From the NCBI GenBank assembly GCA_034780895.1, contig JAUZTB010000107.1, positions 92,928,510 through 92,992,509 of the forward strand: a DNA stretch of 64,000 bases, read 5' to 3'. The notes beneath the pieces were generated by a model. That model worked only from the letters and a program-made list of their open reading frames with translations. It was not told where the DNA came from and searched no databases. The number at the start of each line of letters is the position of its first letter. The stretch's first letter is position 1. This document shows, piece by piece, positions 1 to 64,000 of the stretch. The translations under genes were made by a program, and so were the position numbers. This DNA is from Rhynchobatus australiae (taxonomy: Eukaryota).

Positions 1-174
1 GCTACCTCATTAAATATATTTAAGACACAGTTAGATAGATTTTTGCATAGTAGGGGAATTAAGGGTTATGGGGAAAATGCAGGTGGGTGGATTTGAGTCC
101 ATGGCCACGATCCACGATCTTATTGAATGGCGGAGCAGGCTCGATGGGCCAGATGGCCTATTCCTATTTCTTAT
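1..174 (+). mobile_element. CR1/HER1-like LINE 3' end
   Basis: …tttaagacacagttagatagattt…aagggttatggggaaa…gaatggcggagcaggctcgatgggcc… is a typical CR1 ORF2 end and 3' UTR. Confidence 0.8.
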
Positions 175-175
175 T

Positions 176-860
176 GCCTTCAATGCAGAGTGCAATCTTT
201 GGCCAGATGAGGAAAAGGATATTTGAAGATCAAAAATTCAGACTTGACACAAAACTCATGGTGTACCAGGCAGCAGTGATCCCTGACATCCCATTTTCTA
301 CTGAGACTTGGACAACTTATAGCAGGGACTGGAAAAAAAAATCACCAAGGCTGTCTCTATAAAGTCCTCCAAATTCACTGAAGGAAAAGGAAAATGTTGT
401 CAGTGCCCTGTCCCATGCCAACACCTCCAGTATTGAAGCCCTGGTAACACCCAGTTGGCTACTTTTGGGAGGCTGCATTGTTCATATGCCCAGACTTCTG
501 ATAAAGACACTCTATCAAGAGGTAACCAGGCAGATGAAGGAAAAGATTCAAAGATGTTCTCAAAGTCCCCATGATTCCCACTGACACCTGGGAATCTCTG
601 GCCCTTGGCTGCTTAGTGTGTAGAAGGAGCCTTCAGGATTTATTGTCAAACTTTCTCCATGCATGGGGAGTACACAGACCCTGTGTAAGTGATAGCCAGA
701 GTGCAGCACATCACAAACATTCCAACTACCACTCTTTACAACATATGTTGCCCCGCCTGTGGAAGTGTCTGCATTTCCCACATTTTACTCATTGTCCACC
801 TCACAACCCACAAAACCATAGTGGAAGCAGATCATCCTTATCCCAAATGATTGACTAACA
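176..860 (+). mobile_element. RTE-clade LINE fragment (RT C-terminal region), degenerate
   Basis: ORF 87..362 contains SAIFGQMRKRIFEDQKFRLDTKLMVYQAAVIP..ETWTTYSR, and downstream frames give IPTDTWESLA. Both are typical of RTE ORF ends. Confidence 0.8.
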
Positions 861-2039
861 AGAAGAAAGTATGCCTAAAGAATTTTTCCATTTTAACAGT
901 TTACTTTGACAAGAAGCAAAAAAAAGTGAACAATCACGTATCAAAATTGCTTTCTTGCCCAATGTTGACTCTCAGGCTTTGAGAGTGAATCAGTCTTAAA
1001 TCAGAGTGTGNNNNNNNNNNNNNNNNNNNNNNNNNNNNNNNNNNNNNNNNNNNNNNNNNNNNNNNNNNNNNNNNNNNNNNNNNNNNNNNNNNNNNNNNNN
1101 NNNNNNNNNNNNNNNNNNNNNNNNNNNNNNNNNNNNNNNNNNNNNNNNNNNNNNNNNNNNNNNNNNNNNNNNNNNNNNNNNNNNNNNNNNNNNNNNNNNN
1201 NNNNNNNNNNNNNNNNNNNNNNNNNNNNNNNNNNNNNNNNNNNNNNNNNNNNNNNNNNNNNNNNNNNNNNNNNNNNNNNNNNNNNNNNNNNNNNNNNNNN
1301 NNNNNNNNNNNNNNNNNNNNNNNNNNNNNNNNNNNNNNNNNNNNNNNNNNNNNNNNNNNNNNNNNNNNNNNNNNNNNNNNNNNNNNNNNNNNNNNNNNNN
1401 NNNNNNNNNNNNNNNNNNNNNNNNNNNNNNNNNNNNNNNNNNNNNNNNNNNNNGGAACATTTAACTTTATTTCAGTAGTGCTCAGAAACAGAATGTCACT
1501 CGAGATTGAGCACGATTTGCTTCCACTCTGGGTGATTTGTAGGTTCAGTGGTGGAGAATAAGGCCAATGCAATAGAATGAAAGAAATCAGAATAGATTTT
1601 TTATCAATTTGTCTCAAAATAAAAGTCTCAATAGAAAGGAAAATTTGGAGAGATGCGTGATGAAAGTGCCAAAGTGATATTGTTACTTATCTAGTCACCA
1701 GATGTTAAAATTCTACTCATTTTATTTTCACATCTGTTCCCTAACAAGAAAAGTGGGATGTTTACATCTCTTTGATAGCTATTTTTAAAGTCTTGCCCTT
1801 GAAGTAACAATCTGTAACTTGTGTGGCAGACTTTCTTTTAAGCATCTGAGCAACCAGGAAACTCCAAAGTGAAATCCAAAGGTCCTGTGTCCTCAAATCA
1901 GCTTTGGTAATGCAACTTCTGTGGCTTATGTAATAGGTGTGTAGCCCTTTAAGAGTTGGAGAAATGATCAAGTGTTCTCTATGTTATTAATGCATTGGAG
2001 AAAAAATAAGAAACTTGTATAAGTCTGGCATGCTGGGCA

Positions 2040-2305
2040 GGTTCCATCACTCTACCATTAACAACTCATTACACAGACCATGAAGCTTAATGTGCTGGTC
2101 ACCACTGCCATTAAACCATTTTGACTCATCCTTTCACATCCTTTGTTCTACACATCTCTCCCCCACCTTCTCTCCTCCTGAAAATTAACTTGCATCTCTC
2201 TCTTTTCAAGTTCCGATAAAGGGTCACAGATCCAAAACATTGACTGCTTTGCTGTCCAAGATGCTGCCTGACCTGCTGAGTTTTTCCAGTATTGTCTGTG
2301 TTTGT
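2040..2305 (+). mobile_element. Penelope-like element (PLE) terminal fragment with decayed hammerhead motif
   Basis: ttccgataaagggtcacagatccaaaacattgactg…gatgctgcctgacctgctgag; same family as the other copies in the window. Confidence 0.6.
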
Positions 2306-2307
2306 TT

Positions 2308-2500
2308 GGTGGAATGTGAGCTGCGAGGAGGATGCTTTATATAAGTTGGGTCAGTAGGCAAATGGATGGCAGAAGCTGTTTTATTTGGATCAATGTAAGA
2401 TTATCCACTTTGGTTCATGAAACAGAAAGACAGGTTATTATCTGAATGGTGACGGATGAGGGAAAGGAAGGTACAATGAGACCCGGGTGATCTTGTAAAC
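2308..2500 (+). mobile_element. CR1-like LINE RT fragment
   Basis: …ttatccactttgg…ttattatctgaatggtga…; parallels the 4344-4440 copy. Confidence 0.65.
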
Positions 2501-3916
2501 TATTCCTCAAGTGGAAGATTTAAAACTCTGAGTCCAGCAGTCTTTCTGTACTTGGATGCAGAGGTGCAGAACAGTGCAGGGGAGCAACTGTAAGTGGCCA
2601 AAAGACAGATACACTGCAACAACAAAGGTGCCAAATTCCTGCCACCACAAAGAGTTCGAGACACAGTGAAGATAAAGCCCACATCCCATATGCCAGAAGA
2701 CAGTGGTGACTTGACACACACCACAATGCAGATTATAACAAGTCACAGGGAGGAGGGTCTCCCATTATCAGGGGACAAGAATCCATCTCTGAAAGGCTAT
2801 GGGAGAGGTTGGCTTGATGTTAGCAAAGATGGAGGTACCAGAAGACACACGACTAATCCTGCCCAGCTGGAACACCACAACCTGAGAACTCAATCAGATC
2901 AGGGAGAGCAGTTCATTGACCCAAAGAACATAATGAGTACATGTTACTTGGCTCAGTGAGTCTGTTTCTTGAATAAAATACTTTTGTTTGTTCGGTTAAA
3001 TAACCAGCTACCCTCTGATATCATAAGGAACAAACGAGAGAAGATACTAAGCCTGAAAGGGTATCAGAGATGTCTTTTGAATCAGAATCAATTTGCATTA
3101 AGGATTTAAAACAGTGATAATAAAAAGGCATGATATGAATGTTGGTTTGATAGATGGGAAGGACACTCTGGAATCCAGAAGGCACCTTGACTTACTGACG
3201 CAGAGCCACTCTCTCACGATTCATTGGCTCTTGATATGCTGCTGAAAGCACAAAAAGCAAATCATTTTGCAAAGCTGAATGCGCAAAGATAAAGCAGAGA
3301 CTGGAGCGTAAAGGGATTCCATCTGATACCATGGTTTGGTCACTGGAAATCTCTTTTTGTTCTTTTTCCAGCCACGGGTCAGAAGGCTCTGCCCGTTCCA
3401 ATCTCTAAATTAAATGATTTCAGTCAAAACAAAAGCTTCAACCCAAGTGACTTTGATTTTACTTTAGAATAAGATCTGTGAACAACAGAAGCCAGATGCA
3501 ACCCAGAAAACAATGCACAGCCTATATCATACAGTGACACATGACTGATGTGTGTGACCATCAACATTTCTTCGACCCTCAGTTTTCAAAGTCCATTTTT
3601 GGGTCTCATGGTGTTGGGAAATGACTTATGGCCATCTATTGTTGGTGTGAACTCATTGTATTAAATACCTTCGACTAATTTTCCCAGATTTCAATTCAAA
3701 ACTCAGCTTCAAAGTCAGAAACTTGGTACCAACCCAACATTAAATCAGCAGGTGAACCCGACATGAGCTAGTAATTCAGTGGGATTTTCCAACATTCTTT
3801 CACTCATGGAAGTACAGTAAAGAACAAAAGTAACTTCTGTCTCACTTTAAACTGATGATGAGTTTCATTAAAAAGGTTTGACAGATATATGCTAAACATA
3901 TACAGTCTATATCCCA

Positions 3917-4335
3917 GAATCATAGAAACTTATAGCACATCAGACAACTATTTGTACTATTGTGTCAATGGCACCTAAGAAAGAGAGCTATTGAGATTAA
4001 TCCCAAGTCCAAGCCCTTGCTCCATAACCTTGTAGGTTACAGCACATCAACTCAGTCAGGTAGCTTTTTAAATATGATGAAGAATTCTGCCTCCGTCATT
4101 CTTTCAGACAGTAAATTACAGACCCCACCATTTTAGTTTGCATTCTATTTCCCTAAACTCTCCTCCAAACTTTCTACCCATTATTTTAAATCAATTCCCA
4201 CAATTTTTTGATCTCTCTGCTTAGGAAAGTGTTATTCTCATAAATCCTTTTCAAACCATTCAAAATTACACACTCCCCAATTAAATCTCTCCTCTGTCTC
4301 CTTTGTTCTTAAGGAAACAACCCCTGCATACCTAA
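3917..4335 (-). mobile_element. CR1-like LINE 3' fragment
   Basis: Starts agaatcatagaaac (reverse CR1 tail) followed by reverse ORF2 C-terminal sequence. Confidence 0.6.
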
Positions 4336-4343
4336 CAATATAA

Positions 4344-5140
4344 AGTTATCCACTTTGAGGTGGAAAACAGGCGGCTGAGTGTTATTTAGATGGTGAGAGA
4401 TTTGGGAAATGTTGATGTACAAGGGGTGTCCTTGTAAACCACTCTCTGAAAGCAAATATGCAGGTGAGAAGCAAAATGGTCTTCATTTCAAATAGCTTTG
4501 TGTACAGGATACCTGTCTATAATTATACAGAGCTTTGGTGAGACCACACCTGAAGTATTGTGTGCCATTTTGGTCTTTTTGCCTTAGAAATTGTGCACTT
4601 GCCATAGACAGAAGCAGTGAAAGTTTACCAGACTAATTCCTGGAATAGCAGAACTGTCATATGAGAAGAGATTGAGTTTGCAAGCCCTGTATGTGTGCAA
4701 GTTTATAAGAATAAGAGGAGACCTTAGTCATACGTACAAAATTCTGNNNNNNNNNNNNNNNNNNNNNNNNNNNNNNNNNNNNNNNNNNNNNNNNNNNNNN
4801 NNNNNNNNNNNNNNNNNNNNNNNNNNNNNNNNNNNNNNNNNNNNNNNNNNNTGAGATATAGCACTGAGATAAGGAGAATTTTTTTTCACTCAGAAGGTGA
4901 GAGGGTGGTGAACCTGTGGAATTATTCTCCATAGAAGGCAGCAAAAGCCATGAAGCTGAATATAATTAAGAAGAAGATAGAAAAACATCTAAACACAAAA
5001 GGCATCAAGGGGTATGGGAAGAAAGCAGGAATATGGTATTAAGATAAATGATGATCCACGATTGCACTGAATGGCAGAACAGTCTGAAGGAGCAAAATGG
5101 CTTACACCTGCTGCTCTATTTCCATGTGTCTATGTTTCTA
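4344..5140 (+). mobile_element. CR1-like LINE 3' ~800 bp, interrupted by gap 4747-4851
   Basis: gctttggtgagaccacacctgaagtattgtgtg (LVRPHLEYC-like), ttcactcagaagg, and a 3' UTR like that at 1-174. Confidence 0.8.
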
Positions 5141-5449
5141 TTTTATTCCTGGGCTGAAATCCTGCACCTTCAACTTATTTTGCTTGCAGCACCTCCAGCT
5201 CAATTTTCAGGTTTTACTCTGGTATCCTGCAATATGTAAGTTCAGCCAGAGCCTGGAAACCACAGTGATTACTGCTGGCCAAAGGCAAACTTCATCATCC
5301 TGTCTCTGATTCATGACAGAGTGTACACTAAACGTGATGGTTCAAACCCCCTCAATGTCCCATTAAAGTTCTGAATGCAGTTGTAGATTCAGGATAGATA
5401 TTAGAGAAAAATGGAAAGGCCACAGTGTTTGAAAATCAAAAAAACTGCA

Positions 5450-5606
5450 GATGCCAAAAATCAGAAACGGAAAACAGAAAATGCAGGAAACACTCAGCAG
5501 GTCAGGCAGCATCTGTGGAAAGAGACATAATGTTAATGTTTCAGGTCAAAAGACCTTTCATCAGAACTGGCTTACTAAATGTTTCCAGCATTTTCTGTTA
5601 TTTTTT
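5450..5606 (-). mobile_element. PLE-derived short fold-back insertion with hammerhead motif (5531-5570)
   Basis: Minus strand: agtt CTGATGA a aggtc tttt gacct GAAAC att aaca. Confidence 0.75.
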
Positions 5607-6279
5607 AGAAGAGGAAAATAATAATCTGTGATAAACCAGTCGATATCATTTCTTGTGGGGGAAATAAATTTCATGCCTGGAAGTGAGCCATTGAAAGGAA
5701 AATACAGGGTAGAATTGCAAGGCATGTAAATGTGCAAAGTTTAAGATCAAAATTCCAGTGCTTTACTTCTCTAAAGATATTCCATTTATTGTACTTTACA
5801 TATAGAACAAGACAAATCCTTTGTTCTAACTGAAATTAAAATCCTTTAATCTACTGGCTGGAGTGATACAAATATTGAAAAGATTATTGTACTGGACAGC
5901 TTTGACAAAACTATGATAATTCTTTACAAGTTCAACCTTTATTGATGACACCTGAAGTCTTAGTGCGTTACCCAAAGCAGTAAACATGTTGTTATTACAG
6001 AGTGAAATTGAACACCAGGTTAACACCTCTGGTTTTCTATTTTGTGTCTTATTTGTTTAGCAAAATGCAGCTGTTCTCTAAAACAGTTCTTCCTTTAACA
6101 TTCTGGCTGAGCTGGGAGCTACTCTTGTGGTATAACATGCACAAACTAGTAATTCCAGAATTAAGATAATGAGTACCTATAGTTGTTCCATCATGTTAAG
6201 GTTTCCTTGATTTGATTCCAGTGTGTGATTGAAGATGCCTTACAACTTTGCAACATCAGATGAGATTGAAAGGATGTGA

Positions 6280-6670
6280 ATGTCACTGGCATTGCCGACA
6301 TTATTGTCCATCCATAAACACCCTTGAACTAAGGAGGCAGTAATGAGTCAACAATTTTGGTGAGTCAGGAGTTAAATATAGGCTAATTTAGGTAGAAATG
6401 GCAAATTAAAATAAAAAAGAAACTGCAGTTGCAGGAATTATGGCAGATTTCCTTCCCTAAAGGATATTAGTTAACCAGATAGGTTTTTACAACAATCTGG
6501 TAGTTTCATGGTTGCTGTAACTGAGACTGGCTTCTTTTAAAATTCCAGATTTTTATTTAGTTGCTTGAATTTAAATTCCCTAGCTGCCATGGTAGCATTG
6601 AAACTCATGCCTCCGTATCAGTGGTCCAGAACTCTAGTTGTTAATCCAGTAACATGACCACTCCACTCCC
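6280..6670 (-). mobile_element. tRNA-derived SINE with CR1/L2-type tail, copy 1
   Basis: Shares ttccttccctaaagga(t/c)atta…ccagat…acaacaatctg with 45560-45885; tRNA-like head at the right end. Confidence 0.6.
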
Positions 6671-7865
6671 AACTGGTGCCCAACTGTGCCTTCTGGAAAA
6701 GTACATATTTGGCTCTTGAGCAAAGATGGGATGGGTTTTGGCTCTGATGTTCCTTTGAATTAATAGCCCATTAAGACCGAGTAGTGAGGCTCAGCTGACA
6801 AGTAGTGGCTGCTTCAATAAGCTACCAGAAAGTGTGCAGTATCTGCAGATCTGGATCCCAGCGAGGAGTCAAAGCCTTCAGGGGGAAATGGAGATGTGAG
6901 AAAGCAAGTACTTCACGTTAACTGGTTTGCCCTTTTCAATATTGTTAGTTACAACCTCAAAACCTTTAACAAATATGGTCTCCTTTTCATTAACCCATGT
7001 TGACTCTGCCTAGTCTCAATATTATTGTCTAATTATCTCCTTACTACTGCCGTAAAGGTAGATCCTATTGATGACAACCTCACTAGTCAGTACTTCCATA
7101 TTTTCTCCCTCCTTCCTTTGTTAAATGCTGGGGTTACATTTTATATTGTCCAATCTGTGGGAATCAACCCAGAATCTACGGTACGCCATTATCTCTGAAC
7201 TTGCTCCTTCAAAACCTTGGTATATATGTCAACTGCTCCTTGGATTTTATCAGTTTCTTATTTCTTGTTTCTCTGAGACCCTTTTTTTTAAACGAATGCT
7301 AATTTCTTTTAGCTCATTGTTCTCTTTTGACCAGTTCTTATCCACTATTTGATTTCATTCAGTTGATTGCAATGCAATTTTTTCAAAGGTTTTTGTTACT
7401 TTGTAATTCTAATCATTTACAATCAGCATTAATTTTCAATTGTTTACTTCTTCCTGGATGTTTTGCTTGTGAATCAAGCAAAAGCTTTGACAGGCAGTGA
7501 GCCCAGGAGGGTGAGAGAGTGGTATGCACTAACCATCTGGCAAGGACTTTCCTGAGAGTGAAGCTTACCATTTGCATTCAGAGAAGCCCAGAGGATAAGC
7601 AAAGATGGGCCTTACTCATGAGCTGGAACCAGCCCTTTGGAGGAGAGCATGAACTGGGGCCATACTGAACGAAGTATCAGGATCCAGAGACAGCCAATAT
7701 GGTGGCTCACCATTCATTTGTAAAAGGAAGGACCAAACTAATCCCAGTGTTCTCAGGAAGAGCTTCTCTAAACAGATGCCAACTTATTTTTTAAAGGTTT
7801 AGCACAGAGAAAATATCAACCTGAAGATTCAGCCAAGTTACTGTGATCACCTAGTCACGCTGCTA

Positions 7866-8650
7866 AGAACAAAAGAACATAGGAAAATAAGAAATAGGAG
7901 GTAGTAGCCCATTTGATCCTTTACACCTGCTCTTCTTTCCATCAAGATTATGGTTGTAGCACACAAAAAGCTGGAGGAACTGAGCAGGTCAGACAGCATC
8001 TATGAAGGGAAATGGACAGTCGACGTTTCAGGTCAAGACCCTCCATTGCCCTTCATTCCAGCATCTGCAGTCTCTTGCGTCTCCAAGCTTATGGTTGGTC
8101 TTTTACCCCAGCAACACCTTCCTCTCATTCATCTAAACTCTTGACGCCATTGGCCTCTTTTGCTCAATATCTCCTCATGTGGCAAACCTATCATCCCCGG
8201 ACCCAGACTACTTCATCTTTGACACACTCCCTCTATGGCAAGTATATCCATTATTTAAGCAAGGAAACCAAACTTGTAAAAAATAGCCCATGCAGCCTCA
8301 ACAAGCCCTAATATAATTACAATATTTTTTTTCCTCAGATATGCAAATCCTCTTGTAATAAAGGCCAACATACCATCCGTCTTCTGGATCCCTTGCTGCA
8401 CCTATATGTGACCTTCAGTTACTTATTATAAGGACAACTAGGTCTCTTTGAACATCCAAATTACCTAAATTCTTACAAGTTAAAAACTACTTTGCTTTTC
8501 TATCTTGTGCATAATTGCACATTTTTCCAGGTGTTATTCTATCTGCTATGTTCTTGCCTATTCACACAGCTTGTCCATTTCCCTTTGAACCCTCTGTACA
8601 TCTTCCATCTCTATTCACTGTCCCACTTTGTTTTATAGCATCAACAAACT
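7866..8650 (-). mobile_element. CR1-like LINE fragment interrupted by a PLE insertion
   Basis: agaacaaaagaacataggaa tail; aataaaggccaacataccat; reverse RT sequence. Confidence 0.65.
7957..8083. mobile_element. PLE-derived short fold-back insertion with 14-bp TSD
   Basis: Flanked by caagattatggttg (7943-7956) and caagcttatggttg (8084-8097). Confidence 0.8.
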
Positions 8651-9939
8651 AGGAAAAACATTGAACTCATATACGTTTCTGAGTAACTCATCCTGCAAAA
8701 CATGCATAGGACAAACTGGAGACTTCACTAGCACTCATTTAAGCACTGAAATGCAGTTCATTACTGGCTCTGTGCATCATAAGTGTTTTTAATATTTATG
8801 GCTAAAGTGCTTTTGATTTGCTGAATGACTCAATCAGTTTTAGCTCCACCAAATGACACTATGCACACAGAAAAGGAATGAGATTTAGAGAATCATTTAT
8901 TAACTTAATATTGCTTACACCAAGATGTGGAAAATGATTCTTCCCTTAAAATTTTTTTTTAATTTAAGACTTATTGATCTGCCGAGCATAAACCAAAGTC
9001 TTTGGCAATCCCCATAGTGTCTCACAATATTTCAATTAATCTCTTTTATTATACTGCTCAATCAATGAAGGTTTAAATTCACACTGATGAAGAGGAGGAC
9101 AGCCCTTCATTCATTCTTCTAAGCACTTCTGGAATTATAATAATATTGTTTTTAGCAACAGAGGATGTCGATGAGCTCAGATGTTAACATTGTCAATGGA
9201 CAGGATTCTCATAATATCCTCAGGATGATGTCTCCTAAAAATACTTAGATCTTTTGCCTCGAGGTATTACTGATGATAATTGGATTGTGCTCCAATCAGT
9301 ATTTTTTTTAAAAACGGTCACAATATCAGGAAACAGGAGATCGCTCATCAAAGGCCATGGCTGCTTTCTGGGTCAGTTTCTCTCATCATCAGGACATGGA
9401 ATNNNNNNNNNNNNNNNNNNNNNNNNNNNNNNNNNNNNNNNNNNNNNNNNNNNNNNNNNNNNNNNNNNNNNNCTTGTTAGGGCCAAGTCATAGAGCAGCA
9501 CTGCATAATTCACCACCACACATTGCACGATCATCTTTAATCTTCACACGACAACCCTAGAGTATGATAGCAGATAAAGGTCAGGGTATTCAGCTGCAAC
9601 AGACAGCCTTCTTGGCTCAGTGTTAAAGCTTGTGGTTATGTAGGAGCTATCAAATGAAATCCATGTAGTAATAGCATGGGTAAAAATAGAACAGAAAGGC
9701 TGCTTTTGCCTGGAGTTGTTCCTATAATTGACTAATGTAAAAACATTTGCTTAGAAGTGTTAAAAGAATGTTGCTGTGCACTATTGTAGTCCAGTGCAGG
9801 TGGTTTGCAGTTCAGCTTTCATGGGACCAGTAAGCTATCCAGCAATGAGTCTATTTGTAATGGATTAAACTGCCGTATGGCAATGGGTCGGAAGTACTGT
9901 GAGGCCAGACATATGCAAAGCAAAAGGTCACAAAAAATA

Positions 9940-10290
9940 CTTGCTTTTGCATAATGCCTATAATGTAGTAAAATACCCAAAGGTCCTTGTCAAGAACACT
10001 ATCAAACAAAATTTGGCACCTACGTGCATAAAGGTCCAATGGCCTGAAAGTGTGATCACCAAGTTCTCAAACTGCCTTAAAAGAGAAGAGAGAAGTTGAA
10101 AGACAGGAAGATTAAGGAAGGGAATTCCAGAAGTTAGGTGGAGGGAGGGCCAACATTGGTGGAATGATTCAAATGGAGGTTGCACATGGACAAGCTGGAT
10201 CCAAAGACACCCAAGTGCTATAGGCCTGGACAAGTTTACAGAAAGAGGGAGAACAGGACTGAGGCCAGAAGACTCACAGCAAGAGATTTT
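9940..10290 (-). mobile_element. L2-like LINE 3' fragment, old
   Basis: Reverse of the tail shared with the DeuSINE copies, plus gggaattccaga…. Confidence 0.45.
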
Positions 10291-11386
10291 CACCATTGCG
10301 GAATTAGTCACAATGCACTAGCGTCATGGCAGGGCTGTTCTTTAAGTGGTCAATTAAATATCAACATATTGATATACATAATACTGAACAATGTGATCTT
10401 CTGGTAAGACAGTGCCTTACATTTAATGGAGTTGTCTGTTGTATATTTACATTCCTGCATGTTGCATTCTTTGTCAGCACAGGTAACTGTCTTTCAACCG
10501 ATCATATTGCTGTGTGATCTGTGAATGAAAATATCCAGGTATGCACTCAAGCGTAATGCCCTTTAAACCTATCAAGCTTGTTTCACTAACTAGGCTCTGC
10601 ACTGTCTCATTACATCAAAAAACTTCAGTGAGTTGTGATTTGTATTGATTGAAATATAAAGTGAAGCTTAGTTTTGTCTCTGTGACACATTGATGTGGTG
10701 AGACTGCAATCAGAATAAATTTGAGGAATAAGTCATGCTTTTCTACAAATACTGGTAAAGGCCCTTCCATGTAATACTCTCATTTACAGACCCCCTTAAC
10801 CTTGTCACTGTTCCAGCCCCAGTAATGTAGGGCTTCTGGGCTGGTGCCAAGCTCCAATCAATGTTAAGATATCATTAAATATACCTTTTTGTACTTTCCT
10901 GAGAATGGCTTTATTTGTTTGACATTTTTTCTAAAGCTTCCTTTATACAATTTTTTTTGCAATACAACATATATCTGAGAAATGTTATTGTTTGCAGAAA
11001 GGTAAACTATTGGAACTCAATCATGCAAATGCAAACCAGGAATGCTACTAATCAGGGAAGCATTACTTCAGTGTTGGGCACAGGGCTTTGACTGGCTGAC
11101 ATTTCTAATGAACCATTGCTGAAGAAAATGGCAAAAACTCAAGTGGACAATATTACAACAAGGTAAGGATCTCAGAGAGGGAATTTTCTTTACCATTCTT
11201 ACCAGATTAATAACAAAATGTTGCACTAGAGCTCATTTCACTGTTGGATCTTACAAACTAAATGATCTGGTAACAGTGCCAGTTCTTCAAAGCAATTGAA
11301 TAGAAATATTACATGTGATTTTGAAAGGTTTTAATCAGACACTTCCTTGGAGATGCTCACAATCAACTGAACAACTTTGTCTGAAG

Positions 11387-11686
11387 TGAGAGAATGTTTA
11401 GCAAACTCACAGAGAACCCAAATGCAGCACAGCAATGCAAGACTGGAGTCAGGATACTTCCTCAGGACAAACACAGGCAGCAACTGGAAGGAATCTTGCC
11501 TCAGAGATCNNNNNNNNNNNNNNNNNNNNNNNNNNNNNNNNNNNNNNNNNNNNNNNNNNNNNNNNNNNNNNNNNNNNNNNNNNNNNNNNNNNNNNNNNNN
11601 NNNNNNNNNTCCAGCATGGAATCCATGTGCTGAACAACAAGGCATTAAAGGAGCCAAATTGAGGGCCAGAACTCAGAACCATGACA
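11387..11686 (-). mobile_element. Solo LTR (Gypsy-like), internal gap
   Basis: Reverse-complement homologue of 17430-17715; TG…TGACA ends; flanks gaag/gagg (4-bp TSD, 1 mismatch). Confidence 0.7.
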
Positions 11687-14600
11687 GAGGGAATCCAAGG
11701 GGAATTTTACCAAACCCCAGGCTTGATTCCTTGTCCAATTTTATGCACCACTAAAATTGGGCAGGTGTATGACTCATGATCCACCTATCCAACTTGTTAG
11801 TTGCCAGCAGTACCCCTACTGGTTATGCACGTAAATGGGGTTTCTGCCTCAATCATTGCAAATTTACAGAGGGAACTCTGAATAAACTTCTGCCCAACAG
11901 ATGTCACCTCAGATTGTAGCTAATTTAAACTACAGTTCATTCAATAAGTGAACTCAAATGTTTATTTTTATATACCAAATGTAGCCAAGGCATTTCCAAT
12001 CCTAGAGCAGATGACAATGTAGCCCACAGAGACAAATAGCTCAATGTTAGCCCACAACTAACTAAACTCGGTCTTTTAATGCTCATTACTCTGACCAATT
12101 AAAGACACAAGCCTAGAAGTTTACTCAATCAATTCCATTAAATGCCCAATGCAGCTGCTTCAGCACATCATATGCTATCTCTGAAATTCATTCTATTATA
12201 ATGTGCCAAGGAGACTCATAAATACATGGAGTGTCAGAGTCATAACCTATGTCGTACTTTATTAGCCGATATTTTTCTCTTATACAATGTGGTTATTCAT
12301 TCATTAATGAGTTCCTGCTCGGCATTAACTGGCTGCTACTCTTCCATAGTAGGCTAGATCACACTGATCCCAGTTTGACCTTTGTGGTCACTGCCCGCGC
12401 AAGTCCCAAGGCCACACTAAATTTTTGCAGCTGTGTGGCTTTGAACACACTGCTGGCATCACTGCGGCAACTGTTCTGTGAGCCACAGTGGGCTGCAAGT
12501 GATGAGTGGACACAGACTGTGGGAACTAAGGCCATGGCCATGGATCATCCTGATGGCTTCTGGTCACAAAAAGTTGAAACAAACATAATACAAATAAAAA
12601 TACACGGATAAGCAATCCATGCCAACCTTGTAATTGAAGGCTGGTGAGCTCATTCAAATGAATTGGCTGTGCTGGTGTATGACTGAACCACCAGGCATGA
12701 TTCAGCTCGGGAATATATTTAACACTCCTGGACTCATTTGTGAAACCATAGTGGAGTGAGGGGTTAGATAAAAATGCCACTGACGTCCAGTGTATTCCAG
12801 GATTCTATGCTACTGCATAGCAAGTTGCAGTTCTCTATGGAAGCACAAGCTGGCTGTCAGTATGTTCTGCCCATTCTGGCTACACAGAGACACACCTCTG
12901 AAGAGCAATGTCCTTCCTGCAAATTGTCCTGTTGTCCTCTCCATTACAAGAATATGTTTCTCTAACATTTCTGACCCACTGACTCTAACATTCTTCTGCT
13001 TGTCTCTATACATTTGTTATCATCTCTTAATGTTGTTGTGCATCTTCAGTATTCTCTTTTTCAACAAACTTCATCCAGATCATATCATGCATCACACAGA
13101 TCTGTATTTGAACTCCCCACAATCAACAGAACAGCTGAGTAATCTCCCTTTATCACTCTTTTTGGCACAGGAACCTTACCAAACTGCTGGTCACATAGCA
13201 ACAATGGCTATCTACATAGAAAACCATTACACACCAATACTATTCACTCATTCTGGAAATGAGCTCCAAACAATAATTGCCTCTTTTCATAAGAAGATAA
13301 CAACACTAGCTGAAGTGTTATCCCAAACCGTCCCTGCATGTATGTAATTGTAATGGTTACAGGCCTCACATATTGCATTGAACAAAAATAAAAGTATTTT
13401 AGAAGTGATTTAATTCCAGCAGTAATTGCAACTGGCTTTAGTTTTTTTCTACATTAGTAGATCAGAAGACATGCCAATAGTTTCCCCCCACTTCAAGAAA
13501 TCCTTTCGTGGTTGGACAAACTTATCTGAAGTTTTGCAGAGCAATTGTTCCACATCCCTTTCTGTGGCATTCATCCAAACTTTCCTTTTTTTCCTTGTTT
13601 TCTTTAAAAGGTGCTTAAAGTATTTGACAACAGTAGCTGAAAAAGCACCAGCTATCACTCAATAGGTCACCAGTATAATGACTGTGTTCCACAGAATAGA
13701 CTATTCAGATAAGCATTAAAGGTGCTGACCTGTCCTTGCCAATACACAACATACCAATATAAATGGTCAAAGACATAAATGTGTGTGNNNNNNNNNNNNN
13801 NNNNNNNNNNNNNNNNNNNNNNNNNNNNNNNNNNNNNNNNNNNNNNNNNNNNNNNNNNNNNNNNNNNNNNNNNNNNNNNNNNNNNNNCAGATACACACAT
13901 GTAGCAAGATTCAAATACTGGCACCTCAATTTCTGTGCACAAGGTGAATCAAGAGAGCTGGGGATAGGTAAGAAAGTGAATAATGCTCAAGTTTGACTTC
14001 AACATTGAAATCAAATAATATTCAACATTGAATGGCAAGAGGTGTTCTATTGTATTACTGCTTTTATTTTTATTTTTGTATGTTATTATTTCACATAAAA
14101 CTAAAATTATGAGTACACATGACTCAGATACAAAAAAGTCTAAATATATACATACAAATAAAGCTCCAAACACACAAAAACATATACAATAATTTCAACT
14201 CTGATCAGACTACTTGGCGTTTATTGAGCCTTCTAATTCTAATTAAAGAGGTTATGAACACAGAAATGGAACTGGTGAATCATGTTAAGCCTGCCAAAGG
14301 ACAAAGGTAGCAGGAGTTTGCTCTGAAGGTGGAAAGGACTTCCCAAAAGGTGGTAAAAATGGGTACCACCTAGCTGGAAAGGCCAATAGCACAGTTGTGG
14401 ATTATAGTAGCAACCTTAAAGTCCATTTTATATGACTGCTGTGGTACTTAGTAGGAGGCTGTTTTCCTGTGAATTTATTCCAAGAGATATGCAGCCAGTT
14501 CTGTCAGCCAGCTGTATCATGCCTTCTGATCGAGGCTCAACGCAGCAGTGAGAAGTGCTACATAAACATCATGTAACTGTGTGATGTTGTCAGCCTGTAA

Positions 14601-14835
14601 CATTATGGTTGTTGTGTCACGAGATAATGTTGCTGCTGGTGCAATTAGACCAGTAATAGGTAATAAGACGACTTAGGAAAAGAACCTAGCCCTTGTGGTT
14701 GTGCATTTCAGCTGCTGAAACTCTGGGCCTTGGAGTGTTACCAACATTTAGGATTGCCTCAGAGTCTGCAGCACTGAATGGCAATCTCCCAGACAAGGCT
14801 CCAGAAATCCAAAAGGAAAATCACAAAGGTAACTA

Positions 14836-14993
14836 AGACACAAGAGAGACTGCAGATCCTGGAAATCTGGACAAACACACAAAATGCTGGAGGAACTCAG
14901 CAGGTCAGGCAGCATCCATGGAGGGAAATGAACCGTCGACATTTCAGGCTGAGACCTTTCATCGGGGTCCTGATGAAGGGTCTCAGCCCGAAA
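14836..14993. mobile_element. PLE-derived fold-back insertion with two divergent hammerhead motifs; right arm lost in gap
   Basis: tttcaggctgagacctttcatcgggg|tcctgatgaagggtctcagcccgaaa is an inverted repeat; CTGATGA at 14970-14976 and GAAA at 14990-14993. Confidence 0.8.
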
Positions 14994-15254
14994 NNNNNNN
15001 NNNNNNNNNNNNNNNNNNNNNNNNNNNNNNNNNNNNNNNNNNNNNNNNNNNNNNNNNNNNNNNNNNNNNNNNNNNNNNNNNNNNNNNNNNNNNNNNNNNN
15101 NNNNNNNNNNNNNNNNNTGAAAGACGATGAAACCCTCATGAAAATGTTGAACAAGAGCAGTGGAAATGGAAGACCAAAGATCCATATAAAATCAACATCT
15201 TCAAGAGCATTACACATAAAGAATTTCTCTGAAATGTTCTCTGAAGTGCCAGCC

Positions 15255-15356
15255 AAATGCTGGCAAATGGCACTAGTTTGGATGGGGCAGCTTGGTCAGG
15301 ATGTACCAGATGGGCCAAAGGGCCTGTTTTCATGCTGTATAACTCTGTGACCCTAT
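15255..15356 (+). mobile_element. CR1/HER1-like 3' tail
   Basis: gatgggccaaagggcctgttttcatgctgtataactctgtgac. Confidence 0.6.
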
Positions 15357-17429
15357 GTTACCTTGGCCAATATTGATACATTGAGTGAGGACCAGCGCTG
15401 CACAAAGTCTTGTAAAAGGCAAAAGGTCCATGAAAACAGAAGTATTTTCCTAATCATTTATTCTTTTATTTGCAGGGGATGATCTGAATCACCTCAGACT
15501 TGCCAACATACCACAAGGTTTGGAACATGAAGGTGTCATGTTCCAGCTCCTCTCCTTAATAACAAAAGAGTCAATGAGCAGATTTTCAATGTATTGGCTT
15601 TTACCTGGTTTTGGTTTCATCACAGAGCAGTAAATAAGCCCAGAGAAGCAGGAGCCATTCTCTGCTCAATGCAATTACTGATATTAGCATCAGAACAGCT
15701 AATAGCAATCTGGTGTAGCATGAAGAAATATATATTCTATTCCACAGTGTATTACAATTTGCAGATCCTTCTGGCAACTTTCAACACCGCCATCACAGTT
15801 ATTACCTGAGGGCTTCGAGGGACTTCCAGCCACAATTGAAAGTAATGGCACATTTTAATTTAACACACATTTATCTTTCTCCTTCATATTTATTTCCCCC
15901 TATTTGTCTAAGTCTTGTGTTTTTTTCTAGCCTGCACCCAGTGCTCTACTTACTATATCAGCTTCTTCAGCCCTCCAAGCCCCAAGAATGTGATTGCCTA
16001 GCAACTGGAATGTGTGGCAGCCATCTTGATCTGGTTTTGGCTTTAGCCAGAGTTGATGGAGCTGGAGATCACTTCTGGGTGAAATTGGACCAGGGATTGT
16101 GATGAATTCACGGTGGCATGCCTGAGATTTTCACGGGTCGAGCAAAGCAAAATTAACGTAATGCATGTTTCCTGTCAATCTGACATAAATTAGAGCAGAA
16201 AGCTCGACATGCTAGTGTTACTTTGTTGCTTTCTTTGGCTACTTAAGGGGAAATTATGCAGATGATGCATAAAGTCCCTGCTATGTAGGTCCACCTGCAT
16301 TGAAAGTAACATATGAATGAATGAATCCCTGCTCTAAATACTTCAATGGATTGTCATAACATCTCAGTTTTTCCTGATGAATTTTGCATCCCTTGGAGGA
16401 CTAAGATCTCTGCATAAAATGTGTTTACAATGAGAAACTTTGCTCTCCAGATGTAACTAGAAACATAGAAAAACTATGGCACAATTCAGGCCCTTCGGCC
16501 CACAAAGCCGTGCCAATAAGCTAGATCGAGTAAGATCATGACATTTCTTGCAGCATTGCTCCATTGTGTGGGGATTCTTTGTTCCTGGGAGAGATCACTG
16601 TAGCCCTTCTTACTGGGCTCTTCTTATGACTGGTCTGCTGAGTCTCCTGCCCCAGCCCTCTCTCACCCCCAAACTTCCCCAGAGCACAGGACTTTCCTCC
16701 TACCATGTAGCTCTTTGGACAGAGCTTGCATGTCACATTGAGTAATTATGGAAACTATCTCCCATTGTTCAGCAGCTTCAGTCTCCTTCAAGGCAGCCAA
16801 ACTGCGTATTGCTGAAATAAGGTTGCCATGCAGAGTGTGCCTTCAAGGGCAGGTGCCCTTCTGTGATGACATGTGAGTGAAAATGGATGAGATCCCTTCA
16901 GGTATCACCCAGTCCCATTTTATAACTTGTTTCTGGTTCTAAACCACCCTAACTCTATTTCAAACTGGATTATGTCACATTTTTCCAGGAAACTCTCTTG
17001 GGCATTAGTATTAAATGCAGCCATGTTACAACAGACAAAAAATGAGTTCAATCCAATTTCTGAGCATATGCTTTCTGATTCTGACCCCTTCTATTTGTGG
17101 ACTTGCTTTTTAAGCTGTCTTGGTCCTAAGGTTCAAAGTTCTCTCCTTGATCTTTTTATCTCATGTCTACCTAACTTTAAGATGGTCCTTAACACCTGTC
17201 TCTTAGGACCACAAATAAGAAATTAGGACAGGTGATCAAATGGTTTCTCAGGGTTAATGCTTGTCTAATAACATTCCTCTGAAGTGCTTGGGGTGTATTG
17301 TCACATTAATGGAGCAATATAAATACAAGTCACTGCAATGTTTAACCTTGGCTACCAAGCAGGTGTATTTAAACTGCACAATTAGGGAGGTGCAGCGTCC
17401 AGATATTGCACATCCTCGAATCCACCCCC

Positions 17430-17715
17430 TGTCATGGTTCTGGGTTCTGGCCCTCAATTTGGCTCCTTTAATGCCTTGTTGTCCAGCACATGGATTCCAT
17501 GCTGNNNNNNNNNNNNNNNNNNNNNNNNNNNNNNNNNNNNNNNNNNNNNNNNNNNNNNNNNNNNNNNNNNNNNNNNNNNNNNNNNNNNNNNNNNNNNNNN
17601 NNNNTCCAGCTGCTGCTGGTGTTTGGTCCTGAGGAATTATCCTGACTCCAGTCCTGTACCAGTGTACTGCATTTTGGGTTCTCTGTGAGCTTGCTCTTTG
17701 CTGAACATTGTGACA
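17430..17715 (+). mobile_element. Solo LTR (Gypsy-like), internal gap
   Basis: TGTCAtggttctgggtt…ctgcattttgggttc…attgTGACA, flanked by C-runs on both sides (cccc TSD). Confidence 0.75.
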
Positions 17716-17811
17716 CCCCCCTCCCCACCTTTCCTTTTAGGAGTTGTCTAGTCACTGCTTGATATACTAAACCTTGAAAGCAGGAAGTGGTGGCTGGAGG
17801 ACAAATTTTGA

Positions 17812-18128
17812 GGGGGTGCAGCTTGTAGAGCTGCTGTCTCACAGCTCCAGTGAGTTCAATCCTGATCTCTGATGCTGTCTGTGTGGAATTTGCTCATTCT
17901 ACCTGTGACTGTGTGTGATTTCCCCTGGCATGCCAACAGGAATGCAAATTGATAAGCTAATTGGCCACTATAAATTGCCCCCATTCTGTAGGTGAGTGGT
18001 ATTATGGGAGAATTTATTGCGATTTTGGTGAGAATATAATGGGATTAGTGTAACTGGGTGCTAGATGGGTGATCCAGACCATAGGTGATGATGGGTTAAA
18101 GGGTGTGATTCCCTCTGTCTGACTCTGT
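17812..18128 (+). mobile_element. HE1/V-SINE-like element
   Basis: tRNA-like head gtagagctgctgtctcacagctccag…gttcaatcc; V-domain-like gctgtctgtgtggaatttgc; ctaattggccactataaattgcccc. Confidence 0.75.
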
Positions 18129-18834
18129 GGTATGTCCACCTATTACATGTGGCAAGATTTTATCACTTTCATATCTAAAACCTATTGTTAAAAGCCGGGT
18201 GACCCAGCTGATCAGAAAACAGAATCTGTACCTTGCAGAGATTCTCATTTCCATGAGAAAAATGGAAGAATTATAACGGGAATTTTCACAGCACTGTCAC
18301 ATGGGGAATACAATGTGTTTGCTTGAAAATCCTCACATGCTGGTATTAAAAATGTTCCCAACTGGGTATAATATTTCAGGAGTGGAAAGAATTCTTCTAC
18401 TGCACACACTCCTCACCGAACCAAATGAACATTATTCACTTGAATGTGTCATCTGTTCTTTGGTTTCTTTGATGAATGCATTGAAGACCACATTCCTGGA
18501 AAACCAGTTGGTGGGACATTGTGCCCCAAGTAGGAGTCCACATTGATTGAATGTGTGTCAACTGTAATAGCCTCAGTAAAACAGAAGAGATGCTCTCTTT
18601 AGTCATAGTTATTCTAAAGCAAAATAAATGTGTAATTTNNNNNNNNNNCACATTCATTTAGAATGTTTCTTTTCACTTTTATGTCGTAAGGAGATTAAAA
18701 ACACATGTTTGCTGATCTGGGTAACTAATACACAAGATTTAGTAACCTGCAGAATGAGTTTTAGGCCTAGGACACTCCTCAGAGTTTTTGTAACATCTGA
18801 TTTATGTGTTCATGTTGTTGACCTCACTCATTAG

Positions 18835-19190
18835 TAGTACCCTAGGCTCAGTCAGGAAGTTAAGGGTCCAAGCCCTGCTCCAGAATGTTTATTTGGCTGG
18901 CAGTACTAAACAAGTGCTGTACAGACATGGGATCTGTCTTTCAGATGTGACATTAAACTGAAGTCTTTTCTTTCTATTTCAAGTGGATTAAGGGGTTCGA
19001 AGTCACAACTTGGAAGAGCAGCTGACTTGCTCGGCAATATTTCATCCTCAACTAACACCATCAATAACAGAACAACCAGCCTTTTATCTGCCTGGCTAGC
19101 TATATATGGGTTCAATCAGTGCACCACCCAGCAGTTGTGTTTTCATAAATTACTATAAATGTACTCAATTCTAAATAAAAAGTGATTTTA
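18835..19190 (+). mobile_element. DeuSINE (SacSINE1-like) copy
   Basis: gtcaggaagttaagggtccaagccc…tctttcagatgtgacattaaac…caatatttcatcctcaac; homologous to 41000-41400 and 50310-50675. Confidence 0.6.
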
Positions 19191-19849
19191 TTATAGCAAG
19201 TAGGTAGAATGCTTATCAATTGGTCAGTAACCAAAAACATAGAATTAGATAGGCAAAAGGACCTGAGGGTGGATGAGGAGAAATCTGTTGTCATAACCCA
19301 ATAGAAATATATTAGTAATTCACCTGCAAGTAATTTCTGAATGCTGGAAGCTGTTCACTGCTAGGTGCTAAGTGCTTCGTCATTTGTGTCTGATTGGAAG
19401 AGGGTTCTAGCAAGAGTTGAATGCTAATTTGGCTGCCCTCGTATCAATTCAGCATTGCTTGCTGACCAACATCATAACCTGCCTCCTTTATATGTATTCC
19501 TGTTTATCAATATGGTGGTCCAGTGCCATTTACCATATAAATGTGCACAGATCAAATGCGACTTTGGAACTAATTCAAAGGCTCAAATTACATGCCAAGG
19601 CACTGGATTACATGTCTNNNNNNNNNNNNNNNNNNNNNNNNNNNNNNNNNNNNNNNNNNNNNNNNNNNNNNNNNNNNNNNNNNNNNNNNNNNNNNNNNNN
19701 NNNNNNNNNNNNNNNNNNNNNNNNNNNNNNNNNNNNNNNNNNNNNNNNNNNNNNNNNNNNNNNNNNNNNNNNNNNNNNNNNNNNNNNNNNNNNNNNNNNN
19801 NNNNNNNNNNNNNNNNNNNNNNNNNNNNNNNNNNNNNNNNNNNNNNNNN

Positions 19850-20650
19850 GACTGCCAATGTTGGAATCTGGAGCAAAAAACAAACTGCTGGAGGAACTCA
19901 GTGGGTCAGGCAGCATCTGTGGAGGGAAATGGACAGTCAACATTTCAGGCTGAGGCCCTTCATCTGGAAGGGACCAAGACCCTCTGTTGAAAGTATCCTG
20001 ACTAGTTGCATCATGGTCTGAAACTACAATTCGAAGGCACAGGAATGTAAGAAGCTGCAGGGTGTAGTGGACTCAGCCCAATACATCTCGGGTACATAAC
20101 GCCCCATCATCAGTGGTATCTACAGAAGGTGCTGCCTCAAAAAGACAACATCTATCATCAAAGGTCCCCACCATCTGGACCATGACATCTTCTCACCATC
20201 GCTACCATTGAGCACAGGTACAGAAACATGAATTCCCACACCACCAGGTTCAAGATCAGCTACTTCCTTTCAAACATCTACATTCAGTTCTTGAACCAGC
20301 CTGCACAACTCTAATCACTACCTCAGTATGGCAACACTATGTGTATGGACTTTGGTTTTTGTTCTAATTGTATTCATGCTTGTATAATTTTGTATAATTT
20401 ATTTTTCTCTTGTAAATGTTGTGTATAGTATCTGATGCTATGTGCCTGTGATGCTGCTGCAAGTAAGTTTTTTGTAGTACCTGCACATACATGTACTTGT
20501 GAATATGACAATAAACTCGACTTTGAACTTCGACCTTGAAGGGTCTTAACCCGAAATCCATTGCCCTCCACAGATGCTGCCTGACCCACTGAATTCCTCC
20601 AACAGTTTGTTTTTTTGAACATGACCTTAGCATCCTTCTCCTGTCTCAAT
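19850..20650. mobile_element. PLE fold-back element (arms ~19850-19966 and ~20538-20650) split by a LINE
   Basis: caaactgctggaggaactcagtgggtcaggcagcatctgtggaggg versus ccctccacagatgctgcctgacccactgaattcctccaacagtttg (inverted). Confidence 0.75.
19973..20537 (+). mobile_element. Rex1/Babar-like LINE 3' fragment
   Basis: Encodes SVESILTSCIMV…KKLQGVVDSAQYI; ends with aataaa plus a short tandem tail; gaaggg on both flanks. Confidence 0.7.
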
Positions 20651-21328
20651 AAAGCCAACTGTGCTTGCCATTCCTATGCAGCCCCCAATCCAAGTACTGA
20701 CTATGCCTGAGCCAGTTTGCTTCTAAAAGCAGTAAGGATCAGCCATTTCCAGACTAGTACCAACAGGCCAGGGTAAGTAACTAGGGCGAAACCACTTGCA
20801 TGCCTATACCATCTTTCACATCCTTAGGACGTTCCAAAATACTCCACAGTAAATGAGTTACCTTTTGAAATGTAGTCACTGCTGTTTCTGTAGCCAAATG
20901 TGGCAGCCAATTTGAGATGAGTCTTCAGTTAGTGTTGAAGAAAGGAGTACCACTGGAAAGTTTAGGATCTAGAGTCCAAAGTACTGTTGAACTCTTTTTG
21001 GGTGAATTATTCTAGTTTTGAGCCTGCAATTTTTTTGTTGTTTTTACAATAATTTGTAACAATGACCTCAAACCCAACACGAAAGAATTCCAGGATCTCC
21101 TCTCATCTCCCTGGTCCTCAGCAGTAATTACATCTCATTAATGCTATCGTGAACACTTTCAAATTTTCCCACATTCTTGCTTTGCAAAGGTTAGTTCACC
21201 AACAGTATTAGTTCAAAGCATTTTAGTAAATATCCTAATTGCTGCTTTAGACTCGACTCATTTTATAAAGTTAGAGGGCTTGGCAAGATCAAGCTTCAGT
21301 CCATTAAAAAAATGCCAAGTCCTTTCAC

Positions 21329-21345
21329 AGTTCAGAAAGAGTTCA
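21329..21345 (+). promoter_or_regulatory. Perfect DR5 retinoic acid response element motif
   Basis: AGTTCA-gaaag-AGTTCA (RGKTCA-n5-RGKTCA). Function untested. Confidence 0.5.
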
Positions 21346-22424
21346 ATCCTGTGAAAGGCCCATTTGTATATTTAAGAACACTTAAATAATTGTATAATTT
21401 TAATAATCATTTAATTTTGCTGCCATGTAATCAAGGCTGCAGTTAGCGTAACTTCCTGCATGAAATTTCTAACCAATGAGCCTGAATGGGTGTATTTTGT
21501 GCTAAGCAGCAGAAAGCTGCAAAATATATTGACCTTTTCCTTCCTCCCTTCTTTAAAGATCACGTTGTTATCTTTTTAACTTTCAACAGGTTTATTTCCA
21601 CTCTAATACTCAGTCGTCCTACGCTCAGTGGCCTGCTACTTGGCAAATGCTTCGAATTGAGTTTGCTATCACTGGGCACAGCTAGACCCTGGTTGCTGTT
21701 GAGTTCCTTCGTAGCAAATTCACAAGATTCCTCTTTTATTGAAGTGGTTTGTACAAAGCAGGGCCTGAAAAATCTCTTGCCAAAGCATCCAGTCAACTTT
21801 CCAAACATCCTGTTTTTACTACATTAGGTTCATTATTATGTAGCTTTCAAGCTTATTTATCACAAGGCTAGGTAGTGCCGAGGGAATCCCTCAAAGTATT
21901 TGCATGGTCAACTGACTATATACTTGTGTGTGTACTTCTGTTTTACTAAGAAAAGCAATGAAGAGTCTCAAAAGAATCTGCTCTCTTTTACAGAATGCTG
22001 CATTTAAGAAGCAGGGTCTGTTTGGAGATAAGGATTAATTTACTTACTTTGCCTGTAGTTCTGAAATTATAAGCACACAGAGGAGATATCTTTGATGTAA
22101 AGGAATATTTCCCTTCCCATTTTCAAAATCATAATTTGTTTAATAATCCAGAGAGGGTTGGCTTCATGTCCACTTCTTCATATTGTTGTTAAATCTCACA
22201 GGTGTCCTTTGTGATTTTAAGCATTCCTTAAAGCAATTGTTCTGGCACCTACACAGACCATTTGGCCCATCAGTCTATGCAAGAAGAGGTGGCATTATAG
22301 ACTGCAGAAACTTGGGATGGTTTCAAGGGCTCTTAGATTCTATTATTCACTCTTCTGAACTATTTCAGTTTGACTAGGAAAGGGGCTAAAGCTCATTGGC
22401 AACTATAAATGCAAAGACTTACAA

Positions 22425-22602
22425 AATGGAGCAATAAACAATCTGCTAGAGGAACTCAGCAGATCGAGCAGCATCTGGTCCTGCTGTAGGTTTTTGACCC
22501 AAAATGTCAACAATTCCTTCCCCCCCACCACAGATGCTGCTCATTTCTGCTGAGTTCCTCCAGCAGATCGTGTTTTTTTTTTCTCCAGATCCCAGCATCT
22601 GC
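22425..22602. mobile_element. PLE-derived fold-back insertion, decayed hammerhead
   Basis: ctgctagaggaactcagcaga…gagcagcatctg versus cagatgctgctc…tctgctgagttcctccagcag. Confidence 0.7.
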
Positions 22603-22904
22603 GGGCGTTCAATTTTGTGGGTGCTCGGAGATAGCAGAATATTTCCTCATGTTTACCAAGTCTGACTTTTGATCTAAGTNNNNNNNNNNNNNNNNNNNNN
22701 NNNNNNNNNNNNNNNNNNNNNNNNNNNNNNNNNNNNNNNNNNNNNNNNNNNNNNNNNNNNNNNNNNNNNNNNTATGGAAGCAAGCCCTGAGATTATGACA
22801 ACCAACCAAGAATACATTTACATTAAACCTCTGTAAATTACTTCCTATATTCTAACTAACTGTTCCCCCCACCCCAACCCCACCACCACCACAACTAGAT
22901 TTTG

Positions 22905-23345
22905 CATCCTACTACCCAAGGGGCAATGTGTTATCAGACTCTTGAATGGATCCCTTGTATGATAAAGATGAACTCTTGATCTCACAATCAACCTCATCAT
23001 GGCCCTTGCACCTTATTGTCTACCTCACTGTAACTGTAACACTATACATTCGGCACTCTGTTACAGCTTTTCACTTTGTATGACCTCGGTGTACTTATGT
23101 TTTGAAATGATCTGTATGGATGGCATGCAAAACAAAGCTTTTCACTGTATCTTGGTTTTGACAATAATAAGCCAGTTACCAATTTACAGTGACCAATTAA
23201 GCTATCAACCTGCAAATCTTTGGGATGTGGGAGGAAACACACAAGGAGAACGTGTAAACCCCACACAGACAGCACCAGAGGTCGGGATTGAACCCAGACT
23301 GCTGGAGTTATGAGGTAGCTGCTCTACTTGCTGCACCACACTGCC
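22905..23345 (-). mobile_element. HE1/V-SINE-like element interrupted by a LINE 3' end
   Basis: tgggatgtgggaggaaac…cacacagacagcacc…gggattgaaccc is the reverse V-SINE; split at ggggcaat|ttacagtg. Confidence 0.7.
22928..23179 (+). mobile_element. LINE 3' UTR fragment (Rex/Babar-like) nested in the SINE
   Basis: ttatcagactcttgaatgg…aaagcttttcactgtatcttgg…gacaataataa; caat duplicated at 22924-22927 and 23180-23183. Confidence 0.6.
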
Positions 23346-24894
23346 GCTCCAGGCCTGGAAGTATTCAGAAAGTTGTGTTGATTAGCTCCACTCCACCTAA
23401 TGTCTTAACTGAAGAAAGAGTTTCCACAGGAACAAATTAAAATAAATCATTCCATGGAAAAAATGATTTTTCAGGACTACCTGACAACTTAGTTGTTAAA
23501 AGGAAGGTCAACTTCAACCATGCAGTTCAGCCTAGTCCCAAGTTGCATCCAAGATTTGATGGGGAGTTAGTTGATCTCAGTTCTAATATACCTGGATGTG
23601 TTCCAATTGGTCTCAGAGCAAATTCATTAAGAGAGCTGGAGCAGGAGAAATGAGATTTTGTTCATAGTCCTGATTGTTATCCAGTGATTCCTGCTGAACG
23701 GTGCGCATTGAATGCTGGTTGAGAGAAAGATCAGATATGTCTACTATATCCTGTCCTGGTATGCATTAAGAACAATGACTTGAAGCTTTCTGTGAAATCA
23801 TTTNNNNNNNNNNNNNNNNNNNNNNNNNNNNNNNNNNNNNNNNNNNNNNNNNNNNNNNNNNNNNNNNNNNNNNNNNNNNNNNNNNNNNNNNNNNNNNNNN
23901 NNNNNNNNNNNNNNNNNNNNNNNNNNNNNNNNNNNNNNNNNGCTTCTGGCTCTAGAGAGTTGGACCCAATTGAGAAACCTAATAATTCACTTTTGGATTC
24001 AACTTTCGTAATGCCAGTACCACAACCAAAGCAGGAAAAACCTGAAATTCCAAAGGTGAGTTTAGGGCCAATACTGAAATCCAATATCATTTCAATGTAC
24101 TGACTTAAAGGGTGGAGGAAGCTGATTTAACTGTAACTTTCAAAGGGAATTGGATAATTTCTAGAGGGCAGACCAGGGGAGGTTGGGATTGGAACTAATT
24201 GGATAACTCTTTCAAAGAGCTTGCCACAAATATGATAGGTTGAATGGCCTCCTCTGCCATCTGTGGAGAAGGAATTTGTCTTTGGTATACATATATATAC
24301 CAAAGCTCCTATATATATAGGAGCTTTGTTTGGTGGTTATGCTATCAGGATTGTTGAGAGTTTTGGGGATCTGGGAAGGAGGACAAGGTTTGAGCAAACA
24401 CAACCAGTACCTAATGCTCCTTCAAGCATTTCACATGAGAAACCAGTGGTAAATTGTGATTCCAATTGCTACTTATGCATGCAGTGCTTCCTAGCATAAG
24501 AATCCAACACACAGCATCCCAAACCCAGTGACTGACTTGTCCATTTTGTAGATTTGGAATCTGCCAGCTACTGTGCATTCAGAAGAGCTCAGACATAGCA
24601 CCACAGATTATTGCATTAAGTTAAGCAGCAAACTTTAACAAGAAAAATACAGATGAAATAACAACATATAGAAATGATTTATTTTTACAGACTTCAGCAT
24701 AAACATGTGACGGATCAGTGAAGGAGATACTACAGTTAATGCAACTGGCAGCCAACCCACATTAAAAACAAATCTCAAGATGTACAACACTGTGCTAACA
24801 TGAAGCTGTAGGCAGGGCTTTTTACCCAGATCCCATTGAAAAGCATGTTTAAATAATTAAAGCTGCTTTTCAGTGGAATTAAACCATAATTACG

Positions 24895-26800
24895 AGCTGT
24901 TAAGTCGGAAGACGGCCAAATTTCCTTGGTCAGCACGTGCTTCACCAAAATGCAACAAACATCTCCATTATCCTACCATCACTGTGATCCCTGTGCCGTA
25001 AACAGGATTCAGAATGTTCCTGTTGTTTAAGCACTGGGCATCCACGAGGTGCTGTCGACCATCAGCAGCAGCAGAAATGTATTCCACCACAACCTATAGT
25101 TTCATGGCCTGACATATCCCTCACAGGAGCCAGGGGATCACTTCAATGAGGAGTGCAGAAACAGCAGCAGGCACATCGAAAAGTGAGGTGCCAACCTGGG
25201 AAAGCTGCGACAAAGGGCTATGTGTACGCTAAGCAAAAAACAGTATGCAATGGACAGAGCTAAGCAATTCCTCAATCAATAGACCAGATCAAAGTTCAGC
25301 AGCCTCTCTACATAGAGTTATACAGTATAGAAAGCAGGCCTTCAGCCCAACTCATCCATACTGCCCAAACTGCCTAACTGAGCTGGTCCCATTTGCCCAC
25401 ATTTGGCCCATATCCCTCTAAACCTTTCCTATCCATGTACCTGTCCAAATATCTTTTAAACATTATAATTTTACCCAACTCTACCATGTCCTCTGGCAGT
25501 TTGTTCCATACACCCACCATTTTCTGTGTGAGAAACTTGCCCCTCAGGTGCCTTTTAAATCTTACCCCTCTCACTTTAAGCCAATGCCCGCTAGCTTTGG
25601 ATGCTCCTGCCCTGGGAAAAAAACTGTGGCTTTTCAACTTATATATGCCCCTCATGATTTTGTAAACTTCTGTAAGGTGATCCCTTATTCATCTAGTTAT
25701 GAATAGTGATGGACAATTAAATGATAAACCAGGAACATTCCCATCTCCAGCGATGGAAAGCTAGGCATGTGAGTGCTAAAGACCTGTTCAACGGGAAATG
25801 GTAGATGGAGCTCCAGTAATTGCTGCAAGAATTCCTCAAAGCTGTTTCCTAGACACAATAATCTTCAAATTCTTCTTCAATGGTCTTCCTTCCATTATAA
25901 GATCAGTAGTGGTGATACTCTCTGATGATTGCACAAAGTTCAATTCCATTCGCAACTGCTCAGGAAATGAAGCAGTCTAAACCAGCATGCAGCAAAACCA
26001 AGGCAATGTGCAGGCATGGGCTGATAAGGGACAAGTAACGATTGCTCTACACAAAAGCCAGGCAAACACCATCACCGACAAGAGAGAGTCTAGAACTTAA
26101 GAACACAGAGATCTACCTTTGATATATTCAATGGCATTATCATTGCTGAGTCCTCTACCATAAATTTCAATGTTGTCACCATTGACCAGAATCTGAACTA
26201 ATCCAGACACATTAATGCTGCGGGTCCAAGAGCAGATTAAAAGTTAACTATCCTACATAGAGTGTTTCACCTCCTCATAGCCCTGAGCCATTCTATCAGG
26301 AATGTGATGGGAAACTTTCTACTTGTCTGAGTGGATGTAACTCCAACAACACTCAAGAAGCTCACCATATCTGGAACAAAACAGCTCACTTGATTGGCAA
26401 CCTATCCACCACCCTGAACTTCCAATTCTTCCATCACTGGGGCACTTTGGCTATGGTGGGTTTCATTTACAAAAATACATTGCAGTTATTCACTTAGACT
26501 ACCCCGACAGCACCTCCCTAATTTACAACCTCTACTTTCAAGAAGGACAACACAGCAAGTGGCTGGGAATCCCACCAAAAGCAGGTTCTTCTCCAAGTCA
26601 CAGAATAAGCTGACTTGGAAATATTGTGCCATTCCTTCAATATAACTGGGTCTAAGTCTTGGAACTCTCTATACAAAAGAACGAAAGGAGGAACTTTGGA
26701 TGTCAAGCAGGCAGTTCACTATCATCTTCTCAATGGAAACTAGGGATGGCCTATAAAAATGGGCCTTGCCACTGACACCAGCATCCTGGAAAATGAATAA
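24895..26800 (+). mobile_element. CR1/L2-superfamily LINE, degenerate and internally deleted
   Basis: ORF 25798..25980 IPQSCFLDTIIF..NGLPSIIRSVV..LSDDCT is a decayed GVPQGS…FADD RT motif; 3' tail at ~26740-26800. Confidence 0.75.
25311..25689 (-). mobile_element. Younger CR1/HER1-like LINE 3' end nested in the older LINE
   Basis: ORF 25374..25655 RGKFLTQKMVGVWNKLPE…FKRYLDRYMDRKGLEGYG is the CR1 ORF2 C-terminus. Confidence 0.88.
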
Positions 26801-29800
26801 ACAAAGCAGAAACCTTATGGGCAACTATTCACAGTTATTCTAAATATTAGAGATATTCATTATAGTTGTTCAAATGTCAATACGGAATAAAACATCTTTG
26901 GAGTGTAGAGTGCCTTCATAAACGTATAAGTTGGTTTCTATGTTTTCCAACATTACAAGAGTGATTGCACTTCAAAATACTTAATTTTCTGAACAGGATG
27001 AGGAAGGTGGTACATAAATGCAATTCTTTTTTATTATGCCCTCTTCATTTATTTTATATCCATAGCACAGAGAGCATTCTGGCCAAAGTCTCTAAAGAAA
27101 CTGAAACCTCACTGCACCATCCTTCCTCATTTTCCCTGAGCAATCCACAACTTTCAACATTGAAGAATCCGTCCATTCTCTTCCACCTGCCTTCTCACCT
27201 CTCTGGGTCTTTCACATGAATGCTCCAAGTACACAGACCACAGCAGTTCAAAGATGAGGCTCCCCAGCACCTTCCGGAGGACAATTAGTGAAGGGCAATA
27301 AATGCTGGCCTTGTCAATGAAAATGAATACACAAACTTGTTGTGCAAGGCATTGTATTTTAATAATTTGGAGCACACATACACAAATATAATGCATACAC
27401 GAACAAAGAGCATTATATGGATACCAGCTGTATGATACCATATTTCAAGTTCCTACCTCACTTATTTTATTAGCATTTCACCCAAGCGTACTCTACACTG
27501 CATCTGGCATGGTTAACACACCCACACATTACAATATAAAAATACCAAAACAAATTTTATTTTTTAAATAAATGTCAGACTATACGTAATAAAGAGCAGC
27601 AGATGCCTTTTGCTGGGTTTAAGACTGTACTATTTCAATCCCAGGGGTTCTGGTTGATGTCCATAAACCATTTAATGACATCATCAGAACTGTTCAATCA
27701 CAATTTATTCTCATTTTTAAGTTTATTTTCAGTTTACTTTTGCCTCTGTTCTGAGGGATTCTTGTCTCTCTTTTACCTATCATCTCCCCCTTACCACAAT
27801 ACATCACCTCACACCGTGATTCCATGGCCAAAAAGATGGCTAGGCAGCCTGTCTGCAAGCCTTTTCCAGTGCTGCTGTGAACTGGCTGGCTTTTGTGAAA
27901 TATATAATTTCCACAGAAAAAATCAGGGGCCTTTTCTAGTGGAGGAAACCTGGTTTTCATTAATAAATTGTTGCAAAACGCAACAGCAAACAGATAGACA
28001 TCCAGTGTCAGGCAGCACACTTGTATGAATTGCCCTGCTGTCTTTGACATGCTGTCAGATTAGACAGTGTTTCTTTTATATCATTGGAGTGTAGTATAAT
28101 AAATATCTTGTGAGGAAACAAAAACTAATACAGGTATAGGGTATACCCGTCTGNNNNNNNNNNACAAACATAAAATGTCTGCACATAGGCAGTTATTCAT
28201 GTGAAAGGCAAAATATGGTTAAAATTACAAGAATGACCAGGAAGTCAATCTTACTCCCCATTAAAAAAAGAGTAGAGGAGCCATTATATTTTTGTTTCAG
28301 GAAGAGAGGAACATCACCATTTCTTTTAAAGCCAGTTTCAAAGAGGGCATTAGTGAAGGTGTGGGAAGAGGTTCTTCAACCAATTTTACACTCAGTGAAT
28401 GGTGCCAGGCACTACATGGGTGGGAAGCCCTAGAGAGCAGGAGGAATAATGTAATGCAAGAGAAAATATTAAAATGAAATAAAATAAATCTGCATTGGTC
28501 CAGTTATCGATTGTCATGAAAGCTGCATTAAATACTCAAGTAGANNNNNNNNNNNNNNNNNNNNNNNNNNNNNNNNNNNNNNNNNNNNNNNNNNNNNNNN
28601 NNNNNNNNNNNNNNNNNNNNNNNNNNNNNNNNNNNNNNNNNNNNATACTCAAGTAGAATTATATTTAATAACACTGCAATTTATAAGCTGGAAATATTAA
28701 TGACTCTGTGCAGTTATGAAGAAAAAGGCTGACACAACAAAGTGATTTGTCCATTTGTAGGAGTAAATATTCACCTCCTTTAATATTAATGGATTTTTGC
28801 TTTGGTGCTATTCTCACAGTCAGTGCTTTCATTTTTTTTGCTGAGATGTGTACCCACTCTAATGTGCTTCCAGATTCAGATGACTCAATTTGCAAATCTG
28901 AGAGAATGCAGCAAGAAGGAGAGCAGAAAATAGAATTGACAGGCTTTAAAATACCTGTGCAGGACTGTGAGAGAGATTGGAGAATTTTGATTAAGTTAAC
29001 ATAGAAAAATAGCAAGAATGGGAATAAGAGAATGATCTTTGGTTCACCTTGAACCTAATTCTGACACAGTCATTTTACCTCACTGTCCTAGAAACTGTTG
29101 TGCCAAACTCTGTACTTCCCTGAACAAATAAATACTTGATTCCTTTCATTTCCCTTATACCTCCATCAATCTTTACCTTTCACTCTTTCCTAATTTCTCC
29201 ATCCATGTTTTCCCATTTTCGCTTTCCCTCCATCTCTCTTTCTCTTTTCGTCCCCTCTTATATGTCTGCGCCAGTCTGCAGAGACTGAACCATCAGCAGA
29301 TTCTGCTCCAGGCATGTTGGACAAGAATGTGTAAAAAAAAGTTAACTATTCCTAACAGATGCTTCAATAGTTATTAACAAGCTACATACACAGCTGCCAA
29401 TACTTAAAAATATTTTATGGGCAAATTTTTATTGTAAAAAGCGCCTGCTCTGTCTTGCAGGTAAGTAAATAAAATGTATTTATTGAATTATTTTGAAATC
29501 TCGACAGATCAAATTTTCTCTTTATCAATATTTAATGGCATGGCTGTTTTATAACATATTTAACCCCTGAAGTGCTGAGCCATTTCTAGCTTTTAAAATA
29601 CAGACACCACATGAATTTAATTTACTTCATTAAAATAGGACTATTAATTCTACCCAAATATCTTGACCCGTTGCCCCAAGAAATGCCAGAATTATGAAAG
29701 AAATTGCATAGGAGTGATGGTGGAGACTGGTGCAAGCAAGAGAGTAGGGTGCCTGAAAGTGTCTGGTTCTACAAGCTCCAATCACGCAGCCTATTCTCCT

Positions 29801-30704
29801 TCTGCCAGACCAGTGCACTAAAAGTCATGAAGACAAAAACACCAAGCCAATCTTTGCAAATTACATGGCTCAATTAATTCACTGTTAAGAATTATACCAA
29901 CTAGTTCCATGGAGGGACTTGATGACACGATGATTTAAAATACTGATCTTTCACCTTTGATACCTGCGTTTAAATCAAGTCCAGGTTAATGGGATGAAGG
30001 TCCCCTCTCTGACAGGAGGCTGTGTGGCACAATAATTTAGAAGATTTTTCTCTCACCTTTGGGATTGGAGTTCAATAAAAAGCCTCCTCTCTCTCACGGT
30101 GGAAATAGCGTTTCATAAAATGAATCTAGGTAGTCACAAAATATTTCCCAATAGGCAAGAGCATGAAACTGTGCACAGCAAAAATGCCAGAATTCTGCAC
30201 TCCATGCATAATCTTACTCAGAGAGGCAAAATGGAAATAGAAATGACCTGTTGTAATATGGAAAAACTTTGGGATTAATATACCACAGCATTCTAAGGAG
30301 GATGATTTAATACATCATCTTACTCGAACCGTGAGCATGATCAATATTGTCATCCAGCAAAAGTCGTTAAATATGTAATTTCACCAGTGCTGTGATTTGT
30401 AATCTCAAAGATCTATCAGAAAGGCTTATAGAGGACTAGCACACAGCAAACAATTCACAGATCTGCATGAAGTGGTTGGAGAGACAGCATTTAGTGCAAC
30501 ACCATTACAATGAAAGATTCCTTACAAGGTTTCTGAGTTCAGAGAAGTAAGATGATGAACTAAACTGTATGGAGAGGGAATGAGAGACAATGTTTGGTTA
30601 AATGAGTCAGACGAATCACTAAATATATCCCACAGGCAAAAGCATAAAATTGTCCACACCAAAAAAAATTCCTGAATTCTGAAATATTTGGATATCCCAC
30701 TCAA

Positions 30705-31460
30705 GGAAGCCTTTCCTTTATTAGCCGAGGCACAGAATATAAGAACTGGAAGACTGCCTACAACATTAATTGGAATACAGCTTGTGTACTGCACACAGCT
30801 CTGGTCACCATATTATGGGACAGATGTAATTTCACAGGAAAGAGCGAGGAAGGAATTTACGAGGATGTTGACAGGATTGGAAAACTACAGTCTGCCAAGG
30901 AAAGATAGGATAAATTTGGATTGAAAACCAAAAACACTGCAGACGTTGAAAAACTGAAATAAAAACGGCTCTGACGAAAGGCCTGGGACCTGAAATGTTA
31001 ACTGTTTCTCTTTGCACAGATGTTGCCTGACCTGTAGTGTGCTTACTGCATTTTCTGCTTTCGGATAAATTAGGGCTGTTTTCTTTGAAACAGAGGAAGC
31101 TGAGGGGAGATGTAACTGATGAGTCTAAAACAATAAGGGAGAAAGATAGAATAAATAAGAAGAGCCTAATTCCCTTAAATAGGTGGGGTCATAAACCAAG
31201 GAGCTAGGATTAGGATAATTGGTTAAAGGGGAAATAGCATTTGGTTTGTTCAGAGAGTGGTACGGGTCTGGAAATCAGTGCCTGAAAGAACGACAGGGTC
31301 AGAAGCCCTCACCACATGCGAGAAGTAATTAGATGTTTCTTTGAAGAACCACTGTCTGGGCCAAAGAACTGAATGCTGGTCGATGGGATCAGGCTGGTTT
31401 GCTCTTCTTTTCACTAGCACAAAAACATGGGCCAAATTCCTCCTCTTTTGATTTTATGAC
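30705..31460 (+). mobile_element. CR1-like LINE 3' fragment interrupted by a PLE insertion
   Basis: ORF 30688..30924 QLVYCTQLWSPYY…FTRMLTGLENYS. Confidence 0.8.
30924..31062. mobile_element. PLE-derived insertion with hammerhead motif (CTGACGA 30971-30977) and TSD
   Basis: ggataaatt at 30908-30916 and 31063-31071; ctgacgaaaggcctgggacctgaaatgttaact. Confidence 0.75.
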
Positions 31461-31499
31461 AAGGGCAGTTAAAGTGTTTTTGTCAGTGGTGCAATATTA

Positions 31500-31940
31500 A
31501 ACAACAAGTTGGAGGAATACAGAGTGTTCATGGGGACATAGGGCTGGAGGAGATGATGGAGGTGGTGTGGCATGACCTTGGAGGTATTCATTGGCGAGGA
31601 TCTTGGAATTAATTACTGTGGCATTGGAAGCCATCAGACCTTGGCAAGAACAGCGATGATGGGCTTGTGGGATTTCACGTAGGTGAGGATGTGGCCAGCA
31701 GGGTTTTTAAGTTAGTTGTGATCTGTGGACAAGGCTGCAGACAGGGTATCAGAGAAACCCAGGGTTGACACATTAAAACTGTGGATTAGGAAACTGGCAG
31801 CGGTGAGAAAGGAATTAGTTTCAAAAGTGAAAGAAAGCAGCCTTGGTAATGGAGTGGAGTTGGGAAGGAAATCATACTTGGGGTTGAGCTTGATGCCAAG
31901 GTTCTGCATGTCTGAACTCAGGCTGAAGTGGCAGCCAGGG
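31500..31940 (-). mobile_element. L2-clade LINE RT C-terminal fragment, old
   Basis: Reverse strand resembles a decayed QNSAARILT…ITPVLAxLHWLP motif. Confidence 0.5.
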
Positions 31941-32149
31941 AGTTTGGATTCAAGGCCAGAAGTACCTACGTACCAGCATTAAGATCTTAGTCTGAGTGTT
32001 TTAGTTTCCAGTAAGAGAATTACAACAAATGTAGGAGCTTTCTTCAGGGAACATTACACTGTAGAACGCAGGACATGAAAATTGAACCTCTTCCTCCCCC
32101 ACCCCTGCTCCCCTGTGTAAAGTGATGACATTTTAGTACCAAGAAAGAA

Positions 32150-32430
32150 ATACAAGGTTTCTTTATACCCCAAAGCACCTTCCAGCCAATGACATACTTT
32201 TGATGTCATTTAATGTAGGAAAGGCAATTAATTTGGACACAGCTAGGTCCCACAAAAATCGGTGTTACAATGATTTTATAGTCTGTTTCAGTGGGGTAAA
32301 TATTTCCCAGAGCACTAATGAGGATTCACCTGCTACTCAAATATTTTGTCTGGATCATTCACTCCCAATTTAGAAAGCATACGGGGCCCTGGTTTAATGT
32401 TTCAAATGAATGTCTGCTCCTCTGGCAATG
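32150..32430 (-). mobile_element. DeuSINE-like copy
   Basis: ccaaagcac…cagccaatgacatactttt…cacagctaggtcccacaaa…ggggccctggtttaatgt. Confidence 0.55.
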
Positions 32431-33824
32431 CATTTCCTCAAGATTAGAGTGTCTTTCTAAATATTCACTCAAATAAATGGAGAATGACTTGAAGAAAGGC
32501 AAGTGTGCTTATAGAGTTGACTCCTTGGTTAACCTGTCCATAAAAGCTCAGCCCATCTACTTCCCAATGTATGCAAACTCTTAAGGGCCAATATCTCAGA
32601 GAGTTAAGCTTTGGGACCAAGACCCATAATCTGCAGAGGCACAGCAATATTTTCCAAGTATTTATGGTGCCTTTTCCATAATGTCAACTTAAAATAGTTC
32701 TGCAGGTTCCCTGCATAGAAAGATGCCATGATCTTAGGCTGCTCTCTTAAACTGCAGTGACAAATAATGACAGGTAATTTCTAATGAGGCACATCTGTCA
32801 ATCTAGTGCTTTTTTAAAGGTTCTAGACATACACAATCACCCCACACTCTCTGCTCAGCTGAAATAAAGCAACAGTCTATTTACTCCTACAATATACGGT
32901 CATGCCATGCAAGCTTCTTTGAAACTTCTGTGCAATCCAGTACATTGAAGTGAGAGGTTAAGAAACGGATGGCAACGATTTGCACAAAATCTTTGAAAAT
33001 TGCACTAGTCAGTGCACAAGAATGTCAAAGCCCAGTGCCACTTGCAATCAATTCATGTCATAGAGGCCAACTGGAACTCTTGGATATTGTCAAGGAACTT
33101 TGAAACAACAGTCGAAAAGACATTTACTTTTGGCTGCCATGTCAGCACGCTTGTTAAGCCAGTGTAGAAGCAGACTCAATGAAGCATGCAAAGTAATGAA
33201 ATTTGTTCTTTTGACCTTGCTAGAACAACTGCTAGCAAACCTGGTACAGACTAGAGGATCCAAAAACTGGTATAGCATGTGATACCATTGTTAAATGTTT
33301 GTACTGTACATCATAATTCATAAACAACATAGTTAGAAGTGAATTACAAGGTCATAGGCACACTTTTAATAATGTGCTATCATACCCTGCACTGCACAAG
33401 AACCCGGCTTTATTTGAGAGTGAATAATATAATGGAATTTACTTGCAATCATTGGTGTTGGGTATCATTTAGTACCTTATCCAAATGTGATGCTCGATGT
33501 TGTAGACTTGATTACTACATCAATCAAAACCTGGGTTCAGTCACTGAGTTCCAACTAACAGTTTTGGGAGATGTCAGTGTGAGAGTTGTCATTTACAAAA
33601 TCACTCTTGGTACAGAGCTTTAAGCCCCAGGAGTATGTAGTAGGGTAAATGTGCCATAGTGAACTGAAGTTGTATTTCAACAGAACAGGTAGTCAGTTAT
33701 AAAAGCAGAACTGCACTGAACTGTAGTTACTATTTACCCTGTTGGTAAATGGTGCTGATGGAATTATAACAATTTTTACAGTGTCACAGTTAGTGAGCTT
33801 TGTCCAAAAATACAAAAGCAGCTA

Positions 33825-36050
33825 GAATCATAGAACAGTACAGAGAAGGCCATACATCCCACTGAGACCAGGTTGGCTTTCTGAAAGAGTGGCCTATTTA
33901 GTCTCATTCTTTCCCTGGAGTCTTGTGATTTTTTTTCTCCATCAACTACTTATCCAAGTCCTTTTTGAAAGCCATAATTGAATCAGCTTCCACTATCTTT
34001 TCAGGTAGTGAATTTTGGATCATAACCACTTGCCGCATGAAAATATTTTTCCCCATGTCACCTTTATTTCTTTTGTTAATTGCTTTAAATCTGGGTCTGG
34101 ACCCTTTAATATTGCAATAGTTTCTCCATTCACTTCACCATTTTGAACAATTCTATCAAATAACTTTTCAAATTTCTCTGCTCTGAGGAAAACAATGCAC
34201 GTCCTTCCTCGAATGTGCCCAGATTTAGACCCAGTACTACAGTTGTGGTCAAACCAACCTTTTATAGAGGTTCAGAATAACTTCATTGGTTTTATGGCTT
34301 ATAGCTCTACTTATGAAGCCCAGGATCCAAAATGCCTTTTAAAATCACATTCTCAACCACAGTCAGAATTTTGTCTGCATGTACCTCCCGCTCTCTCTCT
34401 TTCAGAACCCCACTTAGAACTGTGCTTATTTTTCTTCCTACTAAGACATATTATTAGATTTCCTTACATAAAATGTCATCAGCTGTGTCTCCCTATTCAT
34501 TAAGTCTCCAACCCTAGATCTTGGAACTCCCTACCCCAACAACACTGTGGGAGTACTTTTACCAGATGGACTGCCCCGACTTAACAAATATCCTCACTAA
34601 CACCCTCTCAAGGGTGATTACGGACAGACTTGTTAGTAATGCCTACATGAATGAATAAAAAATAATCTATCCTCACATTTTCATAGTTTACCACATTTCC
34701 ATGTTTTCACTCAACTGCAAACTTTGCAACTATGCTCTGTATACCAAATCCAAATCTAGATGTCTTTTAGCACCTTCCCTTGGTTCTTCCTACATTTAGC
34801 CTGTCTCTGTACTGTCCTCTCTCTTTTTCTGTTTAATCTTGCTGTCGATCTTTCATCATCCAAGGAGCTCTGGCTTTGGTCACCCTATCTTTCCCCCTTG
34901 TGGGAACATACCCAAACTACCCACACCAAGTCTTTTTCAAAGACTGTCCATTGTTTAGCCTGCCAATTTTTGATTCCAATTTACCTTGGCCAGATCCTTT
35001 CTCAGCCCACTGAAATTGGCCACTCTTCAATTAATATTTTACATAGCTAATCTAAACCTTATGATACAATGATTGCTGTTCTTAAATGTTCCCCCACTGA
35101 TATTTGATCCACTTGACTCACCTTTTTCCCCAGCATCAGAACCCACAATGCCTCTTTCCTCATTGGATGGGATATACCCTGCTCAATAAAGTTCTTCTGA
35201 GCACACTTCAGAAATTCATTGCATCTTTCTCCTTTATGCTATCACTACTCCAGTCTGTATTAGGATGATTCATGTCCCCAGTAATCATTAGTCTGTAGTG
35301 CTCGCACATTTCTGTGATTACACTGCAAATTGTCTCTGGTATATCCTTCTCATTAGTTGGTAGGATGTAAAACGGCACCTCTATTTTTAGTTAACTCTAA
35401 CCAGATAGATTTCTCTCCAGCACTGCAATATTCCTTTAATTTATCATATCACACGTTTTCATTTCTTATTTTGTTTCCACTGCCCAATTCTGTTATTTTT
35501 TCACCAAATCTCTATTATCACCGTGATATCTTAACCCCATGCTGGCATCTCTCCAATCTTACTTGCCAAGTGTTTACATACATGCACTGAACAGCTATTT
35601 GGAAACTTTTAGTACTTCACTGATGAACTATAGACCCACTTGCATCTTGCAGTCCATTGTGGATGTATTTTCTGCTTTACATTATTTCATCCTTATGGCC
35701 ATTTTCAAACTTTAAATCCTCTGTGACATTAGAAAAATTTCTACTCAACTTCTCTGTGGGACACTGGTTCCAGCTTTTTAAAGTACAACTTATCCGGCCT
35801 GAACAAGTCCCATTTCCCACAAATCTAGTTACAATGCCTCACATCAGCGGTAGGGAAATCATTGGAGAAGATTCTTAGGGATAGGATTTACACAGATCCG
35901 GAAAAACAGAGGCTTATTAGGGATAGTCAGCATGGCTTTGTGCAGAGAATGTCATGTCTTACAAACTGTTCAAAGGATGCAGCAGGATATAGATCAGTTG
36001 GAAATGTGGGTGGAGCAATAGCAGATGGAGTTTGCTCCAGACAAGTGTGA
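33825..36050. mobile_element. Cluster of CR1-like fragments (mostly minus; plus-strand RT piece 35860-36050) with an L2-type tail at ~34500-34660
   Basis: tagaatcatagaacagtac tail; ORF 35862..36050 EKILRDRIY..IRDSQHGFV..SCLTN is CR1 RT. Confidence 0.7.
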
Positions 36051-37703
36051 GGAGTCGCCAAAGTGCAACAACTCACATTCATCCAGATTAAGCTCCATCT
36101 GCTATTTCTCTGCCCACATTATCAACTGGAATGACCACTCCTGGAATATACCCCTCAGCTTTGGGGATCCACTCCAGTTAACGCTTAAGGTCCAAAGATC
36201 AGAGCTGAAGCCTCTCCAGCTGACAACACTTTCACCATCTGAAAAGGTCTTTACCATTCCTGTCAATCACTTGAAGATACTCTCTTGATCTGCAATGCTG
36301 CAGTACACTGTATGTGATGTACAAATGGTTGCCTGAAAATTCCATAGAAGTTCACTGACAAAGGACTAACAAAACTCCTGGGGAACTGGTTGAACATGAC
36401 CATTATGCAGTTTTCCCTGTTTCTTTGCCCCTTCCTGATCTTCTTGACCCTTTCTCCTCATCTNNNNNNNNNNNNNNNNNNNNNNNNNNNNNNNNNNNNN
36501 NNNNNNNNNNNNNNNNNNNNNNNNNNNNNNNNNACAGGCCACTCAACCCCTCAGGCCTGTCCAGCTATTCAATATGATCATAGCCGATCTACTGTCAGCC
36601 TCATCTACATAATGCAGCAACAATCCCCCTTTCCTCCTGTATGGGCATGGAAGGAGATACCATTTGAAGTGACAAATAATATAATCTTCAAAGAAGATTA
36701 TACAGAATAAAAAAAGTAAGGATTGAACAAGAGGAGAACAGTGTTTGAAGATGGACTTTGAGGAACATGTTCGGGAAAGGACACCTCGAGGAAAATAGAT
36801 CAAGAGGGACATCAAAATTGCAACATGATTTTGAAGACCCGTGAGACGTCCAGTAGTTTGAAGGGTTTTGAACTGACAGTCCAACAAAAGACAGATCAGA
36901 GGTAACAATGTGTTTAGAAAAAGCTACTATAGAAAGGACAGAATCTGTCCAATAAGTAATATTAATATGAAAACCTTTTGTCCTAGTGTATCTGAAACTT
37001 TAGCCTTGTATAACTTTTAACAGTGTACCACTGAATTTCCAACATATTTTGCTTTCAATTCAGACAGACTTAAATCTGTCTCCTTGGGTAAACATTTCAT
37101 TGCATTCACCAGGTATGAGAACACAAATGTTTTCACTCTTAAATCTTCTGTTAATTTATGGTCCTTCCCATTTATACGCTCCATAGGTTTGTTGTTACAC
37201 AAATTATTAAAATTTGATATTATTTGTTTTGGGGAATCACTAATATGACACATTTTTAATTTCCCATACAGTATGCATGGACACAGAAAACCTGCAAAAT
37301 GTAAACCTGAGGACACTCAGGTTTTCCTGTGCAAGTACTTTGAAGGTCTCTTTAGCACTAATGTTGTCGACCTGTGGACAAGGACATGCATTCTATACTA
37401 CCGGTGCAGCATGGCAGTTTTTAATTGTATGTGCAAATCTTTGTGGAGCGAATGATTCATGGTAGCCACACCCTTCCTCTGGCTCTGAACCTTTATTCCC
37501 CACTCCGTTCAAGCGCAAATAACCATGCTCCTGTGGGCAAACTGTAAATCTAATGAGTTCTGTCCATCCTACGCACTCTGCTTGAGATGATAGCACTGGT
37601 AGTTGCTCTGGAGTGTGCACAAGAAATCTCCCCAGCACCACTCACTTTTATTATCACTGAGGTAAAACGATCAAAATCGCATCCTTCAACTAATTTGAGA
37701 TCA

Positions 37704-38435
37704 CTGAAGATAAGGGAGACTGCAGATCCTGGAATGTGGAACAACAAACAGAACAGTGGGTCAAGCAGCATCTGTGATGGCAAAAGATGTAAGCTGACAT
37801 TTCATGTTGAGCCCCTGCATCAGGACTGAGAGGGAAGAGGAAAGATTGTCATTATGTAGCAGTATGTGGATGGAGGCAGGGGGGTGGGCAGAAACTGGTA
37901 GGTGATAGGTGGAACCAGATGGGGAGGAAATGATGGGCAGATGGAACCAGGTGGGAGAGGGGGAGTGAGGAGGGGATGGAATGGGAAAGGTGAACAAAGG
38001 AAGAAGAAAACTCAGTGGGCAGGTGATGTGTGTGGGAGAAAAACACTGCGGATGTGGCTTACCTGAAATTGGAAAATTCAGTGTTCAAATGTTGGATATT
38101 TCAAGCTTGTGAACATGGTACTTTTCAATTTCAGGTAACCCAGAGCCATAGTGTTCTTCTCCCATTCTACTCACCTGAGTAGTTTCGTCCTCATTTTGTT
38201 CACCTTTCTCTCCCTCCCCCACCTGGTTCTATCTGCTCATCATCCTCTCTCCATCTAGTTCCACCTGTCACCTACTAGTCTCTGCCCCACCCCTCCCTCA
38301 TACTGCTAGGTACAGGCAACCTTTCCTCTTCCCTCTCAGTTTTGACACAGGTTCTTGACCCGAAACGTCAACTTACACCTTTTGCTTCCACAGATGCTGC
38401 TTGACCCACTGAGTTTTTCCAGTGTTCGGTTTTTA
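37704..38435. mobile_element. ~730-bp palindromic (fold-back) PLE remnant with 12-bp TSD
   Basis: Arms inverted about ~38090; ttacctgaaattggaaaattcagtgttca versus tgaacatggtacttttcaatttcaggtaa; TSD aatttgagatca/aatatgagatca. Confidence 0.8.
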
Positions 38436-40573
38436 AATATGAGATCAATACTTACTCTGTATTTCCTTTCACTCAATTATAGTCTGTATCTCTTTCTCAC
38501 AAGGGGTCTTCAAGAGAAAAAAATCTTGTTTTGCTTTTTTTCTATATTTCCTTGAGGTGAATGCTGAACAATTTCTTAGAGACATCCACCGATATTTCAA
38601 TGCTGTTTCTAAGCCCCTGCAGATCTCTAAAATGAGTAAATAGGAAATATTGCTGCCTACATTTATTAGCAGAATAGCTTCAACATGTTAATATTAGTTC
38701 AGTTCTGTGAAGAATATTATTTTTAAATCTTTCCATTGTTGAACAAATTACATGAAACATTATTTACAGTAAAATATTTGTCACAACTGAATACAGAATT
38801 ACAACTTCTTTTATTATTCAGATGGACAGAAGCATTACTACACATTAAGAAATATGTTTTATGTGCAAGAATGAATGCATATAGTCATCCACAGTATTTA
38901 CACAATGCGACAGAATGAACCCCTAAGACTTTGGCTGCTCACCGTTGAGGTTTTAAAATGTTTAGCCCTGGTCATTGTTATTTATACATAGCATTTCCCT
39001 AGTGATAAACAAGACACTATTTTCCCATGCCATACTCAGGGACACTCCCAAGATAGCCAGACTTCATGTCTAGACTAGAGCATTTTCTTGACCTACCATG
39101 TGGGCAGCTGGTCTGGCCAGATTATTCCATCATTGAGTTTTATTAACTATGTTTATCTGTTTTTATTAGATAATAGATCAAGTGGGTGTTTTGGGAAATT
39201 GAAATTGTTTGTGCTATCTGACTGATCTGGAACTCCTTCTTTTCTCCCCTAAAGACAGGTTTTAGGCAATAATAATTCAGTTTTCCAAAAAAAATTAATT
39301 CAATAGAAGTTAAGTCATGCTACATATTAGCTGAAGAAGGGTGGGAGGATATCCATATAGAGCATAATCACTAGCATAGACCTATTAGGCCAAGTGGTCT
39401 ATTTTTGCATTATGAATACTTCTTAATACACCCCTCATTGCAAAGACTTCATGTGAATGTTTGAGCCCTGCCCTGACATTACATCATACAATGTTAACTT
39501 CCAACACCTTACGTTGACTCAACTTCTAACAATTCACTAGTACTCCTGAACTAATGGCAAGGGAGCTTCAAGGTGAGGCAACCTACATCAGAAAAACTCG
39601 CACAGTGGTTGTGAACAAAGTAAGCTTTATTTGAGAGAACCTGAAGAAAGAAAACAGGAAAAATTCAGAGCAAGTGCAAATTTACTAGCCCCATTCCAAG
39701 CAATCAGACTCAAGGCCTGCTTACATTTCCGTGCAGTAATTATGCCTCATCTCCCTCCATTTACAATAGCTAATGCACCATGCACAGTTTCCACCTGGAC
39801 TAGCTCCATGCACTTAACATTCGACTCTCCAGAAAATCCTCTTCCTGTCACCTTGACACTTTTTCAGGAACTAAGCTGCTTCACCCTGGATATCACTTTG
39901 ATAACAAGCTTGCATTGAGTACACACATTAAAAAGATGTCAGTAACGAAAGCCTATTTTTTTCCACAGACAGTTTTCATGCTATACATTGATTGATACAT
40001 TGAAGTGAATCGCATAGATTCCATTGTATACGTTCTGAGAAGCAGTAGATTATTTGTGTTCCAGGACATGTACAATGTCAAAGTGCAATGAAGTGCTTGC
40101 ACACTTTCATAAATGGCATCAGAAATAGAGTGGATTATTATCAGCTGCAGCACTCATGTTGCCAACTGAATCAGGTTCTATCAGATAGGGAGGCAGTAGA
40201 ATGTAAGTTATAGTGTGAACACTCTATGAAAGGGCAAAATATTTGCATTGCTTAAATGGGTTTTCTTGGTTATGCTACATAACCTGGAGCTATAATCTTT
40301 CTCCAGAAATTTTACCTATGATGCTTACCAGTTACTTTATCATTTATTGGATTACAATTGGAACCAATAAATTCTGACACCAGAGATGTGCTACCCAATG
40401 TCCTTTTGACTCATTGAGTGTACGTTTTCTGTGGTACCAGTTGAGCACCTTCGCATTATTTCTCTCTTCCCAAATGACATCTGCACATGCAATGAAAAAC
40501 AGATGTAGACTGTATCCTACTTGGCTCAATATAATATCCTGGATCACAAATTAACTTAAGGGCTTGTATTCCC

Positions 40574-40672
40574 ATTCTGATAAGGGTCCCAGAACTGAAA
40601 TGTTAACAGTTTCTCTTTCCACAGATGCTGCCTGACCTGCTGAGTATTTCCGGCATTTTTTGTTTTACTTTC
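40574..40672 (+). mobile_element. PLE terminal fragment, decayed hammerhead
   Basis: ttctgataagggtcccagaactgaaatgttaacag…cagatgctgcctgacctgctgag. Confidence 0.7.
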
Positions 40673-40999
40673 GTGAAATAACATGTTTCCCACAAACTAC
40701 AAGAGACTTGATCATTAATTCACTGTAAGTATTAGATTGCAACAATTAACATTAGATATCTGTCATGTATGTACTTATATTAATGTCTTAATAATGTTTG
40801 TTCACATTCCAGGAACCCTTAATGAGTAATCTTCAGTGACTTTCCAGGTGTACAAATTGAGTCTCCTGTTATTTAGAAACATTACTAACAGATACAAATG
40901 AGGTATTCAGCATGAAGAATTTACAGATATGGGGTCCTTGCTATCAAAGTATGGTCAACATTGGGCAGGGAAACAGATTTCTATCTCCAGGTGTGGCAT

Positions 41000-41400
41000 T
41001 TCTGTCTCCAAGTCAGAAGGTTGTGAATTCAAGCAACTCCCCAAAGATATGAGTAGAGGATCCACCTGGCACTCCAAAGCAATATGGTAGTGTTACTCTT
41101 TCAGAGATGTCAGCCCTCAGATGACACATTTAATGTGAAGATCCGTCTTCCCCCTCAGATAAACATACAAGGTTGAAAAATTATATTTAGACAAAAGTAG
41201 TTCTCCCTGACACCTAATATGTACTTCTCAATCAACTCCAATAAAGAAATTCTAATCAGCGCCACATGGATATGGGAACTTGGCTTCCGTGTTTCCTGTA
41301 TTCCAACAGTGACTACACTTCAAAAGTATGTTGTTGGCTGCAAAGTACTTTTGGGACATTCTGAGGTTGTGAAAGGTGCTGTATAAATGTGACTCTTTAT
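41000..41400 (+). mobile_element. DeuSINE (SacSINE1-like), near full length
   Basis: gtcagaaggttgtgaattcaag…caacagtgactacacttcaaaagta…ttggctgcaaagtac…gtgaaaggtgctgtataaatg. Confidence 0.7.
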
Positions 41401-42034
41401 TTTAAAAATTTTACCACTGAGGAACTCAAACAACCTCATGTTCTTGTTGAAAGCTGAATATATTTTTTCCAAGAAGGTTCTCAATAGTATGTGACTATTG
41501 ACTTATCTAATCATCAACTGGCAAGCAATTAATGCTTTAAAATCTGTCACCTATTATTACATTGATTGACCAATCTAACATGGTAGGTTGGCATGGAATG
41601 AGGAATAACCGTATCTCAAGGTTATTTTAAGAAAACATCCTTCCTGTGCTACAGGAAGCATTAACAGAGAATTATGACTCAAATTGGCCACCTTGCTGGA
41701 GGTTTCATGACATGATCTCTCCCTTCCAAAGTCCTCGAGCAGTCATTATTGACCATCACATCCACCCACATCCATCTCAAATATTTTTATAACTAACATG
41801 CAAATGTTCATAGAGTACTTTTTAAACATACAAATTTATACTCTTATGTGTGTGTTAACCGTATGATGTAATATCGTGTAGATGTTTGAAATACACTTCT
41901 GAAATTCAATTCAATTGACTTTAATTGAACTGGATTGCCAAAATATATAAATTACAATACTATGCATTCAGTACAAACAGCATTGGGGACAAATTCTCCA
42001 ACAGAATTTCTAAATAAGCACGTGGAGTATATTT

Positions 42035-42180
42035 TATTAGATAAGCATATGGAGGAATTTAAAATAGAGGGATATGTGGGGAGGAAGGGGTTAGATAGTC
42101 TTAGGTGTGGTTTGAAGGTCGGCACAACATGGTGGGCTGAAGGGCCTGTATTGTCCTGTATTATTCTATGGTTCTATGGT
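42035..42180 (+). mobile_element. CR1-like LINE 3' end
   Basis: LDKHMEEFKIEGY; gggctgaagggcctgta…ttctatggttctatg tail. Confidence 0.75.
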
Positions 42181-43812
42181 CCTAAATGCTCTTCTCTCCA
42201 TTTTATATAGTGGTTTCCAGAAGATTATATAATTTCAAGAGACTTCAAGAGATTTCAAGAGACAATCATGGATGGTTGGTGAACAGTACTGTATAAACCA
42301 GATATATCTCTAAACATTACAAGGAAATGGGTATTTTTTGCAATCCTTGGATAGGATTTTACAGACAGCATGAGTTATCTGAAATTAGAGTGGTTCTCTT
42401 TATTCCCTGGTGCCTCTTTTTCCATCTATCTTGTACTTTTATATAAATGGGAATTTGCAGGGGTGTTTCTTCTTCCCACTTAAATCCCATAAGAATGCTT
42501 TTATAAACCCTGGCTGTTTAGTTCATCACTATTATTAGGAAATAGACAGTAATCCAATTGTTTAATTGCACCTAATGGGAATCTGATTTGTTTCATTTGC
42601 TTGAACAAGGTTAAGCTATCCAAATATATAAAATGTGGATATTGTTTATTTAATCTGACCACAGGATATATCAGCATATTCTCCACTTAAAAAAAGAATC
42701 TATCTATTCAGTTTCATCTTGCCTTAACAATATTTGACATGACAAGAATAACTCCAACTAAAAAAAAGTTAGACTTATTTCTGATTGAATCTTAATGCTG
42801 ATTTAATTCTAAATGAATTCCTGATCCAGCTATGGATTTCCTTAAGGATTTGCAGAAAAGACTTGAAATATCATGAAAATCAAGGCACAGACAGCACAGG
42901 AACAGGAATGCATTAAAGATAAACATGAATTGACGACATGGTGATCCAGTCCATTGGTATACCAATGTCCATGACATGGTTTGGAAGGAAACACATTTAC
43001 TTCTGTGACTCTCTGCTTGGGAACCTTTATGACTTTATTTGTTTTGTTGCGGTTGAGGGAAGAAGCTTCTAAGCAGTGGCTGACCACTTCCCTGTTGGAT
43101 AGGATGGTGATTCTGTATCATCCCAGGACTCTCTTCTGCACCTCATAGTAGTTTACTTTGGGAATGGAACATATCTATTGGTGGTAAAGATAAAGAGCCT
43201 TGTTCTCCATTTTGAAAGTTAAAATTTAAAAAATTAGCTCCATTGAGGTTTGCAATGCTTTCTCTTCTTTTATTCCTCATTGGTACCTTGCTTCTCTACA
43301 GATGAGTAAAAGAAAATGTGAATGTGAGTTGAATTCAGGTGCTCATGTTAATTCAAGACATTCAGTTCTACTTTTAGAGTTGTCATAGGACTAATACATC
43401 AAAGATTCTCTTCTCATACTTGTTGTGTGGCTGTAACAGGGAGAAATTATGAAATTCCATTAAAGGTGCCAATGCAAATAACAATGAACCCTGGTTGCTG
43501 CACATAGCTTATTGGAATATATTACATGCCACCACATAATATCCTCTACTTTGGAAAACAGAAGATCGTTCTTTCCTTCAGAGTATAATTTAGGTTATAA
43601 TCTAGGACACAAATTCAACAAACAACTAAAGGAAAGGCACTCAGCACCAATAGTAAGTGCATTTACAGGGACAGGAAATTTACTACCTACTTGAAATGGC
43701 AAAACAGCAAAGATTCTGTTCCTGGAATAATATTCAATATAAAATTGACCTCTCAAGCTGGTCTCTGCTTCTGAAAAGACTGCATGCCACAAAAGATCTC
43801 TCATTTGCTTTC

Positions 43813-44003
43813 ACACACAAAATGCTGGAGGAACTCAGCAGGTCAGGCAGCATCTATGGAGGGAAATAAACAGTCGACGTTTCGGATCAAGACCCAGCCC
43901 ATCCACTGTTTATTTCCCTTCATAAATGTTGCCTGACCTGTTGAGTTCCTCCAGCATTTTGTGTGTGTTGCTCCAGATTCCAGCATCTGCAGAATATCTT
44001 GTG
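43813..44003. mobile_element. PLE-derived fold-back insertion, ~60-bp high-identity arms, TSD
   Basis: acacacaaaatgctggaggaactcagcaggtcaggcagcat… versus …atgttgcctgacctgttgagttcctccagcattttgtgtgt; flanks tctcatttgctttc/tctcattaactttc. Confidence 0.8.
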
Positions 44004-45559
44004 TCTCATTAACTTTCTATCCCTTCAACCCTGGGCCAACTGACCTCTTGTTACAAGGCAGTCAAAATACAGCTCCAAAATTTCCTTGAAGCTGTTCCAT
44101 AATAATGAAAAATCCAGAACTAGATTTCCATTGTGTTAGCTGATTGGCCATCAATAGGAGTTAAATCTGCATTCACCAACATTGATGCAGGTTCCAAGCG
44201 AACACATCCAATAAGAATTTCCATGGAATTCTGGTTATTGACAGAACCAGCCCGATCTGCTGATTGGCTAGAAACATTCGGAAGAATCAGAGAGCAATGG
44301 CTGCCTACACAGATCACTAACCTGCATTGAAGCTGTATGTCAGCCTATGTCGGATGCATATTTCCTACATACCACAGACACAGTCTGAAGTATTCAGCAA
44401 CCCTGAATGTTCTGTGAGCAGTAAAATTGTTGAAGATGTTGTTTTGTTGCTCAGTTCATTGTACTCTCGAAAAGGCAATAATATCTTTCCCCTGATCAGG
44501 TCACTCAAACTAGGTACCGTATTCCAGACTGGGTCACATTGATGGCTCTTATTTGATTGTTCAGTACTCAACATCTATAAATACATGACAGAACAAGTAT
44601 AGCCTAATTTAGGAATTTATTGAATTTAGACAAAATCTCTTTTCCTGGATTGCTATAATATTCTATTTAACCTACATCTCATCTTTTCTCCTATATTTTT
44701 ATTGAATCATTTGAAAGCCTTCTCGTCTAATTAACACTAAAAAAAAAGCCTCTCTCCAGACACTGCATTGTCCTGAAACTGCTCTACCGCCTATGTTTGT
44801 TTTGTCTTCACATGAAAAAATTTTGATTACAACATCCTCATCCGAGTCATTTATCCTTTTATTCAAAAAAAACATCAAATAAACATGACGGTATCATGGG
44901 TTTGTGTTGATGGTACGTTTCTTCCAATGTGAGCTGTTTTTGTTTTCAATTAATTGCCAACATTTCTCTTTCTACCTCACTTATCCAAACAACAGCGTTT
45001 ATTTCATGTTTTAGAACTTCTTCTTTAGCTATTAATCTTTGTAACATTTGTTCAAAGGTTTTACGAAAATGCCAAGTTTGCATTATCAGCTCATTATCCA
45101 TCTATTCAGCCTGTCAGGAATTTCTTCCACAAAAGTACACCAGAAAATTATTTAAATATGGACTTAAAATGTGTTTTCCAGTGCTCGCCCACCAGATCTG
45201 TCAAAGACTTTCCCTGCAACTAACGTTAAAGTTATTCGTCTATTATTTCCAGGTGTGTCTCTTGACACTATTTTGTAATATAATCAGGCTAGGCACTTTT
45301 CAAAACATCAGAGAATTGCTCCTGAATTTAACCAAGCCACAAATGACCATTGATTAGAAAACAGGAGCTGTGGTTACAGGTTAGGACTGATGAGGACTGG
45401 TTTTCTCATAAAAAGGAGGTTGCTAATGGTGAACTGACTTATTGAAGCAGGGAGGACTATGTCTGTGATTGGTGTTGATGGGAGCTGGTGATATCCAATA
45501 AAGTACCATGATATAATCCATAAAGCTTCCTTTGATTTTTTTTCAAGTTTTGTTTTCAT

Positions 45560-45885
45560 TCACTGAATTGGACAACGCTGAATGCTCCTTGAACCAGATA
45601 TCTTGATAAATCATTTTAGAGTTAATTACATTGCTGTGGGTCTGAAGACACATGTAATCCTAACTGGGTAAGGACAGTTGGATTTCCTTCCTTAAAGGAC
45701 ATTAATGAATCAGATGGGATTTACAGCAATCTGATAGAATTATGCTATTACTGATACTAATAATTTATTCCAGGATTATCTAATTAACAGTGGCCTTCAT
45801 GGGATTCAAATTCATATCTCCAGACCATTTCTCCAGGTCTCTAGATAATGAATCTGGTAATGCAACCACTAACCTACTGCCCTCT
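45560..45885 (-). mobile_element. tRNA-derived SINE, copy 2 (same family as 6280-6670)
   Basis: cattgctgtgggtctgaagacacatgt…ttccttccttaaaggacatta…catgggattcaaa. Confidence 0.6.
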
Positions 45886-48800
45886 AATATGTTTCTATTA
45901 ATAGTGCCCCTCCAAAAGTACCCGTCATTGTTGGACTTGGGTTTAATGACACCAGGGCAGTCTGTTGCCACTTGATGGGTTTCCAAATAAAAGGGCCAAT
46001 GTCAATAATAAGCAATATAATTGGTCTTTGAGATGGTTCCTTCACTGTATATGGGATCAGTTGTGCACTTTGCTTTAGATTCAACAGAGAATCTGGATTA
46101 TGTGATTGCCATCAATCATTTTGGAAGTGTGTCAATATACTGAGGGCAGTCTGAGGGAGATAAAAATTTAAACAGACTTTGTGGCATTAGACATGTCTAA
46201 GAGTGTAGAGTGGGAGGAGCAGCTGACTGTGATTGGAGGGGAAACGGACTACAGATGTTAAGCTGGAAAAAACTATTTTTAAAATAGGAAAAACATGAAA
46301 TTTTGTCCAAACCCATGAAGCTCCAGGGTGCTGCAGGGTATTAGAAAAATATATCAAAAGATTTGAAGAGGATAGCTTGTCATCGTCAGGTGGGTTCCAA
46401 TAAAAATATTTGGCTACTCCACATTTTCCCATCTGGTTTCATTGGTCTGCCATTTTTAATAAAAGGCTTAAATCTGAACATTTTTAGAAATTCTTTAGTA
46501 CAGCTACTGCCTTAGTTTATAACATTTATCACCAGTGGAGTTCATTCAACAGCCCATTCTGAAGTGTGTCATTGCCATCAGTTTAAATGCTGTGTCAAAA
46601 TAATCTAATGATTGTAAACTTGAGACGATTTTAAACTAGTTCCAGTCACTCCAAGGTATGATTTTAAGCATAAAATTAGAAGCTGTTGAACAACATTTTA
46701 TAAAGAACATGAACACCAATTTCTTACTTGTATGATCTGAGTTGCAAGAACTTGTTCCACACAGAGGGATCACCAGACTGCATGAAATTACCATGAGGGG
46801 GAAGTGAGCAATGGGAAATTTATTCCATGCGTAAGTTACAAAATTCTTCCCTGTCACTGCATAATGATTGGCAAGTACAGAGATTAAGCATGGTTGTACA
46901 ACAGGTGTGAGTAGACACACTGAGCAGCAGCGTTTTGATATTAGGCATGTTATACAATACGTCCCACTCTGCACAATTTAATCAATTTTTAATGGTTTAT
47001 TGGGGAGGACACATGCTGGGTAAACGAGACAGTCAGTGGGACACCAGCAGAACATGAACATATGCAGTACGCAGCATTAATTGAACAAGCTTTTCATCAA
47101 ATGATTAAAAATTCAATAGGGGTTAAATTGGTCAATGGCTATAATGCAGAACTAGCTAATAGTGAACCAGTGGTACCCTTATACCAAGCTCGACTTCCTA
47201 TTCCAATGATGTAAACAGGCCCTAGCAACTCGCTATTAATCAACCTGCCTTCTCTGTTGGTGAAGCCCGATCTAACTGTCAATCTTTTTCAAAGTAAAAA
47301 TATGTTCCTAGTATACAATAGTTTGTGAATCCTTGGAATCCATTTTTTAAATATTTCTTTAATTCGCACTTACCCTCTATTTGACAAAATCATTACAAAA
47401 TACTGCCACCATTTTGAAACCCCTGGGCTGTTATTAATGTTGGTGCAGCCTTCACTGCAGAGAACTCCTCATGTTCAGAGTATGGTAACTGCATAAGATA
47501 GTTAAAGGTAAACAAGACTTATCCTATCAGACTCCTCTTCAAAAAATAATTAACATTTCCCCATTACTGCATCTTGCTATTTCTTACATCCTGATGAACT
47601 CTGGAAAATGCCCATTGGCTCTGCTAGTTTTTAAAGACTTTAAGGATCCCATCTAAACAACAATTAGGCTCTTGCATGAACTTGTTTCTCAGTTCTCTCC
47701 AAATAATAGGGCCTCCCTGGCTGAGTAGATTTCAGACAAGGCACGCTCTCAGTTACCAGGTGGCACTGCGACCACAGTCACCACCATCACAAGGATTGCT
47801 GCTAAAACTGTTTGCCCTCACTCCTATTGTCCTCTCTTATCCGACCCAATGTATTACCCGAACAGTCAAAGGGACAAAGTTCATTGGAATGGTCAAGTTG
47901 CCTGTGGTGGCACAACAGGCCGCAGCAACACAACAAAGCCATTGAAATAAGAGTCAAGGTCCAATTTTTGGCTGACCTCAGGTCTCTGAGTTGGAGCATG
48001 TGCCACCTGTGTGTCTCCTACTTCAGGCCAGGAAAAAAGACGCAGGCGACTCTCTCCCGAGTTTCTCAACAGCCCTTGCTCTATAGCTCAGCCCTGTGTG
48101 GCTCTTCTCTGAACTGGCTCCAGTACTTGAAAGTCTGAACAAAGCACTATACAGTTTTAGTGCAACTTCTTCCAACTGGTAACTGAGCTTTCTGTACAAG
48201 CGAACATTCTGTTTGCTTTGTTGATTGATGTTTGGCAGCAAATGGACATGTTATTAACACCCCTACATCTCTGAACCACCTCCTAAGCTGTTCCAACCCT
48301 ATTTATAAAAGTACTTTTATCACCTTTTTCTTTAAAATGCATTTACTCATTGAATTTCACTTGCCTGCAGCCCACCCACTTGTGCATTAACTCATTTTGT
48401 AAGTCTGCACTCTCCCAGCCTCAGTTGGTTTGGTTTCACCTGCAAACTTGACCATTTTTTTTCTTAGCTAGCATTCAGAACTCCAGCCTGCTGCCTTGTA
48501 CTTGTCAAATGGGCTCACACTGGACTCCATTCAAGTGCAAGAACCTCTGATGTGAACTTCCAACTGGCCATTATTTTTCATTTGTCTGTGATCTCAGCAA
48601 GTTTTAGTTTTAAAATCAAAACCTGCCTTTATATTAAAAATCCAACCATAGTTTCTGAAAACAGCTCAAATCATGCAAAGCCCTTAACCATAACCATAAA
48701 AAGTCTCGCTTCGTCCAACTGAAAAATTCCATTCATTGTTTGAAACACTTAAATCACCTTTCTTTTTCCAGCAATGACTTATTGGGGTAACTTTTACTTT

Positions 48801-50309
48801 TGAATACTAATGTAAAATGCACGGCCAGCAAATAAACTTTGTTTCTGATTACTATTTGGAAACAAAAATTGAGAGGGGTTGTAATGGTTGATGGTTGCAT
48901 AATTTGCACTATTGCTCAAAGTCATTGCTCTTCCTTAGTCTCTGTGCCTAATAAAATGTTGTTCCAGTTTTAACTGTAGCTGTGGGTTGGCGTTCCTTTT
49001 CATGTTGATGAATTCAAGAGTAGGATATTCATTGGTAATAGAATTTCATAATGCTTTCCACACAATATGTAAAGGTACACACAGTGATAAGATCAATATC
49101 ACAATGTCAACACATTAGCAGTTGCAGCTCTTGCTATTAATATGTGAATTTTAAAAAAGCATTGCAAAGTTTAAACTGCAAAACATATAATGTGTCATTT
49201 ATTTCCAACAAAGCAGTATTAAACGAAATATTAGAGAGTCTTTAAACCCACTTCATTTGAACGGTTCCACAGCTCTTTTCCTGCACAGTATGCCATTTCC
49301 AAGACAATGGATTCTCTATTTTGGCCCACAAAAATATACTAGCCATATGATAGTATTGGACACAAATCAAAATACTGGCCACTTAGCTTGCTGGCTGAAT
49401 GCAAGTGATGGAACATAAACAGGACTATGAGGAGATAAGAAAGCTGAAGGTTTTGGGAAGGAAAATAATGTACTGGAATGTATAGTTTAAATTGTCACAG
49501 TTAGATTTGTATTCTTATTTTCATCTTCAATACAACTACCATTTTATTCTGAAAAGCCATTAAAATAAATGGAAATATCATTGGAAAGTAGACTGATAAA
49601 TCAATACTGTGTAGGTGTAAAATTACTTCCATCGTGTACCAATAGATATTTGCGCACAAACCATCTTTCCAATGCTTGGATCCTTTGAAGTGATTTGGAT
49701 CTCTACAGCATACTTGACTGTTAATCCCACCTCATATAGTGATACGTTGTCCAGGTATGTCCCTGTTTATACAACTTTCAACAGCATTTATGGGGCTGAT
49801 GCTTTCCCCAGCTTTCAAAAGTCATGATTCGTTATCCTTTTGAACCCTATATTAATGATCAGCAGCAGATAAACTTATGTGAAAACCTTTAAACAAATTA
49901 GAGACTGTCCAAATGAGTTGTTTCTGGACATTTCAATATGGCTGAAAGATACAAGAGCAAGAGACTAAAGAGGCTGCGTCTCATTTGACAAGGAGATATA
50001 ATAGGGAATGAAAAGTCTACTGTCATTAAAAAAGGCAGGAATGAATGATTTAATTTCATTCCCTATTATAGAGAGATTTCCCAATTGTTTCACACTGTTC
50101 TGACTACTCTAATTCCATAATAAAGTATGATCATTATTAAAAGTTGGTGAAAGAAAATTCCATGTTTGCTTGTAACTTCAAACATGCAATTTGTTTCTGT
50201 ACGTGCATTGACAACAAGCCAGACATATCTCCATGGAATTGCCTGCCTAAATATCTCTGATTCTCTCTGTCATTAAAATGGAAAACTTTGAAGAGCCAAG
50301 CTACAGTGC

Positions 50310-50675
50310 TATGCCGTCAAGTGAGAAGGTCAGAGGATTCAAGCCTCACTTGAGATATTTTTGGCACATTTTGCATACTAACACTTCATTAAGGGATATA
50401 ATGTCTTTGGGCCTTCTCAGGTGTGCATAGATGATTACCACTCAATTTATTTGAAGAAAACCAGAGTTCTCCCAGTATCCTGGCTAATATTTATCCTTCA
50501 TCAAGCATTAACAACATTTTCCAATCATGCCACTGATTACAGTTTGTGGAGCATTGCTGTCTGAAAAATCGCTTGCTGCTTTTTTCTTGATTGCATCAAG
50601 TACTTTATTTGCAGTCCTACACTTCAGAGGGTTCTGAGGTCATGAAAAGCTATGACATAAATGCAAGTCCTTTCA
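50310..50675 (+). mobile_element. DeuSINE-like copy
   Basis: gagttctcccagtatcctggctaatatttatccttca…tttgtgggagcattgctgt…ataaatgcaagtc. Confidence 0.65.
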
Positions 50676-51097
50676 TTTTCCATAACCATTTCTGCTCTTA
50701 TAGCCATGATGCTGGACCTTTCTGTAAATCTGTCAGCTACTTCATTATCTGTACAATTTGTTCAATCCATAACGAAGATATCAGGGACAGGCTTCACAGC
50801 CTAGTCAAGCCAAAATATGAGTCATTGGGTGCTTATTACAAGCAAGACAAAATCAACAGCAGGAAGTAAATTCAAAACACACAACATCACATTTTAAGAG
50901 ATTTTTAAATATATATTTTCATCACCTGTAATGTTTAAGCATTTCAAAGTTACATCAGTAATTACTTAACGTGTGCATAAATGTTTACAGAAAAGGCACA
51001 ACAGGGCAAACAGTATCTGTGGAGAAAGAAACAAAGTTGTAGCCCAATGGCCTTTCAGCAGAAGAGTGATCAGAAAGGAAAACAAACTAAAATCTCT

Positions 51098-51101
<4 letters not shown>

Positions 51102-51169
<68 letters not shown>
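51102..51169. repeat. (TC)n microsatellite abutting a PLE fragment (~51170-51260)
   Basis: Direct reading. Confidence 0.95.
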
Positions 51170-51173
<4 letters not shown>

Positions 51174-54100
51174 CATAAATGTTGCTGGAGCAGCTGAATA
51201 TTTGCTGCATTCTCTGTTTTCACTTCAGATTTTTAGCATCTGCTCTGTTTTGGTTTTGGATTTCTTTTAACCTATTTTCATTTTCAAGAAAATTAAAAAG
51301 TGAAAATTAATTTTATGGCTCAAACCAAAGGATAAAATATCAGTTTCAATGTGGCATGCCCTACTACCAGTGAACAGAAAAGGGAAAAAAAAAGTTTGGG
51401 AAGGTCCATTCATGCCCTCAATCCCTGGTCTTGTTATCCAAATCTGTGGGGTCAAGGGAAAAGATGATAATTGAAGAGCCACTGGCAAACTTGGGCTCCT
51501 CTCTGATTCCTCTCCATTGTCTAAATGAGAGGAACCCAAAATGCCACATTTGCCAAGCTAGCAATGGTGCCACTCTCTCGATTCAGAGTAAAGATGAAAC
51601 AGTTGCAATGTAGCTGTATCATGGGCCACATGCAGTCCATGCTAACATTTTGGAAGGTGTGACTCTGATACCAGCCTTGCCCTCAGGTAGTCTGTAAATG
51701 TGCCCATGTTGGCAAGGAATACACCCAGGCAAACCTAAGTCTGGCTCCCAGATGCAAAGTTTGCAGTTTAGGAAATGCTCACCCCCTGCTGTTGATGTGT
51801 TTGTAAATACTCTCCACCAAACCATCCTGGCCACCTTACATCAAAGTTTGCCTCCAGTGCTGGAATGCACTGGAAAAATTTGCAGCCATTCCATTGTATT
51901 CCTGCCAAGGTTTGTCTGAGAATTCACTGGGATGTGTGGACCAAAAACTAAAGACTGTTGCTTGTAGTCTGAGCACATGCAGTTCCTTGTAGGTAAATCA
52001 AGATTATCTCTGCTGGTGTTCAGACAATTTCTGCTGCACTGTACACTTCACATCTGGATGAATGAACTTTGGCTTTTATAATTGTTAAGTGGGTCATTAA
52101 CTCTTTAAAGAGCATTAAAGGGTCATTATTTATGGCGCATCATCATTGGCTGCTATCTTTCCATTACTGCTAATGAAACCCACTTCCTTGGGACATCCAC
52201 GTTTCAATATGTGCATTCCACTGTTTCATTAATATTGGACATGACATCTTCATTTCTCACTTCTTAAGAAAAATAAGTACCTGCTTACTGAACTATTTTG
52301 CTTTCTTAAAGAGGAAAGANNNNNNNNNNNNNNNNTCAGGAGCTTTACCTCATTGCTTAATATGTGCTATGAAAATTTGCTGAATCTTCATTTCCAAAGA
52401 CAAATAATTTGAGTCAAGGGTTAATTAGTTCAAGTGGAGTAGAAACACCGGCAGAGATTGGTTGGGCCAAATGGCCTGCTTTTATGTTGCATATTTTATG
52501 TGATTCTATGCTAGAATACCCTGCATATCCTGCACATATTGCAACAATGCATGTATTAATCAGGTAATAGCCTGTCTCAAGAGAAAGTTAGACTTTCACT
52601 TAGCTCTGTAGCAATGCATTAATTCAATCTGTGGCCCTCTACATTACATGTGGTTACCTTATACAAACTAGTATAAGTAATAAGTACTTCATTTTCTGAT
52701 TATAGTTACAACTTATGATGAAACACATTTCAATTTTCCCTACATTTCTGAATCCCCCATATAGTGATTTAAAAATGAACAATATATTTGTTCACTAACA
52801 TGTTGGTACAGAAAAATAATCTTTACAACAGTCTTGCAAATCACAGAGCCATTTATTTGCATTCTGGCTGTATTGAAAATTTATCCATTGGATGTCATAT
52901 GACTGACACTCAGGTCAGTCAGCAGAATCTGCTTGAAATAAAGCAAACCAACTGAAGCTCCATAGGTTACATTCCAATATCCAACCACTCAATTACTTCC
53001 TCACAAACCCATGTAAAGTTTACAATAGAAATATTGGCCGAGCTTTTGTGGTGGTAATGACAATGAAAACATAGGCATCACCACCATTACTCTGAGACTG
53101 GCAGGAACTTGGGGATTTCTACACTCGTAGGTTAGCACAGAAATCCCAAAGTTGGTTTCAGCAATTCAGCCGTCCTTCATCGGTTGTGTTGTTTGCATTC
53201 TTGTCCAATCAAATGATGTGAATCACTTGAATTGGCATGAATGTAAGCTATCTCCAAACTAGTGTTGTTGAAATACCCTGAACGTCTTATACTTGTTTGC
53301 ATGAGATTTTAATATAATACAAAGCCATAATTACTGCTTACTGAATTCCTTGGTCCTATATATTGCAACTGTCTCATATGTGGTCCAAAATATAATAGAA
53401 ATATTATTTTAGGAAGTTTTTAATGAGATTTCAGCATCTACATCATATTTGTTTTCCAATATTTGTTTAGCATTGTGTAGAACTGCTTAGACAAAATGTC
53501 GAGCTCACCTTAGGCCTAAAAATAGGAAAGCTGACCACTCATCCTGTTTATTTTGAGTGAAGTGACCCAAAATTGAGCCAATCTTGACTTAAATCCATTC
53601 TTGTATTTAAATAATAATTTTACTCTTATTTAATTAGACTACTTTACACTAGTTTAAAAGACTATCAGAATATTTATCTTCACCACAAACTGACACAGAC
53701 GTATTCCTGTAGAACTGAGGCAAATTTTCAGTCTCCCACTCCCTGTTCCAAGACATCAGTCTAAGAGAAGGGAAATCACCCACAGTGATCCACGAGGTAC
53801 TGGTTACCTGTCCACTGCATGAATAGTGCTAGCTGTCACTTCTCTATATTGCCACTTGTAGACACTAAACTCTAAAATATCTGGATCACCATAGTCTGAT
53901 TTCAGTACTGACACGTTATAAAGTATAAAACTTTTATGCTAAAAATCTGTAGTCGTAAACATGCCACGATATCTGGTCCAATTAATCCATTATTGAATAT
54001 ATGCAAAAATAATTATATTTTAGAAGCTGAGCTGACATCCTGTATTACATTGACTGCCTTAGATCAGAATCTATATTATCATTGCACTTCACTCTTACTC

Positions 54101-54437
54101 TCCAATGACTGAATACAGGTGACTGCCCGTTATGAAAGAATGGGATCTTTGGATGCTGCACTGCAATATCTTTGTTTTTTTTATTTATTAAGAAGTTCCT
54201 ATTTATCACAAGACTGGGGTTGCATTTTATTTCAATCTGCTAAATGAAACTTTTCCAATGGCATCCTTGACTATTATCACTCCATCTATTTCAGGTATTG
54301 GGTTACAGAGTCAACTACATAAAGTCAATAGTTCCAAAATTCCACACCAAGCCTGTCACCTTTATCCTCATACAGACTCTTCTTAGCTCTCACCCACAGA
54401 CACACAGCAATAGTATGATTAATAATATGATAATCCG

Positions 54438-54564
54438 AAAACAGCTGCAGATGCTGGAAATCTGAAATAAAAACAGAAAATGTTGGAAATACTCAGCAGA
54501 TCAGGATTCATCTGTGGGAAGAGAAATATAGTTAATGTTTGCGGGTGAAGACCCTTCATCAGAA
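54438..54564 (-). mobile_element. PLE terminal fragment with hammerhead motif (1-nt insertion in GAAA)
   Basis: Minus strand: ttCTGATGAagggtcttcacccGcAAACattaact. Confidence 0.75.
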
Positions 54565-54774
54565 AAGACAATGTTTTTTCCAAAGACTGAGCATAGCTCA
54601 GATATAAAAGCCCTGCACAACAAGGATTGTTCTAAATGAACTCACTTGACTAATTGGCTTGGCTAATAATTTGTGTACCATAATCAACCATTTGGAGATC
54701 TCCTTCCAAGAACTGTGTGCATAGTCTAAGGAGGCACCTGGTTCTTCACTGGATACAAATGTATGATGAGCTAA

Positions 54775-54970
54775 GGTGTTTGGATGAGAGGTTAAATCCA
54801 TGGCTGTTTTTTTCGCGTGGACGTAAAAATTCCCATGGCACTGCTTGGAGGGTGAACAGAGAGTTATCTCCAGTGTCTTGACCAATATCCACCCCTTATA
54901 ATCAACGTCTCTGAAAAATTAGTGCTCCATTTGGTCGCTGCCTTTCCTGCATTCCAGCAGTGACTATACT
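54775..54970 (+). mobile_element. DeuSINE-like internal fragment
   Basis: gtggacgtaaaaattcccatggcact…ccagtgtcttgaccaatat…cagtgactatact. Confidence 0.6.
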
Positions 54971-57850
54971 GCATGGGGGCGTCTGGGGGCGGCTATAGCA
55001 AGCTAAGGATTCATGTAGCTAGATGGAGGTCTCTTCTTTATTGGTTGGCTTCGGGTTGTCTTTGCATAAAACAGAAAAATAACGGCAGATGGGTGGAGGA
55101 AACCATCAAACCCCGATCCACCAATAACTTCCGTCGACGGACTATCACTTTATTCTGATTTTCAAGAACCGAATTTTTTTTTCAGGCTTCCCAGTCAGTT
55201 GAATTTTGTTTTAAGTTGAAATATCAACCCTACTCTCTGCTGAACTGCTGTAATTTCTTGGTCAGAGGTTAGGAGAAGCAATGATGGATGTATATTAAAA
55301 AAATAAACACACATGTAGTGGGCGCACTATCAGAGTATTGACCCATTTATGTTTAACGTCGTTCGCGTTTCTTCGAAGGCCACTATCTGGTAAATGGGTT
55401 ATTTTCGCCATCATTCAGAGGGCCCGCGTTACTTTCACCTTACGCGGTTTATTGTTTAACAAGAATCATATTGCAAGGAAAACAAATTACCGCTAAATTA
55501 CAGTACAATGCCAAAATGAACCGATGCGACCCAAAAACTGGTAAATTTGGTGAAACCTCGCATATGGTAAAAACTTAATTGTTACTGTTTTTCATCTTTA
55601 GTAAACCGCATTTGCTAACACGTTGGGAGTTCCATTGTAAGGCTTAGGGGAAAAAAAAGTATGCCTTCTGAGATTTTCTTCGGATAAGAATGAGAAATAA
55701 GGAATGTGGTACATGGTAACCGCAGGAACCGGACCTTATTCACACCTTTCACCCCAAGCGCACATGTGATCAGTGAGATGGGGGGTGTCCGACTTTGCAA
55801 ACTTTAACTGTAGCGGGGGCTTGATGGTTAATGTTTTAGTTGCGCGCCTGGAGTTGCCTTTGATGGTGGAAGGTGATTCTAATGATGTAAAGGCAGGTTT
55901 ATAATGGCCCGGGTATGGTGCGCTTTCAGAGCCATGTAGACCAGGGATCTGTGAGGCACCTCTCTCCCTGAGGGTCACATCGCCGCGGTGATTTACACTC
56001 AACTCACTTGTTTTAGTTTCGAGTTACCAAATTATGATTGGTTATCATATCACAAGCCTGCACTCATAAGGGTCCATATTGTGTTCATGTTCCGCAGCGC
56101 CCCCAACCCCCTACCAACCTTGCCTGAAGGTGTACAGCTGTACAATATGCCCGCTGCTGTGATGTATAGCTGCGAGGGTCGCCGCCTTTGAGGTCATCAT
56201 AATGAGATGCTGTGGCTTCTAAAGGAGGTGAAATAATTTTAAACACAGACACACAATGAGTTTATTTATTTAGAAAGCAGTTAAAAGTAGTCTGGGGATT
56301 GGAATATTCAGTGTTGACATTGTACAGAACTGGCTTCACGCCAGGGTAAGTCTCAAGGGGGGGGGGGGGGAACAGTGGACCAGGCATTCAGACCCTTGTC
56401 CTTCNNNNNNNNNNNNNAATAAGAACCATTAACGGGAGGGGGATTTCGGATGAATCGCGATGGTTCTTTGCACCATCGAACCGGACGATGAAGCCGGTTA
56501 GCAGTCGGTTTACCGGAGGGGAAACAAGTCATCCTCCATCCCGGGGGATTGTCTGGGAAGAAGTATTAGGTCGTGTTCTGACAGATGTGATCCAGTAAAC
56601 TGTAAACTGGAGCTGGACCGATTATTTAAAGTCGGGCTCGGAGATGGAGATACTTTTCATAACTTGTTTGAGACAATTTGGGTTTTTTTTCCCCCCTTTC
56701 TCTTTGTGTCGCACATTTTAGTTAGCGGTAGGTCAGGGGACAAACTCGCCACTCCATTCCCTTTCCAAAAACAAAGTTGAGCTTGATCTCAAAGAGTCTC
56801 TGCGGAGCTGCCAACACAATCCAAATCACCCGGTTTCACAACACCTCCAGAATCCTACTTAGGTTTAAATGTTCCCAAGTTTATCTCCGCTGTTCCTGCA
56901 ACCACGGTTTTAACTCTGAAGACTGTCTCCTTTAAATTACCTGTTTCCTCTGTCAGCTACCACATATCTGCATCATCCCCAATCCTTAAGATTGTGGAAG
57001 CATTGCTGTTGAGGAAGGATCTCAGTAATATCCCACTGTCTTTGTAGGTGATTTTTTTTTTAGCCTTCACGGCATTAAATGATATTTGCAAAGCACCGGC
57101 GTCCCTTCGCCAGATGCTGCAGATGTTAATGAAAAAATAGTAAAGTCCAAGTGCAGAATGTTTAAGGCCAAGGTGAAGTGACAACTTAACAGCCCTCTCT
57201 GTGTGGGAAAATAAGGTGGAAAGTTGAATTTGAAATCAACTCATCGCCTGGAGCACCCTGACTGAAAGTGACCTAACACTCAACAGTCAGAGGGAGATAA
57301 TGAGATATAAGCACGGGGAAAGAGTTATAAGAAAACCAGTCGGTCAGAGAAAAAAAACGAGAGAATCGAACGGACAAAAAAAATAGGCATGCATCTCCTT
57401 AAAAAAATGACAATTTCTCAAACTCGTCTTTAAGTTGGTGGATAAAAGAACGTGCGAACAGTTGGCAGATTATTCTAGGCATTCTTTTTCCATAACTTTA
57501 CCGTCAACCGAGTATTTCATTCTGAGGCTTCTTTTTTTGATTTGCTTTAAGAAGGGCTTACTAATTGTATGAAATCTTGCAGCCTGCTGATTGAGATCAA
57601 ATCTGTTGTTGTGTCTTCTATCCTCTGCACCTTTTTAACTCTGCAGAAATGACTCACTTTCCTTAACTCTATACTTTTCTGTATGTTTGCTTTCTTTTTC
57701 CCATGATGGATTTTTAGTAAATCTTGCCTTTTGAAGCTAAACTTATCAGCCTGCAATACATATATAATTTTTAATTATTCCTGTTTTTTGTTTGAATGTG
57801 GGTCAGTCTTTTTTAGCCTACAACCTTCTGGTACCTGTCCTTCAAGCTTA

Positions 57851-57998
57851 AAATAAAAGCAGAGAACTCTGGAAATACTCAGTAGGTCAGGCAGTATCTG
57901 CAGAGAGAGAAACAGAATTGACGTTTCGGGTCAATGACTTTTCATCAGCGTTCATTTAATGTTTTTATTTCAGATTTCCAACATTTTAGTGTTTTGCT
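57851..57998. mobile_element. PLE-derived fold-back insertion; hammerhead motif on the minus strand (57915-57953)
   Basis: Minus strand: CTGATGAaaagtcattgacccGAAACGTC. Confidence 0.75.
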
Positions 57999-59602
57999 TC
58001 TTAATCTCTTAAATCCAGATAATTTATAANNNNNNNNNNNNNNNNNNNNNNNNNNNNNNNNNNNNNNNNNNNNNNNNNNNNNNNNNNNNNNNNNNNNNNN
58101 NNNNNNNNNNNNNNNNNNNNNNNNNNNNNACCGATTTTTGCATTATTCGGCGTCTTTTTTAACCCCCCCCCCCCCCAACTCCCTGTTGAAATGCACAGTG
58201 CATCCTGAGCAAACCTTAGATTCAGAAGTTATGAGGAACTGAGGGAGAATTACCCAGAGAAAGGGCAGGCGCTAGTATCCCGTGTTAACCGCGACTCGGA
58301 GAGTTATATTCTGAAAAGTACAGACATAAAAGTGAAATCAGCTTGTGTGTTTATGCGTGCGTAGCAAACTCGGTAAAGACAAGTGAAAATCGCCAGTTGT
58401 GGAAAAACTTTAAACTGCTTTATGCTATTTAATCCGATGGTTCATATATGTTTTATAATGAATCACCGTGATATCACTGATTGCTTTCTCTGTTCTACAA
58501 CTGGGCTTGCAAATAGCATTCATTAAACCGAGAGGCTTTTCGGAAATACTTGCTTTAAAAAAAAATGAAATGCCTCGTTAAAAAAACAAGTTATATTGGC
58601 TGCAAAGACATTTAATCCCTACACCTCTGCCACCGTCACAATGTAGCAAGCGTCCTGTGCCGAAAACTTTCGCTGAAAGAAAAACACAACAGGGCTGATG
58701 CATAATTGAACTTCAGGCCTGCGACAAAATAAGCTATCAAACATCAACATAAAAATAGAGGCCATCTGATAACATGCGAGGACGGGGGGTAAAATAAAAT
58801 GCCGCAGAATAAAACGCGTAACAGACTGATACAGGTCTAGTGCTGAGTTCAAAGCGGATGAAGGCCGATAACGTATAGCTCGGACTGTGTGGGCGTTGTG
58901 TGGGGANNNNNNNNNNNNNNNNNNNNNNNNNNNNNNNNNNNNNNNNNNNNNNNNNNNNNNNNNNNNNNNNNNNNNNNNNNNNNNNNNNNNNNNNNNNNNN
59001 NNNNNNNNNNNNNNNNNNNNNNNNNNNNNNNNNNNNNNNNNNNNNNNNNNNNNNNNNNNNNNNNNNNNNNNNNNNNNNNNNNNNNNNNNNNNNNNNNNNN
59101 NNNNNNNNNNNNNNNNNNNNNNNNNNNNNNNNNNNNNNNNNNNNNNNNNNNNNNNNNNNNNNNNNNNNNNNNNNNNNNNNNNNNNNNNNNNNNNNNNNNN
59201 NNNNNNNNNNNNNNNNNNNNNNNNNNNNNNNNNNNNNNNNNNNNNNNNNNNNNNNNNNNNNNNNNNNNNNNNNNNNNNNNNNNNNNNNNNNNNNNNNNNN
59301 NNNNNNNNNNNNNNNNNNNNNNNNNNNNNNNNNNNNNNNNNNNNNNNNNNNNNNNNNNNNNNNNNNNNNNNNNNNNNNNNNNNNNNNNNNNNNNNNNNNN
59401 NNNNNNNNNNNNNNNNNNNNNNNNNNNNNNNNNNNNNNNNNNNNNNNNNNNNNNNNNNNNNNNNNNNNNNNNNNNNNNNNNNNNNNNNNNNNNNNNNNNN
59501 NNNNNNNNNNNNNNNNNNNNNNNNNNNNNNNNCCCCCCCCCCCCACACAGACACACATACAGTTGTCTCATCAGTGATGGAAAGACAATAACTAATGTCT
59601 GC

Positions 59603-59605
<3 letters not shown>

Positions 59606-59647
<42 letters not shown>
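59606..59647. repeat. (TG)n microsatellite
   Basis: Direct reading. Confidence 0.95.
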
Positions 59648-59649
<2 letters not shown>

Positions 59650-61249
59650 GTTGCTAAACAATTACTCAATGTCGCCGACACGATGATCCATTTCTGAATC
59701 CTGAATGATCTTCAGTAATGGATTGTGAGATAATGTGTACGTTTATATATGAAGTCTGCCGTTACAATGGGAGACTCAAAACATTCTGTCACTTTCCCTG
59801 ATTTGCTAAGAATTCACCAATCATAATTAGAAAAGTAGGAACAAACTTCTATTTTTTAATGATTTGGTCTCAGTTACATGGATGACCAATTCTCACACAG
59901 TTTATTCAAAAGAGTGAAATTCTAAAATAATGACACGCTAAAGGTGACGACCGACAACTGCAGGCAACAGTCGCAATAATATTAACTGAAATGATAAAGG
60001 TCTTTTTAAATAGCTGGATAAGGGGGAGCTGTGTATGAAAGGCGCGAAGACAGACGAAAATGCTGGCGGGTGGAAGAAGAAAACACTGAGAAAGAAAAGA
60101 GCCTGGATCCTTCACAGTACTTAAAGTATCACAAACAAAAGTCATTATTAAATCACTTACAGTGCGAAGTTCTGTATAACAGGAGGTAGTAAATTATTAA
60201 TGTAGCCATTGCGATTGCTACTTTCGGTTATTAGTTTACTGGGAAGTAGAATTGTTGCCTTTTAGTGGGTCAGTAGGTGGAAAAGATAGGTTCTTGTGGG
60301 TTTCGCAATCATGTAGCAACTCATTCGTGTAATAATTAGACAAAATCTGGGCTTTATAGTCACTCGGATGGGTTTTATTGGGTATATATATATATTTCAG
60401 TAGCTAACTTCCTCAGGTTCTGATGTTGTTGGACCACATTATTACTATGTTTACACCCTTCGTGTTACTGTCACCAAATAAATACCTCCCACTCATCCCC
60501 GAAAATGATAGCGATTGTACAACCAGTGTGTCTCTATCTGAGCCGGAAACACAAATTACAGTTTTATTGGTGTAAAGTCTAAATGTGAAGCGGTGATGAA
60601 GTTGGCTTTTATTTGCAAGGGGAAAGTCTCGCGGAGAGATACAGCTCTCAATCAATCAAATCTTTTTGAGTTTCCCTCCAGCCAGTTTTGAGCTCTACCT
60701 CAAACTTTGGATGGTTTACTTATAAAAGAAACATTTTAATGAAAGAGACTAATTGCCTCTCTGTAAAATTTAAAGCATAAACGTGTATCATTGAGAGTAT
60801 GACTTGAAACGAGCGAGGACATAGAAGGGTCAGGTGGATCACTGATACCATCCGTTCAGTCTTTACCGACCAATAACGCCAAGAGCCACAGCGAAAAAGC
60901 AAAAGGTCAGGGCACGATATCATGGCGGATTTGTGGCGGGAGGCGATGGGAAGGCATAGGTCCGGTTTCAGTACGTGAGGATAAACGCAGAGAAAGGGAG
61001 AGAAGGAGAAGGACGGGCGTTACAAGTTGTCGCCGTCCGGTTCTGCTCGGGAGCAGGCTGCCCGGATGACAGACGGCCGAAGCTCTACCTGACATATTCA
61101 CCTGCTTTTCACGTTACAAGCCCCAGTTCTGCTCCAGACCTGATCTGAAGTTTGGGAAGGTGCTTCGCAGATGGGCAACAGCGCCACTGTTTGCAACTAA
61201 AGAAATACAACACCGCACACCAAGAGAGACTCAGCTTTTCAAAGTTCCA

Positions 61250-61253
<4 letters not shown>

Positions 61254-61293
<40 letters not shown>

Positions 61294-61308
61294 CGCTCGC
61301 TCGCTCGC
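61254..61308. repeat. Compound (CT)n-(GCTC)n microsatellite
   Basis: Direct reading. Confidence 0.95.
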
Positions 61309-61632
61309 CCGCTCTCAGCGTGCCTCGCCTTTAACTTTGCAGAAACTCCAGTGGCAGAATCGGACCAACATTCACCCACCCACTCCCCCTCCACCACCAC
61401 CACCACCCCTTTAGCGTCGCCCGGCGAGAGCCGGTTGCCAGGAAGCGAGCAAGCCCTCGGCTGCTGGTGTTGTATNNNNNNNNNNNNNNNNNNNNNNNNN
61501 NNNNNNNNNNNNNNNNNNNNNNNNNNNNNNNNNNNNNNNNNNNNNNNNNNNNNNNNNNNNNNNNNNNNNNNNNNNGGTTGCCAGGAAGCGAGCAAGCCCT
61601 CGGATGCTGGTGTTGTATCCAAAAGGGGCAAA

Positions 61633-61636
<4 letters not shown>

Positions 61637-61684
<48 letters not shown>
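61637..61684. repeat. (GA)n microsatellite
   Basis: Direct reading. Confidence 0.95.
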
Positions 61685-61689
<5 letters not shown>

Positions 61690-61875
61690 CAATCCCATTC
61701 CGGTAGCTGACTCGAGATGAGATTCAACAGTCTGTGTTCAGCGTTGGGACGGAGGGAAAAGGAGCGATCGGTTGAAGCAGTTTTGTGACTGGGACCCCGA
61801 CACGGACCAAACACATAAAGTAATACAAAATGGCAGAAAAGGGAAAGTGACAGAGAAATGGGATGTTGCACCTAC

Positions 61876-61912
61876 TTGTGGCCAGTTTGCGAGCCCTCCC
61901 TTTGGATCTCAT
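61876..61912 (-). CDS. MECOM: First coding exon of MECOM (MDS1-EVI1/PRDM3 isoform): MRSKGRARKLAT plus 1 nt, phase-1 intron
   Basis: Minus strand reads acagccaccATG AGA TCC AAA GGG AGG GCT CGC AAA CTG GCC ACA A|gtaggt. The peptide matches the recalled MECOM/MDS1 N-terminus (MRSKGRARKLAT), whereas the paralogue PRDM16 starts MRSKARARKLAK. Strong Kozak, canonical donor, CpG-rich context. Confidence 0.93.
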
Positions 61913-62150
61913 GGTGGCTGTGTCCGATGCTGATGGGATTCTCAAGATTCTCGGATGTCTTTTTCTCTCTTTCACTCCCTCTCTCTCACACTCCCTCACT
62001 CTCTGTCTTTCACTCTCTCTCTCCCTTTCTCAATCCGGACTCGCTATCTCTCCCGCATTGTCAGTTTAGACACCTTCGCACATGCGCACTGCCTTGCTGC
62101 CGCGTTGCCAAAAAGTTTGGAGCGATTGATCACTTGAAGCGAGATTGTGT
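61913..62150 (-). promoter_or_regulatory. MECOM: MECOM exon-1 5' UTR / core promoter (GA-rich leader); TSS not determinable
   Basis: Purine-rich (GAGA) leader directly upstream of the ATG. NRF1-like TGCGCATGTGCG at 62077-62088 and TGACA at 62059-62063. Resembles the recalled mammalian MDS1 leader. Confidence 0.7.
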
Positions 62151-62714
62151 CAGAATGTGTCAAAAAAAAAGTGGATTGTAACCTCCGGCACCCGACACTT
62201 TTAGCGTCGCGGGGATTGTTCACAGACCGCGACCATGCTGCTGACAAACCTCAGCAATTATATTAATAATTATTCAATTATTAGACCGACCAGCACTGTC
62301 TATTGGCCGACTTAATAAAATACGATCCGGTAATAGGACTGTTCAGATTGAGCCGTGTTGCTGTTATGTAACTATTGTGTCTACTAATTTAGCAGCGTGG
62401 TTTCTGTGCACTGCCTGGCTTTGACTGTGCGCTGGATTCTGTATTTAATACTGACAAGTTGTATGCATCAGTGGAGTTTAACAATTCTTCTATGAATAAG
62501 TTAAATGGTGGAAAGAAACGTACTTTAAAAGAGGTATAATGATGTTTGTGAGGGTTTATGAAATTTCATTTTCTAACCGCTGGGTTATTTTGTCATTCCA
62601 ACCACATGTAACTGTGCGCACCACATCCGAGTGAGTTTCTCCTGCTCCGAGTGGACGCTAATGTATAAACATCGAACCACTGTACCGATATTTGGCCGTA
62701 ATATCCTCGCTTAC

Positions 62715-63601
62715 ATTTGATTCTAGGTCGAAGCTTCGTCCAGAATCATAGGATGTTGGATAGACTTCAAATAAATATGACCATTTCAGTCTCTGATATG
62801 GCCCTGGAACCAATTTCTATCCATCCCCTTGATTTATTAGGACTGTTATTAGTGGCAATAATGGACGGGGTCTTCGCCTTGCAGTCAGTGGCCAGTCTGA
62901 ACACACGGGCGACATTTCAACACTGCACACAACCCCTCGGTGAGGACGATCACACGTCCTTCACCTTCTGCAGTGAGAAGTTATTTTTAAATTCCTTTAC
63001 TCTGTTCTTCCGGTGAATTAGGTAATCCGATTTCGCTGGGATGTAACTGTCAGTGAGTTATACCCCCGACCACTGTTGATATTTATAATATTGATAATAT
63101 GATAAATATTTTGAAACAAAGAAATCGAAACTTTCAATTAGCTTGAAACCTTCATGTTCCCAGTACATTAATCTTTCCACTGTACCACGGCTCACTACGG
63201 AAATGTGGAATTTCTGCTATTTCGTTAGCAGAGGACTTCAATCAATCTTCGGTTTGTTTATTTTACACCAAGAACAAAGTTTGCTGTCAGCCTAATACAG
63301 TTTAATGTGATATTACCGTCTCTTTCAATGTCCCCTGTACACAAATACCCGAGGCGGATTGCGATCACAGAATATAAAAGGCCAATTGCTACCAGGTAGT
63401 GCCTGGTTTATAGAGGGGTCCCGTTGCAGTGTGTGACTTTCTCTTGATAATCCAGATGGCTCTGTATCAGGGAGACTGTTACACCGGGAGGAGATATCCC
63501 AAGGAAACACGAAAAATGCCTCTGAATATCACCATATCAATATATTAAGCCAGTCTTTGGAATAGAGGTTGCAAGAAATCCCTCGTCACAGCGTCTCCAT
63601 C
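62715..63601 (-). pseudogene. Two exon-like segments (63601-63317, 62967-62715), possibly a decayed Ig-domain gene or non-coding upstream exons
   Basis: AG/GT boundaries (gaag|…GACG|gtaata; cttctcactgcag|…AAAT|gtaagc), compatible phase-1 junction, in-frame stops. Confidence 0.3.
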
Positions 63602-63646
63602 CTTCGAATCACACGGAAAGATAGGGGCATGCACACAAATGCCTAC

Positions 63647-63651
<5 letters not shown>

Positions 63652-63689
<38 letters not shown>
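63652..63689. repeat. (CA)n microsatellite
   Basis: Direct reading. Confidence 0.95.
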
Positions 63690-63690
<1 letters not shown>

Positions 63691-64000
63691 CGAGAGAGAG
63701 ACAATTCAACGCGCAATTAATAACACTGTCGAAGAAAGATAACTCAATTATCTTTTTTTAAAAAAATTGTTACAAATTTACAGATATCGTCCCAGCTTTC
63801 CACTAGTTTCTATCCGAAATGACCGCGTCAGTTCCATGAACTTGGAGCAGTCTCTTGCTGTACTTGCGGTTAGGCTGAGAAATACAATCACATTTTATTC
63901 GCAACAGTTAAAAATGACAAAGAAAGAGACATGAAACCAAGCCTGTTTAATTTAAATCCCAGCATCACTGCTGCGAATCACAGACCATATTTCGTTTATT

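What the first reader, a model, noticed from the sequence alone, without database searches (positions are those of the whole stretch)
2200..57998. About a dozen Penelope-type minimal hammerhead ribozyme motifs scattered through MECOM intron 1
Seen: the most frequent repeat carries the pattern stemI-CTGANGA-a-stemII-GAAAC-GTC/GTT-stemI. Examples are 5531-5570(-), 14966-14993(+), 30967-31003(+), 54531-54564(-) and 57915-57953(-), with decayed copies at ~2210, 8020, 19935, 22480, 37800, 38340, 40577 and 43872. Known: Penelope-like elements encode minimal type-I hammerheads whose stem III is reduced to a palindrome (here ACGT) and which are thought to cleave as dimers. Inference: this giant pre-mRNA contains many potential self-cleavage modules. 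Every MECOM-sense (minus) copy I could read has a lesion: CCGATGA, CAGATGA, CTGATGC, GcAAA, lost stem-II closing pairs, ACAT for ACGT, or truncation. That could reflect purging of active ribozymes from a dosage-sensitive gene, but most antisense copies are decayed as well.
Basis: partly seen in the sequence, partly recalled or inferred. Interest (0 to 1): 0.7.

Follow-up and report, generated by a model that had tools for sequence, protein, structure and literature searches.

The report
Decayed Penelope hammerheads in MECOM intron
The small self-cutting-RNA motifs are real, but they are worn tail ends of a known, very abundant jumping gene, lie equally on both strands and have decayed equally, so they are likely inert debris rather than ribozymes purged from this gene.

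Summary
Observation confirmed; selection idea not supported. The window holds 19 copies (10 sense, 9 antisense) of a repeat with the published minimal type-I hammerhead layout, inside a ~255 kb MECOM intron 1. It is the 3' end of a Penelope-like retrotransposon: 15 of 30 loci picked by its GIY-YIG remnant carry the motif 211-479 nt downstream on the same strand, and window copies at 37717-38444 keep the ORF tail. Across MECOM and 16 other large genes, 132 copies are sense and 142 antisense; complete cores are 3 of 76 versus 2 of 63, matching independent decay (4.8 expected, 5 seen). The only complete core in MECOM is a sense copy, with broken stems. Most 'lesions' are CpG decay; CTGATGC is a subfamily character (173 otherwise perfect copies genome-wide versus 673 canonical) and CAGATGA probably too. 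112 of 274 copies sit in head-to-head pairs. Cleavage was not tested; power for the few intact copies is low. This scan reported the same family on other DNA of this genome. Verdict: new member of a known kind, low interest; the CUGAUGCA subfamilies are the one loose end.

The parts
61876..61912 (-). MECOM coding exon 1 (ATG to GT donor); intron 1 runs from 61875 beyond the window start, about 255 kb
   Evidence: sequence; exon 2
57841..57951 (-). Sense copy, complete core and ACGT palindrome, but two mismatches at the base of stem II and stem I lost by 5' truncation
54443..54569 (-). Sense copy; C inserted in GAAA, ACAT (CpG decay), stem I lost
50999..51244 (.). Head-to-head pair of decayed fragments (50999-51069 -, 51160-51244 +) around a (CT)n run
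43812..43995 (.). Head-to-head pair (43812-43895 -, 43901-43995 +), 5' core missing
40569..40669 (+). Antisense copy, decayed core
37717..38444 (.). Inverted pair of longer PLE 3' ends: each arm has the last codons and stop of the GIY-YIG ORF (near 38056-38140), a pyrimidine-rich UTR and a hammerhead of the CUGAUGCA subfamily
30966..31062 (+). Antisense copy, CTGACGA and GAAA intact, ATGT (CpG decay)
22408..22605 (.). Head-to-head pair, decayed
19849..20622 (.). Sense copy with CAGATGA and ATGT (19849-19968 -) and an inverted fragment (20537-20622 +)
14846..14994 (.). Head-to-head pair with the turn at the hammerhead; the sense core is predicted to be locked in a hairpin (-48.5 kcal/mol, z -3.9)
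7956..8046 (-). Sense copy truncated inside the 5' core
5441..5571 (-). Best-preserved sense copy: 5' core, 5-bp stem II and GAAA intact; ACAT for ACGT; 3-bp stem I
2199..2305 (+). Antisense copy, decayed

Best explanation
These are 5'-truncated 3' ends of an abundant Penelope-like retrotransposon family whose terminal repeat carries a minimal type-I hammerhead, and the copies in MECOM are likely inert, neutrally decaying debris. Shown: linkage to a GIY-YIG (and, in some loci, RT) remnant; hammerhead layout; equal numbers and equal decay on both strands; frequent head-to-head pairs. Inferred: the motif served the element's own RNA (as a dimer through the ACGU palindrome, from the literature); reverse transcription from about 95 nt downstream of the motif usually stopped or switched template early, which left short single or inverted copies; after insertion methylated CpGs in the core (C15.2-G16.2, C11.1-G12, in some subfamilies N7-G8) decayed fast and disabled nearly all copies whatever their strand. 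A lone copy would not cleave without a partner, so there was probably little for selection to purge.
For: Linkage: of 30 loci chosen by the GIY-YIG remnant protein, 16 have the repeat on the same strand within 600 nt, 15 at 211-479 nt (L092 at 64 nt is a separate insert); many misses run into N or a contig end. L087 and L095 hold RT remnant, GIY-YIG remnant and motif in order. 9 of 28 loci chosen by window 38095-38420 have the GIY-YIG remnant. First-look candidates for that protein: 35,860. Strand: 113 sense/123 antisense in 976 kb of 16 other genes, 19/19 in the MECOM stretch (19/17 in intron 1); sense share 0.48, CI 0.42-0.54; unpaired copies 76/86. Integrity in the 139 of 274 copies that cover the core: no feature differs (Fisher p 0.09-1.0); complete core 3 of 76 vs 2 of 63. 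CpG at 15.2/16.2: CG 28, CA 47, TG 32, TA 14, other 18 of 139; seven non-CpG core positions mismatch 8.7% vs 11.5% at downstream control positions; independent decay predicts 4.8 complete cores, 5 seen. Monomers did not cleave and dimers cleaved weakly in vitro for a Schistosoma min-HHR (PMC4209133).
Against: Only 5 complete cores were sampled, so purging limited to that class is not excluded. CTGANGA is slightly rarer in sense copies (20 of 75 vs 23 of 61, p 0.20) and CAG-core copies commoner (10 of 75 vs 4 of 61, p 0.26; 7 vs 1 in a stricter subset). Covariation on single copies is weak (score 0.233 vs shuffled 0.216; 28 of 500 shuffles reach it). No full-length element of this family with both terminal repeats was recovered. 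The control genes are EPH/kinase and laminin-G genes with strand assigned from flanking exons, not a genome annotation. The last 185 kb of MECOM intron 1 is poor in copies (9 per 100 kb vs 24 in other genes), though on both strands. A 2026 preprint reports Xenopus retrozymes depleted from introns (strand not tested there).
Confidence: 0.88

Rival explanations
1. Active sense-strand hammerheads were purged from MECOM (or from introns in general), leaving only damaged sense copies.
For: No sense copy in the window is fully competent. Small, non-significant deficit of CTGANGA in sense copies. Low copy density in most of intron 1.
Against: No antisense copy is competent either; 19/17 in intron 1; the only complete core in MECOM is sense; two of three complete cores with good stems in control genes' sense strand sit in one EPH intron (L194); decay matches CpG and independent mutation.
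Confidence: 0.07
2. Distant sense copies would pair into a working double hammerhead: the intact core of 5441-5571 (ACAU) could use the GUU site and stem-I strand of 19849-19968 (AUGU), 14 kb away, and cut the pre-mRNA.
For: By eye: ACAU/AUGU are complementary (4 bp) and the arms give 5 bp with a closing G-U.
Against: ACAT and ATGT are the two products of one CpG decay and make up 79 of 139 copies, so such matches are expected; nine base pairs across 14 kb; even adjacent dimers were weak in vitro.
Confidence: 0.03
3. The motif is a chance resemblance in a SINE-like repeat unrelated to PLEs.
For: Rfam finds no hammerhead; single copies do not fold better than shuffles; weak copy-level covariation.
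Against: Fixed position behind GIY-YIG remnants with the Cys linker; exact fit to the published min-HHR consensus; compensatory U-A/C-G and A-U/G-C pairs between subfamilies.
Confidence: 0.02

Closest known systems
Minimal hammerheads (min-HHR) in pLTRs of metazoan Penelope-like elements (Cervera and de la Pena 2014, PMC4209133; read: parts 1-3 of 4 of the text, supplement file 2 part 2 of 3)
   Same: U-rich flank, short stem I, CUGANGA plus one extra nucleotide, stem II, GAAA-C-G-U-H; mostly single truncated motifs, some as close opposite-strand pairs; thousands per genome.
   Different: No shark or ray row in the part of the alignment read; stem II here is 4-5 bp; subfamilies with CUGAUGCA (and probably CAGAUGA) cores, absent from that alignment; copy number far higher.
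Neptune-type EN+ PLEs (Craig et al. 2021, PMC8557442; read: 12 passages)
   Same: C-terminal GIY-YIG, Cys-rich linker between RT and EN, heavy 5' truncation, inverted truncated copy at the 5' end.
   Different: Clade not tested by a tree; Nematis shares the linker; no intact element of this family recovered.
Animal non-LTR retrozymes (bioRxiv 10.64898/2026.07.22.740005; read: parts 1-3 of 5)
   Same: Type-I hammerheads derived from PLE pLTRs, reported in one chondrichthyan.
   Different: Retrozymes are tandem arrays; these are dispersed monomers or inverted pairs (only 20 same-strand neighbours within 700 nt vs 68 opposite).
Conserved intronic hammerheads of amniotes (RECK, C10orf118; PMC3088659 passages)
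   Same: Intronic type-I hammerheads in vertebrate genes.
   Different: Those are single-copy, conserved and active as monomers; these are repetitive, minimal and decayed.

Membership tests
PLE min-HHR | Core CUGANGA-H ... GAAA-N-N-U-H in type-I order | tested here: met
   Majority sequence of subfamily clusters 1, 3 and 4; 673 exact intact copies genome-wide, 0 for the reversed pattern
PLE min-HHR | Palindromic 15.1-16.1 (ACGU) in place of stem III | tested here: met
   ACGT with CA/TG decay products
PLE min-HHR | Stems I and II with compensatory changes | tested here: inconclusive
   76% of cells paired, far above slid controls; 11 and 10 double changes at 2.1-1.1 and 10.1-11.1, which track subfamilies; shuffle control marginal
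PLE min-HHR | Located in the terminal repeat behind a PLE RT/GIY-YIG ORF | tested here: met
   15 of 30 GIY-YIG loci at 211-479 nt; RT remnant in L087, L095; ORF tail in the window
PLE min-HHR | Self-cleavage as a dimer | not testable with these tools
   Needs in vitro assay
Neptune-type PLE | CX2-5CxxC linker before GIY-YIG | tested here: met
   11 of 33 decayed loci match the pattern, 10 convincingly
Neptune-type PLE | RT groups with Neptune in a tree | not tested
   No reference set at hand; only weak tblastn matches (26-31% identity) to an intact PLE ORF of the same genome
Non-LTR retrozyme | Tandem units each with a hammerhead | tested here: not met
   No such array in the window; neighbours mostly inverted
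Host-selected intronic ribozymes | Strand bias in number or integrity | tested here: not met

The most novel reading that the evidence does not exclude
Whole subfamilies of this element spread with a core that breaks the hammerhead consensus (CUGAUGCA; 173 otherwise perfect copies against 673 canonical; 25 of 32 and 17 of 24 copies in two clusters defined outside the core, linked to GIY-YIG tails). Either C is tolerated between G8 and A9 as a new active natural core, or hammerhead catalysis is dispensable in cis for Penelope retrotransposition, which would bear directly on the open question of what PLE hammerheads are for.
Probability: 0.4. Interest if true: 0.45.

Novelty: new member of a known kind. 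Interest (0 to 1): 0.2.

Why it matters
As a MECOM feature it matters little: it is ordinary transposon debris at the density seen in other large genes. The negative result is of modest use: hundreds of thousands of minimal hammerhead motifs appear to be tolerated on the sense strand of introns, in line with a motif that is inactive alone. The subfamily-level core variant offers a cheap natural test of whether PLE hammerheads must cleave.

Tried and rejected
Rfam scan: no hammerhead at E<=5. RVT_1 genome search returned 150 other RTs and was not used for linkage. PR-domain family search missed MECOM; exon 2 was found by fetching the next 200 kb. Pfam GIY-YIG search gave mostly a different, intact PLE family; Pfam does not recognise the decayed remnants. 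Looked for a peak of 5' ends at the predicted cleavage site: none (1, 1, 1, 3, 4 copies at model positions 60-64; most ends lie at or upstream of the 5' core, partly a limit of the profile). Sequencing runs: no RNA holder listed; no read comparison with a related organism was obtained, so age and conservation of single copies stay open. Lunse et al. 2017 on PLE hammerhead dimers is not held (seen only as a reference and in a review's passage) and may already list core variants; so may supplements not seen (file 1 and parts 1 and 3 of file 2 of PMC4209133; the preprint's tables). Literature searches (listings only) showed no title or abstract start on strand bias of PLE hammerheads or on CUGAUGC cores. 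Rows dropped before integrity counts: 135 of 274 hits that do not cover the core.

Full report
Observation. Every cited position lies in a copy of one repeat of about 130 nt. A profile built from 96 copies outside MECOM finds 19 copies in the window, 10 on the MECOM-sense (minus) strand and 9 antisense; reversed sequence gives none. The host is MECOM: a short coding exon at 61912-61876 and a PR-domain exon about 255 kb downstream that is closer to the MECOM chain than to PRDM16 over the shared stretch. That the genome is a shark or ray comes from earlier scan notes and my recall; I did not test it.

What the repeat is. Subfamily majority sequences read stem I, CUGAUGA, one extra A, a 4-5 bp stem II, GAAAC-GU-C/U, stem I, the layout published for PLE minimal hammerheads. 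Two pairs change on both sides between subfamilies (2.1-1.1 U-A/C-G, 10.1-11.1 A-U/G-C); on single copies the covariation is only marginal against shuffles. The inverted pair at 37717-38444 keeps the last codons of an ORF; its genomic relatives continue upstream into a GIY-YIG remnant (9 of 28 loci). In the other direction, 15 of 30 loci chosen by that protein carry the repeat 211-479 nt downstream on the same strand, and two of these also hold RT remnants. A Cys linker of Neptune/Nematis type is visible in 10 of 33 decayed loci (definition). The family is huge: 35,860 first-look candidates for the endonuclease remnant, 24 copies per 100 kb in sampled introns, which extrapolates roughly to a few hundred thousand, and 673 exact intact motifs. 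No full-length element was recovered.

Strand test. I fetched the rest of intron 1 and 120 stretches of 10 kb lying between exons of 16 large genes, 60 on each contig strand. Counts: 113 sense/123 antisense outside MECOM, 19/19 in the MECOM stretch (two antisense hits lie beyond exon 2). Because 112 of 274 hits are in head-to-head pairs, which force balance, I repeated it on the 162 unpaired hits: 76/86. In the 139 hits covering the core no feature differed; complete cores were 3 of 76 sense and 2 of 63 antisense, and the single one in MECOM is sense. Against my reading: CTGANGA is a little rarer and the CAG core a little commoner in sense copies (p 0.20 and 0.26), and five complete cores give little power for that class.

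Why copies are damaged. The palindrome holds a CpG, retained in 28 of 139 copies and changed to CA in 47, TG in 32; G12 and G8 show the same G-to-A excess; non-CpG core positions decay like control positions; independent decay predicts 4.8 complete cores and 5 are seen. CTGATGC is not a lesion of one copy but the majority state of two clusters defined outside the core, with 173 otherwise perfect copies genome-wide. CAGATGA is concentrated in one cluster (10 of 17 such copies) and is probably also inherited.

Mechanism. From the literature, such motifs act, weakly, as dimers in the element's own RNA, and monomers do not cleave. The copies end about 95 nt behind the motif and are 5'-truncated or inverted, as described for PLEs. 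In the pre-mRNA, six of ten sense copies in the window have an inverted partner within 700 nt; the pair at 14846-14994 is predicted to lock the core in a hairpin. None has core, palindrome and both stems. The inference is inert debris; cleavage was not measured and no RNA run was listed.

Comparison and verdict. Membership among PLE minimal hammerheads is met for core, palindrome and position; covariation is inconclusive; activity is untested. It is not a tandem retrozyme and shows no sign of host selection. Earlier notes of this scan reached the same identification on other DNA; they are not independent evidence. New here are the negative strand test and the CUGAUGCA subfamilies, which are absent from the part of the published alignment I read and from the core variants in the passages read in PMC3088659, but the most relevant paper was not held. 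Interest 0.2; new member of a known kind.

Noticed in passing
L070 (G000:C21803) and L071 (G000:C48128): A different PLE family with intact RT + GIY-YIG frames of at least 595 aa, followed by degenerate telomere-like (TAACCC-type) repeats; L070 has its own intact-looking minimal hammerhead about 1.2 kb behind the stop. On small contigs; possibly young or foreign.
   Followed up: partly
L256:1500-1690: A hammerhead-starting fragment of about 150 nt inserted into the GIY-YIG tail of another copy, with an apparent 14-nt target-site duplication (read by eye).
   Followed up: no
G000:C107:92735650-92928509 (rest of MECOM intron 1): Only 17 copies in 185 kb (9 per 100 kb) against 32 per 100 kb in the window and 24 in other genes; both strands alike.
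   Followed up: partly
window 11512-11691 and 17425-17604: Inverted repeat of 180 nt, 97% complementary, 5.7 kb apart, overlapping N runs.
   Followed up: no
window 61433-61475 and 61576-61618: 43-nt duplicate flanking a 100-N gap just inside intron 1; probably an assembly overlap.
   Followed up: no
L194:3462-3593 and 4953-5091: Two sense copies with complete cores 1.5 kb apart in one EPH-receptor intron; the best natural dimer candidate seen.
   Followed up: no
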